Shown: one piece after another, positions 1 to 64,000 of the stretch
How positions within the stretch are numbered: position 1 is the stretch's first letter
How the letters are laid out: each line of letters opens with the position of its first letter
Assembly (NCBI GenBank): GCA_030704615.1
Contig: CM060733.1
Location: forward strand, 23,808,001 to 23,872,000
Source: Takakia lepidozioides
Lineage: Eukaryota; Plantae; Bryophyta
DNA length: 64,000 nt
Direction: 5' to 3'
The notes under the pieces: generated by a model
What the model was told of the DNA's origin: nothing
Databases searched by the model: none
Seen by the model: only the letters and a program-made list of their open reading frames with translations
Program-made: the position numbers and the translations under genes

Positions 1-1524
1 AAACTTTTGGAGCAGTCCGTGGGAAGTTTTGTTGAGCGATGAGAGAACTAGTACTCATGCTTTTCTCTTTAGACGAGGGACTTCACCTGTTTGCAGGATG
101 AGTTGGTGTGGCACGTTTAGACGTTCGATAAAGTCTGATAAAGTAAACCGTTGGTTTCTCACGAAGCGTTTAAGCTCCCTATCAATAAACACCTTTTCTC
201 AAAGGTACTTATATGCATGCTGTAAGGTGCTCTTTCTCTTCTCCTCTCTCTGCTCCCGTTTTGTCTGGAGGTGCAAAACAATTCAGAATGTATTTTCAAG
301 GCCTGGTCACCATTTGAGGTAAGGCCTTCCTGAGCTGGAGAGATCTGATCATCTCTTTATATTACTTCGTAACAGAAGTCTACCGGGGCCTGATTCCCAA
401 ACCGGCGCGCCAGTTCGAAAAGAGAGTCCACGAAAGACCAGGAAGAAACGAAGAAACCTGGAAGTAACTCATCTTCGAGGCCAATCCTTCCAAGATGCGT
501 GACTTGAACAACCAACTCGAAACACAAAGTACACGCAGTGTCAGGCCAGGCGGTACCTTGTGACCAGTATACAAAAAACACAAGTTGAATCAGCTCCAAC
601 GAAGACTAACTGCGCTACAGTTCACTCAACTCCTCCATCTTTTTTTGAGAAACAGAGTGATCAGCAGACTGTTGCTCCTTCCGTGTTTCGTCTGCGAGGG
701 TGATAGTATAAAAAAGCACGTTCACATTTGTTGGCCAGCATCTGCCATGCCAAGAAACTGTTATTGAACATAAACTTAATTATTCAAATTATTTCATTAG
801 AAATTAGAAATGCACGGTTCTTTTTTTCGGCTGATACTGTGCATTCGCTGCCAGTCTGGGGTTCAATCCCCTGTGGTTTCGTCTGCCTTCTCTATCCCTA
901 CTACATGGCTCAGAAAGGAGGTTAATTTTTCCCTTCGACGCCCCGTATCCGTGGCTCGGATTCCTAATAATAATAAGAATAACCTTACTGGGGCCAATGA
1001 GGTAGTGAGGAGGGGGAAAAAATTAATCCTCTTGCACATAAGCCATGAAGCATACAGTGGACTCGTGGACTCCATCCGGCGACCAGCCACGAAACCATAA
1101 CACAGAGTACAAGGTAGCAGGATTTGAGCCCCAAACCACTGCAGTGAACTCAATCCACCGTTCAATGAACATGAGTGTTACGCAATCTCCGGACGTTACC
1201 CTCATGGCCGTAAGTTATTTTCTTCCCACGGCCACCTTTTCTATAAAATTAAACATGTGCCTCTCAGTGTTCGGAAGATAATAGAAATAATGTAAGAACT
1301 TAATGCACACTTGCAAACTCTGACAGGATGGTACGCCGGTTTCCGGCATGTCAAATCTTCCCCACCCTCTATTGAGAGTGACATGGAACTGAAGGAGTGG
1401 AACCAAATCATGGCCTCTATCTAAGCCCAACTGCAATCTCTAGTGTCCTTCCAGTGACTTGATTTTGTAATTTAGTTAAATTTTTCAGCGACCAAAATTG
1501 TTTATAATTCCACAAGTCTAGGCC

Positions 1525-1880
1525 CACATGTCCAAATTTTGTGAAACCAAGTCGGTGCACCCCTACTCACCAAGGGCTTTCCAACGGTACTAAAATCGTG
1601 GCAAGAGGCCCGCGGTTTGGGAGATCTCAAAGATACTACAAACAATATTTTGAACGCCAATATTTAAAACAAGCCCAATTTACATTTATGTTTAGGTGCA
1701 CAAAAGACAAACGAAGGGCCAATCATTGTTCCAAGAAAGCCCACTTTGCTATTTTTCATGAATTTCCAAAGACCACAAGTACTAAAATTTCATATCTCCA
1801 ACACCGCAGGTCCAAAAATTATGAGACCAGGTCGGTGCACCTCCTCAACGAGGGCTTTCCAACGGTCCCGCGGTTTGGCT
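1525..1880 (+). repeat. Two diverged direct copies of a ~70-100 bp motif (gtcggtgcacc...gggctttccaacggt...cgcggtttgg), probably an interspersed repeat or TE remnant
   Basis: Motif at ~1525-1625 recurs at ~1808-1880. Confidence 0.55.
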
Positions 1881-2228
1881 TGAATGAGGACAGCCCTGTA
1901 GGCAGAGAAATTCCCACACCACTTAATCTAAGTGTGATCAAGCCTGTCCCCATAGAAGTTCAGGAAACAGACAATGAAGTTCCGTCGCTTGTAGAAGATG
2001 ATGCCTAAAACGGCGATGGGCTCTCTTGCTTTGGCAAAACATAAGATTAATGTAAGAGTAAGGGGCACGACGCATCATAACACACCAATAGTAGGGTTCA
2101 CACGCGGTCCTTTGACCACATTTTCTCCATTGACTTCAACAGGTGACAAAGTCTCTCTCTAGAAGAGAGCCAACAGACAAACAAACATACATACAAACAA
2201 CCTTGCGTCATATATTGAAGAATCAGCA

Positions 2229-2295
2229 TGTAGCCCAATGGTCATGGGCACATACCGCATTGGATGTGGTTGTGGGTTCAAACCACGGTCTGGTG
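2229..2295 (+). repeat. tRNA-derived SINE-like head or degenerate tRNA
   Basis: A-box TAGCCCAATGG (2231-2241) and B-box GGTTCAAACC (2275-2284) at tRNA-like spacing. Related B-box motifs at ~860, ~1120 (minus) and ~2421. Cloverleaf is imperfect. Confidence 0.35.
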
Positions 2296-2787
2296 TGTCA
2301 TGAAGGTGTCCACCTTTCAGCTGGAAGGCAGTAGCCCTTGTGGTGAAGAGACACCATAAGTTACGCATCCTTCTGGAGGCGTCATACTTTACTCTATGAA
2401 GTGCCACCCAGGTGATTCTGGGTTCAAACCCTGCTGCCTGTGTGGTGTTAATCTTCTCTTGCTGGTTGGTGTCCAATGAGGGGCCTCATGGGAGGTTACT
2501 TTGAAAGAGGTAAAATTTCTCCTCTCGCTGTAATTAAGGTGCCTGATTTGAGCAGTTGCTCCAGGTTCCCTTTTTTTCTCTTAAAAAGACAATGAACATC
2601 ATATGACACTTATGGTTTTGGGCCAAGCCCAAGAAGACCAAGAGGAATTATTTGCCTACATGGTGTAAATAACTTTTGCCCCAACTGACCAACCTCCAGA
2701 GTCCAGCCAAGTTGAGCATTAAAAGCCACCCTCCAGCCCAAGACAAGCCCAAAAATCAGGTCCAAGATTTGTTGAGCTTGTGTAAAG

Positions 2788-3675
2788 CAGCCCTTGGATG
2801 GAAGTAAATGGAGGATAATCAGTGACACATACTCTTTTGGACTTGACTTAGACTGGGATGCACTCTACTTGCCGAAAGTACCTATATAGTAAGACAGAGA
2901 GGTTACAGTACTGGCTACCTCAAAATGGGATTGTTCAGTGGATATAAGTATCAGTTTCCATAGAATTGCTGAAGCAGAAGTAGCTCAATGCCAAAGCTCA
3001 ATTGGGTTTCTAGAATTACGCTCTGGGAGAGATCGATTGGGTACAGTACTACTCACATTTTAATACATGAACCTAGCCCGGTTTAGTAGGCTACTATCAA
3101 CTTATGTTCGCACCATTTCTGAATACATAACCCAGACTGTCTGCATGTACTGAGGATGCAGTACGTCCAAAATGCCCAGCTTCCCCAGGGTGCTGCTGTA
3201 AATGAGTCATACATGTATTTATGCTTCCTGCAGTGGAAAACATGATATTGTCACACTGTCCCACTGTGCTAAGTCAGGTGATCAAATTGCACATCTTTTA
3301 CGGAAATGGCTGCCTTCAATTTATGATCCCTTCAAGTGTGTGGTACAGCCGATATCTGGATATTGGTCAATCCTTCAGATACCAAGGCCGGATTTAATTT
3401 CGGTCAAAATATCAAGAACAGTTGCAGTGCACAGACCATGAAGATGGCCTGCCCTTCACAAAGTGCTGCAGGTTTTGTTGCATCCGACGACAACAGTGTG
3501 TCTGTCATCATTCTGTTCCTCTCAATCTTCTTAATCTCTTGATCCTTTCTTCTTAGGTAACTCTCAAGACTTTCATTCATTGCTCGAGTCTGCAATTGAA
3601 GTGTAATGCATCAGTGCTGTCAAGGAAAACATCAAACATTCAACCGCTATGAATGCTCTAGATGCTCAAAGCTGT
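2788..3675. repeat. Diverged ~0.85 kb direct repeat, copy 1
   Basis: Collinear with 15077-15910 from 'aaatggaggataatca' to 'tgctctagatgctcaaag'. Confidence 0.85.
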
Positions 3676-6600
3676 GTGTGTTTGTGTGTAGTTATGATAG
3701 TGGGCAGTGTATTGAATATTGGAGCGTTTATAAGGCGTGAGTGTTCATCATACTCGACACTGCTTACTCCTGAAAGCAATCACGCCACCCTACTCGATCA
3801 ATTTTCCTGCCCCACTATGCAATTTATTCTATTTTCCATTTCTGGTGCTATTAAATGTGTGAATTATCACTTTGTTTTTTCTTTTCTTTTTCTTAATCGT
3901 TCTTTTTAGAGAACACTTTCCCATTGAAGAAAAGCAGCACCCCGTAGGGATGAATAACGCTGTGGATGGATGATAAATGGGGAAATAGATGAACAGAGGG
4001 GGACACAGTAACGGCCACACGGAGGAAAATTCAAAAGCGCGGGGCACCGTCATAACGGCTACCCCACTCCCGCCCGTTACCTGCCGCCGGCACCCCCTAC
4101 AGCCCGTCGCCACCGGCTCCAAAGGTCACGCACTCCCTGCCACCTTCTCCACCCACCTTTTAGTATTTAGCCGTATTCTCGAATACCAGCTAATTGATAC
4201 GGCCATGATAGCTGTATAGATACGCTCACCAGCACAATCATAGCTGTATTGATACCCTACCTTTAGCCTTCAACCGGCTCACCCAATTACGTATTTATAT
4301 AGAAATGACGGGATGAAATCATTGAAAATAATGAAAATAATAGCGCGACTGGCAGGTGTTAGGAGACTTCCCAGAAGCAGATTTCCGTTAAGGTTAGTCG
4401 GTACTGTTCTGTTAGTAAAGAAAAGGAAATTTCACAAGAAACACATGGGCGTTAGTAAGTAGTGAGTCAGTGGTAAGTAGATACGTGCATAGTCGCGAAA
4501 AGTGTGCCGATTCCCAGTGGTGCACGTTGAAGCTGACCGGGGGAGCCGGTCAACGCCTGCCCGGTTTAGAAAAGGGTTTCTTGCGGTGGGAATATGTTTG
4601 GCCACCTTATTGAATGGGCCGAAGAGGGTGGCGTCGACCGGGCGGGCCGGTGGAGGCGGAGGAGAGAGTGGAGACGATGGCGTCTTCAAAGCTCCCACGT
4701 GTGCTTCTGCTCCGTCTGCGTCTGCAAGAAAGCTCTGAGGGAGCCGCTCTCATAACTCCTTCATGTCCACCGTCTGTCACGCCGCCGGCCACTGCATTCA
4801 TAACCGTGCTTCTTTTCATGTTTTGCAACCGGCTTTTCTCTTGTGAGTCTTGGTAAAGTAGATTACTTAGATCGCCTTTTACTCCAGTGGAGCTTCTCAC
4901 AACAGTCTCAGCGCGGTGGATTAGGTAGCTGGATGATTTCTGGAGTTTCTATTCCTTCCAGTTCTTTCGCTCTCCTTTGTTGTGTGCGAGGAGCGTTTAA
5001 AGACCGGATTTTGTGCCCATTGATGTCAGCTGTTAAATGGCAATTACTTTCGTGGCTATGACTGCAGCAATCGGTGCAGTGGTTACGTATACCGTATGTC
5101 CTTATGGTTTCTGCATTCTTTCCTAGTCTCTTCTCTTTCTCTTACCTGCTCCAGGCTCTAGACAAGCTATATCAATACAGGGCGGAATTCGCGGACATTT
5201 TGAAACTTGAGACTGCGGTGTCACCAGCTCGGTCGCTCCACCTTACCTGTTGCGCGCTTCAATCCTATATGTGAAGGTAGCTGTATGTCGTGCTTTCTAC
5301 TTTGTGTAGTTCTTGCAGCCTCCCTCTGCTTAGATTCTCTCATGTAGTTTGCAATATGCCTTCCAATCGACTCAAGCGACGTCATCCGATTGTGGAATGG
5401 GGAGCCTCTCTGCCTGGTGGATCTATGCTCCGAGTGGTCAAGTAATAATCTTCAAAGGAATATGTTTTGTCACTCTTGCCACAGGAATGGTCAATGGTTT
5501 TAAGCTTTTCTTGAAGGCCCATGCACATGTCGGCCAACTTGCATACATGATAACTAGATTGTGATTCTTTTGTCACTCTTTTTGTTGCCCGTGAGGTGTA
5601 GCGACCTTCACAACATTTTTTACGGGAAGTTGTTTTGTCAATCTGTCTTCATTAACGTCCAGTGGCTTTTTTACTTTTGGCTCTTGAAGTCCCTACATTC
5701 GTACTTGAAGGCTTCCATGTGGCAATACGCCTTGATATAACTAGCTTGTGATCCTTTTGACACTGATCATTTCTTGCTCGATCGGTTTCACAGGTCTAGC
5801 AACCTGAGCAACTCCACGCTACAATAATACAACACTCGATCTCGGAAGGTGACTTTCAACTGTTTCTTTACATGATCTCTTTGTGCGTAGTACAACTGGT
5901 GGTAGCCTGCGATATTCAGGAACTTAATCAGATTGAAGATACTTCGTTGTGGAGTGCTTCCTTTATTATAACAAGTCGCATGCTTCAGACTCCCTGAAAT
6001 TTTTTGGCAGTAAATCACTCGATGATTTGGATGCAGGGGTCAGTTTGCCAGCCCCTAGAAGGGAGGTATAAATTAGTGTAGTTCACCTGTACATTAGCAA
6101 TGCGCTACACTTCCAGGAACATTGGAAAGGTTTCCGGGCAGGAATAAGAGAGGGCGTGCAAACCTGTAAACCAAGAGGTGAGATTTGAGTTGGCAGGAGT
6201 GAGGTACACTTGTGCAAGAAATACCGGGTACTTTGTCCTCCCTCTTGAAAGTTTAAGAAACTTTTTCTTAATCTTGGCTGCTGGTAGACCTGGACTAAAA
6301 GCAGACAAGTCAGTAGAGAAAATATTATATCATGTGCTTTTTGAAGCACTTTGACATCTCTACTGTATGTCTGCTGTCATGGTGCTCTTGAGACATTGCA
6401 TTAACAGATCTCATTGTGTCTGAATAAAATGCAGATTTGGCTCAAGTGAATATGCCTTGGTCTGAACGGAAAATCCAGTCCTAGCATTGAGATCCAGCTG
6501 GCCCCTGGGTGCTGTCACAACATGTCACGACTCATGAAGTGGCATCACCCTTGCACATTCTGGGCATGGTTGCCAAATTGCTAGTTGTGACAACACTGCT

Positions 6601-7453
6601 ACTGCTTGGAGCATTCTTGTTGGAATACAGTGAGTTTGAACTTCCCCTTTGCATCACCAAGGGTACTCAGGGATCCACAACAAAATAAAAAAACCTTCCA
6701 GCAAATGCTGCTCCTCAGCCAGTGCTTATTCCGGGCTTATTGCTTGCTTTCTCTCATGTAACACTGGAAAAACGTAAGTTGCTCCAATGGTTGCATATCA
6801 GGACCATGTTGGGGTTGGTAGTTATAGCGCAGGTCATAACTTCTTGGTCAACTCCAAGGAGCCCAGTGCCACATCTAGATTGGTTAGCTACTTGAGATTC
6901 AGTGGGGAAGGGGCCTTAGATTTATTCCAGTGCATCAAAGATTGAAGCAGCCAGGGGATAATCACAGTCCATATTCTAGCGAGCCTGGTAAGGACAATGC
7001 ACCAAAAAGTCACACTGCCACACTTCTATACATTTTATCTCAACAATTCAAACTGATATTCATAGAAGTGTGTGTATTAGTTTCAATCTATAAGGCTGCT
7101 ATTTCTTTCCTTGTTTCCATCCTGTTAGCAGTTCATGAATTACAGCATTGTTTCATTAAATTGATAATCAAGTAGGCATCTGTGATAGCAGATTCGCAAA
7201 AACCAGAATAGGACAGGTGTCACTCCATTTCAGGGCAGCTATCCAAGAGGAAGGGGAGGGTGGCACCTAAGCTATTTTAACTAGATGCCTGAGGTTTTGC
7301 TTTTACATGTTGTTGTGATTCTAAGAGATACAGATTGACTGAGGAGACTGTTCTGGACCCTGGTGGTACAGACTTGCCAAAAGTCAGTTATTATGGCTTA
7401 CAATGATACTCTCTTATTCACAGATCTTTTCTGCACACAAGTCTGGTGAAACC

Positions 7454-8462
7454 ATGGTCTACAACAATTTGAGTTTGACCGTGGCAACAGTCAAGACAAG
7501 ATTGCAACCTACCCCTATTGGGTCCGATTTTTCAAATGTACACTTCGACTATTGTTTGTTTGATCCTGAAGCAGACTATGTCCAGGTCAGCAAACCTCTG
7601 TTGGTGCTTTTGGCAAGTACAGACTCTTAGAAACTTGACCTCTGTATAAGGGGTAGCGTGTATGCATGTTGATGAAGTTACCGTTTACTTGATGGGTTTA
7701 AGGTAGGGCTTATGCTTTATCCATGATGTTGCTGGAAAACACTTCCAAGTTCCCAAAGCCAAGGTAAACTTCATCTCTGACTCAATAATCAAGAGTCGTC
7801 CTTTCTGCACAGTCGGACGACATTTAGTTTGCATCATAAGAGCCCTGTTATTGTAGTTATAGAGTTTGGGAAATTGTGTGCAGGTGCTTGATGAAGCCAG
7901 AAAGCATGCATTGACATCTCCAAATCTGTTGTTGCCGGCTGTGACCAATGAGAAGTGGCCTCCTCCAACTCATGGCTTGAGCTGCCCTCCCCTTGCAAAG
8001 ACATGCAGCCCTCATCAGCAGCACACCATGAACATAGACTTTTTGGAGTTTCAGCTTCCAGGAGCTCCACTGCATACTTGTGTTCAAGGTAGCAACAAAG
8101 TGGGGGGCCGGACTTTCTGGAAGAACCTGTTCTTCTGGCGTCGAGGTAAGAAGAATGCAGTAGGGTCTTACAGCGAGAGTCCCACTCTTCCAAGGCCTGA
8201 ATTCAGACCCCCTGTCAAAATTCTGGGCCGACCTGTTCCTGCAGCAGCTTTAGACCCTCCGAGTAAAAGGGCAAAATCAGGCCCTATATATTCAGATGGT
8301 ATCTCGGTGTTACCTTCTCACCAGTTGAATCGACCAGTTTCTGGCCCAATTTCTAGTACAGTGAAGGTGCTGAGACCTAGCAAAAGTGACAGTAACAGAT
8401 CTCCCTATTTGCCTTTGCACCGCACCAAACGTATTCCTTCTGGTCCCTTGTATCTACCGTAG
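7454..8462 (+). CDS. Uncharacterised plant-specific protein, 2 coding exons (7454-7585, 7884-8462; 236 aa)
   Basis: Phase-0 GT-AG intron joins FDPEADYVQ|VLDEARKH. Motifs FWKNLFFW, SGPIY, SGPIS, PYLPL and SGPLYL resemble a conserved land-plant family of unknown function (recalled, not searched). Confidence 0.75.
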
Positions 8463-9365
8463 ACCAGGTTTTGGACATGGATATCTCCGCACTCACATAC
8501 AGCACCACGCAAAGGTGTATGCATACAACTTGAAAGGTTGAAGTTGCCAGTATAGCTCACTTAGAATACATTGGGGAACATTGCTTAGATCTGCTGCACA
8601 ACTGTGGCTGTTTGAGAGTGTACAGTTAGCTGTAAACAAAATTGATCCCCCAAGTGATTGTAGGTAATATGTACATCGAGAAATGTGCCGGCTAATCAAT
8701 CATCCAGTTGATGATAATGGGCATTTTTCTCTTCTGAAACTGCTGTGAACAGGCTGTGCTTCTGTCATATACTTACTCCCTTGCAAGTTTGGCACATGCC
8801 TTTATAGTTGTTTGCATGTTATTTTTAACTGAATACTGCTCAGTGTGAGCTTCGTGGTGAAGTTGTAGAGGATACATTTAGAACCATCCTGACTACCCTC
8901 CCTTTCTAGGAGAAGGAGCTTCTAACTTTAGCCGGCAGTCTTATCTCTTGGGGAAGTTCCATATGTGACCATGGGGTAAGATTACTGGACACCCCCTTTC
9001 CACAAGCAAGCTCTGTTACATACAGAATAAAGTTATCTGTAAAGTGAGGCTGAGTTTGGTACCCAGTTTGGACCCGAGTTTGAGTAAATTCGTGAAGCTC
9101 AAAAATCTGGGCACCAAGTCAGAAACGAGGGAACCAAATCAAAAATTGGGGATAAGGGCACCGCGAGTTGTGACAGCTTGGCACTGCCTCTGCCTGAGGA
9201 ACAAAATTTGGGTCCAAACTTTCACCACGACCATTTCCCTATGTCCTGGCAGTTTAGTCCCGTGATTTTTTGTAATAGGTAGTACCCTCAGTTGGTTTCT
9301 CGTGTAACTCTTGTTAGTCCATTTTATACTTAACCAAATTTGGACAGTCAAATTTCGAGACCAAG

Positions 9366-9590
9366 TGTGAGTTACATCGAGAGGAGTTACACTCCATTCT
9401 GTGTAACCTTGAGTGGAGTTACACACCTCGCCGTGTAACCCAATATAATCCCAAGTGGAGTTACACACCTCATCGTGTAACCCCAGTGGAGTTACAAACC
9501 TCGTTGCGTAACCCAATGTAACCCCAAGTGGAGTTTCACACCTCGTCGTGTAACCGAGTGTAATCCCGACTCGAGTTTACACTCCTTCAG
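9366..9590. repeat. Tandem array of hairpin units (GTTACAC-N8-GTGTAAC), ~30-43 bp period
   Basis: About 6 units of gtggagttacacacctcgccgtgtaaccc with variants. Confidence 0.85.
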
Positions 9591-9609
9591 TTCCATGTCA
9601 CTCTCAAGA

Positions 9610-10155
9610 GAGGGTGGGGAAGATTCGACATGTCGAAAACTGGCTTATCATCCTGTCAGAGGTCACACGTGTGCATTAAGTTCTTACATTAGTCCTATTA
9701 TCTTCCTATTAAAAGTATCTGTGAAGGGTCCCAAACTTGGACATGAGAACCCTGAACTTTGCAGCCTGCAAGGGAGTAAGTACATGAGAGAAGCACAGCC
9801 GCTGAACTTAGCAGCAAGCAATGCTACCACCTTACCATCATGCTACCCACAGCAGCTTGAAACCCACTTGGATTCTGAAGTATTTAATAGTGAAACGGAG
9901 GTAAGTGGGGTGGGGAAGATTTGACAAGGGCCTCGCCAGTACCATCAGATCACGCGCCTTCCATTAAGAATTGACCGCCGAACTTTGCCGCCTGCAATGC
10001 TACCACCTTACCATCGTGCTACCCACAGCAGCTTGAAACCCACTTGGATTCTGAAGTATTTAATAGTGAAACGGAGGTAAGTGGGGTGGGGAGGATTTGA
10101 CAGGGGCCCCGCCGGTACCGTCAGATCACACGTGTCCATTAAGTTCTTACATTGT
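9610..10155 (+). repeat. Local tandem duplication (~177 bp unit, two near-identical copies plus one partial copy)
   Basis: 9819-9958 matches 9995-10135; 9612-9690 matches the unit's 3' part. Confidence 0.85.
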
Positions 10156-10635
10156 TCATATTGTCTTAAGGAATATCAGCACAATATTAGCAATTGCATT
10201 TCAATAGCTTCTTGTTACAGTTTCAGTTTGTGTACATGTTGCTTCGCATGTGTCCTCTGAGGTGTAGGAATTTTCTTTTTTACCTATATGTCACTTCTCT
10301 ATACATTCGTGAAAGCGCTTAGATGTGGAGGTATTTCCACACATTCCAGCAATTCTTGTGTAGACATACATTGAACAATTCTTGTGAGATATGCAAAGAA
10401 AGATGTACATATTTATGAATGTGGTACTTTATACAGGTTGCGTACATGTGCATAATTTTCCACCTTTTTTTCCAGTGGGCAAACTACGCTAAGTACATGC
10501 CTACTTTTCGCTGTCCTCGCAGACTGGGCTGCGCTCACATTACAAGCAAACTCTTGCTAGTTGCTTGTTTGTTGTATGCAGGCCCGTTGATGTAGCGGTG
10601 CTGAAGCATCGTCCGCTTCACATGGAGATGTGGTT

Positions 10636-13181
10636 TTACGCATTCACAACCGATCCACCTGCAGTCACTCATTCTTAACACATCAGCATGGCGAACCTTC
10701 ACTTGGATAGCATATTCATTTGATACCAACAGATCGCTGATACTCTGGAAACATTTATCCTGGAGAGTTGTCTCAAGAAGAATGTAGATGGAGAATCAGC
10801 GCTTTTCATACTGTAGTGACAACGATACCAGCTTCCAGGTCAGAGACATGTAATGGATAGACGAGAGGTTAGTGCACAATTGTGGGTTCAAAATCTCATG
10901 TGTGTAACTGGTGTTGCATGTCATAAAGGAGTCCGCCTCTATCGGAAAGCAGTAAGCTTTGGGTGTCAAGCGACAAGAGTCCACTTTTTTCTTTTCTCAT
11001 GTTTTCTTCCATTTTGTCCGATAAGCTCTATGAGCTCTCCGCGGACGTTATAAAGCACCATTTCATTTCATTTCTCTCTTTTAGGAATTTGTAGAGACAA
11101 GGTATGAGAGGAAGAATGTTGGTGAGCGAGAATGGCAGTTACCATTGGGATGAAGGCACTGCCCAGTGAAGTAGGATGCGTCTTCGGAAGCAAGGAATAC
11201 ATAAGCAGTTGCGATTTCGTCAGGCTCCCCAGGACGCTGCATTGGGACTTTGGAACCAAACGATTCGGTTGGCATGGACGCTGGAATGAGTGGTGTCCAC
11301 ACTGGCCCTGGAGCTACAGCTGCACGTACCAGACCCACTCTCAATTGTCAGTACTAAAAGAGTTAATGGGAGATTTCACACTGCCAGAGATGAGCATGAT
11401 GCAGTCTGAAGAAAACAAAGCAGCAACTGTACAGAGCGAGCCTGCGGCAACTGCGTCTACAAACAACATATTGTAGAGAGGTATGAGAGCTATGCAGTCT
11501 TCACTCCCACGAGAGATTACAACTTACCATTTACTCGAATACCACGTTTCACCAACTGCAGAGCCAAGCATCGAGTGAAGGCCAGAATTGCGCCCTTGGT
11601 TGAAGTGTAGTCCAAGAGTACCGCATTGCCCTTGAAGGCATTCACAGATGTCGAATTGATGATGGAGCTTCCTTCTTTCATGTGCTTCAGCCCATGCCTG
11701 TTGAACAGGGTCACTCAGAATACAGTTACTACTTGATTATTGTCAGAGCCAATGCTCCAGGATTTGGAGGAGAATCGAGAGAATACTAGATGTCTTTACT
11801 AGCTAGGATCAGAGCTCTGAATCGAAACAGTATCGGTAGGGAAGTCGTGAGGCTATAGTCTTGAGATGACTCTGCATCTCGTGTGGCTTCAGACAATCGA
11901 TCACAGTTGAACAAATTTTGAGTACAGAGAGGAGGACTACTCACCGCACAAGATAAAACTGAGAGAAAATGTTAGTGCGGAAAGTACGCTCAAGCTGCTC
12001 CGGCTGTAAGTCTTCAATGTTCTCAACTAAGTGCTGCTCAGCAGCATTGTTCACCAGAATGTCGATTCTTCCATACTTTCCCACGACAGTGTCAATCACC
12101 TGTGAAGAATGCAGCGTCGAAAGGTCAATTTTTGGTATGTATGTCTTGTAAGTGCGTGTGCCTTCCTCGGACTTTTGACGAGTGAGCTCGTTGATAAACT
12201 GTTTTGCAACGATGCCTAATCTTCCTTCACAAGTCAAAGTTCTTCACTTTCCGAAACAACGTCTGTGCACATCGGTTGATCTAGTTAAAAAGGTCTACAA
12301 TTGTACCGCTAAAGAGAACCAAAGGTCCTACCTTTTTGCAGTTCTCGTCAAATCCAAGGTCGGTTTGGATCTTGATGGGGTCCTTAGCAGCAGATGTTTT
12401 GTGATGCTTAAGCAGATTGAGAGTGTCCTCGGCATCTTTGTCCTCTATGCCGGGCACGTATGTGAAAACCACGGTGGCACCTTCCAAAGTAAACAGGTAA
12501 CCCACTGCACGGCCTATTCCCGAGTCTCCTCCAGTGATGAGTGCAATCTTGCCCTGCATATAAAAAACCCGTGGAAGGGAACCTCTGCTAAATTTGTTTG
12601 TACTGACCAAGTCCAGAAACTCAAACAAGGGGACAGAGCAAGTGAGCTAAATCTGCATCGAGGAGAAGGCTCGGCTGCACATGCTCCACCTATGATTTGT
12701 ACTCATGGGCTTCAAATATGGAAAGAGGTTCATCACTAGGCAACATTTGTACATGTACATATAAGAGACCCCGGGTTACAGATTTCCAGATTTTCGAAAC
12801 TAGCACTTGCACGATCTGATCTGCATCGGGTATCACGTCCAGCTCTGATAGAAGTCATTGCACCATTACAGAACGTCCAAATCATCAAGCTCACGAATGA
12901 AAGGAATTGAAGCAAACTTATACCAGGACAACTACCGAGCTAGACATATCGAGCCCAGTACAAGCAGCATTTAAGGGGAATCCGCGCATAAAGAATAAAT
13001 GTAATGTTGTTGATTCACCGGGGATCCAGAAAGAAGCGGAAGAAGGTAGCACGGGTGTCTACAGACGATTAAGCTTTCCTGCTGCTTTGTATGGCCGGTT
13101 GAATCGAGGCAACGGGTCCATTTCATGTTCCTTCCCCGGGTGGGTCTCCTGCGACTGAGCAGGCTTCCCATTCTGAGCCAT
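10636..13181 (-). CDS. Short-chain dehydrogenase/reductase, glucose-and-ribitol dehydrogenase-like. Exons ~13181-13067, 12553-12332, 12099-11945, 11697-11528, 11319-11143, 10658-10636.
   Basis: N-terminal PGKEHEMDPLP, TGGDSGIG, NNAA, catalytic YTSTK, RVNAVAPGPVWTPL and HPNGGSVVNA*. Introns 2-5 are GT-AG and phase-consistent; the intron-1 donor is anomalous. Confidence 0.9.
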
Positions 13182-15076
13182 GGTGCTGATAACGTAACTT
13201 CTTCCCTGGAGACCTTCCCTGGTTCTGAAAGCAGTCCCAAAAAAAACTCTGTAACGCGAAGGCAGGTCCAAGATGGTTGAGCTACGTCCTGAAGAAGATA
13301 ACAGAGATGAGGGCCCTTTGGGTTGCAGGGCAGAAATGGCGAACGTGAAACCCAGTAATCTTTTCGTTTCTGCGTACTCGGGATCGTGAACGCAGATCCA
13401 GCAGACCAACCATGCTCGCTGCCACATGGCATCAATGCCAAGTAGAGCTGCTTATGTGGCCAGCTGCTACCGTGAAATGCGTGGCAAGCCCCACCGCTGC
13501 CACATTTAAATATAAATATGTACTGTCCTGGTATCAATACGACGGTACCTTTCAGAGTACCTTTCTAGTAGGTGGCATATGCTATAGGGTAATCCTTTTT
13601 CGGAATATATTTTTCAAATCTTTTGTTTTGAAGGGTTTTGCGGTGGAGCTTTCAAGCAGAGCAAGACACTGCAAATCCCATTCACTTGCATAAAAGATAG
13701 GGATGGAGTGGTTTACATTGATCGGAATATGTGTATAGAATTTCCGGTGACACATTCTGAATTCAGAATGTGTCACTTTACGGCCTTCTCTTGGAATGAA
13801 GCCCACCTCTGTTAACTTACATTTGTTGTTCAATTTAACAGCACATCACCACTGGGTCTTGAGAATGAATGGCTCCATATTCTCAAAAATAATTTAATTT
13901 CTGTCAAATAGCTAAACTGCTGGTGGGGATTCCACTCCCCCAAAGGCTGGGACAAATAGCCTAGTAGCATAGAGAGTCTTTAGGTACTATGGAATGGTCA
14001 GGGCCCGGCCTAGACAAAATTCACGGCCAGGCAGCTGGGGGGCAGAATGGCCCGGCCCTCATCGTTCCATCGCGTTATGGTCAGCTACACAAACTGCCCG
14101 AAACAGCCAACTACTCAAGCATTCTGCGACCTGCTGGGGCATTCTGCTACCCACTTGAGCATTGTGCTACCTACTCGAATATTCTGCCATTTACCGGATG
14201 GGCAAAAATGGCAGAAAAACCACCTCCTGACCATAATGTGTGTATCCATATGAAGCCAGCCGGAGCTGGCATAAATAAGAGCCTCTTCCCCATGCGGGTA
14301 CTCTGTAGATGTAAATTACATTATGTGGAACTGCTGGGTTTCAATTATTTTCCTCTCAGAACGTTTGGCAAGCGAAGGAGATCTGTAGTCGTATTCTTGG
14401 TAATTTGACATTTGTCCACTTGTTGGAGGGAATTTCCCAAAAACTACTCAGGATTTACTGACATGGTCCTTGTAGTCGCAGAACCAGAGAGAGTAGTCTT
14501 CAGGATCATGCATCTCCCCACCATCTCATACACCCTCTTCTGCTTCTCTCTACATGAGATTGGCATAGCAAGCACAGTACTGAACAGGTAATAGAACAGG
14601 TAATAGAGTTTACAAACAGAGATGACCGTTGCAACCACAGCCACATCTATTACATCTGTGTTCAAGGACAGGATGGCAGAAAGATGCCTGTATACCAACA
14701 CCATGCTTCATACCAGGAAGCCACGGGCACCCCTGGATTGACATTTCAAAAAATGTATGGATCTGAACTTATCATATGCATTATGGAAATTTGGGAAGAG
14801 TTTCATATCCTCCTTGTTAAGAATCCCATGACCAGCTTTAGAGGGTTAGTGCCATACACCGCTCTTGCTGTCACGGTAGATCAACCTATAAGATGATCAA
14901 ATGATGCCGAAATATGCCTGGGGTTTGGAGCCAGGAACAGCAACAAGGTACCAGCTCCATCTCAAGGGTTGCATCATCAATCCATTCTCAGTAAATTTGC
15001 TTTTCTCTTTCCCTTCCCCACCACCAGCCCCCAACCTACAATCAGCACATACCATTTTATCACAGCACCACATACC

Positions 15077-15910
15077 ACCCTTAGATGGGTGTAAATGGAG
15101 GATAATCAATGACATGTCCTCTATTGGACTTGACTTAGACCTTTACTTACCGAGAATGCATAACAGACTGTACCTCAAGTAAGACCGACCTCTAAATGGG
15201 ATTGCTCAGTGGACTCAAGTATCAATTTCTATAGAATTGTAGAAGAAGAAGTAGCTGAATAGCCAAAGCTAAATTGGATTGGACTTCTCTTATCCCAGAA
15301 CAGCAGCATAATTCCGCTCTACTGGTTGCAGTTCTATTCACATTTTCTTATATGAACCTAGCCCAGTTCAGGCTATTGAACAATGTTTGCACCATCCCAT
15401 ACTGTTTGCAGATACTTGGGATGCAGCAGGTTCAAAATGCCCAGCTTTTACTCAGTCGCCCAGGGTGCTGTAAATGAGTCATACATGTAATTATGCCTCC
15501 TCCAGTGGGAGTGGAAAACATGAGACTCTCACACTGTGCTTAGGTAATCAGAGTGCCCATTGTTTCTGGAAACTGGCTGCCTTCTATTTACCCATTCAAG
15601 TGTGTGGTACAGCCGATATCTGGAGGTCATGGCTTCGGATACCAAGGGCCTCGAATTTGGTTTAGGTCAAAAATTGCAACGACAATTGAAGTGCCACAGA
15701 CCACGAAGATGGCCTGCCATTCACAAAGTGCTGCAGGTTTTGTTGTATCCTCTGTTCCTCTTAATTTTCTTAATTCTTGATTCCTTCTTCATACTTCTTT
15801 AAAACCTTCATTCACCGAGTCTGCAAGTGAAGCCCGAAAACAAAGGGTGAAGTAATGCATTTCTGTCAAGCAAACATCAAATGCTATGCTCTAGATGCTC
15901 AAAGTTGTTT
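15077..15910. repeat. Diverged ~0.85 kb direct repeat, copy 2
   Basis: Collinear with 2788-3675. Confidence 0.85.
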
Positions 15911-16557
15911 ATACAACCGTCCATATGTGCACCCAAATGACGCCAGGCGATGGCCCCTTCCCGTCAATATCGGACACGATCGTCGGGTGGAAGGAGAAGG
16001 CGTCACAGGATGTAACACCCGTCAGCAAGTGCATCATATGCTGATCCGAAGGCGGTCCATGAAACCAATACTCAAAATCCTCACACACTAAGACGCTCAC
16101 GGCATCCCCGACTGCTAGCGCTGACAGCGCTCTCACTACCCCTTCGTTCGGATATGAAATTGATATGATTTTTCAAAGTCTGGGACTAGTAGACATCTAT
16201 TCGTGACACATAGGGCCCCCCAAAAGTACACAACAGTTATCCTATTATGGGGAAGGTGAAGACGTGAAGACCTTTTGTGTCGACCAATCTGGTTGTCCCA
16301 TTCTTTATTGGCCTCTTTATCCTAAAGAGGAGACTAGAGACTACGCATCACTGTCAAAAAGCGTGTGCCTTCCCCAACTGTCACCTCATCTACTTTTGCT
16401 GAAAAGGACTTCATGTAATTCATGTTATAATATCCTGGATATCTTCAATCATCCATCAATGAATCACATAAGGGACACAAGAAACCTGTGCCCAACTGGA
16501 CCCACTCAGATATACAGTAGTGTCCTGCTGAAGGCAAGGCCAATGAAGAAAGCTTGT

Positions 16558-17688
16558 CTAGACTTTTGCACCGAAACTAAGACCCCCGCTAGCCAAACTG
16601 AAGCCAAACCTTGGTAATTGAGGTGGAAAGAATTCCTGAGGGGATGTCCATGTGTCTTGCTTCATGTCATACATCACAACTACTTCTTGATCTCTATAAC
16701 AGCTCCAGAAGAATATGAGATTGTCATTGCTCACCACTTTGAAATAGAAGAGGGCCCAACTATTTCTTGCTATCTCCACCCACTCTGCATCAGTCGTTGC
16801 AGAAACTTTGAACTCCCACACGCATATGATGGGTGGGGCTCTGCGACCATGATCAAGATTCCCAACAAGCAATAGGCGCCCCCCACTCTCTACAAGGAAT
16901 GGACCACCTATTACACTATTATAACCACCCCCACAAAAATCAGGCATCTGTATAGCAACTTTAGTCCACACACCGATGCCAATGTTACAAGCCATCAAGA
17001 CGTCAGGCAGCCTTGGTCCATAAAGTAGAACAAAGAGAGTAGGGCCACATATCACACTTGTTGGATAATGATCACCAACTGTTGGCAGCTTTCCAGTCTC
17101 GGTCCAACACTCGCAAATTGAGTCATAGATGTGTGTTCTCCAAAGAAAAGTGTCGTCGCGATAGTAGTCCGATACCACAATGACCTTGTAGCGCTTAGTG
17201 CATATATCCACAATCAAATGTACTGTTGGCACTTGGAAACATAATGGATTGTGAGGCAGGGAAGGCAATTGTCTGAAAGTGTTCAGGAGAGGATTACATA
17301 CAAACCATGATACGTAATGGTCGTCCTCATCGCGCTCGTCCTCATCGTGCTCGTCCGTTCTGCACTCGTCCGTTATGCAAAATAAGCCTCCATCTGCAGC
17401 ACGAGCGTATGGTGAATTACCCTCGGGGAATTTGATGTCGATCTTGTGCCACCGTCGAGTTGTGAATGCATACAACATGCAAACATTTGGTGATCTGTTT
17501 AAACACCAGACGTAGGATTCTTCGTCAAGAGGGAGCTGCTGACAGAGTTGTTGGAAACTAGCAGTAGATGGGAGGGAATTCCACAACATGCAAACCGACT
17601 TAAAGCGGACAAGACTTCGATATGGCAAAAGGGCCAACACTATCATCAATAACTCGAAAGGGAGCATGCTCCAAATCTCCTCCTCCAT
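16558..17688 (-). CDS. Intronless F-box protein with kelch/beta-propeller-like C-terminus (376 aa)
   Basis: IWSMLPFELL...LPYRSLVRFKSVCMLWNSL F-box; AADGGLFC, VCNPL, IYDS...W, LVESGGRLLLV. First ATG at 17688. Confidence 0.9.
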   Translation of the reverse strand: MEEEIWSMLPFELLMIVLALLPYRSLVRFKSVCMLWNSLPSTASFQQLCQQLPLDEESYVWCLNRSPNVCMLYAFTTRRWHKIDIKFPEGNSPYARAADGGLFCITDECRTDEHDEDERDEDDHYVSWFVCNPLLNTFRQLPSLPHNPLCFQVPTVHLIVDICTKRYKVIVVSDYYRDDTFLWRTHIYDSICECWTETGKLPTVGDHYPTSVICGPTLFVLLYGPRLPDVLMACNIGIGVWTKVAIQMPDFCGGGYNSVIGGPFLVESGGRLLLVGNLDHGRRAPPIICVWEFKVSATTDAEWVEIARNSWALFYFKVVSNDNLIFFWSCYRDQEVVVMYDMKQDTWTSPQEFFPPQLPRFGFSLASGGLSFGAKV

Positions 17689-18354
17689 ATTGCCGAGGTG
17701 GTGATAAAACCTCTCCAATTGTGTTCTTGTGATCCTATCCTTAACTGAGCTTGGGGCGAAAAAATTAGGGGAAAGAAAGACCCAGCCTTGAGCCTCTGAG
17801 AATTCATAGCCATGAGCCCAACTATTGTTGGTATCATTCCTTTGCTATCAAAAGCCTCGCTACTGCATTGCTATTCTGGTACTTCAACCTTCTTTGCTAG
17901 CCACCCACTTTCCTTTTACTATTTGCAGCCGTGCTGTGTATTGTGTACCTAGTCTGTCCGTAGAAACCCTAAAAATCCCTGAAAAATCTTTGCCTCGTAC
18001 TGATAGCAACCTTGACTGGGTACCCGTTTTCAAGAATATCGATGTGTTGTATGTCTCAACGAGAGTGAGTTGGAATTCGTGTCGACAGCTCGTTGGGATA
18101 CGTAAGTGAAGTGGCGTAGTGTTAGGCAAGTTAAGTAGAAATGCCCACTTGTGTAACTGAATTGAGACTGTGCAGCAAACGCGAAGGAATCTACTGTACC
18201 ACTACGTAGTGTCGCCATCCATCTTTCTCCTTCGTCTCCCTCCGCAGCCCTAGATGACCCTTCTCTAGATGTGAATCACCGCACTTGATCCGCCGTTCTT
18301 GCAACTGCTGCACTGGAAAGCTTTGATCATCACCAACGCTGCGTGGGGTGTCTA

Positions 18355-20086
18355 GGGAATTCCAAAAAGGCCTTGATGTGAAATGCATCGCAATTCACTT
18401 GATCGCCCCCTAAAAGTGCGCAATTCAATTGAACTGCTAAAACTAGCTTGAAAACAACCCTAATTTGTAATTCGATTGAATTGTGTAAATTTGCACTTCA
18501 ATTGAAATGTCAACTCACAATTCAATTGAATTGTAATCTATAATTTTTAACTTATTTCTATATATAACGTATATAATGTGTATATATGTACATATTCAGA
18601 TTATACATATATACATATGAAAGTATAAGCTGAAAATACATGTTGCCCGTCTATTCTTGTTACCCGTCTGTCTATCCTTTGCCCATGTAAGGCCTGAGCA
18701 CGAGAGTTGTAAAGCCTAAGGGAGAGCGAGAGAGGGAGAGAGAGAGGAAGTCACGAAGCGCTTGCCCTAAAAGCGGGATTGTCCCTCTTTGTGGATGTTG
18801 GATGGCTCCCTCTTGAGCAGTCCACCGTGTTCATATTGCCAAGCACTTATTGTGCCAATATATGGCTATGTACATATACCAAACATGATACCAATGTAAG
18901 AGTATCAACGTATAAGAGTTTGATATATTACAACACACATCCCAACTTCAACATGATACCTTTGTAAGGGTATCCAAACAATGTTTATTTTGATAATTCT
19001 CAAGATGAACATATTTGTTTTCTCTGGGGTTGTGTCCTGGGCCATACTCGTGCCAAGGGACTACATGATGATGCAGGGGAAGCTTCTCATCAATTGTCAG
19101 GTTTGATTTTGTCCGTTTCTTTCAGAGCCAGCCATGTTTCTTTTATCAATAAATCACCGGAAGCTGTTGATCTCTTTCCCTCTCTAGCTCCTTTTTTGGC
19201 TCTCCCTCTCTCGCTGAGGCTGGTTTCACAACTCCACCATTTCCTCATGGACAAACGGGAAGCAAGAATAGACGGGCAACATCTATTTTTAGCTTATACT
19301 CTCATATGTGTATAAATATAACTTGAATATATACATATACACATATATTATATATATTATATACAAAAATAAGTTAAAAATTATAGATTATAATTCAATT
19401 GAATTGTCAACTAGCGTTGTAAAGGCTTGATTCCGACCTGCTTGCTTTTGGGCATGGATGAATGATATCGCGAATGGAGCAAGATGGTGACGCTCATCCA
19501 AGGTAACAAATGGCGCGTATGATGAAGCTCTCAGTTAATCGTAGATGGATGATGGCGGAGTAGCCGTTACGCATTAGATGCCGGAACAGCTGGCTATATT
19601 AAGTTGATGTTGTCTTTAGTTAACAGTTAGATTAGGATTATATTAGGTGAGGTGGCCTGATTGTGTGCCTAGCTGGGAAGGCATCTGGCCAACCAATGAA
19701 TGGCAGCCGTTTGGCCGAGATAGGATTACATGCTTAAGTACTAGCACTCAAGGAATCGGGGCGGTGGATTTTGGTCACAGATCTTATACAGTGTACCTTT
19801 GAAGTGTTTGGATGAATGCGTGTGAGTAAGTTTAATCTTTGTACTAGGTTCCATCTTATCAAGCGTGTCACTGCGTACTGTGCTATAACCCTCATACAGG
19901 TAATACCGGACTGAAAGGGGGAATATATCCCCGACCCCGAAATCTAGCCTCACAGCGCCGACAATTCAATTGAATTGCAAATTAGGATTGTTTTCAAGCT
20001 AGTTTTAGCAATTCAATTGAATTGCAAAGGCAACTCAATACTTTTAGGGGGTTGATCAACTACATCAAGGCCTTTTTGGAATTCCC
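18355..20086. mobile_element. Non-autonomous foldback/MITE-type DNA transposon with ~320 bp inverted arms
   Basis: Termini GGGAATTCCAAAAAGGCCTTGATGT / ACATCAAGGCCTTTTTGGAATTCCC flanked by TA. Arms 18355-~18672 vs ~19249-19404 plus 19963-20086. Repeated palindrome CAATTCAATTGAATTG. Confidence 0.85.
19405..19962. mobile_element. ~560 bp insertion in the right foldback arm, possible solo LTR
   Basis: Absent from the left arm; ends TGTC...GACA; no direct TSD visible. Confidence 0.4.
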
Positions 20087-21279
20087 TAAGTGTCTACAAG
20101 TTTAGTAGACTCGAGATGTGGCGTGAGAAGGAAACCTTCACTTGAAGTTACCAATTTCTTATGAGCAAAAGGGCAAGATGATTTGCAATGCGTTGCAATT
20201 CAATTGGTCACATTCCAAGAACATGCAATTTAGTTTATCTGCGTATTAAAATGAGTTGAAGGTGTTTTTGGCATTGTGTATTCTTGATATGTGACCAAGG
20301 GTGCCACCCATTGAAAGCTTTGAATGTTGCTTGAGTCCTTGTTGCTCAACTATTGCTATCAGCTTCGTCCTTGCATCACAGGTACAAGGATGAAAAAGCA
20401 CGAGCTGTGACGGAACGTGAGTAGCACCCACAATCAGTCTGGCTTGAAGGGTGGTCTTGACCACCATAAGCTTCTTCAGTATTTTCTTCAACATATGTAA
20501 GTTGTATGTGTGTATGTTCTTTCTATGCGTGATATAGAGAAATGACGCAGGGTAACTTGCAGAATCTTAATCAACAGCTATAATCGTACTCCTCAATATA
20601 CACAGATCAGCAACTGGCAAAGTTCTTGTCACGGACATAGCCCAGAGGAACTTACTATGAGTAAATACTAGAAGTTATCAAGTTACAATGTTACCGGAAG
20701 TTATCATGACTTACCGTAATTTACCATGATCTACCATGATTTATCATTACGTACCAAGTTACCGGGAGTTTACCAAATTACCAAGAGTAACTTGGGAAAC
20801 TGCTCAGGAAGTTTCCTTTGGAAGAAACTTCTCCATCAAAATACGTCATTTATTTAAGGAAGTTTCTCCATCAAGAAACCTCCATAGGGGAAGCTTCTTA
20901 GGAAACTTCTTAATAATCAGTATATATAGGAGGCGAGACTGGACACTCTTCAGTCTCGCCAACACCAGTTCAAGCTACTATTGTTTCCAGTTACCAGTAC
21001 TCTAGTCCAGTTCCCAGTACTCTAGCCCAGTTTCCAAGATCTGGTACTCCAGTCCAATTTCCAGCATTCCAGTATTCAAGTCGTGTTCCAATATCTTGTA
21101 TTTTTGTTCATTGTTATAAAGATCGTCTTAATTCCTATTTACTCATCGTGCATACGGCCACGCCGACCTTGAATTCTTATTTAGTTTTGTACCTCTAGTC
21201 TGATCTCTTGTTTGTGTTCAGTCATGTTCTCGTCATTGACAGTTTGACGAGACTAAAGTTTATTCCTTAGTTAGTCAAG

Positions 21280-22893
21280 ATGGAAAGCACATTTACAGAA
21301 ATGGTTGTCACATTGCAGAGTCTTCAGCTCTAGATGCAAGAACTTCGTGCCTCTACTGCCCAACTACAAGTTGATCAGTCTCAAGATCTTGACAACACTC
21401 TCAACAATTTGTAACAACAAATTTCAGAGTTGAAGGAGTCGAACAATGGATCTTCAACCTTACGAGTCTCTACTACAACAAATCTTACTGCAACGGTTCC
21501 TCCAAATCCTTAACAGATTACAATGGAACCAAATGTCAGCATGACCGAAAAATTTGATGGGACGAGATCAAGATCTCGCGGTTTTGTTCAACAAGTACGA
21601 TTGTTCATACTGTCACGGACATAGCCCAGAGGAACTTACCAGGAGTAAATATACTAGAAATTATCAAGTTGCCGAAAGTTACAATGACTTACCGTGATTT
21701 ACCATAATCTACCATGATTTACCATTACTTATCAAGTTACCGGGAGTTTACCAAATTACCAAGAGTAACTTGGGAAATTACTCAGGAAACTTCCTTTGGA
21801 GGAAACTTCTCCAACAAGCAACCTCCATAGGGGGAGCTTCTTAGGGAAGCTTCTTAGTAGCCAGTATATATAGGAGGCGAGACTAGACACTCTTCAGTCT
21901 CGCCAACACCAGTTCAAGCTACTTTTGTTTCCAGTTCCTAGTACTCCAGTCCAGTTCCCAGTACCCTAGCCCAGTTTCCATTATCTGGTACTCCAGTCCA
22001 ATTTCCAGCATTCCAGTATTCAATATCTTGTACTCTTGTTCATTGTTATAAAGATCGTCTTGATTCATATTTACTCATCGTGCATTCGGCCACGCCAACC
22101 TTGACTTCTTGTCTAGCCTTGTATCTCTAGTCTTATCTCTGTTTGTATTCAGTCATGTTCTCGTCCTTAACAGGTACGACTACATCCACAACGCTACCCT
22201 GATGAAGGTATTCAAGTGGGATTCGTGGGCACCCTTCTATCACATACTGCCCTATTTTGGTTTGCACCGCTATTAGAGAAAAATTTGCATTTACTATACA
22301 ATTTTGAAGCGTTCATGTCCGAGTTCACTGCAACGTTTGGAGAGAATGATAGAAAGAGAGTTGCAGAGACAAAGATGCGAAATCTTCGACAAGGAGCACG
22401 TCCAATTTCCGTTTATGCTGCCGAATTTCGACAACTTGCGTGCGACCTCGACTGGAATAAGAAGAGCCTTTTTAGTCAGTTTCGATGTGGCCTAAAAGAG
22501 GATATAAAAGATTTGATGCTGACAATGTCAAACGTGAGTACACTGAGCGAATTCATAACCCAAGTCATTGCATGCGATAATCGTTTATTCGAAAGACATC
22601 AAGAGAAGCGATCTGGATGGTCGATGACGCACCATGCCGCTGCTACTACGGTACCAAATACAACGATCCATCAGATATCCGGTAATGATCCTATGCAGAT
22701 TGATGTTGTCCGATTCAAGCCATTGACGTCACAAGAAAAACAAAGACGACGATCAAATGGATTATGTCTTTATTGCAGAGAAGATGATCACATAGTATTA
22801 AACTGCCCCAACAAGAGAAGATTCAAAGCTCGGGGCACAACTCAAGTGTTCGATACGAGGAGGTCGAAAAACGAAGATGTCCAGTCACAGTAG
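21280..22893 (+). pseudogene. gag: Retrotransposon gag (capsid plus CCHC nucleocapsid), interrupted
   Basis: ORF track 22216-22893 plus the upstream frame, which contains stops. Confidence 0.85.
21611..22172 (+). mobile_element. Solo LTR of the same family inserted into its own gag
   Basis: Homologous to 20627-21241 with TG...CA ends. Flanks catac/ggtac are a degenerate 5-bp TSD. Removing it restores the gag frame LFIRLHPQRYP. Confidence 0.88.
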
Positions 22894-23994
22894 GGACCAT
22901 GCGGCTGGACACCCCAAATTCCTCACCAAAAAAATGTCTTTTTCTACCTCCAGACCCTGTACCTTGTTTCACAGTTCCAGTAAAGATCAAGATGCAAAAT
23001 CGAGATATCTCCATAAAATCACTTAAGGACTCGGGTGCTTCAACATGTTTTATTGACAAAAACTTTGCGAAGCAATACAATTTAACGCTCGTAAGAAAAA
23101 AGTTCTCGGCCCCTGTTGAAGTCATCGATGGACGACCGTTAGCATCAGGAAATATTGACCATGAAACTCGACCCCTTGAAGTGAAGCTTAAAAATCAAGC
23201 ATAACAGATTGTTTTCAATGTCATTCAGTCTCCAATGAATCATGTGATCCTTGGACTTTCCTGGTTTGTACTTCATAATCTTGACATCGACTGGCGATCA
23301 CGAAAATTTTTGGCAAGACAAAAATGCAAAAGTACCAAAGGTATGCAACCCATGTTTCTTGGAGCTAGAGCCTTCATGAGAGCTATGAAGAAAGACGCGA
23401 CATTTGCACTTTATGCGACTCCGATCAAAACCATAATAAACCAAAGTACTTCGACATTACCCACTCAATATCAAGATTTCAAGGATGTCTTCGAAAAAAA
23501 AAATAAATAGTACGCATGATTTGTACAGGTCTGATTACCCAAAAATCAGACAGATCTTGGCTAGAAAATCGGCCAAATTGGATTGGCTTCAATGATGTGC
23601 GCCCAAGACTTTTTCGACCCCTTTTATGTATGGTTTTTGCCTGAAATCCATACCAAACATGCAGTAGGGAGGGGCATACCTAAAAGCTGTGATAAAAGAT
23701 GGAATGTGCTCAACATACGAGACCTACTGCTTACAAAGTTGTAAATAGTGCTATGGAATATGGGGGCCACATGCACATGGGCAATGTGCAGCTCCTCCAC
23801 TCAGAAAATGGACAGACATAAATGCACAAGCTGAATCTAGACAGAGAATGTGCTTATGACAGCACACCCCCTTCGAAACCAAACATGCAAAGGAGACATG
23901 TTGCCAGAACATTGACCTTATGATTGTACAATTGAGTTGCAAGAAGAAGCTGTGAAGCCTACCCCCCATGAAAAATCTCGAACTCCGCGAAGGA

Positions 23995-25463
23995 GAAGAC
24001 AAGTACTCTGTACAAAATCCCAATGCCTCGTCAAACACGTAGCCCTCCGCCATACTGCCCTCAGGCTTCGCCAAGTTTCGCACATACCCTTTAAAATCCT
24101 TCATTGCTCTCTCCACCGGGTACATCCACCGAGAAGCTACAGGTCCACACAAATCCAGCTCATCCACCAAGTGGATAAGTAAATGTGTCATAACATCAAA
24201 AAATGAGGGTGGGAACTCTTTCTCCAGAAGACAAAGAGTCACTGCCACCTCCTTCTTCAATTCCTCATGCTCGGTGGGATCAATGAATTTTGCACAAAGC
24301 TTGCGAAACACACGGGACACTCTTAGTATGGCATTGCAAACCCCAGGCGCCATCAACCCACGTAGAGCAAGTGGGAGGATCTGTTGCATTAGCACGTGAT
24401 AATCATGTGACTTCAATTGGCTCAACTTTTGTTTGACCACATGTTTTTTGAAAGCAGAGGCATAGCCAGTGGGTACTTTCAGATTCGTGATAATCTCCAG
24501 GAACACCCGCTACTCTGGTTTTGTGAGCACATATGGCGCATCAGGCATTACCAATGTATCCACTCTGGTGGGATGACGTCATAACCAAAGAGGCTTTCGA
24601 ATGCCTTGCAATTCCAGATCGCGGCGAACTTGCATCGTGTCCTTTTCGCCGAAAAGAGTCTTGATTATGTTCTCCGTCACGTTCTTCTCGCAATGCATGG
24701 TATCAAAAGTGTGGCGGATGATAAGATGCTGCACCATGTGGTCTAACAAATTAGGCACATTGCAATGCAGTCATGAATGATGTTACAACACAAGTTCAGT
24801 AAACAAACAATCATGCACAATGAAAAACCAATGCACTGTTATGTTCCCAAAACACAGGTGTGGTAATCGCAACAAACTGCCAAAAGCCCAAAATGCATAT
24901 TGCCTTCACACATGGCAGTCAACAGCGACCATGTAGTCATGACCCTGACTACATGACTCTAGTACAACCAATGGAAGAACACCACGTAGTTGAAATGTCC
25001 ATGATCCGCGGTCATGAAGTCATGGACATGACTACTCTGACGCACTACCAATTACATGACTCCATCACTATGACTCCATGACTCCAATACATCCAACAGA
25101 AGAACGACACGTAGTTCGGACTCCAGTCACTCCCACGACTGTCCAAAATGCGGACATGCGCGGGCGTGCTGCGAGCATGTCAGAGTGCGTGCATCGTGCA
25201 AAGCGTACGGGGACTGTACACTGTCGAAGGTTTGGGTCCCTCCCATACTTTGTTAGGTGCTTTTTGGCCATCGGTAGAAATTGCGAGATCCCTCCATGGC
25301 ATATTCTGCAGTTGCACAATATTTTGCGGTGCCCTTGTGCAATGGCATGCGCCTCCTCTAGTCGCCACAGTTTCTCATCTTTTCTGCGCACACGGAGTCG
25401 TTGAGCTGTCAGCCGAAACCCCGCTCTCGTTGTATACATTGTACTTACACATGGGGTGTGCAA
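23995..25463 (-). pseudogene. CACTA TnpD-like transposase fragments (transposase-associated N-terminal domain and DUF4218-like region)
   Basis: RHTFDTMHCEKNV, LKSHDYHV, FPPSFFDVMTHLLIHL, CGPVASRWMYPVER, PEGSMAEGY; CNCRIC N-terminal motif; in-frame TGA. Confidence 0.9.
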
Positions 25464-27472
25464 GGGTCTTTGCAGCTGATGTCAGACTGCCATGGTCAGG
25501 CCCTCCCCGTGCGGTCCCCTGACTGCGTATGAGAAGCTAAGGGAGACCTGCATTGCTCGCAACAAAGAGGTTGAGGCGGAGTTGTTTGGTTCGCACCCAC
25601 TGTGAGTATACTGAGAGGCGGCTCACCCTAGTGTTGTGGCCTAAATCTCGTAGGAGAGCATTCCACCTCAACCAAAGTGCTCAACTGACCCGAATACTTT
25701 AGTTTGGGGTTGTCAGACATCGCATTGCAGGGGCTTGTCATTAGGGTTTTTTTTTTAAAATGTGAGAGGTCTACGGTTTAGCCTGAAATTGCCCGCATCC
25801 TTGTCTTTTGGGTTTACGAGTTTTTCTACATTCCCAGTGTTGGGATTGCATTGCTAAGTACACAGAATGATGGTTGTGAGGCGACGCCTGTCTCCACACT
25901 ATCATGGTGCGCCATGAAGAGAGCGGGATTGGTTAATTTCTTCATGGGGCGAGGATTGCAGGCTTGTTGCTCCGAAACGAAAGCGTGCTTGCCGTCGACC
26001 TCCACTACCCACGGGACCACCCAGACGCAGTGGAAGGCTAGAAACAATGGCCGACGAGGCACGGCAGTACGTAGACGAAGACGAGGAGGAGGATTTGTTG
26101 TGTGTCCCTGCGGGCGAGCACACTGGCGATTCTAGCGAAGATGTTCTTTGCCACCCAGCTCCTGCACCCTCGCTTCCCCAGAAACGCCCGTCACCGGCAA
26201 AATCACCATCTGTAAGCACCTCCTCACTATGACGCCACATCTTCAGCAGTTCTATGCATTGACATGCTCAACATACCCATGAAGGAAGCATGCAAATGTA
26301 CAGAACGTGTCTGAGACTTTCTTAGCATTCCAGGATGTAAATGCACTTGCCACACAGAAGAGGTTGAAAGGTGGAAGCCACAGAAAATCTGGCAGTGGAC
26401 GTGACACAACTTTGAATGCAATCACATTTGAAAAGTTCTCACTTTGGGAATTTCACATTGGGGAGATGGCATTGCTGGAAAAATTGGGATGTAGGAAGGA
26501 AGGGATGCCCGAGCATATAGGCAGTGAAACCCCACAATGGGATAGGAAATCAACCCCTTTCGCTATATCTTCATCGTGTACATAGTTTGGGTTAAAGTCA
26601 AAGGCTCTTACTAAGAGGTTGATACACAGTGATGTTTCTGTTTACAACTAAAATGCAATGTCCATTCAAATGAGTCCATCTACCCACTGATGCAAGTTCT
26701 TGTATGCACGCTTTGATACAAGCATGCCAATGGTTTCTGAGGTCTCCCCACTAGGTAGGCTTTGGAATTGGCCATGTAGATTTGGCTCAGCCCCCACTTT
26801 TCAAGTTGGGTAAACAGAAGTGTGGGACACCTGATGAGTCTGAGGGGATGAGGACCTGCTCATAGTAGGATGAGTACAATCAAAGCTTTAAAATGGCAGG
26901 TGCACGGCGTTAATTTTTTCTAAGATGCCATGATTTCATTTGAATGCTTTGATTGACTTTAATGTTTGAATTGGTTTTTATTCTGAACCTTCCTGGATTT
27001 CATGCAACGATGGACTTCGGCCTCGCTCCTTTGCCTGCATTTGTCATGTACCAGCTCAGTATGCTAGCATGGTCAACCATGACGAGCGACATACCATTCT
27101 CTGACAACAGTGATTGAACAGAGGTTTGTCAGACATACTGTTGGGATGCAACCAATATTGGTATCCCCGCGCCCACTAACCTAGTCACTATGTCTGCAGT
27201 AATACAGAGAGCTCAGTGACAAAGGCAGCTAATGCATAAGAGGAATCACCAGCACAACACTACCCTATGTTAATGACCACAAAAAGTCATGTTAACACTC
27301 ACACTCACTCTCACTATTGCAGTTTCAAATACTGCCCTGACATCATCATTGCACGACAACTCTGATCAGACCCTCCTCTATCCACACTTACAGATTGGTA
27401 TGTAAAATGAGGACCCCACCCACTTCACAACTTTCCCAGGTTCGGGTAATCCGGGTTTTCCAGTAATCCAAT

Positions 27473-28242
27473 AATCCGGGTTTTCCAGATATCCTCTAGA
27501 AAACCCTTCACACAAGCATCAATCTGCTGTGTGTGATTTGCCCAAAAACTAGGCCTCAGGAGGGCCTGGGCTTTTGGCTCAGCCTCTCAACTTTCAAAGT
27601 TGGTAAACAGGGGTACAGGCACAATTCCCTTGATTGAATTGAAGACAACGTCTCTTTGGTGAGAGAATCCCGGACAGTGTATCAGAAAATGAATACTGTC
27701 TTCAGATTGCCCACACAATGGACAATTGCACTCTCCCTTTCCTCTCTGCTTCTGTTTGTTGTTCAAAGGTAGGCTTCCTGCCCTGAGTTTAAATTTCAGT
27801 CTAGTGCCGAGAGTGGGTAGACCCTTGAGGTCATCCAAGATGTCCACCCCCATGTCACTGACTGGAAAGAAGTTCAGGGAAGTTCTCTGCCTAACTTCAT
27901 TTCATCAGACAATCTCATGGCAACAAACATGGCTTCAGACACTACAGCCTCTAAGGCAGATTTATCCAGCAGGGTCAAGACTTGCGGATCCAGGTCCAGG
28001 TCCTTCAAAATCTTTTCTACTCTCTTCTGCCAGGACTTAGCTTGTTTGACAGGGCGGTCCTGTTTCCAAGATATACAGTCGATCAACTTAGGATATCTGG
28101 TGTTGGGCATATGTTGCAGCTGACCCCACCATCTCACCTTGAATTCATCTCGTCGGGAGCTTAAGGATGGAATGCCAAACTCACCCCGAACAGCCACATT
28201 GGCTGTTTTGGAGCATGCTGACATACACTCCTTAAGCACCCC
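27473..28242 (-). mobile_element. LINE ORF2 3' fragment (post-RT region plus CCHC zinc finger); continues at 36039-36120
   Basis: VAVRGEFGIPSL, KLRAGSLPL, CPLCGQSEDSIHFLIHCP. The frame PALEYGSAIW...ESIQVG|VLKEC is split by the LTR element. Confidence 0.85.
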
Positions 28243-30385
28243 TGTAGTGTGAATGCAGGGGAGTAACATTGAAAATTTTGTTGGGCATCAAATTACGGCA
28301 TTGATGAAAAAGGGAGTGCCTGGTACTAATGTCGGGAGGGAATTACCCAGGCCTACAGGTAATTCCATGGGAACACTATGCTCTTGCTCTGCCAGGACAA
28401 AATATGGCTAAGTCATAACATGCGCATTTTTCATCCTTGGAATGAATGATTTTCGTCGCGTATGTTTAACCTAGAAACTCGAGCTGAGGAAAACGAGGAG
28501 GAAGACGACGGGCAACTCTTCAGAGCTGCTGCCGTGGAGTTGTCAGGCAGGCTGGCTTGGGAACTTACACCTGTGCCATGTGAATCAGCTTGCCTTAAAG
28601 CACGACGTTAAGGGATCTGCTTGGCATTTTGTGCAAAGAGAAGCGGTGCCTCTTTCTGCGTGGTAATAATCAATTTTGAAAGCTGAGCAGGTGCTAAGAG
28701 CGGTGCACTACCGCTGCCGCCATTGTCTTGAAGAGTACAGTTATGAGGAGATGGAGCGCAACAACAGCTGTTGGGGAATGAGAAGTGAAGGCTGGTGTGG
28801 ATGCGCCTCAGGTCATCTGTAATTAAAACTTGTAGTTGCCTTCTGTCTTAGAGCTGTAGGAGCACATCAATCCTTAGGGCAGAAGTACACATGTAGAAGG
28901 ATAGGGTAGAGGTTGGCAAGCACAAGGATGTTGCCAGCTGATGAAGCAAGCCGTCATGACATGATGAGAACTGGAATCAAGATGAGAAGAAGCGTTGAAT
29001 ATGGCTGATGACAGCGATGGTGAGGTGCCAGCTTAGCAGGCAGAACCACCGCTTCACACGAGTATAAGACAGATAAGTTCTAAGAGTGTTAGCTCTCTTT
29101 TTGGGCACTTAGGAATGACTTTCTGAAGTTTTTTGGAACTGTCTCTTGTATCTGCTGAAGGGGACAGAAATGTGAGGAGTAGAAAAGGCCTTTGAAAATG
29201 GAATGAAGACACTGGAATTCAAACCAGGATAGGGTGGAGATGGATGCACCTGTTGTTACACTGTCATTAGGAAAAGGATAGAGGGGACAAGGATAGCTCA
29301 CATCAGGGTCAGAATGGTTGCTGTTGTTGTGTTCATTTTCTTCATTTTCAGTGTCTTCAGCCAGCATAAGCAAACAGCCCTGGATGTTGAAACAGTGGAG
29401 CCAGTGTAGAATTAGCTTGGTGGATAAAGGAGAACAGGGATGGTCAGACAGAAACGGATTTGAAGAACTGAGAGGGATGACGTGGATAGGGAAGAACAGT
29501 CAATACTGTTTTGGGGTTTGGATCTGATTTATAGAAGTGTTCTCAACATGTGAATGACTGAGGTTTGCATTTGAGGAGAAAAGGAGAGCTGTCAGGGTGT
29601 GTGATTTGAGATCTGTAAAAGGGTTGTGAAGCACCTTGGACAGATAGGATCCACTTGGGGAAAGATAGTGCAAGGACCAGTCACTGGAGAGAGAGAAAAA
29701 GAGAAAGACCGACAGAGGGGCAGATCATGTCTTGTAACCAAGGTTGACTTCAATGATGGATCCACTGGATGCCTGGCTGGATGTGCATTTGCATTGCATC
29801 ATAGCCATGCTGTTGTGAAAAAGTGAGGAATCCACACACCAAGGAAAAAGAGTGAGAGAGAAAGAAAAAGTGAAAAGGGAGAAAGGGTTGATGAGGGATG
29901 GACAAATGGAGAGGCAAGGTCAAGAAGACATGAACCCTGAATGATCAACTTAGTGGGCCTGCAGTTCATGGCAGATCTGAGCTGTCCACCCACCTAGACC
30001 GTGATCTCATTACAAAAAGGGGCTTCCAACGTGTTGCAGACCAAGGGAACTGCCCACAAGGGCAGTGTTTATCACTGACGTAGGGCTGATTGCATCACTG
30101 AATACATCGTGGCAGCATAGTCGGTGCTGTACCTGCAGGTAGAGGATGTTGTGTAAAAGGTAGAACCAAGAGTGAACAACAATTTTACTCCCCATCCATG
30201 TCTTCTCTTCCGCTGCGGCGTGGATGAGGATTGCTTGAACTCTGATCACGAAGGACCTGAGGGAAACCCACAGCCAAGTGACGACAGTGGGACAGATTTA
30301 GAAAGAACCTTCTTTCTTTTGCTCCGCTTAGAATGGAAGGAAGCACAATTAGAATTATACAGAAGGGGATTCACGCCCCTTCTTT

Positions 30386-30397
30386 TGGTATCAGAGC
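30386..30397 (+). promoter_or_regulatory. Primer-binding site (initiator Met tRNA)
   Basis: TGGTATCAGAGC directly after the 5' repeat. Confidence 0.92.
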
Positions 30398-30464
30398 TAC
30401 GCTGGATCTTGTCTGAGAGTTGTAGGTTTTCAGTGTAGCAAGATAGGAGAGTGATTTGCGAGCA

Positions 30465-33400
30465 ATGGTGACTAACATTCCATTTTACGGAAAGAAGGAT
30501 GAGGATGTTTGCAGCTGGATCCAGAATCTGAAAAGGGATGGTGAGAGGAGGAGCTTTGACGAGCACAAGTTATTTATATCGGCAAGGCTGAATCTCAAGG
30601 CACGGGCTGACACTTGGCATCGAATGCAAAAACCAAGGTCCATGAACTGGCATGATTTTCAAGTAGCCATAATCTTGAAATTTGGAGAAGAAGGTCAATC
30701 AAGTAAGAGTAAAGTGATGTTAGCAAGGAAGTTTGATGGGATAGATACAAATGTGGAAGAGTATGCTACAGGAATGGAGGAGAAATTGTCTCTGATTGAG
30801 AAGGATACTCACAACAGGTTCACACCTGTGAGTTCTATTGATCATGAACCTATACCAGATCACAAAACCATGTCACGGAGGTGCTTTAGGGAGAAGAACC
30901 AAATCAGCGAAGTCCATGCAATGCTTCCTCGAGTTCTCAACTTGAACAGCACAAGGCAGCAAGTAGAGTGTTGCACTGCATGTCCATCAAGACAGAATCA
31001 GATCCGAAGTGAAAAGAATCACCGGCTGGGGCTGCAAGTGGGAACATGTGGAATGCAAGATTCATGCTGTGGAATGTTTGAACAATGGGAATCGAAGAGC
31101 AGCAGAAGGATGGAGTGCGAATGTGTAAGCTCTCTTGGCACAAACGTTGTGAATGTGTTTTGTGATGAGGAAGGAGAGATCATGGAAGACATCTTTTGTT
31201 CAACAGAGGATCAATCAGGTGTCAATGAAGAGTGTACACCTAGATTGCAAGTTCCTGTGCAGTTCCCAAGGTCTTATACAAGGGCACATGTAGGGCAAGA
31301 CATACCTGGGGAGTTTGGGCATGATACCACCAACTCCCCAAGCAATAGTGGTACAACCGGTGAAGTGAGTGTCATAAGAGAGGAAGATGTCAAGGAGTCT
31401 TGGACAGATCTGATGGAATGGGTGAAGGAAGAGTGTACTTTGCTTGCTCAAACTAGACAGGATATAGATCAAGATGCACACCTAGATCAAAACATACTTG
31501 GGGAGCTGAGAGAAGTTGCATCTCGATTAAGAACAGACTTGGTGGAGAAGGAATTAAAGGTGAAAGATGCAAGAGATGACGTTGTAGCTGCCCTAGCCCT
31601 ACGGAGAGAAACTGAAGTCCAGGTGGAGAACCTAGTCATGGAAAATCAACATTTACGGTTGGCCCTCGAGAAAGCTGACCAAGAGCTGAGTGGGGCCAAG
31701 GAAGAGTGCGTGGATAAGCTCCGTGGTGATAACAAGCATCTTCAGGCAGATGTGCAACGGCTCCAGCTACTTTTGGAGTCGAGTACGTCATCAGTCAATG
31801 ACATGTTCATGGGGACACCAGGTACCCTAAGTCAGGACAAAGAAGAGGAAACAGAAGCTTCTTTGGATGTTGGACCATTGACAAATGTTGGGAGAGATGA
31901 AGGGAACATGGAGTATCAAGTGTTGGAGGATTCATGCAAGGGAGAGGCCCTGCAGATTGAAGAAGAAATCTGTCTAAGAGGAAAGAGCTTACAGATCACT
32001 CCAGAGATGGAAGAAGTGGTGAAAAGGAGCCTGGAAGATCGAGACCTGACAACACCTAAACTTGCACATGATGACATGAAAAGTGGAGAAGTCATTAGGG
32101 CAGGCAAAGGGGCCGAAAACCATATGTGGAAGCCGAGAGTTTGGACATGCGAAGGCTTGCATTATGTGGAAGAGGGTCACAAGGAGAAGATGCATGACAA
32201 TGAGGAGGTTCTTCCGGGAATAGATCCGCCAAGAAAAGAGGGCAAATGGTGTCAAAAGTGGTGGCAAAGCACAAGGAGATCATTCATTGCTGACTGCAGC
32301 ATACTCAGGTTCACAAGCTGTGTACCGAAGTGTCAAGGACGGAGAAAGGGTGCTAAGGCATGGATACGACATGCTATCTTGATGGTAATTATGTGCTGCA
32401 GGTGCCTATGGCAGACAGTGAAGAACTGGTTGGAGCAGGCCATGCTAATGACGATTTTGTGCTGCCAATACATATGGTGTATGCAGCTCAGCAATCTGAA
32501 GCAAGGTTGTAAAAGAATGGCTGGTCCTGGTGGAAGATGGAAGCAAACATGGGCAGAGAAAGGACCTGCATACACACCAAGACACCAGCTCAAGAGGGGA
32601 GCAAGTTTGGGGAGCTGCCTTTGGCGGGTAATTTCTGTGGACATACCTGAAGGAGACAGAGATATACCAGCAGAGGTAATTCAATATAGAGGCAATGAGC
32701 TTTCCACAGATGCTGGAAATGAAGGAGAGAAGCCCAAACAGGTGACGTTCCTGTGTGTGTTGAATGCATGTGCGAACCTGGCAGACCTGGTAAAAGGCGA
32801 AGAGGTCCATGGTGACAGTATCAAATCTGGTATTGCACCAGATATCATTATGGAGACTGCCATTGTTGACAGGTATGCCAAACGTGTGTGTGACAATCTG
32901 TCTCACAGAAAAGTGGGGCCATGGAGAGTAATGATTGCAGGTTATGCCCAGCATGGTTGTGAAATTCAGGCTCAGGAGATGGATGGGCAGTTGATGTGGG
33001 AGGCTATGAAGCCTACCCATGTCACGATCACTTCTACTTGCAAAGTATACACCAGCCCTGAATCTCTTAAAGAGGGCAGGCTGGTTGAAAGGGAAGAAGG
33101 AAGGCATGGTAACCAGAGGGTTGCCCATGACTTGCCACCAACAATGCAAATGAAATTGCAGCCTGCTGGTGAGGACAACCTACATGCAGGAAATGAGGCA
33201 GTACGACAGCTGCAAGTGTCGATAGGAGCACAAGTGGTAGCTGAGATTCAAAACAAGGAGCCAGGGAGCAACAACAAAATTGGGAAACGCTGGTTTGTGT
33301 GGGAAGGAGATCAGGACCTGCCTGGCATGAACTACAAGAAGAGGAAGAAGGCATTGTCACAAATTGGATTTGCTCTGGCCGGCGGAACAAATGGACAGCC

Positions 33401-33839
33401 GGGACGCTGTCACTTAAACAAGAGAGGCTGGACGACGATGCAAGCTCAGGGATGGAGCACAAAAACTGTGGCCAGGGAAGAAGGCCAAGAAATTGGCATG
33501 AGGAGTTGCATGGAAACCAGGTGGTGGTGTCAGTTTGAGAACAACCCTGCTCGCACCAGCCAGACAGAAGTGGCCATGAAGATTATGAGCAGAGAGGGGT
33601 TTCCCTTTGCTGAAGGCCAAGGCATGACAATCAAAAACAATATTATGAACGGACCTCTCCAAGATATCTGGAGCAGAAACAGAAGAGGAATTAACACAAT
33701 GTGCCTGTTGGGAGTACCTTATGATCCTGGAAGGGAAGCTGCACGAAGATGCAGGTTGAGAGATGGAGCAGACAAGGAATGGGTAAGAAGTAGGAGGGAT
33801 TTAAAACCCTTCATACCACCAATAGGTGATCAGCCATGA
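30465..33839 (+). CDS. 1124-aa chimeric protein: Gag-like N-terminus, coiled coil, captured PPR repeats; no RT or IN
   Basis: FYGKKDEDVCSWI...ARLNLKARADTW...WHDFQ resembles retrotransposon Gag. VTFLCVLNACA...VHG...WRVMIAGYAQHG resembles PLS-class PPR. ORF is uninterrupted. Confidence 0.75.
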   Translation: MVTNIPFYGKKDEDVCSWIQNLKRDGERRSFDEHKLFISARLNLKARADTWHRMQKPRSMNWHDFQVAIILKFGEEGQSSKSKVMLARKFDGIDTNVEEYATGMEEKLSLIEKDTHNRFTPVSSIDHEPIPDHKTMSRRCFREKNQISEVHAMLPRVLNLNSTRQQVECCTACPSRQNQIRSEKNHRLGLQVGTCGMQDSCCGMFEQWESKSSRRMECECVSSLGTNVVNVFCDEEGEIMEDIFCSTEDQSGVNEECTPRLQVPVQFPRSYTRAHVGQDIPGEFGHDTTNSPSNSGTTGEVSVIREEDVKESWTDLMEWVKEECTLLAQTRQDIDQDAHLDQNILGELREVASRLRTDLVEKELKVKDARDDVVAALALRRETEVQVENLVMENQHLRLALEKADQELSGAKEECVDKLRGDNKHLQADVQRLQLLLESSTSSVNDMFMGTPGTLSQDKEEETEASLDVGPLTNVGRDEGNMEYQVLEDSCKGEALQIEEEICLRGKSLQITPEMEEVVKRSLEDRDLTTPKLAHDDMKSGEVIRAGKGAENHMWKPRVWTCEGLHYVEEGHKEKMHDNEEVLPGIDPPRKEGKWCQKWWQSTRRSFIADCSILRFTSCVPKCQGRRKGAKAWIRHAILMVIMCCRCLWQTVKNWLEQAMLMTILCCQYIWCMQLSNLKQGCKRMAGPGGRWKQTWAEKGPAYTPRHQLKRGASLGSCLWRVISVDIPEGDRDIPAEVIQYRGNELSTDAGNEGEKPKQVTFLCVLNACANLADLVKGEEVHGDSIKSGIAPDIIMETAIVDRYAKRVCDNLSHRKVGPWRVMIAGYAQHGCEIQAQEMDGQLMWEAMKPTHVTITSTCKVYTSPESLKEGRLVEREEGRHGNQRVAHDLPPTMQMKLQPAGEDNLHAGNEAVRQLQVSIGAQVVAEIQNKEPGSNNKIGKRWFVWEGDQDLPGMNYKKRKKALSQIGFALAGGTNGQPGRCHLNKRGWTTMQAQGWSTKTVAREEGQEIGMRSCMETRWWCQFENNPARTSQTEVAMKIMSREGFPFAEGQGMTIKNNIMNGPLQDIWSRNRRGINTMCLLGVPYDPGREAARRCRLRDGADKEWVRSRRDLKPFIPPIGDQP

Positions 33840-33866
33840 AGGTGGTCAGTGAGGACCCTGACACTT

Positions 33867-33897
33867 AAAAGGGGAGACACACTACATATGTAGTGTG
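33867..33897 (+). promoter_or_regulatory. Polypurine tract followed by a perfect 20-bp palindrome (putative internal att site)
   Basis: AAAAGGGGAGA then CACACTACA-TA-TGTAGTGTG. Confidence 0.85.
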
Positions 33898-36455
33898 AAT
33901 GCAGGGGAGTAACATTGAAAATTTTGTTGGGCATCAAATTACGGCATTGATGAAAAAGGGAGTGCCTGGTACTAATGTCGGGAGGGAATTACCCAGGCCT
34001 ACAGGTAATTCCATGGGAACACTATGCTCTTGCTCTGCCAGGACAAAATATGGCTAAGTCATAACATGCGCATTTTTCATCCTTGGAATGAATGATTTTC
34101 GTCGCGTATGTTTAACCTAGAACTCGAGCTGAGGAAAACGAGGAGGAAGACGACGGGCAACTCTTCAGAGCTGCTGCCGTGGAGTTGTCAGGCAGGCTGG
34201 CTTGGGAACTTACACCTGTGCCATGTGAATCAGCTTGCCTTAAAGCACGACGTTAAGGGATCTGCTTGGCATTTTGTGCAAAGAGAAGCGGTGCCTCTTT
34301 CTGCGTGGTAATAATCAATTTTGAAAGCTGAGCAGGTGCTAAGAGCGGTGCACTACCGCTGCCGCCATTGTCTTGAAGAGTACAGTTATGAGGAGATGGA
34401 GCGCAACAACAGCTGTTGGGGAATGAGAAGTGAAGGCTGGTGTGGATGCGCCTCAGGTCATCTGTAATTAAAACTTGTAGTTGCCTTCTGTCTTAGAGCT
34501 GTAGGAGCACATCAATCCTTAGGGCAGAAGTACACATGTAGAAGGATAGGGTAGAGGTTGGCAAGCACAAGGATGTTGCCAGCTGATGAAGCAAGCCGTC
34601 ATGACATGATGAGAACTGGAATCAAGATGAGAAGAAGCGTTGAATATGGCTGATGACAGCGATGGTGAGGTGCCAGCTTAGCAGGCAGAACCACCGCTTC
34701 ACACGAGTATAAGACAGATAAGTTCTAAGAGTGTTAGCTCTCTTTTTGGGCACTTAGGAATGACTTTCTGAAGTTTTTTTGGAACTGTCTCTTGTATCTG
34801 CTGAAGGGGACAGAAATGTGAGGAGTAGAAAAGGCCTTTGAAAATGGAATGAAGACACTGGAATTCAAACCAGGATAGGGTGGAGATGGATGCACCTGTT
34901 GTTACACTGTCATTAGGAAAAATAGAGGGACAAGGATAGCTCACATCAGGGTCAGAATGGTTGCTGTTGTTGTGTTCATTTTCTTCATTTTCAGTGTCTT
35001 CAGCCAGCATAAGCAAACAGCCCTGGATGTTGAAACAGTGGAGCCAGTGTAGAATTAGCTTGGTGGATAAAGGAGAACAGGGATGGTCAGACAGAAACGG
35101 ATTTGAAGAACTGAGAGGGATGACGTGGATAGGGAAGAACAGTCAATACTGTTTTGGGGTTTGGATCTGATTTATAGAAGTGTTCTCAACATGTGAATGA
35201 CTGAGGTTTGCATTTGAGGAGAAAAGGAGAGCTGTCAGGGTGTGTGATTTGAGATCTGTAAAAGGGTTGTGAAGCACCTTGGACAGATAGGATCCACTTG
35301 GGGAAAGATAGTGCAAGGACCAGTCACTGGAGAGAGAGAAAAAGAGAAAGACCGACAGAGGGGCAGATCATGTCTTGTAACCAAGGTTGACTTCAATGAT
35401 GGATCCACTGGATGCCTGGCTGGATGTGCATTTGCATTGCATCATAGCCATGCTGTTGTGAAAAAGTGAGGAATCCACACACCAAGGAAAAAGAGTGAGA
35501 GAGAAAGAAAAAGTGAAAAGGGAGAAAGGGTTGATGAGGGATGGACAAATGGAGAGGCAAGGTCAAGAAGACATGAACCCTGAATGATCAACTTAGTGGG
35601 CCTGCAGTTCATGGCAGATCTGAGCTGTCCACCCACCTAGACCGTGATCTCATTACAAAAAGGGGCTTCCAACGTGTTGCAGACCAAGGGAACTGCCCAC
35701 AAGGGCAGTGTTTATCACTGACGTAGGGCTGATTGCATCACTGAATACATCGTGGCAGCATAGTCGGTGCTGTACCTGCAGGTAGAGGATGTTGTGTAAA
35801 AGGTAGAACCAAGAGTGAACAACAATTTTACTCCCCATCCATGTCTTCTCTTCCGCTGCGGCGTGGATGAGGATTGCTTGAACTCTGATCACGAAGGACC
35901 TGAGGGAAACCCACAGCCAAGTGACGACAGTGGGACAGATTTAGAAAGAACCTTCTTTCTTTTGCTCCGCTTAGAATGGAAGGAAGCACAATTAGAATTA
36001 TACAGAAGGGGATTCACGCCCCTTCTTTTCACACTACACCCCCACTTGAATGGATTCTAGAGACTTAGCCTGGTTGGAGCTATCAACCCATATAGCAGAT
36101 CCGTACTCCAAGGCAGGTCCCCCCTTAAAGAAAATCCTACAAGCACTTTGCGTCAAGGTGAATGAACACTTTAGTTCACTCCACAGGCAGCACCCCTTCA
36201 AGAAAAACCTGATTGCCGGGGACATAATTTGGAGAATTCAATGACAAAGCCTGGTGGCACTTCGTACTTCCCTCCTAACATGGTGTAAAATGGGGGAAAT
36301 GGACACCCCATTATACATTGTACTCATAAGACGTTGTTTGCCATAGCCTTCTGGCCATTGACCCCGCACCCAGTTTGAGCGGGAACAAAAGGAACAGAAC
36401 CTACCTCAGTCAGGGGTTGACGTTGGTAGTAAGACTTACCTTCATATAAAGATTT

Positions 36456-37032
36456 AATCCGGGTTTTCCAGATATCCTCTAGAAAACCCTTCACATAAGC
36501 ATCAATCTGCTAGGTGTGATTTGCCCAAAAACTAGGCCTCAGGAGGGCCGCGGCTTTTGGCTCAGCCTCGAGAGTTTCAAAGTTGGTAAACAGGGGTACA
36601 GGCACAATTCCCTTGATTGAATTGAAGACAACGTCTCTTTGGTGAGAGAACCCCGGACAGTGTATCAGAAAATGAATACTGTCTTCAGATTGCCCACACA
36701 ATGGACAATTGCACTCTCCCTTTCCTCTCTGCTTCTGTTTGCTGTTCAAAGGTAGGCTTCCTGCCCTGAGTTTAAATTTCAGTCTAGTTCCAACTTGTGG
36801 GTAGACCCTTGAGGTCATCCAAGATGTCCACCCCCATGTCACTGACTGGAAACAAGTTCAGGGAAGTTCTCTGCCTAACTTCATTTTCATCAGACAATCT
36901 GATGGCAACAGACATGGCTTCAGACAGTACAGCCTCTAAGTCAGATTTATCCAGCAGGGTCAATACTTGCGGATCCAGGTCCAGGTCCTTGAGAATCTTT
37001 TATACTCTCTTATGCCAGGACTTAGCCTGTTT
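36456..37032 (-). mobile_element. Second copy of the LINE 3' fragment
   Basis: Highly similar to ~27473-28050 with the same left breakpoint taatccgggttttccagatatcc. Confidence 0.88.
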
Positions 37033-37090
37033 CACATTATAAACAACAATCAGCCAAGGCAAAGAGGGCAAAAAGGCTGGTGTGTGACTT

Positions 37091-38112
37091 ACAAGCCGAG
37101 CCTCAACAGATGCCTTCCCACCACGTCCTGTTTTTGAAGGCTTCTTGATTGATGAATTTGCAACCTTCATGAGGGCACTTTTTGCGCTGAATCCTGCTGT
37201 GTGCCAATACGATACCAGCCTGTCCCAATGAGCTTCCTTCAGATGCGCAGGCCTCCCCTCGCCTGCCTTGTACACTGCATGGATCTCGTGTCTTTGGGTT
37301 TTCAAGGCAATGCCAAGTGTCTTCCTCATGTGCTCATAGTCAAGACCACGTGGCGTGTACGCAAATGTAGAGTTTAGAATCCTGTATATTTCTTCAATGA
37401 CAGATTCATCCTGCGCTGCAATATGCATTGACATATCACACAAACGCCACATCTGGCCTTTGAGGGCTGCATGCCAGGTATTGCGTGCTGGTCCAATGGG
37501 CTCTCCAGCTTTGTCAACCGGAAGCACTTGAGGGGGGAGTCCATCTTCGTCTCGCGCATAATGGTTTCGGATTGCCTCTGCCCTGGCATGCCTGTTCACC
37601 CGCCTCAAAGCATTAGCTCGCTCCTTCTTGGTCATAGGGATCTCTTCCTTTGCCTCCTCAGGTGGTGGGGCAGCTGGGGGTTGCCATGGGGAATGGGGGG
37701 CGGGACGGTATCGCCCACCGTATGGCCCAAAAGGTTCGTATGGTGGACGTGTAGATGTCGGGTAAGCATGTGGGTCTGGGAGGTAAGGGGGAATAGGTGG
37801 AGGAGAATGGGCATATGGCTGCTGTGGGTAACCACCTGGAGGGGGCTTGTATTGGATGTGCGGGTTGTAAGGGCCCGCAGCGCCATACTGATTGGGGGTG
37901 GGGTAGGCATGTGGGTAATGTGTGTACGGAGGGTACTGTGGAATAGGTCGTGGAGGTGGTCGTGCTGCGCCTGGGGACTTGTTTGTAGCAGGGTTGACTT
38001 GTTTGAACAACCCCCGCCCGATGGACTGCCCACCACAGCTGCAGCGCCTTCGATGGAAGCTCGTTGACCAGCGAGCGGATGGTGAGATCCACGTGATCAT
38101 TCTTTCTCCCAT
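37091..38112 (-). CDS. CACTA TnpA/Ptta-like accessory protein exon with Pro/Tyr-rich N-terminus
   Basis: RPAHLKEAHWDRLVSYW...KTGRGG resembles the plant En/Spm Ptta family; ends at a GTAAG donor. Confidence 0.6.
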
Positions 38113-38235
38113 TTTTTGTCGATTATTTTGTTCTAGGCATTTTCCCTACCAACGGCATGATGTTCTCATGTTGTTCATGGACTTGCGTGGACCTGGCAGG
38201 AGGGGACCTCTGGGTATTCAGCAATTGCTCGCAAA

Positions 38236-39447
38236 GTGGAGGATATGGAAAGAGCACAGGGTGCACAACACAAAGATATGATGGATTTGAATGCTACAAT
38301 ATCGCATGTGATGATGTACCAGAAGGCCATGGCTGAGAAATTTGGGATCAGCATTTCCTCACCTGCCTTAGTGGGCTCATCCATAGCAAACAGCTCGTGC
38401 ATCGCTGGCCCTTCAGCCTCGAGACGTCTGGAGGACAGGTTTGACTTGCCTGGCATGTCACCAGGTAACGTCACTCCCGTTGATGCATTCGAGGATGATG
38501 TGCAGGTGGAGCATGTTGGCCCAGGTGGAGGGGACGACACCCCTACCAAGGAACTTACGCGTCCTCGTGCAGTTCTGTCACACTGTGTGGTAGTGGAGGC
38601 GCATGCAGAACTCCGGCCTGCTGCTGTCGCGGTGGGGGCATCTGAGACAACCCTGGACATTGACCTTGTTTCCCCGCAGGCAGACATTACCCAACAACCC
38701 ACGGTTGTCACTTCCACTCCCAACCTTCAATTAATGTCGGAGAATGTCGTGCACACAACAGTGGAGAAGGGCAAGCATTTGCTCATCCTAGATATTAATG
38801 GATTGCTGTGTGAGTGCGTCCATGTCGGGAGCGGTAATGCGTTTGTGGTTCCAAATGGCCTTGAGCACAAATTATGTGGTAGCAAGATGGTCGTTGTAAG
38901 GCCTGGTTGCAAAGCTTTTTTGGACAAGTGTTTCGAACACTTTGAAGTGGCAGCATGGTCTTGTATGCAACCACGTAACTTCCTACCCACAGTGGACTGG
39001 CTTTTCCATGGGCACCGTGACCTTGCATTCAAGTGGGATGGGGGATATTGTGAGCAGTCCACTGACATGGATGGGAGCCTGCCCATGAAACCACGGTTTC
39101 TGAAGAACCTATCTACAATGTGGCGGGACAACTGTGTCTGGAATCTTGAAACCACTCTTCTTGTTGACGACACACCGCACAAGGGGTCGAAAAATCCAGC
39201 ATACAGCGCAATTTTCCCACTGCCTTGGAGAAGTCGTTCTGTAGAGGCGCACAATGATAATTTTCTTTTGACCAGCTTATGGCCCTTCTTGGAGGGGGCA
39301 GCTAAGGCTCCGAGCATTCCAGAATATCTCAAAGGGCAACCCACATTTGGGCAACAAGCTATCAGCCCTCGAGCCATTCAGCCTCGCCAGGTAACAGACT
39401 TTGTAGTGTGGTACACAGTGCCAGACATTAGAGGCATTTTTGTGTGA
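38236..39447 (+). CDS. ORF with an FCP1/NIF-like HAD phosphatase domain, inside the CACTA
   Basis: KHLLILDINGLL, VRPGCKAFL..CFEHFEVAAWS, FLKNL..MW, TLLVDDTPHK...NP. Confidence 0.75.
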   Translation: MEDMERAQGAQHKDMMDLNATISHVMMYQKAMAEKFGISISSPALVGSSIANSSCIAGPSASRRLEDRFDLPGMSPGNVTPVDAFEDDVQVEHVGPGGGDDTPTKELTRPRAVLSHCVVVEAHAELRPAAVAVGASETTLDIDLVSPQADITQQPTVVTSTPNLQLMSENVVHTTVEKGKHLLILDINGLLCECVHVGSGNAFVVPNGLEHKLCGSKMVVVRPGCKAFLDKCFEHFEVAAWSCMQPRNFLPTVDWLFHGHRDLAFKWDGGYCEQSTDMDGSLPMKPRFLKNLSTMWRDNCVWNLETTLLVDDTPHKGSKNPAYSAIFPLPWRSRSVEAHNDNFLLTSLWPFLEGAAKAPSIPEYLKGQPTFGQQAISPRAIQPRQVTDFVVWYTVPDIRGIFV

Positions 39448-39874
39448 CTCCCTTGTGCCATTGCCAGCCTCATTTGTGCTTAAGTTGTGGCAGTAAAACA
39501 TGTTGTGATAGAGTTTGTCAAATTTCTGTCGCAGTGCCAACTGTAGGCATTGACAGTTTGGGTGCATCTTATTGTGTTAGTGTAATTTGAGTTCCCAGTG
39601 TAGATAATATACATTTTTGGTGCTTGTTGGTTGGTTGTAGGTGCTTGGCCACGAACGAGGCCCCCCAAATCAAAGGGCAGCACACCTTCACCCTTTGAGG
39701 AAGCCGACACCACTGATCCCTGATTCGCAGAATGGGGTAAGTGTATGCATCTGCTATTCTCCCCTTCCCGACCTGGATAGACAAATTGTTATTAGCTCAT
39801 TGTAGACCTTGTAGACACAATACATTCCATGATCCGTGTTCCACAATTCTCATGCAATTTGCTATGTTTGGGGT

Positions 39875-40166
39875 GGGATGGCAGTTCGTGGTGGGAGACC
39901 ATGTCAAGCTCATAGACACTGTTTCGCAATCAACAGCCGGATCTGGCCGCATTGCTGGTCTCCAAGGGATGGAGGTGAGTGAAGGGTACCCTGTCGTGCC
40001 AGAAGGCTATGTGGCCATCCACATTGATGATGTCCGCATTCCCAATGCCCCTCTACCATATCACAACAAATCCATGAAGCCTCATCACACTGAGTTGGGA
40101 GACACTGTAGGTTACATTACTGTGTGGAGTGACAAACTAGTGAAGACCTTGCAGACAAAGAGATGA
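39875..40166 (+). CDS. CACTA Tnp1/En-Spm-like C-terminal domain exon
   Basis: G.I...VPEGYVAIHIDDV...APLPY...LGDTVGYITVW pattern typical of En/Spm accessory proteins. Confidence 0.55.
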
Positions 40167-43100
40167 GGCAGGTCGGCTAGCATCGTGGATTTCTTGGGGA
40201 TTTCCACCTATGCCTCATCCGGATTTGGCAGCTACGGTAACTTATAGTAGTGACAGTTTCTCTGAATTGACTGTCCAATTTTGATAGCAATCACATGTTG
40301 GATTTCCTCATACATGTTGTTGCAAACTTATGCCTCATTAATGAGCAATGTGGTGGTAGGTGGTATGTCCCCATTGCACACACTATGGTTGGTTATGTTG
40401 CTGCTGTTCGAATGTGGTTGATAATGGTGATGCTGGATGGTGATGTTGCTGCTATTTGTGGTCTTTCAGAATTACGTCTGTGCCACTTCTGTGCCTAAAA
40501 CCTTGCTATATACATGATTGTGATGTTGTATGGCATATGCACGTGGCACCCTATTGGCTGCCTCTGTGGCATATCCACGTGTCCGTCCAGAGTCATAACC
40601 ATGAGTACCAAACCCAATATGATACGTGTATGAGCATATTACATTCCGACACGTGACCCCCTAAGGTCCCCGCACAGTTGGTCCTATGACTCCATATGTA
40701 GAACGTCCAGTCAAATGTATGTCTACGAAGGAGCACGTGAGGTTTAGAGGATCGTGCACGTGGCACCACCTGGGACTACAACGTCCTCATGGAATCCCCT
40801 GTTCATGGAATATACCGTACTGCGCAAGTCATAGGTATGACTGGCAAGAATCCACCGCAGCTCCCGAAAGTCCAGCACGTGGGCACACACGAATGTGGCA
40901 CATGGTATCCCCAGATGCTGCCACGTGTTGACCCCAAATTTCCCCCCATCAAGACATACATGTGACTGCAAAGCCCCGTCCCCCACAGTGACACGTGGCA
41001 ATGATATGTCGCACCACGCGTTTCTTCTATGACACGACACGTGCTGTCGTTTAATTCCCTCGTCCGCTGTCATAGCTGGCAGTCAGGGCTGGCGTCGCAG
41101 TTTGACACGTGGCATGTTCTGTAGCCACCAAGTGTCTGTCTGACACCGCGGCTGACATGGACTACAGTGTCCGTTCAGTCATTCAGTAATGCCAGCGTGT
41201 ATGACTACCCCCACAGCTGCTCTGGCGCCACGTGACAGCCAGCCTGGAGAGTCATATTTGCCATGTCACAACTGACTAGGTCTTTACGTCTGCAGAGTCA
41301 GGAAGTCGTAAATGGCTTCCATGACTGCATTTGCAGTCATAACACAGAGACGTAAAAGCCGCAATTTGTTGTAGTGGTAAGATCAAAAACTAGCTCGGAA
41401 TGCACCAAGTCTGTCAAGGAAACAGGTTCATCCCGCACTTCAGTATTAAAACCTTGTGGAAGAAGGAGAGCACGTCGCCCACGTAAAATCTGATAGATCA
41501 AGTATGGACCGTCGATCTTGAGCTTAGATTTGCATGCATGGTTGCCATGCTGTAATCGAACGCACACGGTCTGTCCCACCTGAAACAGATTAGAATACTT
41601 GACGCGCTTGTTAAAATTACGGGTCTGGGTTAGTGTAGCCTTACCAATATTCGTCTTGGCATTATGGATAAACACCGCATGTCGAGCATGAAGATCCTCA
41701 ACAAAGGTCTCAAGATCAACCGGATCAGCAACAGTAGAGATAAGAGGGGTAGAATGCAAAGGAGAAACACACTTGCGACCATACAACAACTCAAAAATAG
41801 TCTTCTTGGTGCTAGCATGCACGGCGGTGCGATAAGCAAAGAGAATAGGGGGAAGAAATGTATCCCATTCCTTGGTAAGTGCGCCATTCTTCTCCAACAT
41901 TCGGCAAGGGACCTAGGAAAGAGAAGGGCTGAAACACAACAAGGAACTTCCACCAGACCATCCGCATTCTTGCGAAGCGATAGATCCACCACACATACTA
42001 AACACATGAATAAATCAACCAGGCTCATCTAATAGGCTAGACCAGCCCCAAGCAGCCAATATGCCATGTGAATCTAGGGGCAAGGGTTGTTGATCTACAC
42101 AAAGAAGGTTGAGAAGAGGGGCAGGATCAGGAGGAGGGGCAGCATCAGCAGTAACAAGGTCATCCAAGGTGAGCATAGGCCTGCTGACAGGAGGATCAAC
42201 CCGTGTGAGTGCATCAACATTCGTGTTTTCCTTGCCCTTCTTGTAGACTATATCCATGTCAAATTCCTGCAGGTACATAGCCCAGCTAACAAGTCTGCCA
42301 TGAAGTTCCATTGGCTTAACAAGAGCCTTTAGTGGAAGATGATTAGTCTCTACCACAAACCGGCTGCCATGTAAATATTGCTTGAAATGCTTCACACCAA
42401 AAACCAAGGCTAGACCCTCCTTATCAGATATGGAATAATTCCTTTCATGACGATCTAGACGACGAGATACATAAGCTATTACATGCTCCTTGCCTTCTAC
42501 AACTTGACATAAGATTGCAGAGAGCGGCAACATCTGATGCATCCATCTGAAGCAAAAAATGTAACTCAAAGTTGGGAAACATCAGAATGGGAGCTCAACA
42601 CAAAGCCTTGCAAAGGGTATCAAAAGCAGCCTCCTGGGAGAACATTCAAACCTGGCATCTTTGCACAACACCTTGATTAGAGGGTGAGCAAGCTTGACAA
42701 AGTTCTTTATGAAGCGCCTATAATAAGAAGCCAGACCAAGGAAAGATTTGATACAATGTTTATCCCTGGGGATAGGAAAGCCCCAAACAGACTCAAGCTT
42801 GGCAGGATCAGGAAGCAAACCATCTTTGGACAGAACATGACCAAGGAAGTGCAGCTCAGGCATGAACAACTCACACTTCTTGGGCTTCACTTTGAGACCT
42901 GCAGTGCGCAATTTGCTGAAAACACGCTGCAGATCAGCTAAGTGAGCATCAAAACTGGCTGAGTAAACATTGATATCATCGACATAAATCAAAGCACACT
43001 CCCAACGAAGATTGCCCAAGACAATGTCCATGAGGCGTTGGAATGTAGAGGTGACATTGCACAAACCAAAAGGCATGGTCTCATATTGGTATTTGCCCAT

Positions 43101-46100
43101 GCGACACACAAATGAGGTCTTTTCCTTGGCAGCTTCAGTAAGAAGAACTTGCCAAAAACCAGACGCAAGATCAAGAGAGGAAAAAATTGTAGCACCATGC
43201 AATTGATCCAAGGTCTCATTGATCCTGGGTAGTGGGTATGCATCATTTTTGGTGATGTCATTCAGCTTTCTGAAGTCAACACAGAAACGGGTGGTGCCAT
43301 CTTTCTTACCAACCAAGACAAATGGACTAGCCCAAGGAGAAAGTGAAGGTTTAATCACGCCAGCATCAAGCATTTTCTGGACTTCTTCTTGGATTACAGC
43401 ACGTTCCTTGACACTCTCTCGGTAAACAAATTGTTTAATACCAGGGCCTGGACTCTGGACAAATTGGCTGCTAAGCTGATGGTGGCACCAGCTCCAGTCA
43501 TCCAGTCAAGGCCTAGAAGGAATTGATCTCCAATGGTGACTATGCAGGTCACCACAACCTTTTTTTTATGAATTTTGATGGGAACAGTGACTAGTCCTAA
43601 GGGCTCATACCTGGATCCATCTGCAATAAGCACCTCAATACCTGTGGTACGGCATAGTTTAAGACCAAGAACTCTCACAACACTTAAAGGTATAACAGAT
43701 ATAGTGCATCCAGTATCAACCACACAATGAAAGCTAAGAAGCACTCAGTGTTAAAACTTGAAACTTGGCATGATGTTGCATTGATTTGCTGTCAGCCAAG
43801 TCTGCCATTTTAAGATTAATTTCTGCTAACATAGTCTTGTCATTGACAAAATGACATCGCTAAGCCCAATTCTGAATAGTGGAAGGCAACCCAAGGAGAA
43901 AATACCTTTTAACCATACGATCCCTCGCTGTCGGGTCTATGATATTTTCAACAGCAGCAAATTTAGGATCAATGTAATACTTCCACAAGGATTCCCCAGG
44001 TTGGTAAGTCCTGGCCGAAAACTTGGTAAAGCAATCCAGAGGCCTCTCATGAGGTTTGAACAACGTCTTTGCCCATTCCACTAGAGTTGCCCAGTTGAGG
44101 CTGAGATCATCCATGCATGACAGCTGCATGCAGTAAGTCACGAGCTGGTCCCTTCATGCTCATCCTAAAGATCGCCATCTTAAAATTCTCAGGCACTCCA
44201 TTGACACTAGCAATGACTTCAAACATCTAAAGATATCTATCAAAGTCTTCTCCCATGGTATATTCTGGGTAAGGTTGAGTGGTCAGCTGGGGGATCAGAT
44301 GACAAGGCAGGCTATGGTTGATGTGACCAGGGAGGACAGACCCATGAGCAGGGCAACAGGGAATTATGGGAGCAACACTACCATGCACATATCCAACATT
44401 AGATGCAGAATTATAACTCATACTATTATTGCTGGCTGATCTTGTAGCAGCTGAAGCTGACAGACGTGACGCCACCATGCCCATGGGGAGAGCAGGTGTT
44501 TGCCACACTTGGCTGAGCAGCAGGGTTAGTCGACTGCAAGTGGGTTTGTGGCATTCCACTCATGAGAAGAGTGGATGCCACTCCCACCGGTTGTGTTGAC
44601 ACAAATCTTATATTGTTAGGATGGATATTGCTAGCATGCATACCCATGGACTGGCTAGAGACAAGGTGTGGTGGCACCCCAGCCTGTGGAGCAGGGAGAG
44701 CCCCCACTGATTGGCCCGCGATGGCAGGAGTCGGAGCAGCAGACACACTAGAGGGCCCTTGCATCATGACAATCCCACCTTGAACAACACCATGCACGTT
44801 CAACACAGGAAGAATGCCCACATGCATATCTGAATTTACAGGCAACAAATTCCCTCCCCCGAGAGCGAGACTAGGGAAATTCACAACAGGCAGCACACTA
44901 GGGACTCAAGTTAGCAACCTGGGCCGGCATATTGCTCGTTGTAGCCCAGATATCCGAACCAGACCCTTCGACCCCTTGAACATGAATATGATGGGAGGGC
45001 AGACCGCTTAATTCCCGAGCCAGCATAGGATTGGTCCGTCTAGCCACCAAGGCCTCATCACGCCGATCATAAACAAAAAGGCCCTCAAGGGTGGCTATCC
45101 CATACCCCTCATCAGCCAATGTAATACCAGTTGGGGACTCTACAACTGCTCCCATCGTCCCAGCATTCAAAAATCCATCATCATTCACCATGAAATTACC
45201 TGCGTGCAGGTTGTCCAATCCCTCATTCACTTTTACTACATTTTCGACCAACAACTCTCCTGAATTATTCATGGACCTCTGTCTTCCGGATCTCAACCAA
45301 GTAGTTCTAGAATCACCTAGCATACAAGAAACGAGGTTGGATTGGAGGCATAACCTTTAAGCAGCAGGGATATGGAGCGTGGGCCGATCACTTGGTGAGC
45401 TGTCTTCTGGAACCCAAATGGAACAATACACCACCCTCGGCACCTTGTGTGACTGTAACTCGTAGATCCCCAATGCCAGCCACTCCCAACCGTCAGCTCC
45501 TTTGAGCCAAAAACCAACGCGGGTGGTGTCACCCTCTCTCCAGGTGCGCGAAAGCACGGTCGAGTTGGAACAGTCACTCAATCTCTCAAATGCACTCAGC
45601 GAACCACTCATTGTGAAGCAAAGGTAGTACCCACACCCAAGACCACTAGATCAGACGACTGCCTTATCAAGGCCCCACCCTTCACACCATCAATTAACTG
45701 TGAATAAGTAGGTGCCAAGGCGCAGGGCCGGAGGTGAAACCGCAGTGCCCTCAAGACCAAAGCCCCCGTGCCTTGTAACATTCAACTTCGCCCTACCACA
45801 CCAGGGCCATGATGAAGCTCCGCACTTCGAACACCAGAAAGAGGTAAATACAAGCCAACTTCTAACCAGGTCAATTCGCGATGGTGCAGAAAACGCGACT
45901 TGATCGTCCTGGACGGTAGACGCTCTTCGTTGCGTAGCTCAAATTTGCATTTAGCAAGCTGTCTGGCTCTGGATACCACCGCACCAGGCTCAAGCAAAGG
46001 TCGCGTGAACAAGGTGTCAAGTTAAATAAACACAGTGTGAAACTAACTAGAATAAAACTAGTTATTTGTATTTAACATTTGGATTTAGTTCAAGTGTTAA

Positions 46101-47257
46101 GTCAGGTATCAAGTTTGAGCTTGGATCTCTTGTGTGAACAGTGTGTCCTTAGCTTTCTTATCACTCGAGAGAGATGACTCTATCTAGTTTTCGTGCTAAG
46201 CTAGATATGATGTTTTGTTTTTAAGCACTATTATAATATAGCTTGGTCACAGGGAGCCTGCAGTCAGACTGGCTATGTGTGCCGAGTGGAGCAGTACAGG
46301 AAGGCGGAAACCATTTGAAGTGTTGCTGCAACAGTTCAAAGCCAACAATAATCAGCCTGGGAGACAAGGAGGCCTGCCGTGCTGCAGCGCGAGAAAGACC
46401 ATTGGTCGGAATCCCCCGTTTGGGCTGGCTGGGCTTGATTTATATTGGCGACTTGGAGGCGCTCCAGAGTTTCGTTGGCAGTGGGTGCTGAGCCGTTCAG
46501 GCTATTCGTGTGTGGCTTGAACCTCACCAGCCTGCCTAGCACCTGTGTGAGGGGGCTTGTTACACCACTGCGTGTATATGCTGGGATTCTTGCAGGGCCT
46601 GGCTTGTACACGTTCATGATTTCGAACTCATCCCGTGGTCTGCCAATACTACCGTCTAGCTCTCGGTTCGATCATATTCCGTCGGAAGACATTGACCGTG
46701 ATGACACTTACAATCATAGTCAGGAAAGCATCCGTTGGGAGGATAACCGCGGGGTGTAAGTGGATCTCTCAGCCTTTGCGAAGGTAAACTGCGTTGCATG
46801 GTTGGTCGCTGATGCAAATCTGGCTTCAGACTGCTGCTTCCGTTGGGATTGAGGCTCCTGGACTCTAACCAGAGGAGCCTCAACGGGAAACGGATCAGGA
46901 AAGTGCAAAGGTAGTAGAGTCGTCGTTTTAACTTCCTGGGGTTGTGCATGTCCCTTGTGGAGACGCTGGCAGAATTGAAACTTAACACACAAGCTAGGTT
47001 CAAGCGGGTACATGCCTGTGAGCAGTGCTGCGGGGCCCTTATGCCGAGTTATTCACGCTGGTGGTGTTTCTACTAGTAGGGAGTTATTCTAGCTAACTTC
47101 GAGCTATATTGCCTCAGTCCCGTCATGCTCATTATGTCTATCATAGTGCACCGTGGCCTTACGTTGTCACAGGAAGACAAATCTAGCTGTGAACCCTGGA
47201 CCTCGCAAAGTTCTCACACCCTACCAGGAGTGGAACAAAGAAAGTGCTCGAGAGATC

Positions 47258-47443
47258 CCCATTGAGAAATTGAAGGTTATCGGTTCCTTGGACAACTGGG
47301 CGCAAGAGAATTTGCTACCCCTTTTGAAGCCCGTAGACAAGTGCTGGCAAACCCAAGACTTCCTTCCTGAAGCTTCATCGGAAAGTCTCTTTGATGAGGT
47401 AACGGAGCTCCGAGCCTGGGCCAGGGAATTGCCTGATGACTAT
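47258..47443 (+). pseudogene. Captured fragment of a stearoyl/acyl-ACP desaturase
   Basis: EKLKVIGSLDNWAQENLLPLLKPVDKCWQTQDFLP...LRAWARELPDDY matches the conserved N-terminal part of plant acyl-ACP desaturases. Confidence 0.85.
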
Positions 47444-49950
47444 GTGATGTGGCGTTACAGAGAAGCCAGATACTGGGCCCACTTTGGTACCTTTGGGTAA
47501 TTGATAAGGTGATAGGAGCTGACCTTCTCGCCATCAGGTCTTGTAGCAGGGAAGAAGGGCTGATGGAACTCGTCATGCTCTAATTGGCCAATGCTCCAAG
47601 TGTGTGGAAATCAGACCAGTTGCAGATCACACAGATTACTCAACTGCACGATTTTTGGAGGAACAAATGACCTACAGATACGGCACACAAAAGGTCACAT
47701 CAACAGATCAAGGCTGAGAGTGGATTAAGTGTGAGTTTCGGAGATATATGAGCGATTCAGTAGGAAACAAGAGCAGTCGGCCCCATACTGGTCACAGAGC
47801 AACGGACGGATTGGATGCGTGATCAATCATTGAAATCAAGCATCAAAGTAATCAGTGGAAGAAAGGGTGGAGAGTGTAACAGAGACCTCAAGACATGGTC
47901 TGCCAATCGGGTTGAAGTGCAGGCTGCCACCAATCTCCCTCCATGCGAGCTGGAACTTACAGGAAACGACCTGAGAGTCAGCAGTGATAGTACATGGGAC
48001 GGATGACTGAACAAATGCAGCTGAGGGATGACGAAGCGGCAACGCGGTCCATCATGGAGGAGAAGCCGATTGGAGTTTAACAAATCGAGCTGCTCCATGG
48101 TAATGGCGAGGCGACCCCAAAACAACATAGAACTACCTGTTCGGAACCCGTAGATAACCTGGGAACAATTTTTAATGGTGAGAACGTTTTGGTGTTAAAA
48201 AAAAAAAAAAACCTTTTTGATCTAATTTAAATGTTTAAAGAGCCTGGTTGGTCATATCTTTGTCAAATGGGCTCTGTTTGACTCAGTTTTTGAGGGGATA
48301 GCTGCAGAAAGGGGAAATCTACCTATCTCGGTTTTAGTTTTTGGGACTCTGCTAAAAATCTATGGAATTTTTAGAGTGTGAGTGTGCCGTGAAAGACCCA
48401 CAATTCTGTTTCTAGAACCTGTTCTGGTCTATATGAGAGACAAATCTGTGGATGTCCTCTTTGTATGGCTGGGGGAAATGAGGATGTAATTGAAGGGCAG
48501 GTCTCTTCTCTTAGCCTGTGCACACAAGGGGACAAGATTTATGTTTCCTAAGGAACTCAGACTGATTTGAGTGGAGAACAGTTGGACGAGTTGATTGCAT
48601 ACTGGGAGTCAGGCATTAGCAGTAGACAACAAACTACTGTAGTTGGCGTTGAGGGCCTCAATATCACTTTGGACAGTCAGAACTATGTTGGAGCCAGCAG
48701 TTCTGCAGCTGTAGGTGAAATACCAAAGTGGGTGAAAGCTAGGCTTGGAACACAGCCAAAGACAGCCCCGGGTACCAAGGTGTTCAACCACAAGGTCGTG
48801 GTGTATTGGAGCAGAGGAGCAGGAGCTACACAAGTTTGTGCAATCAGACATGGTTGCAGCCGGACACGCTCTGCACAAGGCAATCACGAGCGGGGGTTCA
48901 TTAGCAATGACAAATTTGTTTTGCTTGAAGGAGATGCAGTCATCCGCAATGAGGACACCCGCAATCGTCTCAAAGCTTTCGAGTTGAGAGACTATCAGAC
49001 CCTACCTTTGTTTTCTTTAGTGTTCAGTGAGCGGGAGATAAGGGAGTATTGCTTTGTCTCTACCTGGCAGAAAGAGGAGGAGGGTTGGTTAGAGCGAGCT
49101 ACTGTAGCTTGGGACAAGGTTAGTGGCAGGTTTTTGGACATAGATATACCTCCTACACCTTACTATCATGCAGAGCGAGGCACTTTGAGAGAAGTCTGGC
49201 AGTTGATAGCATAGATCAGGATTAGATCTTGCTGGGTCGGGCTTCTATTCTTCCCCTCCATCTCTGTACTATTTTCATTACCTTGTACTTGTAGTTGCCA
49301 AAGCCTCTCTTGGTGGAGGCCAGTCAGTCCGGGGTTTTGGGCTAGGATATTCTGCAGGATCAGCATTGTAGCTGGATTTTGGTGTGGGGGTGTTGATGTT
49401 TTGATTTCTTGTGTTTGGATCCCCCCCAACACCTGCATGCTTGACTGTGCGCCATGTTGGTTTTGTGTGGGCGCTTGCTTTCATAGGGATTAGGCCGGAT
49501 TTGATCACCGGTCAATCCTAGAGTATGCTGTCGGTGGTGAGGCTGGAGTGATGACCAGCAAGAGCACCGGTGTTTCTTCTATGGTGAGACTGGGTTGATG
49601 ACCAGCCAACCATAGGAGTTCTTGCGGTGGATGCAGGTGCAGGTGCCCTGAGCCATTGGGATATGACCCTTAAACTGCAACAGGTGCCCACCCGTGTCAC
49701 TATTAGAATTAGTACTAGAGCCTTATAGTGTCACGTGGAGGAGGTGCACATTGTGAGTGCCATCACGGAGTTACCCAGGGGTTCTGAGGGGAGTACGGCT
49801 ACAGGCAGTAGCAGTGAGAGTGGGTTCACCAGACGAGGTGTTCGTTTCAGACCACCTTCACCTCCACCCTCAACTAGTGCAGAGTCAGACACAGACTTGG
49901 AGGCTTCATCAACAGGTGTGCAGTTTCATTCGCCATTGTTGTGGGACGAC

Positions 49951-51662
49951 ATGGAGGAGATGTATGGAGCTACCAAAGGGCCTCGTAGGTACTGTGGAGC
50001 TGTGGGCACAATCAAGTTGGATGACTTTATCCAGGAGTTCGATAGCTGGTGTGATTTGCAGCAGATGCGCGCAATCCACATCTATTCACTCCATTCATGG
50101 CGTGGAAGGGACTGTTCCAGCATTTGGAAGGCCCGCCTATGGACGATTACCACGAGTTCAGGCGAGGACATGAAGCAGAGATTGAGGAGTGGAGGATGTA
50201 TTGGTCACCTGACTACGTCTCCATTACTTGAGGCACAACGCGACCAGTAGCTGCATCAGTACCAATATCTCCCACTGCCAGCACTAGTAGTGGAACAAGT
50301 AGTGCCGGTACTTCTGTAGGTGGTACCAGTTCAAAAGGTGCTACTACTCCTCCTGCCACGACTACAACACATGTGCCTAGATTCAACCCGGTGGTGGAGT
50401 TCTTCCAGGAGTTGCGGAGGAACTACCAAGGTATACGGACAGAGAAGCTGCGAAGTTTGCAAGACTTCTAGCGCAAACCCAGTGAGAGCCTGCGAGAGGC
50501 GTACACTCGTATGAGGCGCTTGATAAGTGTGACCCAAGGGGTTACTGAAGCTCAGGCAATCCAGTTTTGGTATGGAATTCTGGACAAGGAGCTCAAGAGA
50601 AGGGTGCGAGATGCAACCCTGTTACAAACAGCCCAACCCACATTAGCAGATGTGTTTCTGCTGGCTGAGCGGATTGAGCTCAACATGGTGGAGGAGCGAG
50701 TTGTTACCATTGGATTTGGCATGGACATGCCTGCACGAGGCGCAGCTGCCAGCCCACAGGCACAAGGGACTGCCCAACAGCGTGGTCAGGGGGGCAAGGT
50801 TTCCCAACCCAAGTTCCATGGAGCTTACAGGGGACCTCAGGTGCAAAGGCCCGTGGCATCTTTTGTAGGCCAACAGCAACCAGGGGTGATATGTTGGACA
50901 TGTGGAGGACCCCATGTCAAGAGAGATTGCCCAGAGAGTGGCAAAAAGCCGGCACAAGCACAGCCTGCACAGTTGCAGTGTGAGCATTGTGGCAAGTATG
51001 GGCATGGAAATGCCCAGTGTTATGACTTGCATCATGAGTTGCGCCCAGGCCAGTTCCAAGGGAACAATGGTGGCCGGGGGCAAGGTGGACCAGCCCAGAG
51101 AGGACGAGGTGGTCGGGCACGAGGTGCAGGCCAAGGGCAAGCTCAACATGGCCAAGGACGCGGAGGTCAGGGTGTTGACCAAAGCATGGCCAACCGGCTT
51201 CAGCAGCTAGAGCAGAGGCTCGCTGCCATGGCCACAGCTCAGGCGGTACCGGCTCCCAGGCGGGATGGTCCACCTCCTGCGCCTGAGGGAGGAGATATGG
51301 GAGGCATGGGATTCATGTGCGGAGCAGCGCTACCACTAGAGCAGGTGGAGTCTGCTGCAGCCGTGACTCGAGGAGCATCACGAGTTCCTGAGCCACGACG
51401 TGCAGAGGTGGAATTGGATCCACAGCGTGGGGAGGCAAGCCGTCAGGTGAGGCTTCCTCAGTCATTCACATTGGCGGAGACAGTGTCGACGCTATCCATG
51501 GCACCTAGTTCTCGCCTGACTGTTACCGAGGCGGAGGTTACTATGCCATTGGGGAGAGCTACATGTGCAGCACTGACACCTGCTACCAAGGCTAGTGCAG
51601 CCGGTGTGTTGTTGGGGGAGCCACCTCTGTGTGTCAAGCCCCACTGTTCTTGGCAACCATGA
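49951..51662 (+). pseudogene. gag: Gag with two CCHC zinc knuckles and an RGG-rich tract (frameshifted)
   Basis: LDDFIQEFDSW; ESLREAYTRM; CWTCGGPHVKRDC; CEHCGKYGHGNAQC. Confidence 0.85.
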
Positions 51663-51837
51663 TTGCGACGCCGGGGGTAAGACCAGCTGCAGTGTTCAGA
51701 CTAGCAGCAACACTCTGTGAGAGTGGGGATGTCACTTCATCTTCTGCGGAGTTAGTGGAAGGTGTAGTGGCAGAGGGATCCTCAGATTTGAGGGTTAAGA
51801 CTGCCACGGCTCGCCATGACAAGCTGCAGCTGCCAGG

Positions 51838-52356
51838 TTGATGGAGCTGCCAGCTAGGCCAACCTTTGAGCGCGCCATGGTGACACCTGGAGTTGTCTTG
51901 TTAGACAACCAGGATGACATTTTCACTTTGAGTGGACCGGCAGGCAAGAAGTACCGGCCACTGCGGGTCTTGTTGGACTCGAGAGCTCAGCCATTGATGT
52001 TGGGCAGAGTTGCTATTGCAGGTTTGGGCCTCATGGAGGCGGATATGAAGCCTTGTCCTTTCCAGATACAGACATCTCTGGGAGGATCAGAGCAGGCTCG
52101 GGGCATGACACGGCGTGAATTGGCCATTGGACTACAGCCGGATCATCCTGTAGATGGCTCAGTGATGCGAGCCAAGGCCATTGTGACAGACGCGGTCTCC
52201 TACAATGTCCTCGTTGGTAGGGCAGTGTTATATCCCATGGGCTTCACCCTGGACTTTTGGGAGGAGTCAGCATCCTACAGGCCTGGATGGCAGTCAGGGG
52301 ATGGTCGTCGTGCACAGCTCCCTGTGACATTCATTGGGGGTATTGCGGCTGCCTAA
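51838..52356 (+). pseudogene. Aspartic protease domain
   Basis: RVLLDSRAQ (degenerate DSGA) and YNVLVG. Confidence 0.75.
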
Positions 52357-52694
52357 TGGGGCAAGATGCCAACACTAGCCGCCTTTACAGCTGCAGTTAG
52401 TTGGCCTGGAGAGTTGCTGGAAGGCAATGCCCATGCAGAGGATGTGCCACCTCCAGCAGAGCAGGATGACATGCATGGTATGGCGGAGTTGCCTGCCATG
52501 GTTGCTCACACTCCATTGTGGGGTACGAGCAAGGATTTGCAGCAGGTTGCTGATCGACGGGTGCAACAAGCCTGGGTAGAGGCTTTTGTACCGTCAGGAG
52601 AGGAGGAGAGTGCGGGTATTGCACCAAGACCACCTCAGTTGTCACCATTGGATACCACACCTATTGTGTGGCAGTATCTGGATGAAGGCATTGC

Positions 52695-53640
52695 CTTCTG
52701 GACTTGTTTGGCGGGATTAGCACCGGATTGGCTGCTGTGCTACAGGCAGGTGTGCGGGTAAGGCGTTACCTGTATGTGGAGAGGGATGAGACTGCACGAC
52801 GCGTCTCACTACGCCATGTTGCTTAGTTGGTACAGCAGTACCCTGCTTTGTTGCCAGTGTCTACAGTTCGTGGATACCAACAAGCCTTGCCAGCAGACAT
52901 TTCGTTGCTGGGGGCGCCGGATTTGGAGCAGGTTGGCTCCATTGATCTGGTAGTGGCAGGTTGGCCCTGCCAAGAGCATTCATCAGCCGGGCATGGCAAT
53001 GGATTGCGAGACTCGAGGACGGGTCTGTTTTGGGAGATGGTGCGGATTTTGCGCCACTTGCAGCTTCATCAAGCTGTATCGCGAGCATACATCTTGGAGA
53101 ATGTGCCACTGATGGGCGATTCTCGGGCCAGGGTGATGGCCAGTGTGCATCAAGTCTGGTCGTGGCTTGGGTCAGCAGTGCTGCTGGATGCAGCTGCAGT
53201 GGGATCACGGGCTCATCGTCCACGGCTATGGTGGACTAACTTGATGCCATCCGCACTGCTCAAGCGTGCATTTGATGGGGTGCAGCGACCAACACACCTC
53301 ATAGTGGACAGCATTTTGGACACAGGGAGGCAGTCTCAACGTGTGAGACACGATGACCGTTCGCCTTTGGCAGTGGTCAATAGGGTGGGTCAACCACAAG
53401 CATCATTACCTACACTGCTCAGCTTCCCAGGATCCCATGCTTTTCGGGATGGTGGACCTGGCCTCCTGTGGGATGCTCAGTTGTAGCAGTTAGTAGAGCC
53501 TAATGCCGACGAGCGAGAGCGGGCTATGGGGTTTTCCACTGGGACCACGGCGGTGCCTTCTCTTTCTGAGGCATCACGTCGTCAGGTGTTGGGGCAAGCA
53601 ATGGATCTCAATTGCTTGACCTGGATTATCAGCTTGGCTA
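52695..53640 (+). pseudogene. C5 cytosine DNA methyltransferase domain within Pol
   Basis: One frame with motif I LDLFGGISTG, II YVERD, IV DLVVAGWPCQ, VI YILENV, VIII AHRPRLWW, IX ERERAMGF, X RRQVLGQAM. TAG stops at 52824 and 53484. Confidence 0.92.
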
Positions 53641-54098
53641 TGGCCGAGCAGCGCAGAGTATGGAGTACACTTCCCTTCATGGTCTCCCTGCCTACCGAGA
53701 CGGTACAGGCAGCGAGTGGGGGCGAGCAGGTGAGGACCACGAGGTGCAGGCCGCATCCATGGCACACGTGGGAGGTGCTCGAGGTTCAGAAGGAGTTGGC
53801 AGCCAAGGCAGCTGTGATGGATGAGGTTGGGGATTCTTCTCGGGTTGATGAGGTCCTCAAGGATGAGATGATGGGGCAGGATGAGGCCTTGTCATTGACT
53901 GAGCAGGCAGGGAGTACTGCTCAGGAGGTTGCGGCATAGCAACCACGGGACGCGTCCTCTACCTCTAAGCCCATTGGACTTAAGGTTGCAGTTACGGAGG
54001 ACAATTGGGAGCCTGACATTGGACCCATTGTCACCGGATGAGAGAGACGACGTATACGGTGGTTCCTGAGGGCTTACAGGAATTGCTTTGCTTTCAGT

Positions 54099-54945
54099 TT
54101 GAAGGACTTAGGAGCACTGAAGGGTCAAGAGATTCGCATTGAATTGGCTACTGACACGCCAATCTTTTGGAGACCCTATAGATACAGTGACATGGAGAGG
54201 TCCTTGATTCAGATGAGAACTAAGGACCTTTGGGAGGCTGGTTTGGTGGAGCTATCTGGGGGAGAGTATGCTTCAGCCACAATGATCCCAGCCAAGAAGG
54301 ATGTCTATGGCAATTGGACGGAGAGACGTATGTGCGGTGATTACCGGCCTGTAAATCGTCAGACCAAGTCCGATAAGTATGCTATGCCGACACCAGAGGA
54401 GATATTTGATGCCATTGGGCATGCCAAGGTCTTTAGCACGTTGGATTTACGATCCGGATATCACCAGTTGCCGATCAAGGAGGCGGATAAGCAGAAGACG
54501 ACATTCTGGGGGATCAATGAGCACGGGAAGGATTGCCTATACCAGTGGCGGTTCTTACCATTTGGGCTTAAGAACGCTCCGGCAGAGTTTCAGAGAGTCA
54601 TGGACAGGATTTTAGCAAGGGTGGAGTTTGCTCGGTGCTACATAGATGACATCATCATCTTTAGTGCTACAGTGGAAGAGCATGAGAGACACCTTCAGGG
54701 GTATTTGAGCGCTTGAGGGCGCACGGATTGAAGTTATATCCGGGAAAATGCAAGTTTTTCCACAACCAGATTGAGTATCTGGGTCACATGATATATTTCT
54801 AGAGGATTGGGGGTACAGCAGACTAAGGTAGAGTCCATTGCACAGGTTCCACGCCCCACGGATGTGAGCCGAGTTCGAGCTTTCATGGGGTTAGCAAACT
54901 ATTATAGACGGTTTGTTAAGGGATTTAGTGCCATTGCAAAGGCTC
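54099..54945 (+). pseudogene. pol: Reverse transcriptase and start of the connection/RNase H region
   Basis: RMCGDYRPVN, FSTLDLRSGYHQ, PFGLKNAPAEFQ, YIDDI, FMGLANYYRRFV. Confidence 0.95.
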
Positions 54946-55709
54946 TAAAGGTCAAGAGAGTTGTTCAGACAGTAAAGAGGGGTTTGCGCAAGTATGGCTT
55001 GCAGAAGGGACACCTAGGAGATTGGGACCTTCAGTTACCCTGGTTAACCATGGGCTACAGGTTCAGCAAGCAAACATCACTTGCCTCCTTCTCACCATAC
55101 TTTCTTCTCTTTAGCCGAGAGCCGGATTTGCCTACATCCATTCGCAAAGAAGCTGCTACAGTTCTTAACCTTGACGATCCGGACGTGTGGGCACGTGCAT
55201 GTGAGCAGCGTGCAGAGTTGTTCAAGAAAGTCATGCCCATGGCTTTCGAGAACCTTGCCATTGCACAACATCGTGATACGTTGAGGTATGCTACCATACG
55301 TGGTGGGGGCTATCGTCCTGGAGTTCGGAGATTTAACCCTAGTGACTATGTCTATCTGCAGCAGACTCCTCCTACGATCTTGGATGTGATTGCAGGACAT
55401 GTTATTTTGAGGGTTCGAGAGGTCTTGCCCTCAGGCGTCTTGGTCTTGGAGGGTCGGGATGGCATAACTTGGAAGGACCATGTGCGTAATTGTGCGCCAT
55501 GTCACCTTCCGGATGTCGATGGCAGGATTGACCCAAACCTGGCAGTGGTATCTGCAAGTTTGAGGTGCATGTTGTGTGGGTCTGCTAAAGGGGCAGCCAC
55601 CATGCTGATGTGTGATCGATGCTCTAGAGGTTGGCATACGGGATGCTTGACTCCACCTCTTGAGATGGTTCCGGATGGGGATTGGTTATGTCCACAATGC
55701 ATTGGATAG
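54946..55709 (+). pseudogene. C-terminal part of a DDE integrase core plus a terminal PHD finger (55566-55700)
   Basis: VQTVKRGLRK...DWDLQLPW..MGYRFS...SPYFLLF; CMLC...MLMCDRCSRGWHTGCL.PPL..VPDGDWLCPQC (C4HC3). Confidence 0.88.
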
Positions 55710-58202
55710 TGGGAGTGGATACAACCATGGGAGGCTAACAAGAAATGCAAGGCCAAGCTACTAAGAGACCTTGAACACACGAGATCCTGGCTCAAGTTCA
55801 CAGATTGCAAGACGGAGACTAACGATGGGGCTACTCTTGTACCCGGCCTCTTGGTCTACAGAGTTTGAGTACAACAGGGCCAGTGATAGAGGACTTAGTA
55901 CGGCTGTGGCTATTACATCTTGTAGCTATCTGGAGTTAGAGGGACCTATCCACCAGCTAGGGGGGCGATTGTGGCAGACTACTTTATTGTGCATCTATGT
56001 GTGGTGTGGTTTGGACAGCGATATAGTTGTGTAGCGATATGTATGCGCACGACAGCTGTCAAGTTAAATAAACACAGTGTGAAACTAACTAGAATAAAAC
56101 TAGTTATTTGTATTTAACACTTGGATTTAGTTCAAGTGTTAAGTCAGGTATCAAGTTTGAGCTTGACACCTGAACCATCTTATCTTCACGAGAGCGTCAG
56201 TCGCGCAGCTCATCTATCTTGAGTTGAGCCTGCGCGACCGAGCTCCTTCATGCGTTTAGAAGCTGAATGTGCTTATGATGGGAGGATAGGTTGTTGTGGG
56301 GTGGAGTCCCCATAGCTTGGGGTGCCGCTGCCTCGACTTCTATTTTAAAGAGTGATGCTGTTGGATTCATGTTGTTTCTTGTGTGAACAGTGTGTCCTTA
56401 GCTTTCTTATCTATTGTGGCAGACTACTTTATTGTGCATCTATGTGTGGTGTGGTTTCGACAGCGATGTAGTTGGACAGCGATGTAGTTGCGCACGACAA
56501 AGGCCTCGTGATGACTAGTTAGTGCAGCAAGATCACCTACAACAGCTCTCTCTACACTCTCAAACCAAAGCTGATCTTTGTCACATATATCACACAACAG
56601 ATCATCCACTTCCTGCGACAACTCAATATCTCTCTCTAACTCTGCTGCCTGCTGCCTACTTTCGAAATATTCAGGGCCTAGATCCACAAAGTTTTCAAAA
56701 TTATAGTATTCCGGGTCACAACTATCTAGAGAGTTGTCAGACTTCTCAAACCTTGGCGACCACGCCTCTGCCTCCCCCAGATCGTCATAATCACTACCAC
56801 CAGGAAAACCCAATGAAACAACAAGGGCTGGAACGCAAAAAACAGCAGGCTCAGGAAGTGGCGACGCTGGCAAGGCAACACTGCTAGGCCGCGCGCCGTT
56901 GGTAGTGTTAGCAACAGCAAGAACGTCAGCAGGGTGAGAAACAACGGGAGGAGCAATAATAACAACACTAGCAGAATGAGAAGCGGTAGCAGGGTCAACC
57001 TCTACACTAGGATTAGCTTCAACAACAAGTGCCACGCTAGTATGAAGAAATAGGCTCTCCCCCTCTCTGCAAGCTACACAAGACAAGTCATGAACAACAG
57101 CCATCCCCTGCAATCACACCCCAACGCACTTCGTGAGACGACAAAATCGCAGCAGTAGGAGAAAATATGGCAAAGCGAGGAGCCGCCATTGATAAGACGC
57201 ATTAGCGAACCACTTAGGCAGTAGGATGTAGAGCAGATCCCGCGAAAAGACCTAACTGATCCTGACAGCGCGGGCAGGATCCACCAACGCCTAGAGTACC
57301 CGGCTTCTCTCCACCATAAAACAAGCCTGAAGCATATACTCCTTTCCTCTCAAGAAGCAAGGTTGCACAACAAAGGGGCGAGCGGAAAGAGCAAGCAACG
57401 CGCGTGAGGAGGATCAAACACACGAATCAGGCACTAAGCAGCTCTCACAAGCTTGTACACCAAAATCACATATACACTAACACCCGAGTACACCGCCCTT
57501 TATACATACAAAAAGCCCTAGCCGTAGTGGCCCGCCGCGTGGCGAGGCATTATAGGCCAAAGCCCACGGCGTTGTCTTGTGGCCCTAGATCTGATGAAGG
57601 GCCAGGATCGAGCCACCTGCAAAAATTAACCCTAACCTAGATATCATTGTGCCGGTTTAACGGCTTCATACGCCAAATAAAATATACTATGGATGTGTAT
57701 CGCCGTTTTGGATGAAACGGGCTATTTCCAGGCTAGGCAATTATGGGGCTTTACAAGCATATGTGCCTAACTTCCAACTCCAAATAAAATTTCCATCCAG
57801 GACAACTGTCCCCTGTTTAAAAGAAAAGAAAAGAAAAGAAAATTGGATTACATGAATCAGAATATAATGGAACATTGGGAACAGTGCTGCAATGAAATGT
57901 CATGTACCCACCCCCCACGCGTGGGTCCAGCTCAGATGGACAAACGGGCAAAGAGCCAGCAGGGTGTGGGCACGTGCCCTGCTGCTGGGCTTGAGATCGA
58001 TGCAGGGCTGACCACGGGAGGCACTCCTTGCAGCGATTCCTGTGCGGGAACTTGGAAGGAAGAAGGGGGGGGGGGAGGATTGATCAGACAAACAAAACCC
58101 ATATACAGATCCTTACGTAGCTTGTGTGGAAGGAGGTGGAGTGATCATAAGCGCTTTTCTGCGGGAGATTGTTGATTTTGCTTGGTAGAGGAGGGGTTAG
58201 CG

Positions 58203-61200
58203 ATGGCGGAAGAGGAGATACGAGCAGGGGTGGAGGCCGTGGGGTTGTCAGACGATGCAGGCCAGAAATTGAAGCTGGATCAGTCCACGTTGTTTCACTC
58301 TGTGGAAGTTGGTAATGTGCCTGTACTGCAGGCTCTTCTTCATAGTCGCAAGGTCGACGTGAATGCTTATAATGATGAGGTATTTTGTGGATCTGGTTTT
58401 CGGGTTTGTATCCTGAATTGTGGGGCATTTAAGTGAGGTCTTTGGTGGACCTAATTCTGTACGGTATGCTAGACTGAAAGTAATGATATATTTTGAACTG
58501 TAGCTGGAAACTCTCTGAACAACAAGTGCCTTAAGCGGATGGTGTCTTTGTCAGACGAGCATCGCGTGTCATACCTTCTGTGCGGGATTCTTTATAGCGT
58601 TCTATGATGTTCCAATTTCGAAAAGTTATTCTGTCTTTGATGAAGGGGTTCACAGTATCAAAACAATGCCTTTGTTGAAATGTTCGTCCTACTGTCGCTT
58701 TCATCTGCAGTTTCTTTAAGTGTGCTTTGGTCCTTATGCCAACCGTGCAATTTGAAGTCCGTTAAGTCCTTTGGACTAGGAACCGGTCTCAAGAATTGCA
58801 GGTCGTCCTGCCTTAAGTTTTCAAGGCATACCATCTGCTTTCAAAGATTAAAAACCGAATTCAGCTTATTAGGCAGCGATGTTATTCTTGGGGAAGGAGA
58901 GAAAGGATGGGAATGATGACTAATGAGGTTGAAACTAGACAATCTGAGATTTTCAGCCCTCGTAAAGACACAATTGCTACTGATAGTTGGAACTTCCCTG
59001 TTGCATCTGCCCTTGGAGGCAATCGTGAAAGGCCATTTCAGGTCAAAGTATGTACACCCTGGTTGGAGTCAAGAGCCAACATTAACGTGATGCTGGTGAA
59101 GGTGGAGCCATAAAGAGGCTGATGACACCACCTGTGAAGGAAGGGAGAAGAGTAGAAGAGAGGGGGAAAGCAAGGGAGAAATTTAATAGAAGTTGGTTGA
59201 TGCAGGGTTTTACTGCATTGCATTTGGCTGTGTGGAAGTATGAGGACGGGCGCAACTTGGAAGTTGCAAAGACATTACTAAGACATGGCGCCAATGCTGG
59301 GCTGAAAGCAGCCCCCTCTGCATTGTCACACAAATTTTCAATTACGCGTCATGATGCGAAGCATCCACATGGAGATCTGTTGGGGACCAAGAAGATAACT
59401 TTTGGTCACAAGACACCGCTCTTGGTTTCTCTTGAGTTGAAGTCGGCTCTGTACCTGAAAGGTATTTTATAGCTGGTGTCATCTTCTGCATTGCGTAAGA
59501 GAAAGTGATAGATGGATGGATGGAACAGACAGAAAAAACAAACAAAAATAGACCTAGGCATCTACTTTGTGATATGTCAACGAAGTTCATCGTATTTATG
59601 AATGAAGGATGGTTGATTTTTCAAAAGTTGAGGAAGTTTGGTGGAGTTATACCGTGGCTTTTTACACAAAAGCAAAAATGCAGGTTGGGAGTATCGGCAC
59701 TGGGATGACATGCTTAAGCTGCTGTCTGATGCAACCATTCAGCAATACAGCAATAAGAAGATTCCCAGCGGGCCAAGGGAGCAAGTTGCCGTTGTGCAGC
59801 GAAACTGGGCCCATGTCTTTCAAAGTGGAAAGCATGAGTTGGTTGAGGTCTGGGCCGAGGGCAAATATCTCACAGCTCTAAAACTTCTCCTGGCTGGGGC
59901 ATCACCGGTATGTTTTTCATACCTCCTAAATCTCGTAGCCATGTCGGTTGTTCTAGATTTAATATACCTTTGCACCTGATAGTTGAAAAGTTCTGTGTTT
60001 GGTTAGGCACTGCCCAGCAGAGGGGATCTACTGTTGTGGTCAGTTCTATCCAATACAGTGCTAAATTGCGCCATATTGATTGGTAGGTTTCACCATTATA
60101 CCCCACTGGGCCACTTGCTTCAGTATCTGTCAACTATCGACGTAATTTTATCTTTCTGGCATGCAGGGGGTTCGTCCTATACTGTTTCACCCAGGCATGC
60201 TATTTGTTGCGATCCCCTATATTGTTAAATGTTTCAAGAACAAGAATTGCTATGTTCCACTGTTGTTCTCATGAGGAGCATCTTGAACTGGGCAGTCCTG
60301 AGTTTTGCACGACAGCTTGTTTTCTGAAAACAGTCAAGAACGGGAGAGTGGCACCGAAGTGATAATGCAAGTTAAGGATCTGTTTGACTGCGCAGGTCCT
60401 GAAGTCGAACCTGGAGGAAGCGACAGCACTTCATTCCAATAGACTTGAAATCAAGGATGCATCCTTTAACGTGGTGAAGGCCATTGTCTTCTTTGTTTAC
60501 ACGGGTCAAGTGGATCCACATTTTATGGATCAAAGAGGCCTTGACCTCTTGCTCGCAGCCCATAAGGTTGGTCTTTGATATCTGTTCCTGCCATACCCAT
60601 CTAGGCTGCCAGTGCTGCACTTTATCTTCCCTCTCTTAAAGACTTGACACCCAGCATTGAGACAAAGTTCTCGGACCATTACATCTATCAAGTCAGCTAT
60701 CGTTCTCCATCCTTTGAAGTGTACTAACCCCAGAGGAATACTCCACTGGTTTTGCAGCATGGCATTGAGAGCTTGATTCACTTATGTGAAGTTTCTATCC
60801 ACGCCACACAAGGTATGTGTACTGACAAGTGATTACAACTGGAAATTGTGATTTTTGTCAAGTTGTATGTAGTTAAGACCGTAGATAAAACACCGAGTCA
60901 ATGTCTGTCAGATTTCTTAGGTTATATTCCTGGCATTGTTGATCTAGTTGGGAGATTTTTTAAATGCGTGTCCGCGACTGAAGGTCAGCAGTCTAAATTT
61001 GTTTGTCAGAAACGTCATTGTTTGTTCACTCAACATATTTGTTGATCTCCCACAGATAATTGGGTGAAGCTTTTGACTGTGGCCACTCAGTGCAACTCAG
61101 ATGTGCTTACATTGACGTGCGCTCAGTCTATCAAGGCAGTGATGGAGAAAAGACAGGATGGTGTCCATTTTCTCAAGAAGAGTTTCTCGGATGCTCAGGA

Positions 61201-61243
61201 TGGTCCAAGCCAGCTCTTTCATAAACCTTCATTTGTGCCATAA
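58203..61243 (+). CDS. Ankyrin-repeat plus BTB/POZ domain protein, 6 exons (58203-58379, 59206-59461, 59684-59907, 60396-60566, 60758-60812, 61056-61243)
   Basis: DVNAYNDE|GFTALHLAV...LLRHGAN ankyrin; LLLAGASP|VL...IKDASFNVVKAIVFFVYTG...LLLAAHK|HGIESLIHLCE BTB; all introns GT-AG and phase-consistent. Confidence 0.88.
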
Positions 61244-62068
61244 GTTCCTCGATTCAGCTGTGGTATGTCCCTGGGTTCCTCTTCATCATCGAGTTTCCTT
61301 GTATATATGTCAAGTTAATGAAAACTTATGAAAGAAAGCCAATAATGTGCGAAGTGGATGGAGGCGCAGAAGGATGTATAGATAGATGAATGGATACTTA
61401 TGTGGATCTAATTTAGTTAATATGTTCACCTTTTGACAAACATAATATGGGACCTGGGTCCGAGGCCCTTACTGTCATGTTAAGTTACTCAGTCAATGGC
61501 TCAGGGTGGTAGCCAATTGAACATAGGGTTGTGGATTGGGCCCATTCTTTGGAGAGGAAGTGAAGTGTGACCTACCCCAGTATTCTTGTGTAGACAATGC
61601 CACAAGAACTGAAGAGAGGAAACTGGTTTACACAAGGCTGAAGGGAGAGAAAGAATAGACTGACAAGAGAGCATGTGCTCATGTACTCACTTACCCATGC
61701 TATATTGAGGTGAGTTCCAGAAGCTTGTCCAATTAGCATGCCACTTAAACCTTTTAGTACTTCTTTTGGAAGTTTATGCCTGTGCAGTGGATTTTGAGTA
61801 GCAGGCCAGACCAACACCTGCAAAGCCTAGCCTCAAAAGTGCTTGGCCCGGGTCCAGATCCTCTACAGTTTGCATTCAAATGGGTGCATGTGCAATAAAA
61901 AAGTATTGGGTAAGCACTTGAAGAGAGTTATATCTTCTGCAGATGAGGAAATGAGAGAGATTATGTATGCCAATGTTGATTCAATTGTCAACTGGCACAT
62001 TAGTGTTGACAGAATCTCAGAGAGAGAGAGAGAGTTTGGCCAGCCATGAAACACACTACCTATATCTA

Positions 62069-62505
62069 GGGTAACTGTACTTATCATTGCCCATTTAAGA
62101 CTTTGAGAAGCCATAACTTGTTCATATGATCATATTCTGGTGCAAAATTTGGACCTAGGGGGAGGTTGGCAAGTTGGCTTCGAAACCCAATTTACGAAAT
62201 TTACAAATCCCAATACACTGCCTTGAAGTGTTGGGCACAGCGAGCCTATGTAATCTGCATAAAACCAAGTATCATTGCCCCTATCATTGCACACTCTTGC
62301 ACCTATCTTTGCCCAACAGGAACCCGGTCATTTCTTGACGATTTCTTGACGATTCAATGCTTAACCGAACCCCTAAGCACGGGTGTGCGTCGACGCTTGT
62401 ACGGCTGGGATGCGCAATCATAGGGGTTTGCGCTGTCCAAGGTGCGCAATGATAGAGGCTGGGGTGCGCGATGATAGGGGTTTGTGCAATGATAGGTAGT
62501 TACCC
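62069..62505. mobile_element. MITE with GGGTAACT termini and subterminal TATCATTGC/GCAATGATA repeats
   Basis: ta-GGGTAACT...AGTTACCC-ta; repeats point inward from both ends. Confidence 0.7.
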
Positions 62506-63308
62506 TATACCTACACAGCTAGGTACCTTGTCTTTGTAATCCATTTCTGCCGTGGTTTCCTTTGTATTCTACTCTGGGATTTCTGGACAGAGTTCACCAG
62601 TGGCTTGAAGGTAGATTCGTTCGTGAGTTAGAAATGGATGCTGTGGATGATAAGTTGATCATATGGTAACTTGTTCCTGTGGCTGAAGTGGATCAGGCTC
62701 CCCTCAATTATCACCTTGTCCACAATATTTTGGGTGTGCTCTAGGCTGGAATTAGCAAAAGAGCGGAGCTATAGACAGTTCAGAGGAGAGCACAGCATCC
62801 AAGAGCAGACCCATGGTGGACCAGTGAGTTCCTAGCCAGCTTGTCATCAGCATTCTCTGGGTTGTTGCCTTAGAAGACCACAATGTGGTAGTGTAGAAGC
62901 TTCCACGAGAGAGAAATGAAATGATTCTAAGAAAGAGAATCACTCCTGTGCGGGCCAGAGATGTACTAAAAGGACGTTGTTTGCCGAAGCCTTGTGGCCA
63001 TAGACGGTGAGAACACAAATCGTGGAACACGCATTCTAAAATTCACACATTTTGATAAGATGCAGGTCCTGTCACCTTTGAGCAGACATTCATTCCTAAA
63101 TCGAGGACCCAAATCGAGATTTCATCTCATTGCATGCATGACACGCAAAGGATCGGCAGGCTGACAAGTCGCTCTCGATGCGGTGATGAGGCGGAGGAGC
63201 TCGGATTATGCTCGAAGAGTATACAGACAAATCGAACCAGAAAGTACAGAGATCCACAGAAAAGAAGGGAGAAAAAGATAGGAAGGACGGTATACGAGTT
63301 TGGAAGAG

Positions 63309-64000
63309 ATGGCAAGGGGGAAGAGAAGGAGAGTGCTGGTGAGCGTGGACGAGAGTGACGAGAGCACGTACGCTCTCCAATGGGCGCTGGACCATTTGAT
63401 CCAGCCGCAATTGCCTTCAAGTGGTGACGGGGGTAGTAGCGAGCCGGGCGACGCTGTGATTCTACTTCATGCGCAGCCTGTGCCACTGGTGTATCCGCCG
63501 GGTCCGGGCATGCAGGCTGGTCTCTCTCTCTCTCTCTCTATCGATGCATGAAGATGGTCGTGTCCTCTGTTGCCTCTTACCGTCCATCTTTTCTTCTTGA
63601 TCTCTTTTATTGTGTAGTGTATATCTTTTGAAGTACTTGCTGGCAGGCCATGTCTGTCAGTCAGGTGAAGTAAGCTGTGTAGCCGAGAGGATCCTCACCA
63701 TTCCTAGTTATTTTTGTGAGCTGACTGGCATGATAATTCCAACTGTTTAAACTGAGATGTGGGCTGTGATGGTCTTTGAAAGGGGGTAGTGGGTGTAGTT
63801 GCAGCTATATGCTGGAAACTTTGTGAGTTCTTCATGTGCTGAAACATGCTGGTATGTGTTTGAACGACAATGGAAAGACGGGATGATGAAATGGTCCAGT
63901 ACAGGATTATATGTGACACCTGAGGTTACGGACAGCCTGCGCAAGTACCAGGAGAACATAAGCAGGAATATCCTATCCAAAGCAAAGGAACTTTGCACTG
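63309..64000 (+). CDS. Universal stress protein (UspA-like), partial; exon 1 63309-~63519, exon 2 63905 to window end
   Basis: RRVLVSVDESDESTYALQWALDHL...VILLHAQP; phase-1 exon GLYVTPEVTDSLRKYQENISRNILSKAKELC. Confidence 0.9.

Follow-up and report, generated by a model that had tools for sequence, protein, structure and literature searches.

Two retrotransposons in the 64,000-nucleotide stretch of Takakia lepidozioides DNA analysed here (the window) both read B-internal-PPT-A-NN-B-A, where A-NN-B is the LTR: element E1 (28243–36038) and element E2 (46015–56499). Comparison of their repeats and junctions bears out what the initial annotation had proposed, including that the repeats of the two share no sequence. 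In each, A ends in CA, B starts with TG and A-NN-B is palindromic; the 5' repeat lacks A, and the outer ends, TG...CA, lie between perfect 4-bp TSDs (CCCC on both sides of E1, AAGG on both sides of E2). In textbook LTR retrotransposition a linear cDNA is inserted by its tips and circles are by-products. Tip-wise insertion cannot yield the genomic anatomy of this widespread, recently active clade, despite its standard DDE integrase. We somewhat favour the reading that these elements integrate from joined-LTR DNA, most likely a 2-LTR circle, through an internal att dyad. The broader proposal, that a Viridiplantae-wide clade of integrase-encoding LTR elements obligatorily integrates from such joined-LTR (circular) DNA by way of an internal palindromic att site, seems to us evenly poised.

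Anatomy of E1

The features of E1 are as follows.
28239–28242, no strand: left TSD, CCCC (sequence inspection)
28243–30386, + strand: left B, the LTR minus its final 9 bp, beginning TGTAGTGTG (repeat comparison)
30386–30397, + strand: PBS, complement of the plant tRNA-iMet 3' end, with no second exact match in the window
30474–33839, + strand: the sole long ORF, 1130 codons (ORF list and domain searches)
33867–33877, + strand: PPT
33878–33886, + strand: A1 (CACACTACA), immediately 3' of the PPT
33887–33888, no strand: dyad centre TA, missing at the outer ends
33889–36029, + strand: right B (repeat comparison)
36030–36038, + strand: terminal A2 (CACACTACA), 9 bp identical to A1
36039–36042, no strand: right TSD, CCCC

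The two B copies (28243–30386 and 33889–36029) are 99.77% identical across 2145 bp, and the left one runs directly into the PBS, a perfect match to what we take, from established knowledge, to be tRNA-iMet. A-TA-B forms a perfect 20-bp palindrome at 33878–33897 that occurs once in the window, with a chance expectation of 0 matches. Domain searches of the only long ORF found neither RT nor IN, but an N-terminus that weakly resembles gag and, near 32900, a PPR-like fragment; E1, with this one ORF, is non-autonomous. Its description as a Ty3/gypsy-type element in the initial annotation is thus presumptive, the RT being absent, whereas the same description of E2 stands on an RVT_1 match and a YIDD motif. 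A large protein index held no homologues of the E1 ORF, nor of the F-box host gene of the window. Because E1 has neither a DNMT nor a GC dyad, the permuted architecture needs neither.

A 580-bp direct repeat flanks E1 (27472–28051 and 36455–37036), and a minus-strand gypsy remnant lies at 37000–45900. Together these were tested as a third split element, which was rejected, a matching B, dyad and PPT all being absent.

Anatomy and coding content of E2

The features of E2 are as follows.
46011–46014, no strand: left TSD, AAGG
46015–46162, + strand: left B, 211 bp missing internally as compared with right B
46163–46180, + strand: candidate self-priming PBS, 13/15 nt complementary to 56210–56224 in right B
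50472–51659, + strand: gag region with two zinc knuckles, read by eye (zf-CCHC match weak)
52578–53711, + strand: C5 DNA methyltransferase (DNMT) domain, inside the polyprotein frame
53994–54950, + strand: Ty3/gypsy reverse transcriptase, YIDD
54951–55706, + strand: integrase C-terminal region and PHD finger
55955–55967, + strand: PPT, kept in Calypogeia and Marchantia
55968–56054, + strand: A1, 87 bp, GACA at end
56055–56056, no strand: dyad centre GC
56057–56411, + strand: right B, TGTC at start
56413–56499, + strand: terminal A2, GACA at end
56500–56503, no strand: right TSD, AAGG

Left and right B are 98% identical in their first 112 bp, after which the 211-bp deletion in left B begins, and the two A copies (87 bp) are 90% identical. 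The A|B junction is GACA-GC-TGTC, and the B|A joint carries a single additional T at 56412. The RT matches the RVT_1 profile at 4e-22 and is 77% identical to that of a Calypogeia relative, and a DNA_methylase match (2e-13) lies in frame with gag and RT; this DNMT is 65% identical to Marchantia family proteins and 44% to a Klebsormidium nitens protein. Past the RT, RNase H and the integrase core have been lost, and the frame resumes only at the integrase end. E2 is a damaged representative of a large Ty3/gypsy clade whose domains run gag-PR-(DNMT)-RT-RNaseH-IN-PHD.

Recurrence of the permuted architecture

Relatives of E2 were found in Scenedesmus, Haematococcus, Klebsormidium, Closterium, Marchantia and Calypogeia, and about 17 loci were fetched for a survey of copies. 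Three more complete copies have the B-internal-PPT-A-NN-B-A architecture, each with a private 4-bp TSD: two from Scenedesmus (L001, CGGC; L007, GGGC) and one from Calypogeia (L016, GTCA). All complete copies, E1 and E2 included, therefore have perfect 4-bp TSDs (5/5), and L005 and the Marchantia locus L017 agree in the right half of the architecture. Altogether, the same permutation is found in 7/7 scorable copies, which come from several assemblies and represent at least five species. Rearrangement of the Haematococcus locus (L002) was too extensive for scoring, and that locus was left out. Metagenome contigs (L003, L004, L006, L008 and L010–L015) show PPT-A-GC-B, with terminal A and flanks absent; being tandem or collapsed, they were excluded from the TSD count, and their tandem int-A-GC-B-int arrays were discounted as evidence because they could be collapsed-repeat assemblies.

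The ordinary Ty3/gypsy layout, with identical LTRs abutting PBS and PPT, was not found in these elements: the left repeat has no A, the PPT adjoins A rather than the TG end, and a second A follows the right repeat. E2 and its Scenedesmus, Calypogeia and Marchantia relatives instead have a DIRS-like order of terminal repeats, together with the TG...CA termini and short TSD of Ty3/gypsy elements. If the joined-end route is confirmed, LTR finders that demand two full identical LTRs beside PBS and PPT mis-call these elements.

One could suppose that these are ordinary LTR elements that were later rearranged, for example by deletion of the end of the 5' LTR and duplication of the 3' LTR, or that were misassembled. 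E2 does bear later damage of this general kind (the left-B deletion, an internal deletion of the pol region and stop codons). However, identical topology in seven independent insertions, between elements as unrelated in sequence as E1 and E2, and with B copies 99–100% identical in the young copies, leaves this explanation with a negligible probability. A one-off rearrangement, a possibility that the initial annotation had itself raised, is ruled out in that further family copies are split and do not have ordinary LTRs, and misassembly in that several species, each assembled independently, show the same architecture.

Integrase and recombinase

Relatives of E2 have the domain order RT-RNaseH-(DNMT)-Integrase_H2C2-rve-PHD. 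RVT_1 and RT_RNaseH matches identify their RT and RNase H as Ty3/gypsy type, and a DDE integrase (Integrase_H2C2 and rve) lies downstream of RNase H, of which E2 retains the C-terminus only. All of 211 family proteins keep the HHCC (H654/H659/C689/C692) and D,D-35-E (D721/D781/E816) residues unchanged. No Pfam match to a tyrosine recombinase (PF00589, Phage_integrase) was obtained from the tested ORFs of the window or the called genes of the 17 loci. An autonomous partner encoding such a recombinase, which the initial annotation had named as the contrary outcome, was not found among these; the autonomous relatives in the E2 clade encode the DDE enzyme.

The topology of split direct repeats is identical to that of DIRS, PAT and Ngaro elements, and a tyrosine recombinase acting in trans, with a vestigial integrase, could be imagined on those grounds. 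This we consider very improbable in view of the perfect TSDs and TG...CA ends of the complete copies, the invariance of the catalytic triad, the lack of a Phage_integrase match in any locus and the Ty3/gypsy type of the RT and RNase H.

The candidate att dyad, the joint and priming

The core GACA-GC-TGTC is found downstream of the pol gene in 12 families and is the best-conserved LTR segment across three liverworts. The length of A differs widely by copy or family (9, 40, 87, 99, about 120, about 195, about 200 and 239 bp); this freedom of the dyad to vary in position within the LTR is expected if the cDNA tips are not the integrase substrate. The B|A joint varies by 0–4 nt among copies while A-NN-B is exact, as expected of an end-joined junction.

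In E1, E2 and the relatives examined, left B stops exactly where the PBS begins, so the cDNA cannot end in A. The argument of the initial annotation that a linear cDNA, A-NN-B...A-NN-B, is unable to end in A is sound.

The fission yeast element Tf1 (Schizosaccharomyces pombe) self-primes. As in Tf1, the PBS can pair with a stretch of the LTR, here over 11–15 nt: Calypogeia has 12/12 nt complementary, Marchantia 14/14, the metagenome contig L004 15/15 and E2 13/15, and for E2 a tRNA-type PBS was sought and none found. Between Calypogeia and Marchantia the pairing covaries at homologous sites. Most of the clade appears to use Tf1-like self-priming, and the LTR site that pairs with the PBS presumably marks the predicted transcript start. 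Tf1 itself differs in having ordinary identical LTRs and an integrase chromodomain in place of the PHD finger found here.

Proposed mechanism

In our model, a reconstruction from genomic copies, there are integrase-encoding retrotransposons of the Ty3/gypsy lineage whose integrase recognises the ...CA-NN-TG... dyad inside the LTR, away from the cDNA tips; E2 would be a defective copy of such an element and E1 a non-autonomous passenger. Reverse transcription would produce a linear cDNA, (A-NN-B)-PBS-internal-PPT-(A-NN-B), by priming at the PBS abutting B, for which E1 would use tRNA-iMet, and E2 and its relatives Tf1-like self-priming. Next, the end of B (the U5 tip) would be joined to the start of A (the U3 tip), most likely when host end-joining closes the cDNA into a 2-LTR circle. 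At the dyad near the U5–U3 joint, the DDE integrase would nick each strand just 3' of CA, leaving two recessed CA-3'OH ends, each beside a 5' overhang of 2 nt, and would insert these ends with a 4-bp stagger. The predicted product is B-internal-PPT-A-NN-B-A with TG...CA ends and a 4-bp TSD, NN having been lost from the outer ends. Because the att palindrome is internal to the LTR of the cDNA, both processed ends would arise only after U5–U3 joining.

Opening of a 2-LTR circle at the palindrome, as the initial annotation had suggested, would reproduce all of the features observed in the complete copies, but only one of two expected permutations was seen. A closed 2-LTR circle holds two identical dyads, so B-int-A-NN-B-A and B-A-NN-B-int-A are expected equally; all seven scorable copies have the first form (p about 0.008) and none (0/7) the second, which had been predicted as a sister product. 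This exclusive permutation is not predicted by the simple circle model and counts against it. The other predicted product, single-LTR B-internal-A, was likewise seen at none of the about 17 loci.

Alternatively, one could envision the same dyad and integrase acting with no prior closed circle, by either of two routes. The RT might switch templates on reaching the U5 tip and continue at the U3 tip, so that the linear cDNA gains a third, partial LTR; or the integrase might cut the dyad near the left cDNA tip, both pieces being kept in the intasome and inserted, after which host end-joining would seal the end of B to the start of A. Such routes would account for the single permutation, and RT switching suits the few added nucleotides or the microhomology where B meets A as well as end-joining does. 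However, neither route has precedent among LTR elements, both require additional assumptions, and from genomic copies alone their topology is the same as that of the circle route. We regard them as possible, though rather unlikely, and continue to favour passage through a joined 2-LTR circle.

Relation to known systems

When the literature was searched for integrase elements whose LTRs are split or permuted, only one report emerged. The legend to its Fig. 4c describes KnitGypsy-Dnmt3 of K. nitens as "DIRS repeats, Gypsy domains", with repeats ordered A-coding-B-A-B as in DIRS (De Mendoza 2018, PMC5890265). Like E2, this element has a Gypsy-type polyprotein with a captured DNMT, and K. nitens proteins (e.g., KFL_009030040) match the family. 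The anatomy is thus partly anticipated and not wholly new; the report does not give the ends, TSDs, dyad, PBS/PPT logic or mechanism (PMC5890265), and an explanation is lacking in the literature. The clade described here is also much wider, extending from chlorophytes to liverworts.

PAT, Ngaro and TOC1 share the split direct-repeat topology (A1-internal-B1-A2-B2) and the implied joined-end intermediate, but they encode a tyrosine recombinase and typically have no TSD, in contrast to the conserved DDE integrase and 4-bp TSDs found here. If our reading is true, these elements would supply the functional link, long missing, that connects integrase elements with DIRS, PAT and Ngaro, which use circles; its confirmation would mean that split direct repeats could arise ahead of recombinase acquisition.

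The integrases of foamy virus and HIV-1 cleave the palindromic junction of 2-LTR circles (PMC1180852, PMC1905944, PMC4372172). As proposed here, both strands of a circular CA...TG palindrome are nicked and integration-competent ends regenerated. In retroviruses, however, the palindrome is the very point where the two tips meet, the provirus is unpermuted and this pathway is considered minor or is debated, whereas a dyad 9–240 bp inside U3 would make the route obligatory and leave the copy permuted. If this is true, 2-LTR circles would be productive intermediates rather than dead ends. A confirmed joined-end route would be a new integration mode among integrase retroelements and would offer a natural system for the disputed cleavage of circle junctions by integrase, with Marchantia as a tractable model.

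Among bacterial insertion sequences, IS3 and IS911 transpose by copy-out-paste-in with a DDE enzyme. There too, the enzyme inserts abutted inverted ends, a few bp apart, in a circle, but these are DNA elements with neither reverse transcription nor LTRs. With respect to the PHD finger, a later review treats REM1 of Chlamydomonas as a Ty3/Gypsy chromovirus, and REM1 is cited among the PHD-bearing elements of Chlamydomonas.

Structure of E1 and E2

The retrotransposons E1 (28243-36038) and E2 (46015-56499) have the same layout, B-internal-PPT-A-NN-B-A, in which A and B are the two parts of the LTR, NN is two nucleotides and PPT is the polypurine tract, and they share no sequence. Both points were made in the initial annotation and both stand; the split layout, with correct coordinates, is confirmed by the repeats, by the palindrome or dyad (CA-NN-TG at the A|B joint) and by the duplications bordering each element on both sides (CCCC for E1, AAGG for E2).

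28243-30386 and 33889-36029: B direct repeat of E1 (2145 bp, 99.77% identity in the window self-comparison)
30386-30397: primer binding site (PBS) of E1, matching the plant tRNA-iMet PBS at 12/12 nt and starting exactly at the left B end
33878-33897: perfect 20-bp palindrome of E1
46015-46162: left B of E2, with a 211-bp deletion relative to the right B
55968-56054: first A of E2 (87 bp), after a G-rich polypurine tract and followed by GC
56057-56411: right B of E2
56413-56499: second A of E2, 90% identical to the first

In E1, a polypurine tract, a 9-bp A and TA precede the right B in that order, and an identical A lies directly 3' of it. The palindrome is unique in the window (none expected by chance), and the PBS, which we take to be that for plant tRNA-iMet, is the window's only exact match to that sequence. 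The only long ORF, of 1130 codons, begins with a weak Retrotrans_gag match and includes a weak stretch resembling PLS-class pentatricopeptide repeats (~32900-32980; Pfam PPR, E = 0.003, below cut-off); because no reverse transcriptase (RT) or integrase was found in E1, we regard it as non-autonomous, and the repeat-like stretch suggests a captured host gene fragment. A 580-bp direct repeat (27472-28051 and 36455-37036, 95% identity) brackets E1 unequally, at 192 and 417 bp; minus E1, its copies would stand ~600 bp apart, and no LTR-like features were found in it.

E2 has one long frame, interrupted by stops. It runs from a gag carrying two zinc knuckles, through a C5 DNA methyltransferase (DNMT) domain, to a Ty3/gypsy RT (YIDD), and passes from there straight to an integrase C-terminal part that has a PHD finger at its end, RNase H and the integrase core being absent. 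The E2 5' region is ~1.9 kb longer than that of its Calypogeia relative. Within it lies part of a stearoyl-ACP desaturase of plastid type (47147-47497; FA_desaturase_2, 6.5e-16), which may have been captured from the host or have arrived by a nested insertion.

Recurrence of the split architecture

We searched 1.84 billion representative proteins for matches to the E2 integrase-C-terminus/PHD piece and obtained 354 below 1e-30, with named sources in Haematococcus, Scenedesmus, Tetraselmis, Klebsormidium, Closterium, Marchantia and Calypogeia. In long family proteins RT_RNaseH follows RVT_1; many then have DNA_methylase, and Integrase_H2C2, rve and PHD come last, in that order. Nearest to E2 are a Calypogeia fissa protein (RT 77% identity) and Marchantia proteins (DNMT 65%), which share with it the DNMT-before-RT order. 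The window most likely derives from a liverwort or a close relative of one.

The split LTR architecture is systematic and not confined to the window. Whether other family copies take the form B-internal-A-NN-B-A with a 4-bp duplication, a question raised by the initial annotation, is answered by three of the 17 loci analysed that contain relatives of E2 (L001-L017, whose coordinates are locus coordinates). In Scenedesmus sp. PABB004 (L001), an intact 3225-residue polyprotein lies between split repeats, the A|B joint is GTCA-GC-TGTC and CGGC stands on either side of the insertion.

L001 6760-7309 and 18497-19052: B (99.8% identity)
L001, both sides of the right B: A (~195 bp, 100% identity)

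A second Scenedesmus copy (L007) has the same layout and the duplication GGGC, and the Calypogeia fissa copy (L016) has a B of 341 bp (99.4%), an A of 99 bp (100%), the joint GACA-GC-TGTC and the duplication GTCA. L005 (metagenome) and L017 (Marchantia) both show the right half as PPT-A-GC-B-A, with unrelated sequence beyond it. Each complete insertion (n = 5) has a private, perfect 4-bp duplication, and all seven copies (7/7) are in the one permutation, B-internal-PPT-A-NN-B-A. The core (C)GACA-GC-TGTC(A) occurs 3' of the pol gene in 12 families, and among three liverwort genera the A end with the dyad core is the best-conserved segment of an otherwise divergent LTR. Between families, the PPT and the dyad are 9 to 239 bp apart. 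A one-off rearrangement or misassembly is thus contradicted, since the same architecture recurs across species and assemblies.

Integration by a tyrosine recombinase supplied in trans is likewise contradicted, by the target duplications, by a conserved integrase whose HHCC zinc ligands and D,D-35-E triad are invariant across 211 family proteins, and by the finding that a tyrosine-recombinase domain is recorded on no gene of the 17 loci.

Both Scenedesmus copies sit, at different positions, in arrays of one ~172-bp satellite (L001 6584-6759, 19252-19410 and 21360-21619; L007 12150-12337 and 25171-26373), which may reflect a target preference of the PHD-bearing integrase. In Haematococcus (L002 22612-22692 and 26288-26368), a duplicated segment contains two head-to-head copies of the 40-bp A fused to the integrase coding region. 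This arrangement might be a self-integration product. Metagenome contigs contain head-to-tail internal-PPT-A-GC-B-internal arrays with units 99-100% identical (L004, whole contig, record name ending _c; L006 1-8934 and 11536-20469; L010-L015). One array contig is named as circular, and in L004 exactly the CAGCTG core and A are missing at one unit boundary; these arrays may reflect genuine tandem copies, assembled circles or repeats that have collapsed, and we did not count them as evidence.

Priming and integration

In most copies tested other than E1, the sequence just 3' of the left B shows complementarity to a site within B that lies 180-350 nt before the B end (12/12 in Calypogeia, 14/14 in Marchantia, 15/15 in L004, 10-14 nt in Scenedesmus and 13/15 in the decayed E2), and the changes covary between species.

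46163-46180 and 56210-56224: complementary sites of E2
L016 4122-4133 and B position 157: complementary sites of Calypogeia
L017 20940-20953: complementary site of Marchantia
L004 4749-4763: complementary site of the metagenome copy

A PBS complementary to the element's own LTR is the pattern of Tf1-type self-priming, and the pattern in E2 and its relatives fits such priming rather than a tRNA primer; E1, with its tRNA-iMet PBS, differs. On the left side of every copy, homology to the LTR stops exactly at the PBS, which supports the statement of the initial annotation that a linear cDNA cannot end in A: with the minus strand starting from the B end and the plus strand from the A start, it must be (A-NN-B)-internal-(A-NN-B).

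The initial annotation proposed insertion from 2-LTR circles opened at an internal palindromic att site. By such a route, the U5 tip (B end) would be joined to the U3 tip (A start) and the joined DNA then opened at the dyad adjoining this joint; nicking of both dyad strands 3' of CA, 2 bp apart, would leave a pair of recessed CA-3'OH ends, each with a 2-nt overhang, on which strand transfer normally acts. Insertion of these ends would explain the TG...CA termini, the loss of NN from the outer ends and the 4-bp duplications. The B|A joint is the sole variable point between copies (a few nucleotides between the two Scenedesmus copies, one extra T each in E1 and E2), the A-NN-B joint being exact, and this fits an end-joined junction. 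In bacterial IS3-family elements, abutted ends in circles are used likewise. The integrases of foamy virus and HIV-1 are reported to cleave palindromic 2-LTR junctions (PMC1180852, PMC1905944, PMC4372172).

However, a closed 2-LTR circle has two identical dyads, so B-A-NN-B-internal-A would be expected equally often, and it was found in 0/7 copies. The single permutation may arise because some feature tells the circle's two dyads apart. Alternatively, RT template switching could yield a terminally redundant linear cDNA carrying the B-to-A joint, or cleavage by integrase at the dyad near the left tip could be followed by insertion of both pieces, with host repair sealing B to A. All these variants use the internal att site and require B to be joined to A, and genomic copies alone do not distinguish them. 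We consider the joined-LTR route, with the internal dyad as att site, the best available reading of these sequences, though unproven and with this one asymmetry unexplained.

Relation to known elements

The split direct repeats have the topology of those in PAT, Ngaro and TOC1, whereas enzyme and insertion footprint here are of the Ty3/gypsy type. KnitGypsy-Dnmt3 of Klebsormidium was described in a figure legend as having a DIRS-like repeat arrangement with Gypsy-typical domains, its ends, duplications, dyad and mechanism not being given (De Mendoza et al. 2018, PMC5890265); a 2026 preprint mentions the same streptophyte Gypsy-DNMT3 elements and does not address structure. Our literature search for split or permuted LTRs with integrase returned nothing further. 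The anatomy is therefore already known in outline for one species; what appears to be new is how widely it occurs, together with the duplications, the palindromic att site and its conservation, the self-priming and the mechanistic implication. These elements open the way to a direct test, in a model plant, of whether integrase makes productive use of joined-LTR DNA.

Other content of the window

A remnant of a different Ty3/gypsy element, without detected LTRs, lies between E1 and E2; its RT is 38% identical to that of E2, which is just past its 5' side.

37000-45900, minus strand: gypsy remnant (RVT_1 42585-43505, RT_RNaseH 42018-42581)
16561-17844, minus strand: F-box/Kelch ORF, no close homologue in the protein index
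23754-24509, minus strand: DUF4218 ORF (CACTA-type transposase-associated)
22171-22890, plus strand: separate Retrotrans_gag ORF

A pair of direct repeats 12 kb apart (2791-3675 and 15078-15908, 70% identical) may be old LTRs.
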